Source: Botryllus schlosseri (taxonomy: Eukaryota). From it: DNA of 64,000 nt. The stretch spans positions 11,038,001 to 11,102,000 of the forward strand of contig CM119372.1 of the NCBI GenBank assembly GCA_051294905.1, read 5' to 3'. The position numbers and the translations under genes were made by a program. Each line of letters begins with the position of its first letter. Positions within the stretch are counted from its first letter, which is position 1. The notes under the pieces are model-generated. The model saw nothing but the letters and a program-made list of their open reading frames with translations, was not told the origin of the DNA and made no database searches. Shown here one piece after another: positions 1-64,000 of this stretch.

Positions 1-3000
1 CCATTGGGCCCATGCCGAATTGGAATCCGTTGTTTGCGTTGGCGTGAGCAATAGCGTCACCGCTTCCGTAGTGAGGTCCTCCGGCTGCGATCGCTTTAGC
101 AGCGGCGTTGTTTGCGAAGTTAAGGTTAATTCCGCCCATACCCATGCTTGCGAAGAGGTCGCCGTATTGTCCTTTGCCTCCTTCGGTGGTGACATCAACT
201 GCAAGATCGCTGTTGACGTGTGCGTCAGCGATAGCGAGAGTGTTGTCTGCTACATCGACATCGACGCCGTGACCGCCAGAATGATCACCGTCCACGTTGA
301 CGGCGAGTCCCATTGGGCCCATGCCGAATTGGAATCCGTTGTTTGCGTTGGCGTGAGCAATAGCGTCACCGCTTCCGTAGTGAGGTCCTCCGGCTGCGAT
401 CGCTTTAGCAGCGGCGTTGTTTGCGAAGTTAAGGTTAATTCCGCCCATACCCATGCTTGCGAAGAGGTCGCCGTATTGTCCTTTGCCTCCTTCGGTGGTG
501 ACATCAACTGCAAGATCGCTGTTGACGTGTGCGTCAGCGATAGCGAGAGTGTTGTCTGCTACATCGACATCGACGCCGTGACCGCCAGAATGATCACCGT
601 CCACGTTGACGGCGAGTCCCATTGGGCCCATGCCGAATTGGAATCCGTTGTTTGCGTTGGCGTGAGCAATAGCGTCACTGCTTCCGTAGTGAGGTCCTCC
701 GGCTGCGATCGCTTTAGCAGCGGCGTTGTTTGCGAAGTTAAGGTTGATTCCGCCCATACCCATGCTTGCGAAGAGGTCGCCGTATTGTCCTTTGCCTCCT
801 TCGGTGGTGACATCAACTGCAAGATCGCTGTTGACGTGTGCGTCAGCGATAGCGAGAGTGTTGTCTGCTACATCGACATCGACGCCGTGACCGTCAGAAT
901 GATCACCGTCCACGTTGACGGCGAGTCCCATTGGGCCCATGCCGAATTGGAATCCGTTGTTTGCGTTGGCGTGAGCAATAGCGTCACCGCTTCCGTAGTG
1001 AGGTCCTCCGGCTGCGATCGCTTTAGCAGCGGCGTTGTTTGCGAAGTTAAGGTTAATTCCGCCCATACCCATGCTTGCGAAGAGGTCGCCGTATTGTCCT
1101 TTGCCTCCTTCGGTGGTGACATCAACTGCAAGATCGCTGTTGACGTGTGCGTCAGCGATAGCGAGAGTGTTGTCTGCTACATCGACATCGACGCCGTGAC
1201 CGCCAGAATGATCACCGTCCACGTTGACGGCGAGTCCCATTGGGCCCATGCCGAATTGGAATCCGTTGTTTGCGTTGGCGTGAGCAATAGCGTCACCGCT
1301 TCCGTAGTGAGGTCCTCCGGCTGCGATCGCTTTAGCAGCGGCGTTGTTTGCGAAGTTAAGGTTAATTCCGCCCATACCCATGCTTGCGAAGAGGTCGCCG
1401 TATTGTCCTTTGCCTCCTTCGGTGGTGACATCAACTGCAAGATCGCTGTTGACGTGTGCGTCAGCGATAGCGAGAGTGTTGTCTGCTACATCGACATCGA
1501 CGCCGTGACCGCCAGAATGATCACCGTCCACGTTGACGGCGAGTCCCATTGGGCCCATGCCGAATTGGAATCCGTTGTTTGCGTTGGCGTGAGCAATAGC
1601 GTCACCGCTTCCGTAGTGAGGTCCTCCGGCTGCGATCGCTTTAGCAGCGGCGTTGTTTGCGAAGTTAAGGTTAATTCCGCCCATACCCATGCTTGCGAAG
1701 AGGTCGCCGTATTGTCCTTTGCCTCCTTCGGTGGTGACATCAACTGCAAGATCGCTGTTGACGTGTGCGTCAGCGATAGCGAGAGTGTTGTCTGCTACAT
1801 CGACATCGACGCCGTGACCGCCAGAATGATCACCGTCCACGTTGACGGCGAGTCCCATTGGGCCCATGCCGAATTGGAATCCGTTGTTTGCGTTGGCGTG
1901 AGCAATAGCGTCACCGCTTCCGTAGTGAGGTCCTCCGGCTGCGATCGCTTTAGCAGCGGCGTTGTTTGCGAAGTTAAGGTTAATTCCGCCCATACCCATG
2001 CTTGCGAAGAGGTCGCCGTATTGTCCTTTGCCTCCTTCGGTGGTGACATCAACTGCAAGATCGCTGTTGACGTGTGCGTCAGCGATAGCGAGAGTGTTGT
2101 CTGCTACATCGACATCGACGCCGTGACCGCCAGAATGATCACCGTCCACGTTGACGGCGAGTCCCATTGGGCCCATGCCGAATTGGAATCCGTTGTTTGC
2201 GTTGGCGTGAGCAATAGCGTCACCGCTTCCGTAGTGAGGTCCTCCGGCCGCCATCGCTTTAGCAGCGGCGTTGTTTGCGAAGTTAAGGTTAATTCCGCCC
2301 ATACCCATGCTTGCGAAGAGGTCGCCGTATTGTCCTTTGCCACCTTCGGTGGTGACATCAACTGCAAGATCGCTGTTGACGTGTGCGTCAGCGATAGCGA
2401 GAGTGTTGTCTGCTACATCGACATCGACGCCGTGACCGCCAGAATGATCTCCGTCCACGTTGACGGCGAGTCCCATTGGGCCCATGCCGAATTGGAATCC
2501 GTTGTTTGCGTTGGCGTGAGCAATAGCGTCACCGCTTCCGTAGTGAGGTCCTCCGGCTGCAATCGCTTTAGCAGCGGCGTTGTTTGCGAAGTTAAGGTTA
2601 ATTCCGCCCATACCCATGCTTGCGAAGAGGTCGCCGTATTGTCCTTTGCCTCCTTCGGTGGTGACATCAACTGCAAGATCGCTGTTGACGTGTGCGTCAG
2701 CGATAGCGAGAGTGTTGTCTGCTACATCGACATCGACGCCGTGACCGCCAGAATGATCACCGTCCACGTTGACGGCGAGTCCCATTGGGCCCATGCCGAA
2801 TTGGAATCCGTTGTTTGCGTTGGCGTGAGCAATAGCGTCACCGCTTCCGTAGTGAGGTCCTCCGGCTGCGATCGCTTTAGCAGCGGCGTTGTTTGCGAAG
2901 TTAAGGTTAATTCCGCCCATACCCATGCTTGCGAAGAGGTCGCCGTATTGTCCTTTGCCTCCTTCGGTGGTGACATCAACTGCAAGATCGCTGTTGACGT

Positions 3001-6000
3001 GTGCGTCAGCGATAGCGAGAGTGTTGTCTGCTACATCGACATCGACGCCGTGACCGCCAGAATGATCACCGTCCACGTTGACGGCGAGTCCCATTGGGCC
3101 CATGCCGAATTGGAATCCGTTGTTTGCGTTGGCGTGAGCAATAGCGTCACCGCTTCCGTAGTGAGGTCCTCCGGCTGCGATCGCTTTAGCAGCGGCGTTG
3201 TTTGCGAAGTTAAGGTTAATTCCGCCCATACCCATGCTTGCGAAGAGGTCGCCGTATTGTCCTTTGCCTCCTTCGGTGGTGACATCAACTGCAAGATCGC
3301 TGTTGACGTGTGCGTCAGCGATAGCGAGAGTGTTGTCTGCTACATCGACATCGACGCCGTGACCGCCAGAATGATCACCGTCCACGTTGACGGCGAGTCC
3401 CATTGGGCCCATGCCGAATTGGAATCCGTTGTTTGCGTTGGCGTGAGCAATAGCGTCACCGCTTCCGTAGTGAGGTCCTCCGGCTGCGATCGCTTTAGCA
3501 GCGGCGTTGTTTGCGAAGTTAAGGTTAATTCCGCCCATACCCATGCTTGCGAAGAGGTCGCCGTATTGTCCTTTGCCTCCTTCGGTGGTGACATCAACTG
3601 CAAGATCGCTGTTGACGTGTGCGTCAGCGATAGCGAGAGTGTTGTCTGCTACATCGACATCGACGCCGTGACCGCCAGAATGATCACCGTCCACGTTGAC
3701 GGCGAGTCCCATTGGGCCCATGCCGAATTGGAATCCGTTGTTTGCGTTGGCGTGAGCAATAGCGTCACCGCTTCCGTAGTGAGGTCCTCCGGCCGCCATC
3801 GCTTTAGCAGCGGCGTTGTTTGCGAAGTTAAGGTTAATTCCGCCCATACCCATGCTTGCGAAGAGATCGCCGTATTGTCCTTTGCCACCTTCGGTGGTGA
3901 CATCAACTATAAGATCGCTGTTGACGTGTGCGTCAGCGATAGCGAGAGTGTTGTCTGCTACATCGACATCGACGCCGTGACCGCCAGAATGATCACCGTC
4001 CACGTTGACGGCGAGTCCCATTGGGCCCATGCCGAATTGGAATCCGTTGTTTGCGTTGGCGTGAGCAATAGCGTCACCGCTTCCGTAGTGAGGTCCTCCG
4101 GCTGCGATCGCTTTAGCAGCGGCGTTGTTTGCGAAGTTAAGGTTAATTCCGCCCATACCCATGCTTGCGAAGAGGTCGCCGTATTGTCCTTTGCCTCCTT
4201 CGGTGGTGACATCAACTGCAAGATCGCTGTTGACGTGTGCGTCAGCGATAGCGAGAGTGTTGTCTGCTACATCGACATCGACGCCGTGACCGCCAGAATC
4301 ATCACCGTCCACGTTGACGGCGAGTCCCATTGGGCCCATGCCGAATTGGAATCCGTTGTTTGCGTTGGCGTGAGCAATAGCGTCACCGCTTCCGTAGTGA
4401 GGTCCTCCGGCTGCGATCGCTTTAGCAGCGGCGTTGTTTGCGAAGTTAAGGTTAATTCCGCCCATACCCATGCTTGCGAAGAGGTCGCCGTATTTTCCTT
4501 TGCCTCCTTCGGTGGTGACATCAACTGCAAGATCGCTGTTGACGTGTGCGTCAGCGATAGCGAGAGTGTTGTCTGCTACATCGACATCGACGCCGTGACC
4601 GCCAGAATGATCACCGTCCACGTTGACGGCGAGTCCCATTGGGCCCATGCCGAATTGGAATCCGTTGTTTGCGTTGGCGTGAGCAATAGCGTCACCGCTT
4701 CCGTAGTGAGGTCCTCCGGCTGCGATCGCTTTAGCAGCGGCGTTGTTTGCGAAGTTAAGGTTAATTCCGCCCATACCCATGCTTGCGAAGAGGTCGCCGT
4801 ATTGTCCTTTGCCTCCTTCGGTGGTGACATCAACTGCAAGATCGCTGTTGACGTGTGCGTCAGCGATAGCGAGAGTGTTGTCTGCTACATCGACATCGAC
4901 GCCGTGACCGCCAGAATGATCACCGTCCACGTTGACGGCGAGTCCCATTGGGCCCATGCCGAATTGGAATCCGTTGTTTGCGTTGGCGTGAGCAATAGCG
5001 TCACCACTTCCGTAGTGAGGTCCTCCGGCTGCGATCGCTTTAGCAGCGGCGTTGTTTGCGAAGTTAAGGTTAATTCCGCCCATACCCATGCTTGCGAAGA
5101 GGTCGCCGTATTGTCCTTTGCCTCCTTCGGTGGTGACATCAACTGCAAGATCGCTGTTGACGTGTGCGTCAGCGATAGCGAGAGTGTTGTCTGCTACATC
5201 GACATCGACGCCGTGACCGCCAGAATGATCACCGTCCACGTTGACGGCGAGTCCCATTGGGCCCATGCCGAATTGGAATCCGTTGTTTGCGTTGGCGTGA
5301 GCAATAGCGTCACCGCTTCCGTAGTGAGGTCCTCCGGCTGCAATCGCTTTAGCAGCGGCGTTGTTTGCGAAGTTAAGGTTAATTCCGCCCATACCCATGC
5401 TTGCGAAGAGGTCGCCGTATTGTCCTTTGCCTCCTTCGGTGGTGACATCAACTGCAAGATCGCTGTTGACGTGTGCGTCAGCGATAGCGAGAGTGTTGTC
5501 TGCTACATCGACATCGACGCCGTGACCGCCAGAATGATCACCGTCCACGTTGACGGCGAGTCCCATTGGGCCCATGCCGAATTGGAATCCGTTGTTTGCG
5601 TTGGCGTGAGCAATAGCGTCACCGCTTCCGTAGTGAGGTCCTCCGGCTGCGATCGCTTTAGCAGCGGCGTTGTTTGCGAAGTTAAGGTTAATTCCGCCCA
5701 TACCCATGCTTGCGAAGAGGTCGCCGTATTGTCCTTTGCCTCCTTCGGTGGTGACATCAACTGCAAGATCGCTGTTGACGTGTGCGTCAGCGATAGCGAG
5801 AGTGTTGTCTGCTACATCGACATCGACGCCGTGACCGCCAGAATGATCACCGTCCACGTTGACGGCGAGTCCCATTGGGCCCATGCCGAATTGGAATCCG
5901 TTGTTTGCGTTGGCGTGAGCAATAGCGTCACCGCTTCCGTAGTGAGGTCCTCCGGCTGCGATCGCTTTAGCAGCGGCGTTGTTTGCGAAGTTAAGGTTAA

Positions 6001-9000
6001 TTCCGCCCATACCCATGCTTGCGAAGAGGTCGCCGTATTGTCCTTTGCCTCCTTCGGTGGTGACATCAACTGCAAGATCGCTGTTGACGTGTGCGTCAGC
6101 GATAGCGAGAGTGTTGTCTGCTACATCGACATCGACGCCGTGACCGCCAGAATGATCACCGTCCACGTTGACGGCGAGTCCCATTGGGCCCATGCCGAAT
6201 TGGAATCCGTTGTTTGCGTTGGCGTGAGCAATAGCGTCACCGCTTCCGTAGTGAGGTCCTCCGGCTGCGATCGCTTTAGCAGCGGCGTTGTTTGCGAAGT
6301 TAAGGTTAATTCCGCCCATACCCATGCTTGCGAAGAGGTCGCCGTATTGTCCTTTGCCTCCTTCGGTGGTGACATCAACTGCAAGATCGCTGTTGACGTG
6401 TGCGTCAGCGATAGCGAGAGTGTTGTCTGCTACATCGACATCGACGCCGTGACCGCCAGAATGATCACCGTCCACGTTGACGGCGAGTCCCATTGGGCCC
6501 ATGCCGAATTGGAATCCGTTGTTTGCGTTGGCGTGAGCAATAGCGTCACCGCTTCCGTAGTGAGGTCCTCCGGCCGCCATCGCTTTAGCAGCGGCGTTGT
6601 TTGCGAAGTTAAGGTTAATTCCGCCCATGCCCATGCTTGCGAAGAGGTCGCCGTATTGTCCTTTGCCTCCTTCGGTGGTGACATCAACTGCAAGATCGCT
6701 GTTGACGTGTGCGTCAGCGATAGCTAGAGTGTTGTCTGCTACATCGACATCGACGCCGTGACCGCCAGAATGATCACCGTCCACGTTAACGGCGAGTCCC
6801 ATTGGGCCCATGCCGAATTGGAATCCGTTATTTGCGTTGGCGTGAGCAATAGCGTCACCGCTTCCGTAGTGAGGTCCTCCGGCTGCGATCGCTTTAGCAG
6901 CGGCGTTGTTTGCGAAGTTAAGCTTAATACCGCCCATACCCATGCTTGCGAAGAGGTCGCCGTATTGTCCTTTGCCTCCTTCGGTGGTTACATCAACTGC
7001 AAGATCGCTGTTGACGTGTGCGTCAGCGATAGCGAGAGTGTTGTCTGCTACATCGACATCGACGCCGTGACCGCCAGAATGATCACCGTCCACGTTGACG
7101 GCGAGTCCCATTGGGCCCATGCCGAATTGGAATCCGTTGTTTGCGTTGGCGTGAGCAATAGCGTCACCGCTTCCGTAGTGAGGTCCTCCGGCTGCGATCG
7201 CTTTAGCAGCGGCGTTGTTTGCGAAGTTAAGGTTAATTCCGCCCATACCCATGCTTGCGAAGAGGTCGCCGTATTGTCCTTTGCCTCCTTCGGTGGTGAC
7301 ATCAACTGCAAGATCGCTGTTGACGTGTGCGTCAGCGATAGCGAGAGTGTTGTCTGCTACATCGACATCGACGCCGTGACCGCCAGAATGATCACCGTCC
7401 ACGTTGACGGCGAGTCCCATTGGGCCCATGCCGAATTGGAATCCGTTGTTTGCGTTGGCGTGAGCAATAGCGTCACCGCTTCCGTAGTGAGGTCCTCCGG
7501 CTGCGATCGCTTTAGCAGCGGCGTTGTTTGCGAAGTTAAGGTTAATTCCGCCCATACCCATGCTTGCGAAGAGGTCGCCGTATTGTCCTTTGCCTCCTTC
7601 GGTGGTGACATCAACTGCAAGATCGCTGTTGACGTGTGCGTCAGCGATAGCGAGAGTGTTGTCTGCTACATCGACATCGACGCCGTGACCGCCAGAATGA
7701 TCACCGTCCACGTTGACGGCGAGTCCCATTGGGCCCATGCCGAATTGGAATCCGTTGTTTGCGTTGGCGTGAGCAATAGCGTCACCGCTTCCGTAGTGAG
7801 GTCCTCCGGCTGCGATCGCTTTAGCAGCGGCGTTGTTTGCGAAGTTAAGGTTAATTCCGCCCATACCCATGCTTGCGAAGAGGTCGCCGTATTGTCCTTT
7901 GCCTCCTTCGGTGGTGACATCAACTGCAAGATCGCTGTTGACGTGTGCGTCAGCGATAGCGAGAGTGTTGTCTGCTACATCGACATCGACGCCGTGACCG
8001 CCAGAATGATCACCGTTCACGTTGATGGCGAGTCCCATTGGGCCCATGCCGAATTGGAATCCGTTGTTTGCGTTGGCGTGAGCAATAGCGTCACCGCTTC
8101 CGTAGTGAGGTCCTCCGGCTGCGATCGCTTTAGCAGCGGCGTTGTTTGCGAAGTTAAGGTTAATTCCGCCCATACCCATGCTTGCGAAGAGGTCGCCGTA
8201 TTGTCCTTTGCCTCCTTCGGTGGTGACATCAACTGCAAGATCGCTGTTGACGTGTGCGTCAGCGATAGCGAGAGTGTTGTCTGCTACATCGACATCGACG
8301 CCGTGACCGCCAGAATGATCACCGTCCACGTTGACGGCGAGTCCCATTGGGCCCATGCCGAATTGGAATCCGTTGTTTGCGTTGGCGTGAGCAATAGCGT
8401 CACCGCTTCCGTAGTGAGGTCCTCCGGCTGCGATCGCTTTAGCAGCGGCGTTGTTTGCGAAGTTAAGGTTAATTCCGCCCATACCCATGCTTGCGAAGAG
8501 GTCGCCGTATTGTCCTTTGCCTCCTTCGGTGGTGACATCAACTGCAAGATCGCTGTTGACGTGTGCGTCAGCGATAGCGAGAGTGTTGTCTGCTACATCG
8601 ACATCGACGCCGTGACCGCCAGAATGATCACCGTCCACGTTGACGGCGAGTCCCATTGGGCCCATGTCGAATTGGAATCCGTTGTTTGCGTTGGCGTGAG
8701 CAATAGCGTCACCGCTTCCGTAGTGAGGTCCTCCGGCTGCGATCGCTTTAGCAGCGGCGTTGTTTGCGAAGTTAAGGTTAATTCCGCCCATACCCATGCT
8801 TGCGAAGAGTTCGCCGTATTGTCCTTTGCCTCCTTCGGTTGTGACATCAACTGCATGATCGCTGTTGACGTGTGCGTCAGCGATAGCGAGAGTGTTGTCT
8901 GCTACATCGACATCGACGCCGTGACCGCCAGAATGATCACCGTCCACGTTGACGGCGAGTCCCATTGGGCCCATGCCGAATTGGAATCCGTTGTTTGCGT

Positions 9001-12000
9001 TGGCGTGAGCAATAGCGTCACCGCTTCCGTAGTGAGGTCCTCCGGCTGCGATCGCTTTAGCAGCGGCGTTGTTTGCAAAGTTAAGGTTAATTTCGCCCAT
9101 ACCCATGCTTGCGAAGAGGTCGCCGTATTGTCCTTTGCCTCCTTCGGTGGTGACATCAACTGCAAGATCGCTGTTGACGTGTGCGTCAGCGATAGCGAGA
9201 GTGTTGTCTGCTACATCGACATCGACGCCGTGACCGCCAGAATGATCACCGTCCACGTTGACGGCGAGTCCCATTGGGCCCATGCCGAATTGGAATCCGT
9301 TGTTTGCGTTGGCGTGAGCAATAGCGTCACCGCTTCCGTAGTGAGGTCCTCCGGCTGCGATCGCTTTAGCAGCGGCGTTGTTTGCGAAGTTAAGGTTAAT
9401 TCCGCCCATACCCATGCTTGCGAAGAGGTCGCCGTATTGTCCTTTGCCTCCTTCGGTGGTGACATCAACTGCAAGATCGCTGTTGACGTGTGCGTCAGCG
9501 ATAGCGAGAGTGTTGTCTGCTACATCGACATCGACGCCGTGACCGCCAGAATGATCACCGTCCACGTTGACGGCGAGTCCCATTGGGCCCATGCCGAATT
9601 GGAATCCGTTGTTTGCGTTGGCGTGAGCAATAGCGTCACCGCTTCCGTAGTGAGGTCCTCCGGCTGCGATCGCTTTAGCAGCGGCGGTGTTTGCGAAGTT
9701 AAGGTTAATTCCGCCCATACCCATGCTTGCGAAGAGGTCGCCGTATTGTCCTTTGCCTCCTTCGGTGGTGACATCAACTGCAAGATCGCTGTTGACGTGT
9801 GCGTCAGCGATAGCGAGAGTGTTGTCTGCTACATCGACATCGACGCCGTGACCGCCAGAATGATCACCGTCCACGTTGACGGCGAGTCCCATTGGGCCCA
9901 TGCCGAATTGGAATCCGTTGTTTGCGTTGGCGTGAGCAATAGCGTCACCGCTTCCGTAGTGAGGTCCTCCGGCTGCGATCGCTTTAGCAGCGGCGTTGTT
10001 TGCGAAGTTAAGGTTAATTCCGCCCATACCCATGCTTGCGAAGAGGTCGCCGTATTGTCCTTTGCCTCCTTCGGTGGTGACATCAACTGCAAGATCGCTG
10101 TTGACGTGTGCGTCAGCGATAGCGAGAGTGTTGTCTGCTACATCGACATCGACGCCGTGACCGCCAGAATGATCACCGTCCACGTTGACGGCGAGTCCCA
10201 TTGGGCCCATGCCGAATTGGAATCCGTTGTTTGCGTTGGCGTGAGCAATAGCGTCACCGCTTCCGTAGTGAGGTCCTCCGGCTGCGATCGCTTTAGCAGC
10301 GGCGTTGTTTGCGAAGTTAAGGTTAATTCCGCCCATACCCATGCTTGCGAAGAGGTCGCCGTATTGTCCTTTGCCTCCTTCGGTGGTGACATCAACTGCA
10401 AGATCGCTGTTGACGTGTGCGTCAGCGATAGCGAGAGTGTTGTCTGCTACATCGACATCGACGCCGTGACCGCCAGAATGATCACCGTCCACGTTGACGG
10501 CGAGTCCCATTGGGCCCATGCCGAATTGGAATCCGTTGTTTGCGTTGGCGTGAGCAATAGCGTCACCGCTTCCGTAGTGAGGTCCTCCGGCTGCCATCGC
10601 TTTAGCAGCGGCGTTGTTTGCGAAGTTAAGGTTAATTCCGCCCATACCCATGCTTGCGAAGAGGTCGCCGTATTGTCCTTTGCCTCCTTCGGTGGTGACA
10701 TCAACTGCAAGATCGCTGTTGACGTGTGCGTCAGCGATAGCGAGAGTGTTGTCTGCTACATCGACATCGACGCCGTGACCGCCAGAATGATCACCGTCCA
10801 CGTTGACGGCGAGTCCCATTGGGCCCATGCCGAATTGGAATCCGTTGTTTGCGTTGGCGTGAGCAATAGCGTCACCGCTTCCGTAGTGAGGTCCTCCGGC
10901 TGCGATCGCTTTAGCAGCGGCGTTGTTTGCGAAGTTAAGGTTAATTCCGCCCATACCCATGCTTGCGAAGAGGTCGCCGTATTGTCCTTTGCCTCCTTCG
11001 GTGGTGACATCAACTGCAAGATCGCTGTTGACGTGTGCGTCAGCGATAGCGAGAGTGTTGTCTGCTACATCGACATCGACGCCGTGACCGCCAGAATGAT
11101 CACCGTCCACGTTGACGGCGAGTCCCATTGGGCCCATGCCGAATTGGAATCCGTTGTTTGCGTTGGCGTGAGCAATAGCGTCACCGCTTCCGTAGTGAGG
11201 TCCTCCGGCTGCCATCGCTTTAGCAGCGGCGTTGTTTGCGAAGTTAAGGTTAATTCCGCCCATACCCATGCTTGCGAAGAGGTCGCCGTATTGTCCTTTG
11301 CCTCCTTCGGTGGTGACATCAACTGCAAGATCGCTGTTGACGTGTGCGTCAGCGATAGCGAGAGTGTTGTCTGCTACATCGACATCGACGCCGTGACCGC
11401 CAGAATGATCACCGTCCACGTTGACGGCGAGTCCCATTGGGCCCATGCCGAATTGGAATCCGTTGTTTGCGTTGGCGTGAGCAATAGCGTCACCGCTTCC
11501 GTAGTGAGGTCCTCCGGCTGCGATCGCTTTAGCAGCGGCGTTGTTTGCGAAGTTAAGGTTAATTCCGCCCATACCCATGCTTGCGAAGAGGTCGCCGTAT
11601 TGTCCTTTGCCTCCTTCGGTGGTGACATCAACTGCAAGATCGCTGTTGACGTGTGCGTCAGCGATAGCGAGAGTGTTGTCTGCTACATCGACATCGACGC
11701 CGTGACCGCCAGAATGATCACCGTCCACGTTGACGGCGAGTCCCATTGGGCCCATGCCGAATTGGAATCCGTTGTTTGCGTTGGCGTGAGCAATAGCGTC
11801 ACCGCTTCCGTAGTGAGGTCCTCCGGCTGCAATCGCTTTAGCAGCGGCGTTGTTTGCGAAGTTAAGGTTAATTCCGCCCATACCCATGCTTGCGAAGAGG
11901 TCGCCGTATTGTCCTTTGCCTCCTTCGGTGGTGACATCAACTGCAAGATCGCTGTTGACGTGTGCGTCAGCGATAGCGAGAGTGTTGTCTGCTACATCGA

Positions 12001-15000
12001 CATCGACGCCGTGACCGCCAGAATGATCACCGTCCACGTTGACGGCGAGTCCCATTGGGCCCATGCCGAATTGGAATCCGTTGTTTGCGTTGGCGTGAGC
12101 AATAGCGTCACCGCTTCCGTAGTGAGGTCCTCCGGCTGCAATCGCTTTAGCAGCGGCGTTGTTTGCGAAGTTAAGGTTAATTCCGCCCATACCCATGCTT
12201 GCGAAGAGGTCGCCGTATTGTCCTTTGCCTCCTTCGGTGGTGACATCAACTGCAAGATCGCTGTTGACGTGTGCGTCAGCGATAGCGAGAGTGTTGTCTG
12301 CTACATCGACATCGACGCCGTGACCGCCAGAATGATCACCGTCCACGTTGACGGCGAGTCCCATTGGGCCCATGCCGAATTGGAATCCGTTGTTTGCGTT
12401 GGCGTGAGCAATAGCGTCACCGCTTCCGTAGTGAGGTCCTCCGGCTGCCATCGCTTTAGCAGCGGCGTTGTTTGCGAAGTTAAGGTTAATTCCGCCCATA
12501 CCCATGCTTGCGAAGAGGTCGCCGTATTGTCCTTTGCCTCCTTCGGTGGTGACATCAACTGCAAGATCGCTGTTGACGTGTGCGTCAGCGATAGCGAGAG
12601 TGTTGTCTGCTACATCGACATCGACGCCGTGACCGCCAGAATGATCACCGTCCACGTTGACGGCGAGTCCCATTGGGCCCATGCCGAATTGGAATCCGTT
12701 GTTTGCGTTGGCGTGAGCAATAGCGTCACCGCTTCCGTAGTGAGGTCCTCCGGCTGCGATCGCTTTAGCAGCGGCGTTGTTTGCGAAGTTAAGGTTAATT
12801 CCGCCCATACCCATGCTTGCGAAGAGGTCGCCGTATTGTCCTTTGCCTCCTTCGGTGGTGACATCAACTGCAAGATCGCTGTTGACGTGTGCGTCAGCGA
12901 TAGCGAGAGTGTTGTCTGCTACATCGACATCGACGCCGTGACCGCCAGAATGATCACCGTCCACGTTGACGGCGAGTCCCATTGGGCCCATGCCGAATTG
13001 GAATCCGTTGTTTGCGTTGGCGTGAGCAATAGCGTCACCGCTTCCGTAGTGAGGTCCTCCGGCTGCGATCGCTTTAGCAGCGGCGTTGTTTGCGAAGTTA
13101 AGGTTAATTCCGCCCATACCCATGCTTGCGAAGAGGTCGCCGTATTGTCCTTTGCCTCCTTCGGTGGTGACATCAACTGCAAGATCGCTGTTGACGTGTG
13201 CGTCAGCGATAGCGAGAGTGTTGTCTGCTACATCGACATCGACGCCGTGACCGCCAGAATGATCACCGTCCACGTTGACGGCGAGTCCCATTGGGCCCAT
13301 GCCGAATTGGAATCCGTTGTTTGCGTTGGCGTGAGCAATAGCGTCACCGCTTCCGTAGTGAGGTCCTCCGGCTGCGATCGCTTTAGCAGCGGCGTTGTTT
13401 GCGAAGTTAAGGTTAATTCCGCCCATACCCATGCTTGCGAATAGGTCGCCGTATTGTCCTTTGCCTCCTTCGGTGGTGACATCAACTGCAAGATCGCTGT
13501 TGACGTGTGCGTCAGCGATAGCGAGAGTGTTGTCTGCTACATCGACATCGACGCCGTGACCGCCAGAATGATCACCGTCCACGTTGACGGCGAGTCCCAT
13601 TGGGCCCATGCCGAATTGGAATCCGTTGTTTGCGTTGGCGTGAGCAATAGCGTCACCGCTTCCGTAGTGAGGTCCTCCGGCTGCGATCGCTTTAGCAGCG
13701 GCGTTGTTTGCGAAGTTAAGGTTAATTCCGCCCATACCCATGCTTGCGAAGAGGTCGCCGTATTGTCCTTTGCCTCCTTCGGTGGTGACATCAACTGCAA
13801 GATCGCTGTTGACGTGTGCGTCAGCGATAGCGAGAGTGTTGTCTGCTACATCGACATCGACGCCGTGACCGCCAGAATGATCACCGTCCACGTTGACGGC
13901 GAGTCCCATTGGGCCCATGCCGAATTGGAATCCGTTGTTTGCGTTGGCGTGAGCAATAGCGTCACCGCTTCCGTAGTGAGGTCCTCCGGCTGCGATCGCT
14001 TTAGCAGCGGCGTTGTTTGCGAAGTTAAGGTTAATTCCGCCCATACCCATGCTTGCGAAGAGGTCGCCGTATTGTCCTTTGCCTCCTTCGGTGGTGACAT
14101 CAACTGCAAGATCGCTGTTGACGTGTGCGTCAGCGATAGCGAGAGTGTTGTCTGCTACATCGACATCGACGCCGTGACCGCCAGAATGATCACCGTCCAC
14201 GTTGACGGCGAGTCCCATTGGGCCCATTCCGAATTGGAATCCGTTGTTTGCGTTGGCGTGAGCAATAGCGTCACCGCTTCCGTAGTGAGGTCCTCCGGCT
14301 GCGATCGCTTTAGCGGCGGCGTTGTTTGCGAAGTTAAGGTTAATTCCGCCCATACCCATGCTTGCGAAGAGGTCGCCGTATTGTCCTTTGCCTCCTTCGG
14401 TGGTGACATCAACTGCAAGATCGCTGTTGACGTGTGCGTCAGCGATAGCGAGAGTGTTGTCTGCTACATCGACATCGACGCCGTGACCGCCAGAATGATC
14501 ACCGTCCACGTTGACGGCGAGTCCCATTGGGCCCATTCCGAATTGGAATCCGTTGTTTGCGTTGGCGTGAGCAATAGCGTCACCGCTTCCGTAGTGAGGT
14601 CCTCCGGCTGCGATCGCTTTAGCGGCGGCGTTGTTTGCGAAGTTAAGGTTAATTCCGCCCATACCCATGCTTGCGAAGAGGTCGCCGTATTGTCCTTTGC
14701 CTCCTTCGGTGGTGACATCAACTGCAAGATCGCTGTTGACGTGTGCGTCAGCGATAGCGAGAGTGTTGTCTGCTACATCGACATCGACGCCGTGACCGCC
14801 AGAATGATCACCGTCCACGTTGACGGTGAGTCCCATTGGGCCCATGCCGAATTGGAATCCGTTGTTTGCGTTGGCGTGAGCAATAGCGTCACCGCTTCCG
14901 TAGTGAGGTCCTCCGGCTGCGATCGCTTTAGCAGCGGCGTTGTTTGCGAAGTTAAGGTTAATTCCACCCATACCCATGCTTGCGAAGAGGTCGCCGTATT

Positions 15001-18000
15001 GTCCTTTGCCTCCTTCGGTGGTGACATCAACTGCAAGATCGCTGTTGACGTGTGCGTCAGCGATAGCGAGAGTGTTGTCTGCTACATCGACATCGACGCC
15101 GTGACCGCCAGAATGATCGCCGTCCACGTTGACGGCGAGTCCCATTGGGCCCATGCCGAATTGGAATCCGTTGTTTGCGTTTGCGTGAGCAATAGCGTCA
15201 CCGCTTCCGTAGTGAGGTCCTCCGGTTGCAATCGCTTTAGCAGCGGCGTTGTTTGCGAAGTTGAGGTTAATTCCGCCCATACCCATGCTTGCGAAGAGGT
15301 CGCCGTATTGTCCTTTGCCTCCTTCGGTGGCGACATCAACTGCAAGATCGCTGTCGACGTGTGCGTCAGCGATAGCGAGAGTGTTGTCTGCTACATCGAC
15401 ATCGACGCCGTGACCGCCAGAATGATCACCGTCCACGTTGACGGCGAGTCCCATTGGGCCCATGTCGAATTGGAATCCGTTGTTTGCGTTGGCGTGAGCA
15501 ATAGCGTCACCGCTTCCGTAGTGAGGTCCTCCGGCTGCGATCGCTTTAGCAGCGGCGTTGTTTGCGAAGTTAAGGGTAATTCCGCCCATACCCATGCTTG
15601 CGAAGAGGTCGCCGTATTGTCCTTTGCCTCCTTCGGTGGTGACATCAACTGCAAGATCGCTGTTGACGTATGCGTCAGCGATGGCGAGAGTGTTGTCTGC
15701 TACATCGACTTCGACGCCGTGACCGCCAGAATGATCACCGTCCACATTGACGCCGAGTCCCATTGGGCCCATGGCGAATTGGAATCCGTTGTTTGCGTTG
15801 GCGTCTGCAATAGCGTCACCGCTTCCATAGTGAGGTCCTCCGCTTGCGATTGCTTTAGCAGCGGCGTTGTTTCCGAAGTTAAGGTTAATTCCGCCCATAC
15901 CCATGTTTGCGAAGAGGTCGTCGTATTGTCCTTTGCCTCCGTCGGTGGTGACATCAACTGCAAGATCGCTGTTGACGTGTGCGTCAGCGATAGCGAGAGT
16001 GTTGTCTGCTACATCGACATCGACGCCGTGACCGCCAGAATGATCACCGTCCACGTTGACGGCGAGTCCCATTGGGCCCATGCCGAATTGGAATCCGTTG
16101 TTTGCGTTGGCGTGAGCAATAGCGTCACCGCTTCCGTAGTGAGGTCCTCCGGCTGCGATCGCTTTAGCAGCGGCGTTGTTTGCGAAGTTAAGGTTAATTC
16201 CGCCCATACCCATGCTTGCGAAGAGGTCGCCGTATTGTCCTTTGCCTCCTTCGGTGGTGACATCAACTGCAAGATCGCTGTTGACGTGTGCGTCAGCGAT
16301 AGCGAGAGTGTTGTCTGCTACATCGACATCGACGCCGTGACCGCCAGAATGATCACCGTCCACGTTGACGGCGAGTCCCATTGGGCCCATGCCGAATTGG
16401 AATCCGTTGTTTGCGTTGGCGTGAGCAATAGCGTCACCGCTTCCGTAGTGAGGTCCTCCGGCTGCGATCGCTTTAGCAGCGGCGTTGTTTGCGAAGTTAA
16501 GGTTAATTCCGCCCATACCCATGCTTGCGAATAGGTCGCCGTATTGTCCTTTGCCTCCTTCGGTGGTGACATCAACTGCAAGATCGCTGTTGACGTGTGC
16601 GTCAGCGATAGCGAGAGTGTTGTCTGCTACATCGACATCGACGCCGTGACCGCCAGAATGATCACCGTCCACGTTGACGGCGAGTCCCATTGGGCCCATG
16701 CCGAATTGGAATCCGTTGTTTGCGTTGGCGTGAGCAATAGCGTCACCGCTTCCGTAGTGAGGTCCTCCGGCTGCGATCGCTTTAGCAGCGGCGTTGTTTG
16801 CGAAGTTAAGGTTAATTCCGCCCATACCCATGCTTGCGAAGAGGTCGCCGTATTGTCCTTTGCCTCCTTCGGTGGTGACATCAACTGCAAGATCGCTGTT
16901 GACGTGTGCGTCAGCGATAGCGAGAGTGTTGTCTGCTACATCGACATCGACGCCGTGACCGCCAGAATGATCACCGTCCACGTTGACGGCGAGTCCCATT
17001 GGGCCCATGCCGAATTGGAATCCGTTGTTTGCGTTGGCGTGAGCAATAGCGTCACCGCTTCCGTAGTGAGGTCCTCCGGCTGCGATCGCTTTAGCAGCGG
17101 CGTTGTTTGCGAAGTTAAGGTTAATTCCGCCCATACCCATGCTTGCGAAGAGGTCGCCGTATTGTCCTTTGCCTCCTTCGGTGGTGACATCAACTGCAAG
17201 ATCGCTGTTGACGTGTGCGTCAGCGATAGCGAGAGTGTTGTCTGCTACATCGACATCGACGCCGTGACCGCCAGAATGATCACCGTCCACGTTGACGGCG
17301 AGTCCCATTGGGCCCATTCCGAATTGGAATCCGTTGTTTGCGTTGGCGTGAGCAATAGCGTCACCGCTTCCGTAGTGAGGTCCTCCGGCTGCGATCGCTT
17401 TAGCGGCGGCGTTGTTTGCGAAGTTAAGGTTAATTCCGCCCATACCCATGCTTGCGAAGAGGTCGCCGTATTGTCCTTTGCCTCCTTCGGTGGTGACATC
17501 AACTGCAAGATCGCTGTTGACGTGTGCGTCAGCGATAGCGAGAGTGTTGTCTGCTACATCGACATCGACGCCGTGACCGCCAGAATGATCACCGTCCACG
17601 TTGACGGCGAGTCCCATTGGGCCCATTCCGAATTGGAATCCGTTGTTTGCGTTGGCGTGAGCAATAGCGTCACCGCTTCCGTAGTGAGGTCCTCCGGCTG
17701 CGATCGCTTTAGCGGCGGCGTTGTTTGCGAAGTTAAGGTTAATTCCGCCCATACCCATGCTTGCGAAGAGGTCGCCGTATTGTCCTTTGCCTCCTTCGGT
17801 GGTGACATCAACTGCAAGATCGCTGTTGACGTGTGCGTCAGCGATAGCGAGAGTGTTGTCTGCTACATCGACATCGACGCCGTGACCGCCAGAATGATCA
17901 CCGTCCACGTTGACGGTGAGTCCCATTGGGCCCATGCCGAATTGGAATCCGTTGTTTGCGTTGGCGTGAGCAATAGCGTCACCGCTTCCGTAGTGAGGTC

Positions 18001-19790
18001 CTCCGGCTGCGATCGCTTTAGCAGCGGCGTTGTTTGCGAAGTTAAGGTTAATTCCACCCATACCCATGCTTGCGAAGAGGTCGCCGTATTGTCCTTTGCC
18101 TCCTTCGGTGGTGACATCAACTGCAAGATCGCTGTTGACGTGTGCGTCAGCGATAGCGAGAGTGTTGTCTGCTACATCGACATCGACGCCGTGACCGCCA
18201 GAATGATCGCCGTCCACGTTGACGGCGAGTCCCATTGGGCCCATGCCGAATTGGAATCCGTTGTTTGCGTTTGCGTGAGCAATAGCGTCACCGCTTCCGT
18301 AGTGAGGTCCTCCGGTTGCAATCGCTTTAGCAGCGGCGTTGTTTGCGAAGTTGAGGTTAATTCCGCCCATACCCATGCTTGCGAAGAGGTCGCCGTATTG
18401 TCCTTTGCCTCCTTCGGTGGCGACATCAACTGCAAGATCGCTGTCGACGTGTGCGTCAGCGATAGCGAGAGTGTTGTCTGCTACATCGACATCGACGCCG
18501 TGACCGCCAGAATGATCACCGTCCACGTTGACGGCGAGTCCCATTGGGCCCATGTCGAATTGGAATCCGTTGTTTGCGTTGGCGTGAGCAATAGCGTCAC
18601 CGCTTCCGTAGTGAGGTCCTCCGGCTGCGATCGCTTTAGCAGCGGCGTTGTTTGCGAAGTTAAGGGTAATTCCGCCCATACCCATGCTTGCGAAGAGGTC
18701 GCCGTATTGTCCTTTGCCTCCTTCGGTGGTGACATCAACTGCAAGATCGCTGTTGACGTATGCGTCAGCGATGGCGAGAGTGTTGTCTGCTACATCGACT
18801 TCGACGCCGTGACCGCCAGAATGATCACCGTCCACATTGACGCCGAGTCCCATTGGGCCCATGGCGAATTGGAATCCGTTGTTTGCGTTGGCGTCTGCAA
18901 TAGCGTCACCGCTTCCATAGTGAGGTCCTCCGCTTGCGATTGCTTTAGCAGCGGCGTTGTTTCCGAAGTTAAGGTTAATTCCGCCCATACCCATGTTTGC
19001 GAAGAGGTCGTCGTATTGTCCTTTGCCTCCGTCGGTGGTAACATCGACCGCGAGTCCGCTATCGACATGTGCGTCAGCGATGGCGAATGTATTGTCTGCT
19101 ACATCGACATCGACTACGTGATCTCCAGAATGATCACCGTCTACATTGACCGCGAGTCCCATTGGTCCTACACCGAAGATGAATTGGTCGTTAGCGTTGG
19201 CGTGAGCAATGGCATCACCGCTTCCGTAGCGAGGTCCTCCATAGCCGATGGCTTTAGCACCGGCGTTGTTTACGAGATTAAGGTTGATTCCGCCCATGCT
19301 CATACCAGCGAAGAGGTCACCATATTGTCCTTTGCCCCCATCGGATGTAACATCAACTGCCAAATCGCTATCGACGTGTGCGTCAGCGATGGCGAGAGTG
19401 TTGTCTGCTACATCGACATCGATGCCGTGACCGCCAGAATGATCACCGTCCACATTGACGCCGAGTCCCATTGGGCCTATGGCGAATTGGAAGTTGTTGT
19501 TGGCGTTGGCGTGAGCAATAGCATCACCGCTTCCGTAGTGAGGTCCACCGGATGCGATTGCTTTAGCACCGGCGTTGTTTCCGAGATTGAGGTTGATTCC
19601 ACCCATGCTCATACCAGCGAAGAGGTCACCATATTGTCCTTTGCCTCCGTCGGTGGTCACATCGACTGCCTGATCGCTATCGACGTGTGCGTCAGCGATG
19701 GCGAGAGTGTTGTCTGCTACATTGACATTGATGTCGTGTCCGCCTGAATGATCACCGTCCACATTGAGACCGAGTCCCATTGGTCCGATG
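1..19790 (-). repeat. Coding tandem array, 309-bp unit, ~64 copies in the window; unit protein [103 protein letters not shown]
   Basis: Strict 309-bp periodicity with no indels seen (shadow ORFs recur at 250, 559, 868...). Units are nearly identical except the ~2.5 units at 19040-19790, which are clearly diverged. Confidence 0.98.
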
Positions 19791-22700
19791 CTTACGTCTA
19801 ATAAACTATTTGCCATGGCTTTGGCACCACTTGAAATATGTCTCACACATTTATGAACCTTGCAGCATTCATCGGATTCCAACTCCATTCTTACGCATCC
19901 GGTGGGACAGGGAGCTTCCCCTACCTCCAGACAGTTGTTTTGATTACATTTACACTCGTATGTACTGCAGCAACTATCTAGTGGGTAGCTCACTAGATCT
20001 TCATAGAAATTACATATTGGTGCTTTTTCTTTACATTTTGTCACATCGCAGTCATCAGCAACAATCCTGAATGCGTAACAGCAGTCGCAGGATTTTTCTT
20101 TTACAACCATATACCCTGCTGGTGTTACTGGATATGGGTCACATGTTTTCGCTTTACATCTTACTTCATTGGCACTGTAGCAGGTACATATATCACATGC
20201 GTCGCCATTTTTGTACCAACATTCACCATAGCTTCTTTCAGTTCCAGTTTCATCCATACAAGTTGTTGTTTCCTCTATAACTATTCCTATGCCCAAGTCA
20301 CTCTCAACCATCGCTTCAGCTTTAAGATTGTTATCGATAATTGCATCCACACTGGATCCGATATCTGAACCTATATCTCCAAAAAGGGACAGTTGATTTG
20401 GCCCAAGAAGCAAGGATAATCCAATATCAGACTGGCTTTTTGCTATTGCATCCGAACTTCTGTACCCTCCATGTCCAGTTGTCATCGCTTTCGCTGCAGC
20501 GTTGTTGCCTAATCCAATCGTAATTGGTCCTTGGTGGAGACCCAGACCAAACCCTAGACCACGAGTATCTGATCCTGTTTCTACATCAACACCCACATTG
20601 CTTGTAAGACGAGCATCCGCATGTAAATCATTAGAAGAATCAACATCTACGGCCACATCGCTGCCACTACCTTGTCCAGACGATAAGTCCACGGATAACG
20701 CATGCGGTCCCATATTAAATAATAATCTGGTATTTGAAAGAGCAGTCGCCATCGCTCCACCACGTACGCACCTTCCGATTGGGCAACATGATTCTTTCTC
20801 TAGGACTTTCCTGGTACACCCTTCTGGACATGGTGGATTTCCTAATATTGGACAATTGGCTGTATCACAGACGCATTCGTAGGATGAACAGCATTCATCT
20901 ATTTTATAAGCAACTAGTTTCTGATATACACCGCATACCATAGGTTGAAACTGGCAAGTTGACTCGTCACATTCCTCAGATACTACCGTGTATACCTTGC
21001 AACAGCCATCAGAGTCTTTTTCGACTACCTTTTCACCAGGTCCGGTAGTGGGTGGATCATCACAAGCTATTGATCTTTGAATAATGTCACCAACATCTTT
21101 GCAAATATTCTCTATGCAGGCGTCACTTGGAACAGTCCAGCACTCGCCGTAAGATCTTCCAACCCCATTGGCATCAATGCAAGCATCTGCTTCAGTAATG
21201 ACTTCCACTGCAATGTCGGAATCAACACCAGCAACGGCACCCACTGAACTTTCCGATTTTACGTCTACATCAACATCGCTTCCTCCAATATCTGATAGGT
21301 GATCACCGATCGACATAAACATTCCACCATGGCCGAATTGTAATCCTAATCCTGAATCAGCATGTGAAATTGCAGTGCCACTTGGCCCATGTTGGCCACG
21401 CCCAGACATTGCACCTGCATATGCGACTGAGCCCAAATCCAACAACGATTCACCACGATTTAGGGATATCACTGCTGTTCCACCGCCACGCTTTCCTGAG
21501 TCTGTGGACACAGAAACGTCAACGTCACTGTCCACTTTTGCGGCTGCGTCAGCTTTTGTATCAGAGGCAACATCAACAGCAACTTCTGATCCAAGATCAC
21601 CTTTGCCAAGGTCGAAAATGGAGCCAAATAGACCACCGTGATTCACGATCGCATGTATTGATGCACCACTTTTCGCAGCAGCCTGATTGGTGTAGACGCA
21701 TTTTCCCACTGGACAGCAAGCGTCTTGGTCAAGCACAATCCTGGCACATCCTTCTGGGCATGGTGGATTGCCAAGTCTTGCGCATTTTTGCTCATCGCAA
21801 ACACACTCATATGTGAAGCAGCATTTGTCGAGTTTGTAGGAAACACAAGTTTCGTGCAGTCCACAGCTCAGTGGTGAGTAAGGACAACTCACTTCCTCGC
21901 AAGTGTCAGGTATCAGACGATATTCATTGCAGCAATCATCCACTCTCTCTTCAATTACCTTTTTCCCGTCTGGAATGTATTGTGGTGGCTCATCGCACAC
22001 CCGCTCCTCACATGCGACATTATTTGTATCAATGCAAGAGCAAATCATACAAGGATTTCCATATTTCGACCAGCTATCGCCGTAGCAACGTTCATGTCCT
22101 TGCTCATCTACACAAAGGGACGATTCAGATGCAATACTAACATCTACTGATCCTTTCACATCAGCCAACGCTTCGACCTTATTCCCAACGTCAACTGCAA
22201 CCTCTACGTCGCTTCCATCTTGCCTGTGGCCTGCGGTTGACAAAGATAAGAAATGCCCGCCAATGCCAAGTCCTAATCCGCTTGATGAGTCTGCTTTTGC
22301 TAGTGCATCTCCGTATATACCAGAACCAGATCCAGATCCAGCTGCATGTGCATCAGCAAGGTTTGATAAACCAATGTTGATGCCTCCAAATGAAAGATCG
22401 AAAAGTCCGCCAAGGCCGCTTGATCGTTGACCATCGGTAATCACATCAACTCCGACAGAGCTATCTACATGTGCATCAGCACTTACGTCTTTGCTGACGT
22501 CAACATCAACTTTAGTTTCGCTATCGCCTTTTCCGCCTTCTTCAAGACCAAGTGACAAAGAACTACCACCTAGGAATCCCAGAATTGAGGAAGATGCTGT
22601 CGCTGATGCTTTTGCCATGTTGACACATTTGGGAACTGGGCAGCATACTTCTGGGTCGACAACCACCCTCTTGCATCCTTCAGGGCATGGCGGATTGCCA

Positions 22701-23725
22701 AGAACCGGGCATCGGCTAGGATTGCATGCGCATTCATATTCACAGCAGCACTCATCTTCCTCTGTTGGAATTGCTACAACTTCTTCGTACAATTTGCAAT
22801 ACGGGATTTTTGAGCTACACCGAGAAACATCACACTCTTCTTTGACTATTCTGTAAGTTGGACAGCATCCATCGGTAATCTCCTCAACGACATAGTGACC
22901 TTCTGGACACATAGGATACGGGTCGCATATTTTTTTGGTACATCGGACACTGCCAGCGTTGTGACAGGTACATGTGTCACAAACATCACTTGCATACACC
23001 CACGAGTCGCCGAATCTCCTTTCATTGCCAACTTCATCAACGCAGCAGGAACCTTCGTCAACGATTGCTATTTCCAATGCAGTGGCAGCATCAACTTTAG
23101 CATCGGCTTTGATATCATTATCAATTTTGATATCAGCATCTACTTTTGATCCATGACCATAATCTCCATGTATGTTGGCAACCAAGTCTGCACCATGGAA
23201 AAGAACAGAACCAATGCTGTCAGCAATGGCAAGAGCCCCGGCACCGTGCATAGCATCTTTTTCGGCCGCTGTGTAACCTGCTTTCGCTTGTAATTTATTG
23301 GAGACATCGAAAAACATGGAGCCTAACCCGGCTGACAAGTGAGTAGTGAAAGCACCATTATCTTCTTTGGTGACGTCAACACCGATTCCAATGTCGCTTT
23401 TGATGTCTGCAGATGCATCAGCTTTTTGAGAAGTTCCAACATCAACATCTGCACCACCATCTCCGCCTTTTGATCCTTGGATCCCCAATCCTAAATGTGA
23501 CCCGCCAATATAAACTGACATACCACTGTTGCTATCAGCGTGGGCCCCTGAGCCTGGTGCTCCATGTCCAAATCCAGAATGAGCAATTGCAAGAGCTTTT
23601 GACGATTGACCAAAATTGAGGGATATACCAGATGGCACGCATCCTGCTAGGAGTTCTTCGGACAAAATATTGTTCCAGCAATGGTAACGGATGCAAACTT
23701 TGTGGTCACTTCTAACTTGTCCAGG
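1..23725 (-). CDS. Single giant coding exon (>=23,725 bp, >=7,908 codons), open to the window edge
   Basis: Acceptor attacag| at 23726-23727, phase 0 with the donor at 25238 ([24 protein letters not shown]). I translated 23725 to ~19700 without a stop, straight into the repeat frame. The repeat consensus has no stop in this frame, and the variants that create plus-strand TAG stops (6725, 13442, 16532) are silent CTC>CTA Leu changes here. It is probably absent from the ORF track because no stop codon falls inside the window. Confidence 0.9.
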
Positions 23726-26700
23726 CTGTAATAGGTTATGTTTGATGATGGATTCAATGAGGTAATCTATTTGTTTTTATTCACATCTTAACCTATAACC
23801 AATGGCTACGGAGGCTAATAGGTTTACCGCAAGTCTACTTGCCCAGAGCATACTGACCATGAGATGCTTCGATAATATGAACCAATTGATGCTTTTTCAA
23901 AATATTTCATTTTGTAGTACGTTCTCTGGGCGAGTTAGCTTACATAGGGATACCATACGTCCTCTTTAAAGAGGATTTGTCCTCTTTTTTGACTTTTTTG
24001 AAAGTGTCCTCAGAGGACACCCTTTTGCCCTCTTTTTTGAGATTTTGTCCTCTTTTTTGAGAATTTTGGTCATATTTATGGCAAAATTCGACTGAGACGC
24101 CTTGAATTAGAACCAAAGTGACGATCCGGCGGGTATTTCGGGAGCAGAGCGGAAAGTTGACCATTTTTGATATAGTCAACCGACCACAAAGTGGAAAAAT
24201 TTACCATTTTTTGAGAATTCTACTCCGGTTTTGCAAGTCTGAAAATTCTGAAAAAGTGTCCTATTTTTAGATTTCCAGAATATGGTCACCCTAGCCTATA
24301 TCCATGACAATCTAACGATAAATGACAACAAGCAGTGTGATCGTTTCCCACCAAAATAATCCTATTCGGACTCTCAATTTGACAATCTCATTAACAGACT
24401 ACCCATGACTTTACATTTGGATGTACTCATCTCTTATTTTAGAAAGTATTTCGCTGGAGACTTGGACCACCACAATTGGAGAATAAATAATTTTGTGCAT
24501 AACGTAAAGGCACTTTGTTATCCTTCTTCAGATCTTACTTTTAAATAATAATATGAAGGCTACTTCTGCAATCCTAATCTACTCAATTCGCTTTGGATTA
24601 AGGTTCGGCAAGAGTTTCGACTTGTAAGATGAGATAAAGTAGTGGTGAATCGGCTGGATTCTCAATCGATGCGTTATGTGTTTGAACCTGTGTCACGCCA
24701 AAGACTTGCTTGTATACTGGTTTCGACGGCTTACCGTTCCTTCGCATCTACAGAATTGCCAAACATCCGAATGGTGTAGACGATAATAAAGTGCCTTCCG
24801 TCATTAACTGTCCTTTAATACACATTGTGAGATAGGTATTGCGAGAGCAAACATGGTGTCACGTTGTTACAAAGTGTGCCAAATCAACAAGCACAAGCTC
24901 TGCATTGTGCAATGTGCATTTTGGGAAAAAAAATTGTAATACCATATTCACTGTATTTTGGAGTCAGCAATATTTTTAATTCATTAGTGCGCCGTGAGTG
25001 CTGATAAGTTTGCAATAAACAAGAACAGTTTGTGAACCGCTACATACATTTTATAATAAGCATTCAGTTATTTCGCGCTCACAACCCTGCACAAACAACA
25101 TTGCAAAGACGTTGCAGTTGATTGTCCCAAATGCACAATTGAATGAAATGTATCACACACAAAATCATAACGACTGATGCTTAAGCAATGAATGGAAATA
25201 TAATGTGATTGATAGCAAAGATAAAGAAATTGACTCACAGCTATGATGGTGCCATCTGCAATGATACATGGACACTCGGAAGTTTTGATGCAAGTGTTCG
25301 CATCACGGAGAGACTGTCCTGTAGGGCATTTTGTGTATTCTTCCCCACACGTATCAACACAGCCATTGCTCTTAGCTTGGGCACATTGGAATGACACTGC
25401 GCGATAGCAGTGACACATATCAGCACAAGTGAATGAGCAGCTCAGAACATTGTCTTTTCCGCAAGTGTCTGAAATAGTATACAAAATATATTTCTCATGT
25501 TGCTAATTTAGCATGGATGCGTGGCGCTGTAATTCAAACCAGACACCAGAAGGTACGCACCTACAAAATTATCATAGAGATCTTCGCACAAACCAGGAGA
25601 CAGCTCTGAAGGAGTGTAATCAAAACCACCTTCATCAGCCATACCACCACCGAGTCCATCTGGAATACACACATACAATTTGCATTTATCTCAACGCCAT
25701 CACCATTTCAATGCATTTTCATACCAGAGTCTTTAAGAGGTGTTCCACCTTGACTACAGGGAAATCCAAGACAGTGCACTGCTTTGTCCATGCAATAACT
25801 ATTTAATCATACAATGGATACAATTTACAATTAAATTTATTATACCAGTGCAATAATGTCTCTTACCAGCTTCTGCACTCATCGGACATAGATTCGATCT
25901 TTTCACCATCTGTGTAAGACACTCCATCAATAACATCGCAAACGCAGGTATCCATAGCTTCGCAAACTTGACCATCTGCGCTAGTCACCTGTTACACAAA
26001 AAATGATTTTATTATTTATTTTCTATGACTTGATGACATTTTGGTCCATTACCGTTCCTTCCGGGCAGCTACATCCCTCCACGCAAGCAAATTCACAAGT
26101 AAGTGCTACTTGCTCATATTCATTGTAATTACTGCAAGTCTTGGGACAAGCAGAGATGCAAGGTTCATATTCTCTCGATTTTCCATAACACATCAGTGCT
26201 GATGAAAAAACGAAGGGCAATTCATTAACACAAACATATAGTTCACATGACGTCTGCTGTCACTTGTGTTCAACAGGTGAGCTACTACAAACGAGTAATT
26301 GGCACCAGTTACAACGGCAATCAGATTAATAGCTTTACCTCCTAAATAACTACCTTATGCAAGACACGGGATAATCAAAGTGGACAAAAACAAGCAAAGT
26401 CATAATTCAATTGAATTGACTATCTGCCTTTACAAAAAAGACGTATATATCATTCAGATAACATAGGTGAAATTACTAAGTAATAACTGCACTGCGGAAT
26501 TAACATTTATCCTCACGAATCTAGAAAAGCCGAAAAACGTGATCACATTATCTTCCGTATCGATGGCTGCAAAAGCCTTTTTTACCGAAGAATTTGACTT
26601 ACCGCATAACGCAGCAGTAATGAAAAAAACACGAATAATAAGTGTCATAAACGACATTGTACGCTAAGCTCGGTATCACAAAACTGTGCCGCCTGAATGA

Positions 26701-29700
26701 ATGAAACAATTAATTCGTCGCGCCAGAACAACCGGTACTGGTCGCGCCCCAGTTCCTATCTTGTAATATTCCATATCATTACAAGTGTTGTTAGGAAAGA
26801 GATCAACTGACACTTATTAGTTTAAATAGGACTGGGCACAATGATTTGAGTACTCGAATCTAAATCTAGTATAAATTCTAATTTTTCTAGTCGAGCAGTG
26901 AGAGATGATATTTTCTAGTACAAAAATCATACGCTCCTTGCCACTAAGAGTTAATTTATCAGCGATAATTATAGTTTTCATATTGTTTTCACTGTGGAAA
27001 ATTGTACACCTCGATTGGTTGTATCACAACATACGAAACATCTAGTAACAAGCTACGGACGTTAGTGGAAATAATATTTATGTGAAGTCGTGATCAACCC
27101 ACAGCATTGTCACACAGAGCGCAATGAAATAGCTATGGTCGTTAAAAGAGTAATTAATCTTTAATGTGGTGTGGAACGGGCATTACATTCTATGTGGTCC
27201 CACAAAAGCTATTATTTTAACAGCGGCGCTCCGAAAGCTCGTGTAATAAATATAATTATTACTTTGCAAGTGGACGTTAAATAAGGTGTGAAAGCAACCA
27301 AGATCTTATTATGATAATTGATGAAACTTATCACTCACGACAAATGCTTTGTGATCTCCAGTAGATGTGTACTCCAAATCGATTACATTCTTGTGCATAG
27401 GCATGAATGGCTGTACAGACACATTCACAATCCCCGCCCATATCACATCCGCAAGCATCATAAACACAGGCATCGTAATATTCCATTGGTGGCACAAGTG
27501 CATGACATGGCTAAGAATATATAGGAAATCACATAGTGGCCTGCACACAGAAAATGTGTGATAGTTACTTACAGCAAAGACACTCCCGGTAAGAATTGCA
27601 CATTTTCGTTCAGCCCAATATTTTCGATGTTTGTTGTCAGCACAAATATCGGTAGTGGCACTTACAGCATCACTTCCAGTCAGGTAAGTCTATGAATAAA
27701 TGATTTGTTTTACTTGGTAACTTCCAATTAACCATTATACGTTGCTACTGAATTGCACTATTTAGGCAGTTATCAATGAATTTTAGAGTCCCAATATTCA
27801 AGGTATTTCATTATCTTTATCAAATTTATATGATGAAGATCATTTTAGCATGTGGTGCACTTTTGATATAGCATATATATTAGATACGTACCTTCCACGA
27901 GTTCACGAAAGTTATTTCATTAACTTCGATGGAGTCCTGTGGCGTTTTGAAGTCATTAGTTTCCAGCCCATCAAAGTTACCACAAAGACCTAGAAGATTT
28001 GAACAGAATAGTCGCGTAATACATGTATTTCAATTCACAAAATATCTCATACCTTCAACTAATCCTCGGTGGCTTGCATCTACACGAACAATTGTGGTGG
28101 TTGTTTTATCCCATTGAAGGGTAACACCCATATCCTTGGCTTTCACAAATACCCATAACCCAACGTATGAAATTTCAAATGATCCAATCTATGAAACGAA
28201 TATATATCCTTTTGAGAAGTAAAGTCATAAGAAAACATTCAATCACGTTCCGATTCATTGACTAAAATTTTTAAATTAATTATGATCCGTATATGAAAAT
28301 TTACCCTTCGTTCTTGAACTGCTTTTCCTCGGACCATTTCGACAAAATTCTCCTTTTTGGGATCACCAGTATGGACAGAGAAGATAACACGTTTGGAGCA
28401 AGTGTTTCCTCTTGTACCGCATACAACATTTTCAATGGAAATCTTGAAATGAATTCAGAGTTTAGTTATTATAATTAAAACGTACACCAGTCTACCAAAT
28501 AGTACCTTGAAATTGTGTGGGTTATCAGATGTTGATCTCACAAACGTAAACTCATTCGATCCACTGAATTGGTAGCGGGCATTGTCGAAAGTAGTGTAAT
28601 GTGAGTCACCATATGCTCTACAAAGGCCAGCACATTCCTCTGTTCCGCAACTCCAAACACCCGTGATACAGCGGCTGAAAGCATGAATTCACAAATGTTT
28701 CATTCATAGAGTAAAACTGGTTTCGACAGCATGATTCAATTTTCAGTAAGTTGATTCATGACCGGTTCAAGGTGGAAGTTCATATGCTTCTCGTCCTATA
28801 TTATCCGTTCCGAATTGACAATCCCAGTGTTCTTACGAACAAGAAAGGGTTGTGTATATTTTGAATTGATACGTCACTTTCAAAAAAGGTCATTTACTCG
28901 ATCCGTCATGGAATCAAGGTGAAATTTCGTAATCACATTGAGACTGCAATGGCCATTTGCCTTTGATAAGCAGATCTGAGTTATAAGCTTGATAGAACCT
29001 TGAATATGAATCATTTTACCAATTTTTCGAGGGCCTTGACTTGAATATAATATATCGAAAGGTGAAAAAATTACACACTACCGAAAATGTATGATGTTTT
29101 ACCAAGTATTGCAATCTTGTTGCATAGTCTCATCTTCGCCATAGCTTCTTCCTCCATGGTAGCACGGGCAAGCAGTTGGATTAATACAAGAGCTGGATGC
29201 CTCATCCCAAACATAACCTTCTACACACTGACACCCAGCAATACACTTGGTAATCTGGTAGTTAAAGCTTTTATATGAATACTTTTATGTGGATATCACT
29301 ACCACTGACTAACCTTTCGGTTAATAGTAGGCAAATGCATGTTCAGGCAGGTCCTAAGATCTGGATCCATGCAGCTTGTAAACTCTTGATTATCGGTACA
29401 AGTCAATTTAACAGGACAATCGTTATCGGTGCAAGTCCACTTTCCATGGTGACATTCACTGTAAAAAATATTTGGACATAAAGTTGATGTCGTTCAGTTT
29501 CATCAATCAAAATGATGTTTATCAGCAAGATATATTTAAACGTTTAATATACAATACATCTCACCAAACATTACAGTCCTGCATTCTGGTCTCTCCTGGA
29601 TCATAGAGAAGTTCTTTAAATATACAGGTACATTCGGCAACGGAGACGCAGTTTCCATTATAATCAAAAACCTTTCAAAAGAGTCACAAATTGACAAATG

Positions 29701-32700
29701 TTTTGTCTGGGTGGATCCAAAGTTATTCTATTGCCTCACCATTCCATTGGGACAAGTGCATCCAGGGACACATTGTTCAGAGCAGAGATCCTGAGTTTGA
29801 AGGGATCCACATGATACACCACAAGCATTGGCGCATTCACGGAATGTAGTGCCAGCCTCACACATGGTTTCGCCAGCTAAAGGTATTTCAAACGGTTTAT
29901 TTTAAAACTGTTGATGATATATCTGTATATTTATCAATGGACAATATCCGCGATTGTTTCTTTAGCCAATTTACATAAAATTTCATGACGTCACACTTTG
30001 GTGTACAATTGAAAAAGCTTGAAACTACCAATACATTTCATATCATTTTGACTTGTAGTAGGCATATATATGTACTATATTTGTAAGTATCTTGAAAGTC
30101 TTACCACACTCTTCAATTCCGTCTCTCCATTCCTCGATAACTACTCCAAGTTTGGAACAAGCAATTGCGTAATCAGAGATACTACGGCATTGTGCTTTCG
30201 TGTCTTCAGAACCGCAAATGTCAGCCATGCAGTTCTCATAAAACTGCCTGTAGTTCACAACTTCGTGGCAATCTGTTTCACAAAGAAGTGAGATATTGTT
30301 AATTCAAGGTGATCTCCTCGAGTTCATAGTTGAGATGTTGAATCAGCAAGAGATATTTAAAATATAATCACAGGAATAAAATCTCACTCGTGAAAGGGTG
30401 CGATGTTAGTCTATTACAAGCTTCACGGGCACGAGCCTTATACGCTTTGTGGATGTCACATGGCGAGGTCAACGTCAACGCAGTAGTTGGGAACATGCAT
30501 GTTCCGGTAACCCTGTTTTAAAAGTGAGTATAAATAGGAGAGTTATTCGTTTCAAGTAAATATTCTACCATTCATCTCCGAAATCGTTTGCATTTGCAGC
30601 AACATCTCCTTTTTTAGTCCAGAAATCATCTGTAGTCTGTCCATTAAAGTTGCCGCACATTCCTCTGACTTTGCTGCTCAGAGAAGGCTGTGCACGAATG
30701 TAGATACGATCTTTTCCGTCGAAAAGAATGGTCAAGCCGCTGTTGATGGTTATCTGAAAATGACATATTCATATAAGACAGGGAAGACCAACTTCTGTTC
30801 GATTGCGATAGACTGAGATAAATTTCAAGAACTCGCAACGCAATCGACCAGTTAGTCTCAGAAAGAAACGTCACAATGCGCCGTCTTCTGACACTTGTAT
30901 AGCATATTAGTTTTTATTCACCCTTTATAGATAAACCTCATCCACTTGGGAAGGAAATTATGGAGAGGTATTCGATTCTGGAAAACAGGGGGTGATCCGA
31001 CATACGAAACATCCCCTTGTCTACAGGCGACTGCTAGTAACACACACGTTTCGATAAAAGACATCAGCTGGAATTTTTTAAATATTATCAGTGATCATGA
31101 ACACTATAATTATGAACTTTCACTTGACTTGCGAAAGTATGAGAACTTTTAGCGAACCAGAAACCTACTCCTCATGGGCCGAAATCGGTCCGCGGACCAG
31201 CAGTTACCGACCACTGCCCTAAATGAAGAGCCCGAGGTTCACTTGCTGAAGGCTTTTCAACTCACTTTCGTCAAAAACCCACAACACATTATTATGACTA
31301 GATTGGAGTGAGCCTTACCTTGTAAAATTTAGTAGTGACTTTTTCCACAGCATAAAAGTAATTGTGGTAGGGCAAGAGTCGTTCTTCTCCCTTGATTTCA
31401 GCAATACCAGTATGCATGATCTTTGCTTCTTCTCCATTCACAGTCACGCTCAATGATCTATCACAGTCTTGAGCACTAAAGATCACGTATCAATAATGAA
31501 TGCGATTCATTGGACCACGATTATGTTGCCACATACCCGCAGGTTTTGATGAGTTTCACTTCAAACGCAATGTCTTGCATTCCTTCGCTTTGGGCAAGGG
31601 TATAGCTGCATTTCCCATTGAAGTCAAAATGTTTGCCATCGAATGTAGTAAAATGGTCGCCAACAGCCTTGCAAACTGCATCACACGTGTTCTTTGTGCA
31701 TACCCATTTTCCAGAGGAACACAAGCTGTTAAGTCACAGAGGCATGGCGATTATTACATAACCAAGCAATCATCGACTACCGGTATCTTCATTTCTTAAA
31801 TCGATTCCGATAGACTTTTGTGCTATTAATTATTATTTAGCATCTAATAATAGAGATTGTCCTAAATTAACGAGTTAAGCAGATCATCAGTTTTGCCTTT
31901 CCCATTAGATTCCAATATGATGTAGTTCTTTATTTACAATTGCACGTTTTAGAATTTAGAATTTTAGATGATATATTATATCCAAAATTCGGTGTGGTTC
32001 CATATTGATTTTGGCGGTGTTCCATACCGAAATAGGTTGTGAGATTTCGTATCGTACGCCTCGATGATGTCTAATTTTACCGCTTTCATTCAAGTATTTG
32101 TTCGGCAATATTATGTTTTCCAATGTCAATTTCACCACAAAATTACAAGCTGTATTTGTTGTGCAACAGTCTGTTTGGTCGCTAAAGGCTGAAATCTCGT
32201 ATGTTGTTCCGACGCCGAATTTCCGAGATTGCTATAGTCTTTGGTCTTCGAAGACCATTCAAATTGATGTGTTGGATTCCATATGGCATATCTGTTTGCA
32301 ACATTTGTTTTTTGTGATATATAGCACTGATTTTTTTTACTTGGCAGAGAGTATGAACGCACACCGAATTTTCCAATGTCTCATGAATGCAATCAAATAC
32401 AGATTGTGAGAGTCTTATGTCCGAGATCAATGTAGGTCATTCCATATATTTGTCTGCCTGTACAATGGGCTTGTAGATGAGAATATACATGTTCTCTATG
32501 GTGATTAATGCAATATAGTTCGATGAATTGTTCCTTATTCTTGACAACACTGAAAATTGCGGGATTTTCCCTAATTTTTGGATTGAATAAATTATACGGC
32601 TTTGGTGGATAGCATTATGCCCGAGCATCTCGACAACACGACAGTAGCAGCGGGCATCTCAAGGCATCCCCCACGGCACACCGCTTACACAAGCACTGTT

Positions 32701-34422
32701 CGAGTTAGACTCTAGTCTAGAGGACGTGTGAATATACGATGACGTCACATTTTCATGCCAGAAGATGAAATTATGACATCATCATCACAAAAAATCGCGA
32801 AATTGTAGGCCCTTGCCCCACCACCCAACCTTGTCACGAGCCGCCACTGGTGTTAGCTGCTGGTTTCACATATTAAAACATGGGTGAAATCCACTGATTC
32901 AGTATTTGATTAATTTAGATGAATTTATCCATGGAACTATCTATCCCTACTTACTACATACCATCTGTTGCAATCCCTTCTGATTCTGGAACCAGGGGCA
33001 TATTCTTTCCTTGCATATTGACAAGGACATTCCTTGCGGGTGACACAAGTTCCATTGTGAAGATAAGTACCTGCACAAAATTATCTTGAGAAGCTACAAC
33101 TAACTACAGCATATAATACAATACCATCTGGACAGTGACATCCTTCAATGCAGTGATCGTTTTCGCAATTGTAACTGGTGTCATAACAAGTCTTTGGGCA
33201 CGAAGATCCGCATGCATCATAGCATTGTTTATCCGGGCAGTTCATGGCTGGGGAATTATTAGCATTATTTAATGAATACAGTTGAAGTCAAGTATGGATA
33301 CATACCGCATCGGCCTTCATTCCTCCACTCCACAATAACACCAAAACGAGAACACTCTCGGAAGTATGATGCCATTGAAGAACATACACTATCATCATCA
33401 CCGCTATAGCAAACATCTTCTTTACATGCTTCGAAAAATGGTAGTGGGTTGATGACCTGCCAGTCAAAAGGATAAGTATATTGCATTATATATGTTTGTA
33501 TTATAATATAAGATATAATTTGATGATTGAAGAGAAGAAATAGAAAATACAAGACGGATTATCAATAAATGAAAACAGAGCCTGCTAAAATAACAAATAT
33601 TTATTTTCACAATCACCTGATGTTTTGAAAAGACGTACCCTGTTGGAAAGGTAATTGGCATGTACGAAAATCTGATTTACGAACATGCATGAAATCAATC
33701 AGCGTTGGGAGATATGGAAACCTACTCAAAACGTTGTATGCGTCCCTTGATTTTGGGAGCAAGTTTACAAAGTTGGTGATCGACTTGAAACTACAATGAT
33801 TAAATTTGATCATTCTGAAATCCAGGAAATCGCAACTCCATTGATATCTCGGAAATGTATAAATTTCTAATGTTTCAGTGACTGTTGGCACACACGAAAT
33901 TTTTGCATTAGTTGAAAGCTATACATGTGACCTCGTGATGCAGACATGCTGTTTTTGCAACAATATTTACAAAAATATAGAGCTCTCACATATTTGCATT
34001 TGGTGTCCAAAATGAATTTGCATCCCTGCAATGCCTTGGCAATGACTTTTCGCTTTTCATCGGTAGCCTTGCTGCAATATGTTTGTGAAGTGCTTGCACA
34101 AACTAAAAATGAATGCAAATCTTGATAACTCAATTGACTCCTCAATGCCGTTCGCCAGAATTACGTACCTCCTTCGGCCCACGAAGAAGCAAAGGTAGCA
34201 ACATTCTCAACGTCGGAGCCGTCTGGTTTTTTGAAATCATCATTGTGATCTTCATTGTAGCTACCACAGAGACCTTGAGTGCGATCTTTATAATCCTCAC
34301 CAACCTGTTGTTACACCAATAAAGTTAGACATTTTGCATTCGATGAATTTCAGATCCATATAGTTGACCACTAAGGTTCATAGAATGTGAGAAACCATGC
34401 TGCAACGCAGGCAAAGTGCTTT

Positions 34423-34455
<33 letters not shown>

Positions 34456-37400
34456 TGCTGATCAAATGGTCCTTGGTAATGTATGATACTTACTCTGATG
34501 TATACCGCTTCCCTGCCATCCCATTTCAAGTAGAAATCGCTTTGAGGATCTCGAATGACAATAAAGTCTGCCACACGTTGCATGAGAATTCCAGTCATGG
34601 AAGCAGGTAGTGTGACCTGAACGTCATCAGCGAATACTGCGGGATCACCATTTTCGGGGTCTCCCTTCAACTCCAAGACCAAATCTCCAATAAACATTGA
34701 TACAGTTCTGAAATATTGAAGTCGCGGATTAAAATCAAAAATTATAACGTAAGACGGAAGGATTCATTCCACACCCATATTAATTTATGACAGCGAATAA
34801 ACTAATAAGCATGCTATTATTTTTGTAACAATTATGACGTTATACCGAATTCAATAAGTCCATGAAAGTAACATATACCTTGCATGAGATATCCTACCAA
34901 GTACCAACTTGAAATTGTGTTGCTTAGATAAAATCAGTAAACTGCCTAATCATAATGATAAGTTTGTAGCGAAAGTGATCAAAAGGTCAGTTTTGTAAAG
35001 GGAAATTTTCAGATCTATGAGACTATACGTATGCACTCCTTACACTTTGGTTCTGGAAGGAATAACTCACTACTTGTACTACATACTGCACACGGATGCG
35101 GCATATACGACTGAAATCAAGTCGCGTGAATTAGAGAATGATTTTGGCTTTTGCGTTGGAAACTTATGACAATACCAATTGTAAAGAAGATATATCAACG
35201 TGTGTAACGTATACTACTATAGACTTGGAGTCAGACGGAGTCGGTCATTAAATCAGAAAAGAAAAATAGAACCTTTTCGTTGTAGTAGTACAGCATTATG
35301 AATAGGCATTACGTTTACATTTCATTACTGAAGATAAGTTCTGTAAATACAATATTTCATTTGGCCAACATTCAAAATAGTTACATCGAATTCAAAGAGG
35401 TATAAAATTGTAACTCCTTGCAGAAATGTGATTATAAATTGGTACTGAATTTTACCTTCTACAATTCAAGCCAGTGCAATCAGGTTGGTTTTGCATGGTA
35501 ACTGAAATGAGGTGGTCAGTATCTTCAAACAGAGTGTATGTGCATTCTCCAGAGAATCTGTATATTTTGCCGTCAAAGGTACGATAATGATGTTGTCCCC
35601 ACGTCATACAATATCCTGTTTGTTCAACAGGAGTGTCGTCTCTAGTGTAGATAGCAGTGACTGCTGCATAACCGTTTGGATCCACGGGGTCTGTTGTTTC
35701 TGCATTAGAAATTAGTTTGTGCCATCAGACATTGTACATTTTATTTTTTGCCTTTTCACTCACCAAGACACTTGGGCTTGATGTTGGGAGTCCAGCTTCC
35801 GCCTGCACACGTGAAATATTCGCCTGGCTCGATGACATCCAGTACAAAGCCTGGGTCACAATATGGTGTGCAAATATGTTTTGAATCCTTGATATCGCAG
35901 ATTATACGGCCATTGGTTGGTGATTCCATGTTGATACACCTTGCAATTGTAAGAGAGTCAAGACAAATAACACTTCAGAGCGCCCCTGGCATATATTATT
36001 TTGCAGTCGCTCACCCAGAAAATCAGTCAAATAATGGAAAATTACAACTAGAATAAATTTTAGGAGCATGTGTCATATGTTCAGAGATCAGAAAGTAGAA
36101 AAGTACTTAATGCTGACAAGCCTACTCTACTCAAGTGGTTTTGGTTCGAAGCTACCTTTGAAGTCAAATTGAACAATTTTTTAACGTCGGGGTGCTTACT
36201 GTCTACTTTTCGACTGCTTCCAATTTGGGTACGACAAGATTCCCTTGACGGGAATCTAGGATACAATTGTTTACTATGATTGAAGTTACTTACTTCTCAT
36301 ATAATTGATTTAATGATTTAAACTAAAGAGTAGTTTGGGGTGGAACACATTACTTGCAATTGTGTAGAATTTTCAAGTGAGTATGCTTGAGCAGAATAAC
36401 AAGTTCTGTAACCAATTTGCGTTCAAATTTGATCCCGCACAATCATCCGTTGCAAAAAAATATTTCGATTCACAACACAATTTAGCAGAACTCACTCTTT
36501 CTCTCCGAAAATGCACTCAGGAAACTCGCCCACCGCTGGTAGTGGTGGCGACCATTCACCAGACTGCATGTCGCACATGAACATGTGAGAGTTAACAGTT
36601 CGGAAGCCTTCACTGCACTTGATCGAACAAAGTTTAGTGTCACCGGTAACCATGCAATCAGACACGCCATTGACAGGCTCTGCTGCGAAGCAGATAATCT
36701 CTGCAAAGGGAAAACGCAAGTGTTGAGCACTATCGAATTTGTATACTTTCAAGGCAACTGGGCCCACTAGATAATCAAATACATCAAGTATTTGTAGCGA
36801 CTTGATAAGCACTGTGACAGTGCCACGTAGAGCAGTATGTTGTGAAGGATGACAAGTTTTCACATATGCAGTTTTTTTAGAAATAACATACATTACGCAA
36901 TTTCTAATGGGGGTACCTCGAAATAATGCATAATGTGAACACATATGAGTAATGTTTACATATACATTAGGGTTATGACTTGAAAAAAATTCAAAATTTT
37001 TTGTGTCCTGTAGTCACAAATGAGGAACTTTTGTGTCCTGATAAAATTATTTTTATCAAGTCATAACCCTAATATACATATATTATCGCAATGCTGGTCA
37101 AAGTATTCAACATTCCTGGTCAAGTACAAGGAGTAGTTGGCACTACAGTAAAAATAGAAGGCGACAAATTCTACTCGATACCAAGTAGAAGTAGCTATTT
37201 CGAAGATATACTTGAAGTACTTCAATTAGAAGGAGAATGTGAGAGGTGTGAAAAGTTCTCATGTAACTAGTTTCGAAAAGTAGTATTGGCATTCTGTTAA
37301 TAATCAATCAGAGGTGGGCTGCTTTCGAAATCGAGAGTTGCATCATTGACCAACAAGAAATGCCAAATGACATTGCAAATAGGTGCACTTCTCGAAAAGA

Positions 37401-40400
37401 TAATATTCAATTACTGCAACTACAGCAATTACAAAAATTACAGCAAAATTGATGCAAACACATCCCAAATCTACTTTTCACTTCACAATTTCCAAACTTG
37501 TTTCGCTTCAAAAAAGATTAGGTAGACGTGATATATATGTAAAACATCCTCTTGACTACTCCAGAGAATAGAAATGCTTCGTTACTGGCCATCTCCGACG
37601 GATGGCTTCGTTTTGTACAATGAAACTAATAAAGCTAATGCAGCTAATGAGAAATGTTCACACTGGGCAGTAGGGTTTTTCAAAAATTGCTTTTTTCGGG
37701 ATCCAGGGATCCACTGATTAAATTGTTATGTCGCTTGAAAAAGGCTGCACACCAAATTTGGCTCAATTCCAACCAGCCGGAGCCGCAGCAGAGTCAATTG
37801 AAATTTTTAAATTTATTATAAAAATGAAATAGTTTCTAATTTTAGTGTCAATGTCAACCCCATGAAATTGTTATGTGGATGTGGATTGTCATGTGGATGC
37901 CTAAAATAATGATTCATAATGATTGTTGCTCACATTCAGCCGGTAGAAGTGAAGTGATTGCAGTTGAAACTTGTGGATATGTAAAAATAGCATTGATGAT
38001 GGCTAATCCCAGAATCACGTGATGAAAAACTCAAATAACTTCGCTTCTACAGGTTGGAATTGCGTCAAATTTCTTTTGCATCGTTCTTATAGATAACTCA
38101 ACAATCCCATGGGGTTGACTGTATACTTCGAAAAAAAATTAATCAATTTTTTTTTAATAATTACAAAAATTCCAATTGGCTCTGCCGCGGCTTCGGTTGG
38201 TTGGAATGGAGCCGAATGTGGTGTACAGCCTTTTCTAAGCAACCTAACAATTTAATTAGGGAATCCCGGGAATCTGGACAACCCCACCGCGCAGTGCATC
38301 CTGGCGATCCTCTAATATGGTAAATAGCCACAGGTCATCGACAATGGGAGCTCGGCTTGACTTGCCTAATCTACTATTTCCTTCTACTGCCTTTGGTATT
38401 GAACAGAGGTGGTCAAAGTAGCCACCGTCGCTACTCAAGTAGAAGTAGAAGTAACGTCGGAATTTCTACTCAAGTAGAAGTAGGGCTGGTGGTTCACAAG
38501 TAAGTAAGTAAGTAGGTATTCTATGCTTATTTTTGCCTACAAAACTGAAAATTGTCAAGTAGAAGTAGAAGTAGTCTAAAATCATAACTACTTAAAAAGT
38601 AGTGTGAGTAGTCAAAATCTACTTCAAGTACTTCAAAAAGTAGAAGTACTTCGTTACTGACCACCTCTGGTATTGAAAACCTGTCCTTCTGCTTGAGTGA
38701 TTTCACCTATATGTAGTGCCATCAGTAATTACGTGTTAGTTACTAAGTTACATCTTGCAATTTCGAAAGTATAGTCATCTACGATAAACCGCCAAAAGTA
38801 TGCGCGCGCGCGATCCCTCAGCCAAATGTAGTGTTTGTAACTACTTACTTGAATACTTCTCAGACTTTGAAAATGTACTTCCACTTGAAGTAGCTCTGGT
38901 ACGTCTTGGAAATCACTGCTTCTACTTGTAATTGAATACGAAATTTTGGCTTCTACTTGCGTAACAACGCCAACTAGTGACTACTTTGACCTCCTCTGCG
39001 AGATACTCTCTCCTATCTGTTATTAATTGTACTTTTTGTGATCGTTGACAACATGTTGATTCTGGATTCAGTTCGAGATCATGGATTGGGGTTTTGAATT
39101 GCGAAAACATTTTGTGCAAGAAATTCGGGATTAGGTTTCCATCGAAAAGTCACCTTGAGCAACGGGAAATTATGTTGATACCAGTTAAAATTGGAGCGAC
39201 AAATGTATCAAAGAAATGGTAATAATTTACGTCTGCACTCCAGACGCTTTGGTTCCACGTCCCAGGTGTCGGTACTTCTGTCGCAAGTGTATACACGGGT
39301 ATCATCAGTTTCTCCAGAATCGTCTTGGACAAATTCGTAGCCCAACTTGCATTTGGCGGTACAAGTTCTAAATTAGAAAACACGGTTACTTTCCGGTCCG
39401 TATCTACTTATGGATCGCGTACGTCTTATCTCCTTCTGTTGCGCAATTCCATTCCCCGTGTTTTGGCGCTACGGGTACGGAGCAGGGGCCTGAACGTAAA
39501 ATGTCAAGAATGAGTAATTTGCCAACATGTATGTATTATGTAAGCGCTCTACTCAACGCTATATCGGGAACCTGTGATGACCAAGTTTTACATGATATTT
39601 CGAATTATTATTTTAAACGACTTGATTATCCATCAAAATATTGATTGGTTGATGTAAAGTTGGATCGAAGTCAAAGTAACAATTGATATTAGGAGTGACC
39701 TCGCAGCGATTCGGTTTGTCGGCATTTTGCCAAGCCTTTGCTACCATTATTCTGGAAAAAGGGCCCGTCATATATATATTTCAATTTGACATATATTTGG
39801 AATGTGTGTAACGTCGCATGCTCGATTATGTCGTCATTGAAAAATAAATGGCAAAACAATGGTGGAATTTAAAATCAATGCGCAAAAGAGCGCCCTGACC
39901 ATTCACTAAATTATTCCGTACCCGTTTATAATTGTAATATATTCAATATAGCAACGCTATTACAATCGCAATGATATAACATCGGCTAGTAAAATATGAA
40001 AACACGCACGATAACAGACGCATATGTGACTTGAACTGACTTCATTATGTGCAAGGTGACATTATGTACGGACAAGATTGAGATCTTCACTATCGTCGCA
40101 GTGAGGAATGAGAAAATCACGCCATTCTAGTCTACAGACGCGAGTCACAGTTACAGAATCTGTATTTCGCGTGGTAGGACATTCGGTAAGTTTGGAACTC
40201 AAAACATGTGCGAGACGTGAAATAAAGTGACGTTTGCAGTATGCTATGTGTTATGGTGGAACGGAAAAATTTTCACAATGCAATGAATATATAATCCGAT
40301 ATCCCGAAACGTTAATATATGGCTGAACAGTCATTATGACATAAAATGAAAATCACAAATACGTCTGCGTGATAGTTTTGCCGATCAGTAGCCCGGAACG

Positions 40401-42198
40401 CCTTCGTAAGCTGCGTCGGCGGCACTTACGCAGGCGGTTCGGGTTCAAGTTACGCCGTCGAATGTTATTGTGGGCTCATCGACCCCGTGTCGCTGTTCTT
40501 ACGGCGACAAAAAAGGCCCAGAAAAAAGACCCGATGAAGAAGTAAAGAAAAACAAGAGCAAGGAAGAGATTAACATTAAAAAAGATGCGACACCGGGCAC
40601 TAGGCCGAAGTGGATGCCAGATCAAGAGACCGCAGCTGGTCGTTTCGGTATCCTTCTGTCTGTTTATTACACCGCAATGGTGTCTTGTATATCGCATTGT
40701 ACAATGTGTGAGTGGGCAGTTGAAAATATAATCTGACTATTATTGATTGATTATTATTATTGATGTCGCTTAGGTCAGTGGTTCTCAACATTTCCTGCTT
40801 ACGGAGTGGAGATATTTCAAAACAAATTTTGCGGGCCCGTGAACTTTCAAAAATCAAAATTACCCTAGAGTGCCTAGTGTGCAATTACGGCAAAAGTATG
40901 CTACTCGAAGCACATAATTAGAACTTTAATTGAGTGAAAGATTTACTGCTGTGTTTCTGATATTACGTGTATTCTATGAGTGGTTGATGGTTATATTGAA
41001 ATTTCTACAAGGCTGATGAGTCAATCTCGATTTTGACTGTTGGGTTTCCTTTGAAGGAATTGCGACTTCGCTGTTTCTAGGCTCCATATGACATCACAAT
41101 TCACAAAGCGCTCTAAATTTATAAATAAGTTTTGTGTTTTACTTCTATAATTAATATTCAAGCATCCACCTAATACATTTTGCAAAGGTGAATACAATTG
41201 AAATAGGTTTGGTAGACCGGCGGGAAGTTGATACGGGCTACGGCTGAGAACCACTGGTTTATGTCGCTTTGCCTGCTTTCCAACGAACTATGTGAATTCG
41301 TTGTAGTTTCGACAAAATGGCGAACCACTGTTTACTGATAGTGATGTGATACTTACAGGTCCTGCAGTAGGCCACGGGTGCACAACACAGGAACCACGCG
41401 TCATATTAAAATTCGAGTGCACTCGACTCCTGTTACCGGTGACGACTCCGTCTCATTTGTGCCAACCGTCACGGCAACGATAGCGTCATTATGTCGCATA
41501 ACGATGACAAGAATAATGTTATTTTGTTACTATGACGTCACAATTGGCTATATGTAATGTAGTTATATGCAAGTTTTTGAAATTCTCTTTATGCCGACGA
41601 TTACCCCTGAAGAGTGTTGGCTCGAAAAGCTTCTGGTTGTAATATAGTTGTAATATGAATATATTATTGAAATGTATACAAGAATAAGGGTAGACCACGC
41701 ATGGAATTCAGTGGACGTTAACCATAGACATATTTATGAAATATATGAAAAAATCACTTACTGAGGTCGATTGGGTCCGTCATCGAAGCTATAATAAAAT
41801 ACTTTGCATGAATTACGTTTAAAATGGAAATTTAACGCAGAAACACTGTTCAATGTTCAAGCAATCAATATTCATCGAGAAAAACCACTTTAATAAGTTT
41901 TATGCCGTTCCATTTTGTGATAACAATTGAAAAATATTATCCGGCAGTTCATACAAGTCACGGGTGTTATTATTGTGTGAAAAGTTACAAACTATAGTTG
42001 GCTATGAAATCAATATATCGCCTAGAAATACTTATAGTACTCACGGTCAGATCCAGCAGCACTGAAATTAACAAAAAGTTAAGTTTAGGTACGAGCAAAC
42101 GAGCTTTGAATCAAAGCGAAAACAGGCAATACATACCAGTGGGGAGCAGTGCTGCAAAGTATGGCTAGTGCCAAAAATGGGACACAGTAAGCGTCCAT
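1..42198 (-). CDS. Giant secreted vWF/gel-forming-mucin-architecture protein (signal peptide, 3x sushi, D1-D2-D'-D3, VWC-like modules, ~64x 103-aa repeat); 3' end lies outside the window; >=9,457 aa
   Basis: Hand-spliced model, all introns GT-AG and all phases compatible. Exons (minus strand): 42137-42198, 42045-42061, 41762-41788, 39423-39489, 39231-39367, 36496-36700, 35764-35939, 35456-35699, 34494-34707, 34169-34304, 33990-34102, 33306-33456, 33125-33247, 32962-33070, 31537-31725, 31319-31475, 30569-30753, 30388-30512, 30105-30272, 29740-29876, 29565-29671, 29314-29458, 29103-29254, 28506-28674, 28305-28442, 28053-28188, 27892-27989, 27573-27689, 27339-27510, 26053-26198, 25867-25988, 25725-25798, 25561-25659, 25239-25468, <1-23725. 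The first 34 exons total 4,647 nt (1,549 aa). The first three small exons are the least certain. Confidence 0.9.
12852..19039. repeat. Higher-order tandem duplication of 10 units (3,090 bp) within the array
   Basis: Diagnostic variants recur at a 3,090 offset: TAG 13442/16532, CATTCC+AGCGGCGGC units ~14225/17315 and ~14534/17624, heavily diverged unit ~15660-15945/18750-19035. Identity ends at 15949/19039. Confidence 0.93.
19843..23640 (-). repeat. Four diverged ~930-bp (~310-aa) super-repeats, each a Gly/Ala/Asp/Val spacer plus a ~140-aa VWC-like cysteine-rich module
   Basis: Cys modules at ~22622-23047, ~21695-22115, ~20765-21181 and ~19843-20260 share CxDxxGxxRxYGxxW...C..CxC...CC...YECxC...[10 protein letters not shown]...CCP..kCV. 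The intervening spacers resemble the 103-aa unit (e.g. [36 protein letters not shown]). Confidence 0.85.
23945..24293. mobile_element. Intronic hAT-like MITE
   Basis: Termini TAGGGATACCATA / TATGGTCACCCTA; flanks only loosely resemble an 8-bp TSD. Confidence 0.6.
25239..25798 (-). CDS. Gly-rich linker plus an additional TIL-like cysteine-rich domain (3 exons)
   Basis: [82 protein letters not shown] boundaries in phase. Confidence 0.8.
25867..28674 (-). CDS. D3 assembly exons (VWD-C8-TIL-E)
   Basis: [73 protein letters not shown] (D3-type C8 motif), [12 protein letters not shown]...[10 protein letters not shown]. Confidence 0.93.
26827..27070. mobile_element. Partial copy of the TAGGGCTGGGCA MITE family in an intron
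   Basis: Begins TAGGACTGGGCACAATGATTTGAGTACTCGAATC and is collinear with the copies at 58564 and 59897; right end approximate. Confidence 0.7.
29103..29458 (-). CDS. D' exons (TIL'-E')
   Basis: [10 protein letters not shown]...[15 protein letters not shown]...[29 protein letters not shown], typical of the vWF/mucin D' region. Confidence 0.88.
29565..31725 (-). CDS. D2 assembly exons (VWD-C8-TIL-E)
   Basis: [45 protein letters not shown]...[26 protein letters not shown]...[10 protein letters not shown]. Confidence 0.93.
32962..35699 (-). CDS. D1 assembly exons (VWD-C8-TIL-E)
   Basis: [51 protein letters not shown]...[25 protein letters not shown]...[10 protein letters not shown]. Confidence 0.93.
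34425..34452. repeat. (CA)n microsatellite in an intron
   Basis: About 14 CA units. Confidence 0.95.
35764..39489 (-). CDS. Four exons encoding three tandem sushi/CCP-like domains
   Basis: [107 protein letters not shown]. Each fits the C..P..G..C..C...C..G(F/Y)..C..W..C pattern of six-cysteine sushi domains. Confidence 0.8.
36968..37071. mobile_element. 104-bp hAT-type MITE
   Basis: TIR TAGGGTTATGACTTGA / TCAAGTCATAACCCTA with a perfect 8-bp TSD ATATACAT. Confidence 0.88.
37661..38296. mobile_element. Foldback-type non-autonomous DNA transposon with CACTG...CAGTG termini (CMC/EnSpm-like)
   Basis: Long imperfect inverted arms (37720-37800 versus 38172-38255); CA dinucleotide on both flanks as a possible 2-bp TSD. 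Confidence 0.65.
38404..38669. mobile_element. hAT-type MITE with AAGTAG subterminal repeats
   Basis: TIR CAGAGGTGGTCA / TGACCACCTCTG with a perfect 8-bp TSD GTATTGAA; related decayed sequence near 37110-37600 and 38820-38990. Confidence 0.88.
40776..41256. mobile_element. hAT-Charlie-like MITE
   Basis: TIR CAGTGGTTCTCA / TGAGAACCACTG; flanks GCTTAGGT / GTTTATGT (6/8 match). Confidence 0.75.
41593..41637 (+). ncRNA. Minimal type I hammerhead ribozyme-like motif (Penelope-associated type), copy 1
   Basis: ACCC-CTGAAGA-GTGTTGGCTC-GAAA-AGCT-TC-TGGT: CUGANGA and GAAA core boxes, palindromic short stem III, UUC cleavage triplet; upstream GCCGAC can pair with loop GTTGGC. Stem I has one mismatch. 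Confidence 0.55.
41762..42198 (-). CDS. Putative first three coding exons (62, 17 and 27 nt) encoding the signal peptide, [35 protein letters not shown]
   Basis: ATG at 42198 followed by a hydrophobic core; donors GTATGT, GTGAGT, GTAAGT; acceptors TTTCAG and TTATAG; phases join in frame to the first sushi exon at 39489. Confidence 0.65.
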
Positions 42199-43128
42199 GA
42201 TGCGCTATGCGCGTAATAAACCGGTTCTCTTCGAAAAGATACGTAGTTGAATTCTTAGTTCTCTGTCAGCGGCAGGAACAGTTAGACGCTTCAGTGTAGA
42301 AGACGCCTTCCGAATACAGACCTCGGATCAACGGCGGAATATATGCGTTTTCGACCCCACTTCACAACTCCCATCCTGGTTGGCAAGCACTTGTCCTAAA
42401 CAAAATACTTGAATAAATTACCACCAATTAATCGAGACTGTGATAAACCATTTCATGATCATTATAATCACGTCTAGCACCCTTCAATTCCAACGATCAC
42501 GGTCGATTTATTGATTGCCACGTCATAAAGGACAATCGACAAAACAAAAGGTAACGTTACGAAACACACTTCAGGATAAGCCTAACCCGGATTCTGTTGC
42601 GAAATGCAAAGAATAATTAATGAATTAGCTGAAGCCATATTCCATAAATATCCCAAGCTGAAGTGCAATGATGGAGCACATCCTGCTCCGAAAGCTCGAA
42701 ATCCCACTTTACGAGGACATATCAGATACAAGAGGTCAACTTGTCTCTTGCCTCTTCATTGCACTTGTCGTTGGTTACAATGCAGTTAAATGGAATTTCG
42801 TAATTTAACGTCTGTCAAGTGTCAATCTGAAATTTGCACTGATCATATTATAATACATTCTTGGCACAGAATGTGGTGACGTGTCAGAGTGTAGCCGCTG
42901 TACACTTTGTGTGGAGTTCATCTTGCTCGCAATATCGGAACCTCTAAACATATACTGCAACGTAAATTTTAAGATTATGTTAATATGTAGGCCTACATGT
43001 ACAGTGCCGGCAAAACATCGTTACATTCAGACGGCAAAACAGCTTTACTTATAAATCTGCATAAATTCGTAGCTTATTGTTTCCGACTGGGGCATCACGT
43101 CTCCACATTGCTTACAGTATATTATAAC

Positions 43129-43539
43129 TAGGGCTGGGCAAAATCGAGTACTTGAGTGATTCGATTCTGAATCACGCAATATGCTTCGAGTCGAGTCGAG
43201 TAATCGAGTATCACTCATTATGACGTCATAACAGAATGTAATACGACAAAGTTCAAATATGTACCGTTTATGCCACCAAAAAGAATATGATTGCTGTTAT
43301 CCATCTCATAAACGATAATTTGGTATTTTTTCAACCATATCGATTTCATTCGACTTGGTGACAATGTTGTGGATAATCATGACTTCGGAAATGTGCTACG
43401 TCCGGTAACCTTCGTAGCTTTGTACTATATGTTTCGTATGTTCAGTACTCGAAAATATCGTCTTTTACTACTCGACTCGAATCATTAAAATTATTACTCG
43501 ATTCAGATTCGAGTACTCGAATCATTGTGCCCAGCCCTA
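43129..43539. mobile_element. hAT-type MITE (TAGGGCTGGGCA family)
   Basis: TIR TAGGGCTGGGCA / TGCCCAGCCCTA with a perfect 8-bp TSD ATTATAAC; TCGAGT/ACTCGA subterminal repeats. Confidence 0.9.
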
Positions 43540-44780
43540 ATTATAACTAGGGCGTTTTTTCATTTCCGACATGTCAAAATAAGTCAAAAATTAATTGCAG
43601 CGTTTGGTTCAAAGTCAAATTTTCTTGCAACCTGAATTTCGTTTGTATCAAAGATGTTGGAGTTTGGCCGCAGTCGTACAAATTTACAAATTTTGTATCG
43701 TAGATGTTTGCACTGTCGGTGAACTTATCATTTCACATTAGAGCTTGTAGCCTAATTTATAGGCCTACCGTTGTAGATGGCCCACTGTGAATCATAATCG
43801 GTCATATGAAACAAGTAAGTTGACATGCTATGCTCAACGTAACGCAATATCCTAACTGCAGCAAGACTGCTGGGTGTTGGTTCACATATCAAGAAGCGCA
43901 TGATGAAAAATTGTGATGTGGAACAGTGGTTCTCGACCTTTTTGACCTCTCGGACCGGTAAAACTTCAAAACCAATCTCGCGGACCAGTACACCTTTAAA
44001 AGCTAAAATTGGCCATAAATATAATTACGACAACTTGAATGTAAAATTGGAAACCACATTAAAGATTCCTTTTGATACTAGATATTAATGCACACACGTG
44101 GTTATATTGAAGTTTCTGCAAGACGAAGTTCTCGCAAAGTCCTGTTAAAAGTTAAATACCATTAAGCTGATTGTGATTGTTCGGTGTCCTTTGAGAGAAA
44201 TGTGAATTTGCTATAGGCTCTATTTTACTGCCAACACTTAATTTAAATTTGTTTAAAAGTCTCCACAGCTTTCATAACACCTTATCCGAAATGAACTGAA
44301 GTAGGCTAGGTTATAACCAGGGAAAGTTCTTGCAACTTTTGCAACTTTTTTTACAGCTTCCGGTAGCTTCCTAACTACTCAGAAATTATGTAGTATGGTG
44401 TCTTAAGCTGTTTGGAGGTTTCATATATTGCAACTTTTTGCAAATTTTATCCATTTTTTTCATGCTACTTTTTGTAACTTTTCCGATTTTTCATGCAACT
44501 TTTTGCAATTTTTTTTTTTGGATTTTTCATGCAACCAACGTTTTACCGGCATTATTTAGCACTGTATGTAAATAGATCGCTTGATTATTTTACTGTCATT
44601 TAAATTTGAGGTCCTTTCTGATTTGAAGCAGATCACCGAAAAATATATTTTCATTGGGTCAATTTTTTCGGGCTGTTGATTTTGTTTGGAGTCGCCAACA
44701 CTCAGTCTTGCTATAGTGCCTTGGATACGGATCGATTCTGGTATCTCATACCCTAATAATTTCAAGGAACTTGTCCATTC

Positions 44781-47700
44781 GGAGTTGAGATCTTTTCCCC
44801 CGTCGCAATTTTTTATTAATCCAGCTTTTAAAGTCTGGACGAAACGCTCCGCTTCCCCGTTCGAGGCAGGGTGAAAAGACGGTGATACGATACGGCTGAT
44901 TGCCAAATTAGAGCAAAACGTATCGAATTCATTCGATGTGAATTGCGGTCCGCCATCCGTGACAACTGTTATGGGCAAGCCTTCGATAGAGAAGACTTCC
45001 CTCAAAGCGTTGACCACACACAAGGTTGTGGTAGAACCGACATTCATTACTTTAACGAAATGATATTTCGAATGCGCATCGACGATGACAAGAAACATTT
45101 TGTTGTTTATTGGACCTGCGAAATCCAAGTGAATTCGTTCAAAGCTTTCAGAAGTTTTGGGCCATTCGCGATACTGACGATCAGGCGCTATCATTACTTT
45201 GCGGCAAGCGTCGCAAGTCTTCACGAGATTTTCAATGTCGCGATTAATGGAAGGCCATGCGATGTAACGTCGAGCCATCTGCTTCATTTTCGCGATACCC
45301 CAATGTCCTTCGTGCAACAATGATACGACTCGCGAGCGAAGTGACTGCGGAATTACTACGCGCTGAAAACCATCAATATTGAGCATGACTATGTCTTCGT
45401 GCAGAGAAAGCGAATGTTTGCGAGTCGAAAACCAAGAAAAATCATCAATGTGCGTCTTTGGATTCCAATTACCATGAGTGACAGATAATTTTACTAGTTT
45501 CATGGTTTTGTCCTGCAGCGTCGCGTCGCGAATTTCATTGCGAGTTAACGGTAAGCCATCGAATGCCATATTAATAGCGTGAACGATCTCCGCGTTTTCA
45601 CGAATTTCCAGTTCGTCAAACTCAGGATCTGGACCCTTTGGTAGGCGAGATAAACCGTCGGCGTTTCCGTGCTGATTAGTCGGTTTATAGCGAATATCGT
45701 ATTGGTAAGCCATGAGCGTTAGTGCCCATCGCTGTAAGCGTTGCGCTGTAATCACGGGAATTTTCTTGTCCGGCGAGAAAATAGCTAAAAGCGGTTTGTG
45801 GTCCGTTACGAGCGTAAATTTTCTACCATACAAGAATTGACGAAATTTAGTGACTCCGTAAATGATTGACAGAGCTTCCTTCTCTATTTGAGAGTAGGAT
45901 TTTTGCGAATCCGAAAGCGTTTTTGATGCGTGCGCGATCGGTCTCTCTTCGCCATTGTGCTCGATTGAGAGGACAGCGCCGATTCCGAATTGAGAAGCAT
46001 CCGTTGACAAAATGAGATGCTTGTTAACATCATAATGAGCTAATTGCGTAGCGTCGATTACGTCGTTTTTGAGAATGCGAAAAGCTGCGTCACAGTCCGC
46101 ATTCCAAACGAATTCCGCGTCTTTTTGAAGAAGACGGTACAAGGCAGCGGCTTTATTCGTGAAATTAGGAATAAACGCGCGATAATAATTGACTTTGCCC
46201 AGGACTGCCTGTAGCTTGCGAACATCCTGAGGTTTCGGCAACTGTTTGATTGCTTCAACGGATTTGTGAGACGGGCGTTGCCGTCCTTGTCGATTATATG
46301 ACCAAGGTACTCGATACTACTTTTGAAAAATTCACATTTAGCGAAGTTGACGGTGAAACCGTATTCGGTGAGGCGCTCAAAGAGTAGCGATAAGTTGCGG
46401 AAATGATCGCGTTCATCGGTGCCAGTAACGATTATGTCATCGATAAAACTAGCAACACCGGGTAAGCCGGCGATCATGGCATCAATACAACGTTGAAAAT
46501 TTGCGGGACTAGATGCGACTATGAAACACATGCGTCGATAACGGAATAGACCGAATTGCGTGTTGATGACACACAAATTCTTCGCATCATCTAATTCTAG
46601 CTGAAAGTAAGCATCGGGCAAGATCAATTTTCGTGAAAATACAACCACCCTGTAACTTGTGAAGAATTTCATCCAAGGAGGGCAGGGGATGTTGATCTAT
46701 CTGAATTTGTTGATGCAATGCTTTGAAGTCACCACAAATGCGTACTGATCCATTTGATTTAGTGACGGCAACAATTGGTGCTGCCCAATCAGTGTAATTG
46801 ATTGGTTCGAGAATACCTTGATTGACCAATCTATTCAATTCGGTTTGAACAGCGATTTGCCTCGCAAACGGCAAAGGACGTGGCTTGTTAAATACGGGTT
46901 TCAAGTGAATGGTCACCTTTGTCTTGGTGCATCGTCCTAATACATTATAGAGAAAACGGAGGGAAATTTGGACAGAAAAGATACCAATTTGTCGTTCGAA
47001 TCAGAAATGTCAACAGTATTACAGGATTGCGATTTGACCATCTGCGAGGAAATTGCATCCAAAGCAGACGTTCCCTTAGCGGTCATGGAGAAAGCATCGC
47101 TCCAATCAAGACCAAAAATGTTTTGCCCACGGTGTTCGTCGAGAACCACCAATTTTAAGCCAACTCGAACTTCAGAACCCACCTCCACGCTTACAGTGCA
47201 AATACCTTTCACTTTCAGTGGCTTGTCGCCATACGCTACGAAAGAGCAATGGTATGCTGAGAGTTTCGGAGAGCCCAAAGTCTTGTACCCAGTCAATCCC
47301 ACCATGGCGGAGGGTGCACCAGCGTCCCACTGTGTCGGCAAAGGAATGCCGTTGATGCTGGAGTTGATCCAGAGCTGGTTTCCTACGCGTCGATATAGTT
47401 GATCGATGTCGAAGGAGAGGAGCGGCACTGAGCAGAAATTGACGGATGTGACCTGTTGCGTGATACTAGGTTTGGTAGACATGCACACAGGTTTGATATG
47501 ACCCTTACGACCACATTTCTGACATACTGCATGTCGATATTGACAGTCTTTTCTCTGGTGATCGATGAAACAGCGGCTGCAGGATTTCAGTCTTTCTGGG
47601 AAGTTGCCTTGGTTGGATTTGGAAGGTTTTTTCCCCTTCTGATAACTTCCCGTCATTTTGTTGACGACGGAAGTGTCTTTACCGCTACTCTCGCCTTGGA

Positions 47701-48439
47701 TAACCCTATCAGTTTCCAGCGTTCTCACGTCTGTTGCGGCTACTTTGAGAACGTCGTCGAGGGATGGATTGGTTTGTGTTAGACAATGCCGTCTCACATC
47801 CGCGCGCGGCGTTTCTTTAATGATGAGATCGCGCATTAGCTCATCAACGTAGCTCTGATCACAGCCATCTCTTGAGCATATGAAGTTGCAATCTTTGGAG
47901 ATTCCGCGTAGAGTAGCGATCCAATCGGCGTACGATTGTCCCGGCTGCATTTTGCAATTGTAAAATTCGTACCTGGCTGCTTGCACATGAACGGAGTCCT
48001 TGAAGTGTGTAGACAACTTCTCGGTCAACGCGTCGAAGGTTTGCGCACTGACATCAGCCGCATCAAACAAATTACGTAGGAGCGAGTACGTTTCACGTCC
48101 AACCCATGAGAGTAGACACGCTCTTTTTTTCTCCATGTTGGAAATGCCGTAAATTGCTAGGTGATGGTTGAATCGTTGCAGATATTGGTTCCATTTCTCC
48201 TTTTATTTTACAAACGAATCAAACATGGGAGCGGTAGCTTCTAATGTTGACGTACCGGGACTCGACCTCTGTGCTAATTGCGATATGGCTTCCTCATGCT
48301 GCAGCTTTTGCTGCGTCATATCTTCTTTGTGCTGAGCATTTTGCTGCTCCAGCTGAGCTTTTTGATTTGCCATTGTTTCATGTAGACTCGCCATCATTGC
48401 CTGTTGCTTCTCGAGGAGCTTCAGTATACCTGAATCCAT
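44781..48439 (-). pseudogene. Disrupted gag-pol
   Basis: In-frame stops at 48203-48205 and 46937-46939, and frameshifts in RT (ORF pieces 46587-46916, 46058-46672, 44556-46241). Confidence 0.9.
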
Positions 48440-48489
48440 GCTGTATCTTCGTCGCAGAAATAACTATGAATCCGACTTCTGACACCAAT

Positions 48490-48838
48490 TGTTATGTTCT
48501 TGATCTTGTTCGAGCAATAACTCAATGCGACGAGGTTGCAATGAGAAATCAGTATAATATCAGCGGTATAACTTAAGACAGGCGACACGATCCAGAGTGC
48601 AGTTAAATGAAAGACGACGAGACAACAGAACACAGGGTATAAATACAAGCATGCACGACACACGAGGAAATAATGATTGGCGGTAATTACTAGTCCTATA
48701 CAAATTAGGAGTGAAACAACACTGAACGTAAATGAACGAACATAACAAATGCAACATTTTAGTGCAACTTTTACGAAAAATAAATGCAACTTTCCACGGA
48801 TGATTTGACTGCAACAAAATAATGCCCTAGTCATAACA
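48490..48838 (-). repeat. 5' LTR (349 bp) with adjacent primer-binding site
   Basis: Inverted termini TGTTATG...CATAACA; after a 2-nt spacer, TGGTGTCAGAAGTCGGATT (48469-48487), resembling a tRNA-Leu PBS. Confidence 0.85.
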
Positions 48839-48882
48839 CTTGTACCATTGTGACGAACGCCTAAAGTAGACCATCTATACTC

Positions 48883-49739
48883 CAGGGGTGTCAAACATAC
48901 GGCCCGCGGGCCGCATCCGGCCCGCCAGACGATTTCATCCGGCCCGCGAAGCAATTCCGAGTAGATTGCCAGATTCTTATATTTTCCAACACATTTGTAT
49001 CAAATGCTGAGATATTTTGCAGGAAATACTTTCATGTTCATAAGCCCCATTATAACCACCGGACAAGGGTTCTGTGGTTTCACTCTTTACCACTAGTAAC
49101 AAGTTGGTGAAACCGACATGCAATTCCAAGAAGGCAAAAAGTCCACACTAAGTTCAGAGTTTTATACAAATATGGAACAAAAAGTAGTTATTCACAGAAG
49201 CGAAACTGCCAATGCGGAATCGTTATATGCAGTTTACATGGGAAATATATTAGTTTCACAAATATATAATTGAAATATCTATGGTCGCACTGCTGTGTCA
49301 CAGTGTCGACCCAATAGATCCCCAGACACGAGAGAAACCGGAATCGCAGAATAAACCAAATTCCAACGTCCGCGTTTGCAATTATAAATGTCTTGTATTC
49401 TTTACAACCGCATATGCAGGGCTAACGCGGGATTGGGACTAAATCACAGGGAGCATAGAAAATGCCAACTTACATCGTCGTTAACGCCACTGTTATAGCG
49501 GTTCTTATCTGTATTCAACCAGACAATCATTGTATTTTTGCAAATTCAATTGTTCGCAAATAAAGGTGTTGCAACTTGCTACTTTTAAAACCCTATGATC
49601 CATGTATTATAAATATGCTTTTAATCTAGTGAAAAGCAAGAGCACGAGTAACATTTTGGAATCTGTTGATTGATCCGGCCCGCGAGCGATTTGAAGGCTT
49701 GAATCCGGCCTGCGACGCAATTTGAGTTTGACACCCCTG
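48883..49739. mobile_element. hAT-Charlie-like MITE
   Basis: TIR CAGGGGTGTCAAAC / GTTTGACACCCCTG, GGCCCGC subterminal repeats; flanks CTATACTC / ATCTACTC (6/8 match). Confidence 0.85.
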
Positions 49740-49939
49740 ATCTACTCTCTAGAATCTAGATTGCGACGCCATGCAAAAAATAGGTTCCACAATTCTAAAT
49801 AAGTTTATTTCTCTAAATCAATGAAAAATCACCAAACTTCTTGCATTTTGGAATTGAGATATAAAATTCGAATATATCTGGCTTAGCGACAGGAAACTTG
49901 TCACGGACCGGCGGTTGAGAACCACTGATGTAGACAACA

Positions 49940-50106
49940 AGGTCAGAATGAAGCAACACGGTGAGTCACCAAAAGTGTACGGACAACTTCAGTGTTGCCA
50001 GCCAACAGCTGCTGCTGTTGAACGTTCTTTCTCCATTCTTGGCAAGCTAATTAGTATGGACAGACACTTTCTACCCGAGAATGTAGGAAAGTATCTTTCG
50101 TTGTAG
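49940..50106 (+). pseudogene. hAT transposase C-terminal dimerisation-domain remnant
   Basis: QPTAAAVERSFSILGKL...R...L..EN matches the hATC S..ERxFS motif. Confidence 0.65.
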
Positions 50107-51442
50107 GCCTACTACAGGGCCGGCCAACCCGTGACCCGCGAGAAAAGTTTTGAGTGGCCCGCCAGGTAATTTTCGAAATTAGTTATGTAAAAGGCTGAAG
50201 AACTGGAATGCGGATTCAAACTTGGCGTAAGATATACCATATGTATACTATTAGATGATGTGCTCTTTTTGACATGACGATAAGTGCAGGGGGTCAGGGG
50301 CGCAATTTTTTTGACCATCGCCAAGGAGGGCGTATGTCCAAAAAGGTTGAGAACCGCTGCATTAAATGATAGACGCATTTTTGCCGAAACTTTCGATATT
50401 GATGAGTCCAAGCGTCTAATAATCTTGTCCTTGTCAAATCAGCCCAGTGGTATATAGAGGCAACCCGAAATGCAAACAACAATATTATTGACCGAATTCA
50501 TTCAGTATATTTGAGAAATATAATATCACTACACTACACGCTGACTTCTCGTGGCATATTTGTTATCGATTTTGATGCGTAGTAAGATAGACTTGTTTTC
50601 ACAGTTACTTAATCCGTAACGCGTATTGGCCATCGTTGCGCAATCGATTGAGCATTCACACTCTCACTCTCGTGCGCACTTGCTGCTGAGCTGATCAGAC
50701 GGCATGGTTGCATCACAATACCAAACTCCGTTACAATGCAACTATAGAAATTTAACAATTTCTATAATGCAACATTCAAGCTGATTTTGGGAGGTTCCAG
50801 GACAACGAACAGAATAAAATATATATATTTCGCAATCAGTGCCGCGGTAGCTTTCGATTGATAACCGTTTCATCAAATTGAATGCTCGGCAAGTCGGTCA
50901 AAAATTACCGTCAAATTGCCTTTGACCAAATGGTAAGTGTGACATAGATCAAAATTACTGAGCCGTGAGATTGGCTTGTATACACACCATATAGGACACT
51001 CTGGTTATATATTAAAACTGCGTAACATTCCCACGCGCAAATATTTCCTATAATTTATGACCGTGACGATTGTCTCCCAGGTAATGGCTTCACTAAACAA
51101 CCAGACAATCAACGACCTATGTGCCACCATTGCATAGCGATATATCCATCAATATTCTATATTCCGTTTTTTCGCGGCACATTACCGATGAAAACGCACG
51201 ACTTTCATTTCGCGATGATGATAATTCTACCTATAATATAGTAGTCGTAGTGGACGTATTGTCAGCACTCAGCAGCATGCCGTTTCATTAACAAATTGAC
51301 AATTGACATCCAATGACGCGTTTTCGCATTATGATGCAATAGATAAAACCACTTGATTGAAAACCCGGGACACCTCAAGTAATCATCACAAGTAACGTTA
51401 TCCAACTTTATGCGTCGCGATTAGCACCTTCGAGTCACACAT

Positions 51443-51714
51443 AGCGGCAAGATGGCGTAGTGGTATTATCCACAGCAGCAACACCAATGGATTGGGGTTC
51501 GAGTCCGACCGAGGCCGACTCCACAAATCCTACCTGAGTGTTGGAAGTTTATCTAGGCTCCTCCTCGCCATGTGATCCGCGTATAAGCGGTGTCTTATCA
51601 AAACCTACACGTGGGCCGTGCTACAAGTCGGTAAATTCGGAATCAAAATATAGAACATCGGCCCGGTGTTAAATGACAAATGTAGTCGAAACAGCATGAA
51701 TTTCAAACAAACAA
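51443..51714 (+). mobile_element. tRNA-derived SINE
   Basis: Pol III A box TGGCGTAGTGG (51453-51463), B box GGTTCGAGTCC (51496-51506), ~200-nt body, (CAAA)n tail, possible TSD TCACAC (51435 and 51715). Confidence 0.75.
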
Positions 51715-51734
51715 TCACACGATTAGCATTCTTC

Positions 51735-52575
51735 CAGGGTTGGGATGACTCGAGTCATGACTTGTCTCGAGTCACAACTTATTCGTATGACTTGACTTGA
51801 CTCGAGTCACTTTGTAAAAATGACTTGACTTGACTTGACTCGGAGCTTCAAAAATGTGCATTGACTCGTGACGCGGAGCAAAATTCACGAGTCAATTTCA
51901 AGTCATCAAGTAAACGGTGTCGAATAAATCACTGTATCTTGTGTATGTTCGGATTGTTCGAGATACGCCGGCGTCACTTGTGAAAGCAACGAGTCATTCA
52001 CAAATTGTACGGTACGAAGATCATCGATTGTTAGATCACGAATAAATTGACTGCAAACTAAACAATCACAGCTTACGTTGTCGTAGGTAGTAGAGGATTA
52101 ATCTCAATAGCAATGCGTCTCTGTTTCTTAGATGGCTCCCAATGCTCACGTTACGAAGTGCACACCTTTACCAACCATCCTGTATGATTTGAATCGAACC
52201 AACATAGCCTACTTTGTGACTTTATATTCTCACGGATGTCATGTGTAGATGTTTAGTGTAGGCTATTTTGCCATATAAATTTGTTTCAACTTCTCGAAGC
52301 TTCGTATTAGGGCCTATACTGTTCCTGATATGACTACGAGTGCGTGAGGGATACAACGTCTTTTTGTATGTATATTTAACAAGATATTCGTTTCGATTCG
52401 ACATAAATGATCAATTAATCTGTCTTTCACACAGTTTGAAAAATCTAACGATTTTGAATCTTCACTTCACTCATACTTCGCAAATTCAATTTGACTTGAA
52501 TTGTGACTTGACTTGACTTGACTCGAGTCAAAATCTGCAATGACTCGTGAATCGACGGTAGTGACTTGATCCCAA
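51735..52575. mobile_element. MITE with (GACTT/GACTC)n subterminal repeats; right terminus clipped by a LINE tail
   Basis: Left end CAGGGTTGGGATGACTCGAGTC, right end GACTTGATCCCAAC running directly into (CAT)7. Confidence 0.75.
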
Positions 52576-52726
52576 CATCATCATCATCATCATCATTGGT
52601 TTATTAGCAAATTTATCAGTTCAACAGGCCTACACCACAAAAAATGCGATACAATGAAAAGACAGGAAGATGTCGAAGCGACTGGGAGTATAGTCTATGG
52701 AATCAGACACCCACCTTGGCCTAGGC
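52576..52726 (-). mobile_element. LINE 3'-end fragment, same family as 53045-54720
   Basis: Near-copy of 53045-53170 with AATAAA and an (ATG)7 tail on the minus strand; interrupted at GCCTAGGC by a CAGTGGTTCCCAAC MITE end at 52727. Confidence 0.8.
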
Positions 52727-53044
52727 CAGTGGTTCCCAACCTTTTTCGTCTCGTGGACCCCTTGGCCGATATTTGAGCTAAAATCCCCTTATGAATAAGT
52801 TGTCTGTGAGTAAAAAAGTTGTTTTTACCGCACAACCGTATGTTAACTAAACAATTTATGGCCAAACATATTCAGATATGTCCGAATTATGTCGAATGCG
52901 GACCGCACTACACTTTGGTAAAGTTCCGCTAAATGTGGCCTGTTTTATTACCATTCGGGTAGCCGCTAACGAAAAATAAATCACCATAAGTCCTTTTGCT
53001 AAGGCCTCGAGTTGAATCGATAAATTTGGTATGTTCTTTTTTTT

Positions 53045-54720
53045 CATCATCATTGGTTTATTAGCAATTTTATCAGTTCAATACACCACAAAAATGCGAT
53101 ACAATGAAAGAAAGGAAGATGTCGAAGCGACTAGGTTGTCTATGGAATCTGACACCCACCTTGGCCTAGGCGATGTAAAGAGGAGGCATGCACACTGAAT
53201 GAAGGTAAAGAAGATAGTATAGAAAAAGAATGCGACAAGAAATAGGGCGGCATGTCATGGGAAGCGAGATCGATAGGTCAGTCGTGGTCCGGTAATCTTG
53301 AGGATGGACTGTATTTATTTAGTAGTAATTGCTTGTATTTCGACTTGAATGTGGACATGCTCGTCGACTGTCGGATGGCCGGCGGGATACTGTTCCATAC
53401 ATCAGGTCCGGCATATTTGATGGAGCGATGATCTTTTCGGTCGATCATATGATATTTGGACGACGTGGACGCGCGTGTGTTGTACTTGTGCGCTTTTGAT
53501 TCAGAGGTAAAGAAGTCATTGAAATATTCGGGGCAACGACCGCAGTGAAACTGATACATGAACTTGGCGATTTCTAGTTTCCGCATATCTTCTATGTTTA
53601 GGACGCCGAATCTCTTCAGCAGCGACTTATTGGATGGGCAGCCAGGTCCCTTTGGGGCCCTAGCTATGATTCGGAGTACTTTGTGCTGTAGTTTCTGCAG
53701 TGGCTTGAGTGCAGTTTTACTGGCAGCCCCCCAACAGAGGATGCCATAATGTAACTTCGATTGGATTAAGGATTTGAAGAGTATCAGAAGAACCCATGCT
53801 GGCATGAAGCGCTTAAGGCTGTAGAACAGGCCGCACTTCGGTGATAATTTAGTTTCTAGGGACTGAATATGACTCTTCCAGGACATGTTCGAGTCCAGTA
53901 AAACTCCGAGATATTTGGCATTATCTGTGTTGGAAACGGGCTGACCAGCGATATTAACGGTTAGGTTATTTTTTGAATTTACTGTCAGCAATTGCGATTT
54001 CGAGGCGTTTATGCAAAGGTTGTTCTGGGCCGTCCACTCATGGACTTTGGGCATTTGGTCACCAGTCAGGGCATCCAGCTCTGCCGTCGAAGATGCGGAA
54101 GAGAGGAGGTGAGTATCATCAGCGAACAGTGTGGTGTTCAATGAGGAGGTTTCAAAAATGTCGTTGACATATAAGGTGAAAAGGACCGGTCCAAGTACTG
54201 AGCCCTGGGGCACACCACAGGTCACCGGGTGAGGAGAAGACAAGGTGTCTGAGATCGCAACCATTTGTTGGCGTCCAGTGAGGTAACTTTTCATGAGCTC
54301 AAGTTGTGGGCCCCGAAGTCCGTAACGCGCCAATTTCGAGATGAGAATTTTATGATCTACGCAGTCAAACGCTTTTTTTAGGTCGAGAAAAATGCTACAT
54401 CCCACATTTCGCTTCTCTGAGATATCATAGTACTGTTCGGCCACTGTTAGGAGGGCATGAGCGGTTTGGTGTTTGTTTCGAAAGCCAAATTGTTGAGGGG
54501 AAATGACAGACATTTTGGCGAGGAATGAGGACAGGCGGGAGAGGAGCAACTTTTCGAATACAATCCCGATGCATGGGAGAACGGATATCGGACGGTAGTT
54601 GGTGACATTAGTTCTATCCCCAGCTTTGTGTACAGGGACTACTCTGGCTTTTTTTAGATAGCTCGGGTAGACTCCATTTTCTATCATGAAGTTGAAAAAA
54701 TGGGCCATATATTGACCGAT
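53045..54720 (-). mobile_element. 5'-truncated LINE (CR1/L2-group-like) with (ATG)n tail
   Basis: RT-encoding ORF followed by a ~230-nt 3' UTR, AATAAA and (ATG)3. Confidence 0.9.
53278..54708 (-). CDS. LINE ORF2 fragment: reverse transcriptase and C-terminal region (476 aa, no internal stops, endonuclease missing)
   Basis: NYRPISVL, QFGFR, FLDLKKAFD, GVPQGSVLGP, LFADDT, KYLGV. Confidence 0.92.
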   Translation of the reverse strand: MAHFFNFMIENGVYPSYLKKARVVPVHKAGDRTNVTNYRPISVLPCIGIVFEKLLLSRLSSFLAKMSVISPQQFGFRNKHQTAHALLTVAEQYYDISEKRNVGCSIFLDLKKAFDCVDHKILISKLARYGLRGPQLELMKSYLTGRQQMVAISDTLSSPHPVTCGVPQGSVLGPVLFTLYVNDIFETSSLNTTLFADDTHLLSSASSTAELDALTGDQMPKVHEWTAQNNLCINASKSQLLTVNSKNNLTVNIAGQPVSNTDNAKYLGVLLDSNMSWKSHIQSLETKLSPKCGLFYSLKRFMPAWVLLILFKSLIQSKLHYGILCWGAASKTALKPLQKLQHKVLRIIARAPKGPGCPSNKSLLKRFGVLNIEDMRKLEIAKFMYQFHCGRCPEYFNDFFTSESKAHKYNTRASTSSKYHMIDRKDHRSIKYAGPDVWNSIPPAIRQSTSMSTFKSKYKQLLLNKYSPSSRLPDHD

Positions 54721-55027
54721 ATCGTATCACAAAATATGACGTCACAAGCATGAAATTTCGAATGAGAGAGCGTTCAATGTACTATTTTTAGGTGATACAC
54801 GAACTCCTTTTGTTGACAGAGTTTTTGTTGGTGTATTTTGATAAAAGTTGATTCCAAGGCACACAAATGGAATTGTGTGCCTTGTGTGCCTTGGGATCAA
54901 CTTTTATCAAAATACACCAACCAAAACTCTGTCAACAAAAGGAGTTCGTGTATCACCTAAAAATAGTACATTGAACGCTCTCTCATTCGAAATTTCATGC
55001 TGGTGACGTCATATTTTGTGATACGAT
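54721..55027. repeat. Near-perfect inverted repeat: 146-bp arms (54721-54866 and 54882-55027), 3 mismatches, 15-nt spacer
   Basis: Direct base-by-base comparison of the arms. Confidence 0.95.
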
Positions 55028-55065
55028 TGTTGATATACAATGTTCTTTCCAATTCTCTACTAGTT

Positions 55066-55109
55066 GCTGACTATTACCCCTGACGAGTGTCAGCCGAAAA
55101 TATTCGGGT
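55066..55109 (+). ncRNA. Minimal type I hammerhead ribozyme-like motif, copy 2
   Basis: ACCC-CTGACGA-GTGTCAGCC-GAAA-ATAT-TC-GGGT: perfect 4-bp stem I, core boxes, palindromic stem III; upstream GCTGAC is the exact complement of loop GTCAGC. Confidence 0.6.
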
Positions 55110-56061
55110 TCATTTCAATATGAATATACTATTTAAACATACAATTGTAAAGAACCAGTCTCATACTCTAAAAATCTTGTGAACACAGTGTATCTTCCGA
55201 TACATCCCTGAAGTCAGATTCCCCCCAAAAAATTTCAAACTCCCCCGCACGCGGCCGTACGGGCTGCCCACCCCTAATCTAATAGTATACATGTGGTATA
55301 TCTTACGCCAATTTTGGTTCCGCGTTCCAGATGTTTAGTCTTTTATATTGCTGTCAAACTCTCCCAAACTTGTTTGAAAATAACAAAGAAACATTGAAAA
55401 GGACATCAATTAATTTCAAGGTAGGTTGCGCTGAGACTAATCCTGATGCTAGTAGTGACTACAGAGAGCCCGGCGTCGTTCTGCCCTGCCATGATGAATT
55501 TGATCAGTTTTGGAAATAAATTAAATTGTGTTGATTTATAGCCAAATTGAGGGCAACCTACATTGCATCTAAGCATCATCCGGAGCAGACGTCGTGTAAT
55601 ACAATACCAAAAGCTAAATCAAACCCAGGCTGTCTCACCCTGCCCAATCAAACCCTACGAACCTTATACTTACGAACCACTTCCAAGCCCCCCTAAGCTG
55701 CAAAGTGCATATGAACGCAGACCCGAGAACGCACGGCACGTCTGATTGTATTCTGAAGATCATGTAAAACGGATATTGCTCATTTATACAGGCGAGATGA
55801 TACAAAATATCCATAGTTACGGGACCTCTAAACGATGTTTCATGGCATAAAATCCGCATTGCACCTACGCTACACGTACAATAATGCGATGCATTTGCCA
55901 CCATCATTAGGGCTAGAATTTGTTTGGTGGCGACTTAGTGGCAAGTTCCAGATTGTGAACCATTTCCCTCGATTCTTCCAGCAGTCTCTGAAGTTTACTT
56001 GTCGGCGACGAAAGTGACAACTGAAAGAACACAGAAGCCATACATTAGGCGACTGCCTAGA

Positions 56062-57626
56062 AGGGTTGTAGGCTTAACCAAGTCACAAGTCAACCTCACT
56101 CTTATACTTTGACTCGAGTCAAGTCGAGTCATTTTCAATTCATCACGGAGTCAAGTCCGACTCCAAGTCAGCGAGCAGAGGGCCGAGTCCGAGTTCAAGT
56201 CATTGTGTTGACTGCTCAGTTTCCAGTTACAGCAGTGGTTCTAATCCTGGGTGGTGCGCCCCCCCTTGGGGGTGTGGCAGGAGACTCTCAGGGGGGTGCG
56301 AGAAATTGACAAAGTCGATATGAATTCTGACCAAACATTGATTTCACAACCATTCTTAGAAGACGATTGTTAATAATGAAACTCATTTCGTATTAAAAAA
56401 AACTCGCCAAATTCGAACTCCAGAAGTAGCGCTTAACGGAGTATAGGCTGATTTCAACTTCGTTTGAGCAAATTTTTGATATTAGATCAGGGATGAGAAA
56501 TCTTTGGCCGCAGCAGGGAATTTGTGCGGCCGTCGACACCTAATTCGTTACGAATGTGTTGGCGGCCGTGACATGCAAATTGAAATTACGAATTCGCTCC
56601 CAAATTTTTGAGAGATTTTAATTTATTTTGAAATTTTCTTCGAGCTGTGCATATTTCAACATAGATTCCCACTACCGATACAATCGACAATCCTGATGGG
56701 GGAGGGGGGTCAAGAAATAACAGCATTGCAACAAAGTGATTAATAACAATTGACCCACCCGAAAATGCATTTATCATTTATAACTTGCCCTAAATTTTTG
56801 AAAGCACTTCCTCCATGATCCCTACCGGTTAATCTGATCACATGGGCTGAGAAAGGATGAATATTTGAAAGTAATGTGATACTGCTACTATTAATTACGG
56901 AATTCATTCGTTATTTCCGAAAAAATTTTGCGCTCGGCGCGACAATATGCAATCCCAGCAACTATAACATTGACACTCGCTATTTCGGTGCGTACAATAG
57001 GCCGTTGTGAAAAGTAGAATAGTCCAGAGTTCACCGAGATGGATATGGAAGGGGCAGATTACCATACGTATTTTGCGTCCAGTTACTTCATTACGGCTAT
57101 GCCCTGGAATCCAGCCTTAGGCTACCGAAATTCGGTCGTGATTGACAAAAAGGTTGCCTACATCTGTATTAGATGATGTGCTCTTTTTGACAAGACGATA
57201 AGTGCAGGGGGGCGCAATTTTTTTGACCATCCCCAAGGGGGCGCATGTCCAAAAAGGTTGAGAACCGCTGAGTTAAAGTCTTGTTAAACCCACTTTTTAT
57301 AACTCTGTTATTGAATGGTTCGCATTTATAATATACTAATTTTCCTCACTCTTAGCAGATTCTGGTCGCCTTTTCAAGTACCAGTGCCATTAGACGAAAT
57401 CCCAATAGTGTGGTTGCTTTACTATTCTTCGATATTACAACGAAATGTAGGCCTTGGCTGTCTGAATCTCGAGGCATAGTAGGCTACTTGGTTCGAGTCA
57501 CGCGCATGACTCGAGTCCAAGTCGAGTTAATACACAGATTGACACGAGTCGAGTCATTTCCGTATTTCGAGAAGATGAAACGAGTCAAGTCATCAGAAAA
57601 TCGCGACTCGAGTCATCACAACCCTG
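56062..57626. mobile_element. GACTC-repeat MITE containing nested hAT-like insertions (~56234-57270, itself containing ~56488-57166)
   Basis: Right end GACTCGAGTCATCACAACCCTG; 57370-57626 is an inverted near-copy of 61350-61645; inner termini CAGTGGTTCTAATCC / GGTTGAGAACCGCTG. Confidence 0.65.
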
Positions 57627-58563
57627 CTGCCTAGCATGGAACATGTCAACTCCAAGACGGATCACATGACCCGAGATATGATAAGAAAAGGAGTCTGGTG
57701 TTTTAAATTACCAAGGTTGCTTTCTCCTTATTTTAATCTCCAAAATTTACACTTCGAAATCATTTGCCAGTAGTTATGTCAGTGCCATGATCCAACAATA
57801 TAAAATATGTGATGCAGATAGTGCTTGTGCCCATACCCCACTAAGAATTTTTATGTTTAGGGCTTGCTTCGTCAGAAAGTATCCATGACGTCACTTCATT
57901 GTTGGATTCAAATAAATATTCTTGTCGTGCCACCTGTACAGATAATTTCCAAAATGATAATATTGGTTTCGGATATGGAAATCTGGTGAATTGAAGGAAA
58001 TAAACACAGCTATGGATGATTGGTGTATAAAAAATGGCACATCCGGTTTGAACCCGTAAGCGAACTGGAAAATAGGAAATGTGAACAGGTGATGTCCCGA
58101 TTAAGAGTCCGTGTCTGGAAGTATCTTTTGCCGCATCAAATATAGATTTCATGAAATCAGAAAGAAGCATGGTGCTGTATTCTTCACAATTCCTTATCAA
58201 ATCTGCTTTTCAGGACTCATATCTTTCTCTAGTTAGCGAACTACGACTTGTAAGGTATTATTTTTGATTTCCAGTGGCGCACATTATCCTCCAGACATTT
58301 ATGTGTATCGGGTGGAACAGGTCATAAACAGGAGAATCCTGTCATACATATATTAATTCCAAATCACCCACTTTTTCTTCGTCCATATCTCTGTCGGCTT
58401 CTGAGTTATTAATATCCGAAAGTGCAGTCCGCCGCGCTTCTTCAAGGATTTCATTAGTAGTGTCGCTCCTGCAGTCTTCAAAGTCACTCAGGTCGCTGCT
58501 GAAAAACATCCAGCCAACTTTTGGCATCAGAGATGGTCGCTTAGTCAGTGACGAAGTACTAAT

Positions 58564-59085
58564 TAGGGCTGGGCACAATGATTCGAGTACTCAAATCTGA
58601 ATCTAGTATTAATTTTAATGATTCGACTCGAGTAGTAAAATACGATTTTTTCAAGTAGGCCTACTGAAATTATACGCTCCTCGCCACTGAAAGTTAATTT
58701 AACAACGAGAATTATAGTTTCAATGCTAATTTCACTGTTGAAGCCTCGGAACCTAGATTGGCGGTATCGTAGCGTACAAAACACATAGTACAAAAGCTAC
58801 CAAGGTTACTGGACGTAGGACATTTCCGAAGTCATTATTATCCCACAACATTGTCACCAAGTGTAATGAAATCGGTGTGGTCGAAGAAAATACCAAAGTA
58901 TCTTTTATGTGTTGGGTAACAGGCATTATATTTTTTGTGGTGGCATAAACGGTTGATATTTGAACTTTGACGCATTATTTCTATTATGACGTCATAATGA
59001 GTGATACTCAATTACTCGATCGACTCGACGCATATTACTCGATTCAGAATCGAATCACTCAGGTAATGGAGTTTGCCCAGCCCTA
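58564..59085. mobile_element. hAT-type MITE (TAGGGCTGGGCA family)
   Basis: Same TIRs as 43129; perfect 8-bp TSD GTACTAAT. Confidence 0.9.
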
Positions 59086-59896
59086 GTACTAATGCGTCGG
59101 AGTATTCAAGCAGGTTTGCCTCCTTGCACTACATGAGTGTTCATGATTATAGACTGCTTACACTTCTGCTTCACAGTCTTGTAGGCCGAACTACTTTCAT
59201 TTTATAGGTAAGATTCTATAAAGTAAAAAGTCGTTTGGTATCACTCTTGTAAGCGAAATTTTCATGTCAACGAGGCGAAATAGCTGCTGTGCGACGCTAA
59301 CCTAATGTAATTTGAGTGTTGCACCTATTTGTAGTGTCTTAGTTGGTCTGCGTTACTCTCGAATATGCACGCTGCAATTTCCAAAGCAACCACGTCCTGC
59401 TAAAAGTGTGCGACCCCTCGACCAAAACTTCTACTTGAGCACGAACGCAGACTTCGTGGAACACCTCTACATTCTGCAAATCATGGAGGGATTATTGTAG
59501 TAGCAGCAATCAACATGTGGCCCCATAATGCAAAGTTGCCTTTCACTATGGACGGGACGGGCAACATACGGCCCGCGACGTGAATTTGAGCAACCCATAC
59601 ATGACGATGTGGCCTGCGGCCAAAATCTATCGCAATCCCCCACTACTTGCTTAGTACATCAAATGATAGTAACTGTAGATTAGTCATTCTTTTTTCGGAC
59701 ACAAAAATAGTGATTCTTAGTTATTCTTTTGCTCTTTGTTTTCTTTATGCGTGTCATGCGGCCAGATTTCAAACAGCCTGTTTACAACTTCGATCGACCA
59801 GATGTGTCTCATCGACTTCAACAGCCATTGAAATACATGACATATGGAATACTGTTTTCGTTTCTATGCTTCAAACTTAACATTTACATTAAATAA

Positions 59897-60402
59897 TAGG
59901 GCTGGTCACAATGATTCGAGTACTCGAATCTGAATCGAGTAATTATTTTTATGATTCGAGTCGAGTAGTAAAAGACGGTTTTTCTAGTACTGAAATTATA
60001 CGCTGCTCGCAACTAAAAGCTAATTTACCAACGAGAATTATAGTTTTGATACTATTTTCCGCTAAGGAATCCTTGGAACCTTGATTGGTCGTGTCGCAGA
60101 ATACGAGACATAGCACAAAGCTACAAACGTTACTGGATATAACACATTTCCGAAGTCATGATCATCCCACAACATTGTCAACAAGTGCAATGAAATCGGT
60201 ATGGTCGAAAAAGTACCAAAGTATCTTTAATGTGACGGATAACAGGCATTATGTTCTTCGTGGTGGCATAAAAGGTACATATTTGAACTTTGACATAATA
60301 AATTATGTTATGACGTCATGAGTGATACTCGAATACTCGACTCGAAGCGTAATACGTGATTCAGAATCGAATCACTCAGGTACTCGATTTTGCCCAGCCC
60401 TA
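59897..60402. mobile_element. hAT-type MITE (TAGGGCTGGGCA family)
   Basis: Collinear with 58564-59085; TSD TTAAATAA / TTAAATAC (7/8 match). Confidence 0.9.
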
Positions 60403-61349
60403 TTAAATACCATTAATCCTTGTATATGTGGATAAATACGCGTTTGAAGTATTGATTCAGGAATCCGACCGGCCAAATATTTCATTTCCCCATATCCGGT
60501 CCGCCGACTGGGGGAGTTGCCCGCCCCTGGACTAGTGTGGGACGCGAGTCACATGTGAGTAGGCCATATTGTGAGTCACAGATTAAGACAGAAATTTGAT
60601 AACACAGTTCAGGAATTGAAACGCCACAGACACAAATCTACAAACTCACCGACAGAGATTTGTCTGGTACTCATCTTCTTGCTTTTCAATATGTTAATAT
60701 ACAGTTCTAAATTATATTTACACTAAATCACATTACAATCATCATATAATGGAAAGTTATTCATAACAGCAGAACCATGAAGTTTTTACGAAAGCAGGAT
60801 TCCCTACGTTCCATACCACCAAGGCACCACCAAGTCTGGGCATTTGGGTTCGAGGGCTGTTGTTACATAGAAAGTGTCCAATGAACAAGCACCTACTGTG
60901 TACCGAAGCATTCATCTTGTTTCGTTGGTGTTTTCCTCAAGTCATCAACACTCAATCGCAGAGAGTACAGATATTCATGCTGCCGTTCATATACCTGAAT
61001 TTCAATATGTGAATTTTACACAGAAATTTGAGTTTGTCTCTTCTTTGGGAGTCGGGGAGTCGATAATTAAATACCAATGGCTATAACGAGAATGCCAATT
61101 AACCAGATGTTATCAGCATCTCGTTTCTGATTAGTTTAGTTGATTTTTCAAAATAGAAAAAAATAACATATTCGAGGGATGCGAACCCAGCAAACAAGGT
61201 ATCATTTTAACGTGATTTCAAAGCACCACTAACTTTAACGTAAAATTGGTATGAAGATGAACGTCAATTTCACCTTCCACCTAAGCTACAAGTTGATTTT
61301 GTTTTGGTATTTGCGTTGTTTCGACTGCTATGGTCCAGGACGATATTTC

Positions 61350-61645
61350 CAGGGTTGTAATGACTCGAGTCATGACTCGACTCGAGTCACGGATTTTCTG
61401 ATGATTCGACTTGACTCGAGTCATTTTTGAAAAATTCGGAAATGACTCGACTCAATTCGAGTCAATCTGTGTATTGACTCGTCTTGGACTTGAGTAATTG
61501 CGCATGACTCGAACCAAGTCATATGACTCGAGACTCAGACGGCCAAGACCGACATTTCATTGTAATTTCGAAGAATAGTAATTAGTAAAGTTACCACACT
61601 ATTGGGATTTCACCTATTGGCGCTGGTACTTGAAAATGTGGCCAG
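61350..61645. mobile_element. Partial GACTC-repeat MITE
   Basis: Starts CAGGGTTGTAATGACTCGAGTC; reverse-complement match to 57370-57626. Confidence 0.75.
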
Positions 61646-61925
61646 AAACAACAGAGCCCCGCATAGACAAGATTTTTGCCAAGATGCAACATAAGTGATA
61701 TCACTGATGCCGCCTTGCGCACGGACCGCATATATTAGCAATTGAGCATGTGTTTTAACAGAGTGGTAACATAATTGCTATTACTGCACACATATTCGCC
61801 AGGTCTGTGTGAAGGAGTTTATCTCTTTCAGTAATCAGCATCCCAATTTAGAAGTCGGTCGAGTAACATTTTCAACTCGCATTTGGGTCGCAACCATTCA
61901 AAGGTTGACAACCCATGATCTAGGC

Positions 61926-62580
61926 CAGCGGTTCTCAACCGGGGGTCCGCGAAGCATTTTCAGGGGGTCAGCGAAGCCTCAAAATACTTGATAACCTAAT
62001 TTGTATTGTATTGAATTCGAAAAATCACGAGGCAGTTTCGTTTCATTACTAGTAAAACTCCATAGCTCACATCAACACAATGGCCATCTGAGATAAAATA
62101 TCCTGCTGTTCAGACTCATATTAATTGTGAAATTGCCAATAGCCTACTGATACAACTATTTTGCTGTTTCGAGATATTTGGTGCGATATTTGTTGCTATC
62201 ATACCCAAATGTGACGCCGGAAGCGTCACCCGTTATTCGCCACCACCTATATTTGTGGGAACAGATTTTCGGCACTCGTTCATATCAAATTGAAGGCGTG
62301 AATTTTCAAGACACGACCACGTATTTCAAGAAGTGCAGTTGCAGAATTCGCTTTGATATAATGGAGGTCAGCCTAATTTCTATAAGAATAGTATGATATT
62401 ATTTTCAAGAAAAGACATTTTGTTGTTGTTTATCACTAAGCCTACACTTATCATTCGCACAAGACAGATGACGACTGCACGATAATTGAGCTAAATTTGA
62501 GCTAAAACTTCGTAGGGGTCCGCGGGGGTCTGTAACGGTCTGAAAGCGGTCCGCGAAGACAAAAAGGTTGAGAAACACTG
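61926..62580. mobile_element. hAT-Charlie-like MITE
   Basis: TIR CAGCGGTTCTCAACC / GGTTGAGAAACACTG; TSD ATCTAGGC / ATCTAGAC (7/8 match). Confidence 0.82.
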
Positions 62581-64000
62581 ATCTAGACACTACAACAGAA
62601 TGCTTGAGACATATTTAGTCGGTACAGATGGACATCATAACTGCAGCTAGGCAAAATGATGTACCGTACTGATTTGATTTTCAGTCAAGGATTGGCCTTC
62701 GAGTCAAGTAATTCAGGGTCATTCAAAAAAAGACATCAATCTGATCATGTTGCGCGCATTGTGGAAATAAAAAAAATTTACTTCAGATTTAGAAAAACAG
62801 CTCAATCGCATCAAATACAGTATGCCATTCCACGCCAGGCTCATTATTAGCAGTAATGCTTCAATGATCTAGCACAGTAGTTCCCAAAGGGGGCGACATG
62901 GATTATATACATACCATACGTAATGAAGTCAATTCCTTGTCTGTTCGATCCAGCTTTGACTTGAGTGATTCAATAAGCTCGTCTCTTCTCTTAATTTCAT
63001 CACCTGACCATGAAAAACGCTAGTATAATTCCATGCATCTGTACTGAATGAATTTTAATCATTCCAAAATCGAAACCAAATAACGTGTGACCAGTGGCGT
63101 ATCCAGGGGGGGGTTTTAGGGGGTCGGAACCCCCCCCTTTTCAAAATCCTAAAAATTCATGTTAAATATAGCCTCTAATATTTGCTAATTTATTAGTTCA
63201 ACATATTCATTTTTACGTATGAGAAGGCGAATATGGCGTCTTGATGTTATTTAAGGGGACTAAAACCCCTACAAAATATTGGAATTATGCGCCGAATTAG
63301 TCGAAAGGATAAAATAGGTCGTTATATTTCGCTAATTGCGTACGAATTCTGCGCTTGTTCAGCTACATTTCAGATGTGGCAGATGCTGACGTTCACAACT
63401 TTCTTCCCTCGATTTCTCTCTCGCCTTACTAAAACGAGAGACGCATTTTAGGAAAATCTAATCTAATTGGCCGACGCGATACCGCCGATACGTAATTGCA
63501 AAGACAAAGTTGTCGGCAATGAACATCGCCCGCGAATTCGCTACACCTGCTCGCCTTGAAATCCTAATTAAGAATTGCACGGCGTGTTGATTGATCAGCG
63601 AGACGCAGACAAGGCGGCACCGGTACGACAATGCTGTTCTCAAATCCACATTGTCTTCGCGATTATCGGCGAGAAATGCCCTACGATTGACATTCACATT
63701 TCAAAATACAAGCCTAGCAATCCACGTTCTCGATTGTTAGGTGGCTTGCTGTCGTCCAAATACAGGCCTATGTTGCCGCTGAACGGGAGAATTGAGTAGG
63801 CCTATTAGTAAAGTTAACGTAATGATATCGGCTGACAAGGTCCTCTGTCGCTCAAGTTATTATCCCAGTGTGTACTCTGTATTAATAGAGCGACTTGCGT
63901 GCCTACAATTAAGGGCTAATTATCTTCGCGCGTACTAAACGCTCAACCGTGCGGCTGATAAAGCCATCGAAATGCACACATTCGTGTGCAGCTGTACACT

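Follow-up and report, generated by a model that had tools for sequence, protein, structure and literature searches.

Gel-forming mucins such as MUC2, MUC5AC and MUC5B are built on a chassis of D1-D2-D'D3 assemblies and a D4-VWC-CK end combined with a giant central repeat exon, and von Willebrand factor (VWF) likewise carries D assemblies, VWC modules and a cystine knot (CK). CGLC motifs are needed for VWF multimerisation. In tunicates, the D1-D2-D'D3-D4-VWC-CK scaffold is found in Ci-GFM1, a protein of the Ciona gut envelope membranes that is described in the relevant sections of PMC6109156 as 2,880 aa long and as containing a 50-aa PTS stretch besides chitin-binding and other domains. The CiVWFL genes (Sasaki et al. 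2003, cited in PMC8462739) are endostyle-specific in Ciona according to a passage and supplement rows of PMC8462739, and VWF genes mark endostyle zones of the same animal in a passage of PMC13635237. Among very large proteins, PKZILLA-1 is given in part of PMC10862718 as a protein of 45,212 aa, encoded by a 136,071-nt transcript and about 25% larger than titin.

The window analysed here, a stretch of 64,000 nucleotides from Botryllus schlosseri, covers the 5'-most ~40% of a single ascidian gene that is real and transcribed. This gene lies on the minus strand of the window, reaches well past window base 1 and spans ~134 kb (G000:C2:10946490 to about 11079800, minus strand). It has the full gel-forming-mucin/VWF chassis, in the order sushi-like modules, D1, D2, D'D3, central repeat region, VWC, D4 (VWD-C8), VWC and cystine knot. 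Where a mucin PTS domain or the VWF A domains would sit, a single exon of 107,393 nt encodes 334 tandem units of 103 aa, preceded by five VWC-like modules; to our knowledge, no coding exon as long as 107 kb has been described. The full protein predicted from this one assembly has about 38,800 aa, which places it between titin and PKZILLA-1. Whereas those two come from multi-exon genes (for a muscle and an enzyme protein, respectively), ~92% of the protein predicted here is encoded by the single exon of near-identical repeats. An earlier note, made from the letters of the DNA, had recognised a D1-D2-D'-D3 head followed by a non-PTS, Cys-free 103-aa repeat in one giant exon, an architecture borne out by Pfam, translation and RNA joints. 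It had put the size of the repeat protein ~5-fold too low, as the open frame extends over 35,778 codons (35,815 aa according to an independent tool), contains 334 in-register units and is free of stops.

Transcription of the gene is documented by contig runs X1, X4 and X9 (three studies), which were treated as RNA solely because their contigs are spliced. All 15 listed joints are of the GT..AG type on the minus strand, and each is present in contigs of 3/3 contig runs. They tie the exons of the sushi modules, D1, D2 and D3 to the giant exon, which they reach at 23725, and one X9 contig extends past 19800 into the array. The depth of RNA contigs over the unique 5' part of the giant exon is equal to or higher than that over the head exons, and just a few reads of a bulk RNA run (X23) fall on the gene. 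A transcript terminating before the array, which the earlier note had named as an outcome that would contradict it, is not what the contigs show, since they connect the head with the giant exon and run on into the array. Exon borders (Table 1) come partly from RNA and partly from a splice model, the model kept being the run that retains all Pfam-supported exons. Splice-model borders outside the RNA-supported set are provisional, and the D' exons derive from the splice model alone.

Table 1. Features of the gene within the window, listed in the direction of transcription (window coordinates).
Feature	Position	Strand	Evidence and remarks
Micro-exon, 27 nt	41762..41788	-	Joined to 39489; loose end of an X9 contig placed in the window, phase analysis
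Three sushi/CCP-like Cys modules ahead of D1, four exons	35764..39489 (39423-39489, 39231-39367, 36496-36700, 35764-35939)	-	RNA joints
D1 assembly	32962..35699	-	Pfam; RNA joints 34707/35456 and 33456/33991; splice model
D1 VWD exons	35456-35699, 34494-34707, 34169-34304	-	
D1 other exons	33990-34102; C8 33306-33456; TIL 33125-33247; E 32962-33070	-	
D2 assembly	30105..31725	-	Pfam; RNA joints 30753/31319, 31475/31537 and 31725/32962; splice model
D2 VWD exons	31537-31725, 31319-31475, 30569-30753	-	
D2 other exons	30418-30512; C8 30105-30272	-	
TIL/E of D2 and D' (TIL'-E') modules	29103..29876	-	Pfam TIL; splice model
Exons of D2 TIL/E and D'	29740-29876, 29565-29671, 29314-29458, 29103-29254	-	Splice model
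D3 assembly	27339..28674	-	Pfam VWD and C8; borders part RNA, part splice model
D3 VWD exons	28506-28674, 28305-28442, 28053-28188, 27892-27989	-	
D3 linker exon; D3 C8 exon	27573-27689; 27339-27510	-	
Five TIL/E-like Cys-rich exons after D3	25239..26198 (25239-25468, 25561-25659, 25725-25798, 25867-25988, 26053-26198)	-	RNA joints
Intron before giant exon, GT..AG, 1,513 nt	23726..25238	-	RNA joint; contains a repeat with very high read depth
5' part of giant exon, five VWC-like Cys-rich modules	19787..23725	-	Splice joint 23725/25239, contigs of 3/3 contig runs
Array part in window, 64 copies of the 309-bp / 103-aa unit	1..19786	-	Continues past base 1 to 334 units in total

Pfam searches of 31 minus-strand ORF pieces detected VWD in 6, C8 in 3 and TIL in 4, and the order of these matches gives three VWD-C8-TIL assemblies from 35724 to 27331; additional TIL/E-like exons (D') separate the second from the third. 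The third C8 exon aligns best with the third C8 of MUC2 and MUC5AC, all 9 Cys being matched, and MUC2 is also its closest solved sequence (7pov, E 2.7e-24); the D3 linker exon aligns to MUC2 D3 with every Cys matched. After D3, a Pfam TIL match lies on ORF piece 26023-26259, and the five Cys-rich exons there are colinear with the N-terminus of Ciona P0007. The Cys spacing around the two D3 cysteines that form intermolecular bonds in VWF is presumably identical in this gene and in VWF. In the partly modelled head, the VWD domains end in QGLCG, RGMCG and LGLCG, the CGLC motifs being absent from the D1 and D2 VWD ends, and no furin site follows D2, the sole RX[KR]R match (RIRR) lying inside D1. 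The lack of a furin site after D2 is shared with gel-forming mucins. In contrast, VWF differs from this gene in its CGLC motifs, in its furin site at D2/D' and in its VWA domains, none of which was found among the 31 + 15 ORF pieces scanned with Pfam, the centre of the gene being one open exon without VWA.

Ahead of D1, the gene carries sushi-like modules that were absent from the earlier note; their Pfam Sushi match is sub-threshold (E 0.0026, 18.6 bits vs a cut-off of 20.7). The 5' end had previously been placed at 42198, a position that is not supported, as the exon there would be out of phase with the RNA-supported micro-exon. The transcript continues upstream of this micro-exon with letters that are not contiguous with it in the genome and therefore represent a further exon or a spliced leader. 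A search for the first exon with the three letters that precede the micro-exon in the contig returned nothing credible, and neither a start codon nor a signal peptide of the gene was found.

The giant exon begins at 23725 with a stretch of 19 protein letters (not shown). Its VWC-like modules, each of about 140 aa and likewise missing from the earlier note, alternate with degenerate copies of the 103-aa unit, each spacer consisting of one full unit and ~47 residues from the beginning of a second. The array spans ~103 kb of the assembly (C2:10954333-11057786), and the exon ends in a consensus donor, AA/GTAAGT, at C2:10954333. In the tail exons beyond it (C2:10946490-10953475, 15 ORF pieces), Pfam identified VWC, VWD, C8 and Cys_knot (E 5e-12), and these exons are colinear with the Ciona C-terminus; the D4, VWC and cystine-knot domains for which the earlier note proposed a search are thus present downstream. 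The closest solved sequence to the orthologous Ciona C-terminus (P0027) is MUC2-C (7qcu, E 5e-25), and the VWF CK structure 4nt5 is matched by it as well. The GDPH autocleavage motif was found neither in the head model, nor in the giant exon, nor in any frame of the C-terminal 18 kb. Compared with gel-forming mucins, the gene has no PTS domain, no N-glycan sequon in its unit and no GDPH, no CysD modules were seen, and VWC-like modules lie inside its central exon.

Sequence comparison identifies the gene as the orthologue of Ciona intestinalis LOC445660 (XP_078495661.1) and of the Styela clava 'von Willebrand factor-like' gene. XP_078495661.1 (4,887 aa) is the best long match, the start of the giant exon being 37% identical to it, and its C-terminus is best matched by the present locus on C2, not by the C11 locus. 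Both genes alternate VWC-like modules with Gly/Ala-rich spacers, have tandem unit starts exactly 103 aa apart and share the C-terminal order VWC-D4-VWC-cystine-knot. However, the Ciona model contains about 20 units as opposed to 334 and is without a D1-D3 head, which RNA ties to the giant exon in the gene described here. Modules and spacers alternate in the same way in five ORFs with 33-38% identity, and a 6,326-aa ORF of another species contains 61 units with a period of 206 (2 x 103), its end lying at the same module. Six ORFs of other assemblies (P0002, P0003, P0004, P0009, P0010 and P0012) stop at the same VWC-module position, which fits a conserved intron there. The proposal of a new class of protein is too strong in view of these clear orthologues with the same repeat in Ciona, Styela clava and other assemblies, and of ascidian VWF-like genes having been published as endostyle markers in Ciona since 2003. 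LOC445660, which may correspond to CiVWFL1 or CiVWFL2, could not be connected with either KY.Chr1.1785 or KY.Chr10.1161. The same genome also contains a paralogue, C11, with an open frame of 20,568 aa made of 212-aa Cys-rich units, and very long arrays therefore recur.

Within the window, Tandem Repeats Finder reports one array at 1..19791 with a period of 309 bp, 64.0 copies and 98% matches, in line with the ~64 copies first counted. In translation, 63/63 spacings between the 64 units are exactly 103 aa; 40/64 units are identical and 18 are distinct. The composition of this part (G 18.4, A 17.2, D 9.9, N 9.6, V 7.8, H 4.8, S 3.9, T 3.0 and P 1.9%, with 0 Cys, 0 Trp and Arg rounding to 0.0%) agrees with the initial description of a repeat rich in G, A, D and N and low in S, T and P. 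Over the whole array, Gly and Ala make up 35% and Asp and Asn 20%, while S (3.6%), T (3.3%) and P (2.0%) lie outside the composition of the PTS domain that defines a strict mucin, and the gene is therefore not classed as a mucin. The unit is acidic (about -10 charges), contains no N-glycan sequon and has two Lys and no Arg, yielding just one tryptic peptide of practical size.

The number of units is given by one assembly, RNA and DNA contigs being short. The units are 98-99% identical, with 136 distinct DNA variants among 333 and the commonest seen 63 times, and unit 271 carries a perfect 118-nt inverted segment (118/118 bases equal to the reverse complement) that could be an assembly error. 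These features are what would be cited for a real gene with an unreliable count of 334, through a mis-assembled array or a length-variable VNTR, and a true protein several-fold smaller or larger. Such an error of scale is nevertheless distinctly unlikely, given that the array is ordered into B-type, mixed and A-type regions with multi-unit blocks repeated 2-3 times, as in a resolved long-read assembly, and that the 162 kb examined contain 0 N bases, with no stops and no frame breaks. Long arrays are also found elsewhere, with at least 61 units in one ORF of a second species and the open frame of the paralogue in the same genome.

Among the 333 units, the distinct variants comprise 98 synonymous ones over 71.7 sites and 111 nonsynonymous ones over 237.3 sites, for a dN/dS of 0.34. 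Nonsense variants number 0 against 3.8 expected (P about 0.02), and frame-shifting length changes are likewise 0, which shows that the open frame through 107 kb is under purifying selection. This bears on whether the array reaches the mature product at all. Its removal as a giant intron-like segment, or the decay of the locus, could be entertained insofar as read evidence stops short of the array interior and of the 3' junction. It is very improbable in the light of the selected open frame, of RNA contigs that enter the array with undiminished depth over the unique 5' part of the exon, and of the six ORFs from other assemblies whose common end fits a conserved intron. Mature transcripts might still be spliced within the array.

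The unit itself resembles no named domain, as had been suspected, since no Pfam family, solved structure or Atlas cluster matched it. Pfam at E up to 10 gave sub-threshold noise alone (e.g. DUF3181 and Fil_haemagg_2), a PDB sequence search with the unit profile gave one match at E 0.9, and an ESM Atlas search with three units gave no usable match. Alignment of the unit profile with itself (hhalign) revealed no internal sub-repeat. The RTX/beta-roll calcium repeat pattern GG.G.D.[LIVFYM]. is unmatched in the unit, which has just one GGHGVD. A search of 1.84 billion proteins returned 20 matches, about 14 of them apparent relatives of this gene. Six bacterial-looking Thr/Gly/Ala-rich matches (P0018, 19, 22, 23, 24 and 26; E 9e-11 to 2e-4) were judged by eye to be compositional and were set aside. 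Both the 103-aa repeat module and the scale of the array appear undescribed.

The state of the array may be approached from either of two sides. It has no confident AlphaFold2 fold, neither for 253 aa of the window array (22 rows, mean pLDDT 52) nor for a 152-aa relative (19 rows, mean pLDDT 38). Together with the high Gly/Ala and Asp/Asn content, the lack of Pfam, PDB or Atlas relatives and the varying length and sequence of the unit part that aligns to Gly/Tyr/Pro-rich loops of other species, this is consistent with an array that is intrinsically disordered and non-glycosylated, a polyanionic 'protein mucin' or cation sponge swelling to a gel, its period being a by-product of unequal crossing-over. 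Such disorder is a serious possibility, if less likely than not, and several observations speak against it. The period is exactly 103 aa here and in Ciona and appears as 206 in a further species, despite an identity of only ~18-30% between aligned units across species, in which G62 and the A-x-A pairs are conserved. The dN/dS value and the recurrence of the same half-unit at the opening and the close of each spacer also count against disorder. Furthermore, its mean hydropathy of 0.50 lies on the 'folded' side of the charge-hydropathy boundary (0.45), as do units of two other species, and the alternation of hydrophobic and polar residues along it suggests beta-strands. The silk- or amyloid-like rod proposed in the earlier note would have this alternation and the conserved A-x-A motifs as its only support.

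With regard to function, the protein would be secreted and would form tail-to-tail dimers via its cystine knot and head-to-head links via D3, both as in mucins and VWF. The outcome would be disulfide-linked polymers in which each monomer adds a very long, strongly anionic protein stretch instead of a glycan bottlebrush. The endostyle would be the most likely site of use, with the polymer contributing to the pharyngeal filter net as a fibre or matrix component; by analogy with the Ciona endostyle genes, we infer a role of the gene product as a filter-net fibre. That this transcribed mucin/VWF-chassis gene with a giant repeat exon yields a secreted polymer, most likely of the endostyle filter net, is considered probable. 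Points that weigh against it are the failure to find a start codon or signal peptide, the absent CGLC motifs, the scarcity of X23 reads on the gene and the low AlphaFold2 confidence.

A secreted polymer used elsewhere, in the tunic matrix, a gut envelope membrane, a wound or clot plug (as VWF) or an adhesive, is possible but somewhat unlikely. The RNA runs carry no tissue labels, and the 17 multi-VWD proteins of Ciona have varied roles in the account given in part of PMC4948705, one of them, Ci-GFM1, being a gut-membrane component (a passage of PMC6109156). As outlined above from the same source, however, Ci-GFM1 is a different protein with chitin-binding domains, a small PTS region and no 103-aa array, and the orthologue family includes members reported as endostyle-specific in Ciona (PMC8462739, the passage and rows cited above). 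The composition of the net itself has been addressed in an ascidian filter preprint (10.1101/2025.01.21.634085), whose pertinent sections report very little protein, 4.4% N, no mucus-specific peptides and no net-specific protein, a result that also favours use elsewhere, and argue for a polysaccharide matrix; the peptide search database consisted of Ciona/Ascidiacea UniProt entries. Standard tryptic proteomics against Ciona databases would miss the unit, whose sequence is specific to the species and contains two Lys but no Arg.

A more specific form of the filter-net proposal holds that the unit is a new folded beta-rich module and that the ~39,000-aa polymer is the long-sought ascidian filter-net fibre, a non-glycosylated polyanionic rope. 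This combination is tentative and, taken as a whole, rather unlikely. If it were true, the repeat number would help to set fibre length or mesh size, the C11 sister gene would supply a second fibre type, and the product would be the largest animal protein, with the longest coding exon known.

Provided that the assembly is right, the protein exceeds titin in size and, of the described proteins found, is surpassed by PKZILLA-1 alone. The Ciona and Styela annotation models contain only fragments of the gene. The gene provides a mucin/VWF polymerising scaffold that carries a protein payload rather than glycan, which bears on the divergence of mucins and VWF. The make-up of tunicate and lancelet filter nets is unsettled, and this gene is a concrete candidate for one of their components.

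The gene carries a complete mucin/VWF polymerising chassis on the minus strand. Pfam searches of 31 minus-strand ORF pieces upstream of the array identified VWD in six, C8 in three and TIL in four; these make up three successive VWD-C8-TIL assemblies, the third preceded by extra TIL/E exons. When the C8 and linker exons of this third assembly are aligned to MUC2 D3, all their cysteines find a counterpart. Exons located just 3' of the giant exon on the same strand finish its interrupted VWC module and are followed by one more degenerate unit, VWC modules, a VWD-C8 (D4) assembly, further VWC modules and a cystine knot (Pfam Cys_knot, E 5e-12), in an order colinear with the Ciona C-terminus. The D4, VWC and cystine-knot domains that the earlier note had left to be sought in adjoining DNA are therefore all present downstream. 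When the orthologous Ciona protein P0027 is used as query, the closest solved C-terminus is MUC2-C. The gene differs from VWF in lacking CGLC motifs, a furin site at D2/D' and a VWA domain, and from mucins in lacking a PTS domain and GDPH.

Head and tail are separated by the giant exon, whose 5' part contains five VWC-like cysteine modules of ~140 aa each, and the spacers between these modules are degenerate copies of the 103-aa unit that always start and end with the same half-unit. The window's single array found by Tandem Repeats Finder has a period of 309 bp, 64.0 copies and 98% matches. In translation it gives 64 units at intervals of exactly 103 aa (40/64 identical, 18 distinct), and its G+C content is 56%, versus 37-40% in the flanks. 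Its computed composition (G18.4 A17.2 D9.9 N9.6 V7.8 H4.8 S3.9 T3.0 P1.9, with Cys and Trp absent) agrees with the earlier reading. Four plus-strand ORFs opposite the array (2,241, 2,228, 1,026 and 1,067 aa) were rejected as separate genes, being the mirror image of a stop-poor repeat.

Features of the gene, its surroundings and other loci (window = G000:C2:11038001-11102000; G000, source assembly of 495.5 Mb in 219 contigs; C2 and C11, contigs)
Feature	Position	Strand	Remark
Repeat array	window 1..19791	-	
Open frame in window	window 23665 to first base	-	7,888 codons, exits window
Giant exon	window 23725 (C2:11061725) to C2:10954333	-	107,393 nt; 3' end is consensus donor AA|GTAAGT
Unit 271	C2:10973739-10974047	-	118-nt inverted segment
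ORFs opposite array	window 2-19747	+	rejected as genes
High-depth intron stretches	window 23802-24468, 26470-27136, 37142-39142		
(TG)n-type microsatellite	window 34416-34460		translates as CVCVCV
D1 VWD exon, end	window 34494	-	splice model
Micro-exon	window 41762-41788	-	27 nt, RNA-backed
LTR-retrotransposon pol (RT, RNase H, integrase zinc and core domains)	window 44559-46672	-	upstream of gene
Separate reverse-transcriptase ORF	window 53281-54708	-	upstream of gene
Paralogous VWF-like gene	G000:C11:14854627-14924796	+	outside window
Third locus	G000:C2:6736753-6745941	-	outside window

Examination of 98 kb of C2 below the window showed that the giant-exon frame meets no stop over 35,778 codons and holds 334 in-register units, a copy number taken from one assembly; a separate genome search gave 35,815 aa for the open frame at the same place. 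The giant-exon product alone has a computed mass of 3.5 MDa, and no precedent is known for a coding exon of 107 kb. Since the head contributes at least 1,512 aa, the giant exon ~35,797 aa and the tail ~1,540 aa (estimated from the Ciona alignment), the whole protein is predicted to reach about 38,800 aa. The array is ordered into a B-type, a mixed and an A-type region, and multi-unit blocks occur two or three times in the mixed region. Among 333 units there are 136 distinct variants at the DNA level and 98 at the protein level; relative to the unit consensus, distinct variants comprise 98 synonymous changes over 71.7 sites and 111 nonsynonymous changes over 237.3 sites, giving a dN/dS of 0.34 (0.36 for occurrences, 0.39 for singletons). 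No nonsense variant was seen in the array versus 3.8 expected (P about 0.02), and no array unit has an altered length. Unit 271 contains a perfect inversion (118/118 bases agree with the reverse-complemented repeat sequence). The frame stays open through it, although it adds Cys, Trp and Arg, and either a genuine inversion or an error of assembly may account for it.

Transcription was assessed by mapping one raw bulk RNA run (X23) and contigs from three small runs, each of a different study (X1, X4 and X9), to window 19800-39799. The 15 joints listed are all GT..AG on the minus strand and occur in each of X1, X4 and X9; a further 39 joints lie outside this listing. X23 backs three of the joints with 2-3 reads each. 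These joints chain sushi-like exons, D1, D2, D3 and post-D3 exons to the giant exon, the unique part of which is covered piecewise by contigs at an X9 depth of ~146-169, versus ~25-66 in the bins of the D1 and D2 exons. Transcripts ending or splicing out before the array, a possibility raised in the earlier note, were not seen at the array start within this interval, because the joints reach 23725 and one X9 contig extends beyond 19800 into the array. With the RNA introns and the splice model combined, the head stays open over 1,512 aa. The start codon previously assigned to an ATG at 42198 is not supported, its phase clashing with that of the RNA-backed micro-exon, and a search upstream of the micro-exon found no signal-peptide exon. 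Three intron stretches show depth several-fold to more than 10-fold over exons in all four runs, with many loose read ends, and are probably copies of interspersed repeats that are abundant and transcribed. The microsatellite lies just 3' of the D1 VWD exon, and reads appear cut there.

The 103-aa unit contains 11 Asp, 1 Glu, 2 Lys, no Arg and 5 His (pI about 4.2), lacks N-glycan sequons and offers only one practical tryptic peptide. Searches of Pfam, PDB sequences and the Atlas returned no family, relative or neighbour, in line with the earlier note, which recognised no named domain in it, and no internal sub-repeat was found. The unit may be a defined module. The period of exactly 103 aa persists across species though identity between aligned units is only about 18-30%, G62 and A-x-A pairs are conserved, array dN/dS lies below 1, hydrophobic residues alternate, in three species the charge-hydropathy comparison puts the unit on the folded side, and the spacers share their half-unit borders, all of which favour such a module. 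However, two AlphaFold2 runs gave mean pLDDT values of only 52 (pTM 0.21) and 38 (pTM 0.24), and the second half of the unit aligns to length-variable Gly/Tyr/Pro-rich loops in other species.

Word-index searches recovered five ORFs (33-38% identity) with the same module/spacer alternation, as well as Ciona intestinalis XP_078495661.1 ("uncharacterized protein LOC445660", 4,887 aa, 37% identity), and an iterated profile seeded with units from the window converged on spacers in all six. The Ciona units start at 1787, 1890, 1993, 2096 and 2199, again exactly 103 aa apart. Against 1.84 billion proteins, a 13-unit profile produced only 20 matches at E <= 0.001, by inspection ~14 family members and six resembling bacterial Thr/Gly/Ala-rich proteins. 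One member, a 6,326-aa ORF, holds 61 units with a period of 206 (2 x 103; halves 45% identical) and stops at the same VWC-module point as the giant exon; six ORFs from other assemblies share this end point, consistent with a conserved intron. In Styela clava the C-terminal part goes under the name "von Willebrand factor-like" (42-75% identity per exon along the main alignment), and two Ciona species have it labelled as a VWF or CTCK-domain protein. In the same Botryllus assembly, the giant frame of the C11 paralogue stays open for 20,568 aa and contains a 212-aa unit with 8.5% Cys in 96 copies that are 99-100% identical; VWC/VWD/cystine-knot exons follow. This 212-aa unit has no Pfam match, and the 103-aa profile gives no match in the paralogue. 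The third locus, a weaker match to the VWF-like C-terminus (E 1e-10 and weaker), is probably another multi-VWD gene.

From established mucin/VWF biology, the cystine knot would join monomers tail-to-tail into dimers and D3 would supply head-to-head links, yielding long polymers whose bulk would be the acidic protein array. The textbook filter net is built of fibres 10-40 nm in thickness, with pores measuring 0.2-0.5 by 0.5-2.2 um. A 2025 preprint on ascidian filters reports little protein and no net-specific peptides (10.1101/2025.01.21.634085), which counts against a protein net, although its database and protease would miss this gene's sequence. By analogy with Ciona, the endostyle is the likely site of use, because CiVWFL genes are described as endostyle-specific (PMC8462739) and VWF genes as marking endostyle zones (PMC13635237); LOC445660 may be a CiVWFL gene, a candidate identity.

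Literature word searches, which cannot prove absence, found no paper on this repeat or on the size of these genes, and a passage of Lang et al. (PMC4948705) notes 17 multi-VWD proteins in Ciona without detail on repeat or size. The predicted protein would lie in length between titin and PKZILLA-1, the latter reported at 45,212 aa, about 25% above titin (PMC10862718). Public models hold only fragments, with Ciona P0007 (XP_078495661.1) beginning after D3 and Styela P0031 inside the last repeats; the Ciona model thus lacks the D1-D3 head, whereas RNA links head and giant exon in Botryllus. Giant-exon genes of this VWF-like family are therefore systematically under-annotated. The gene family and its chassis are already known; the repeat module appears undescribed, and the scale has no known precedent.
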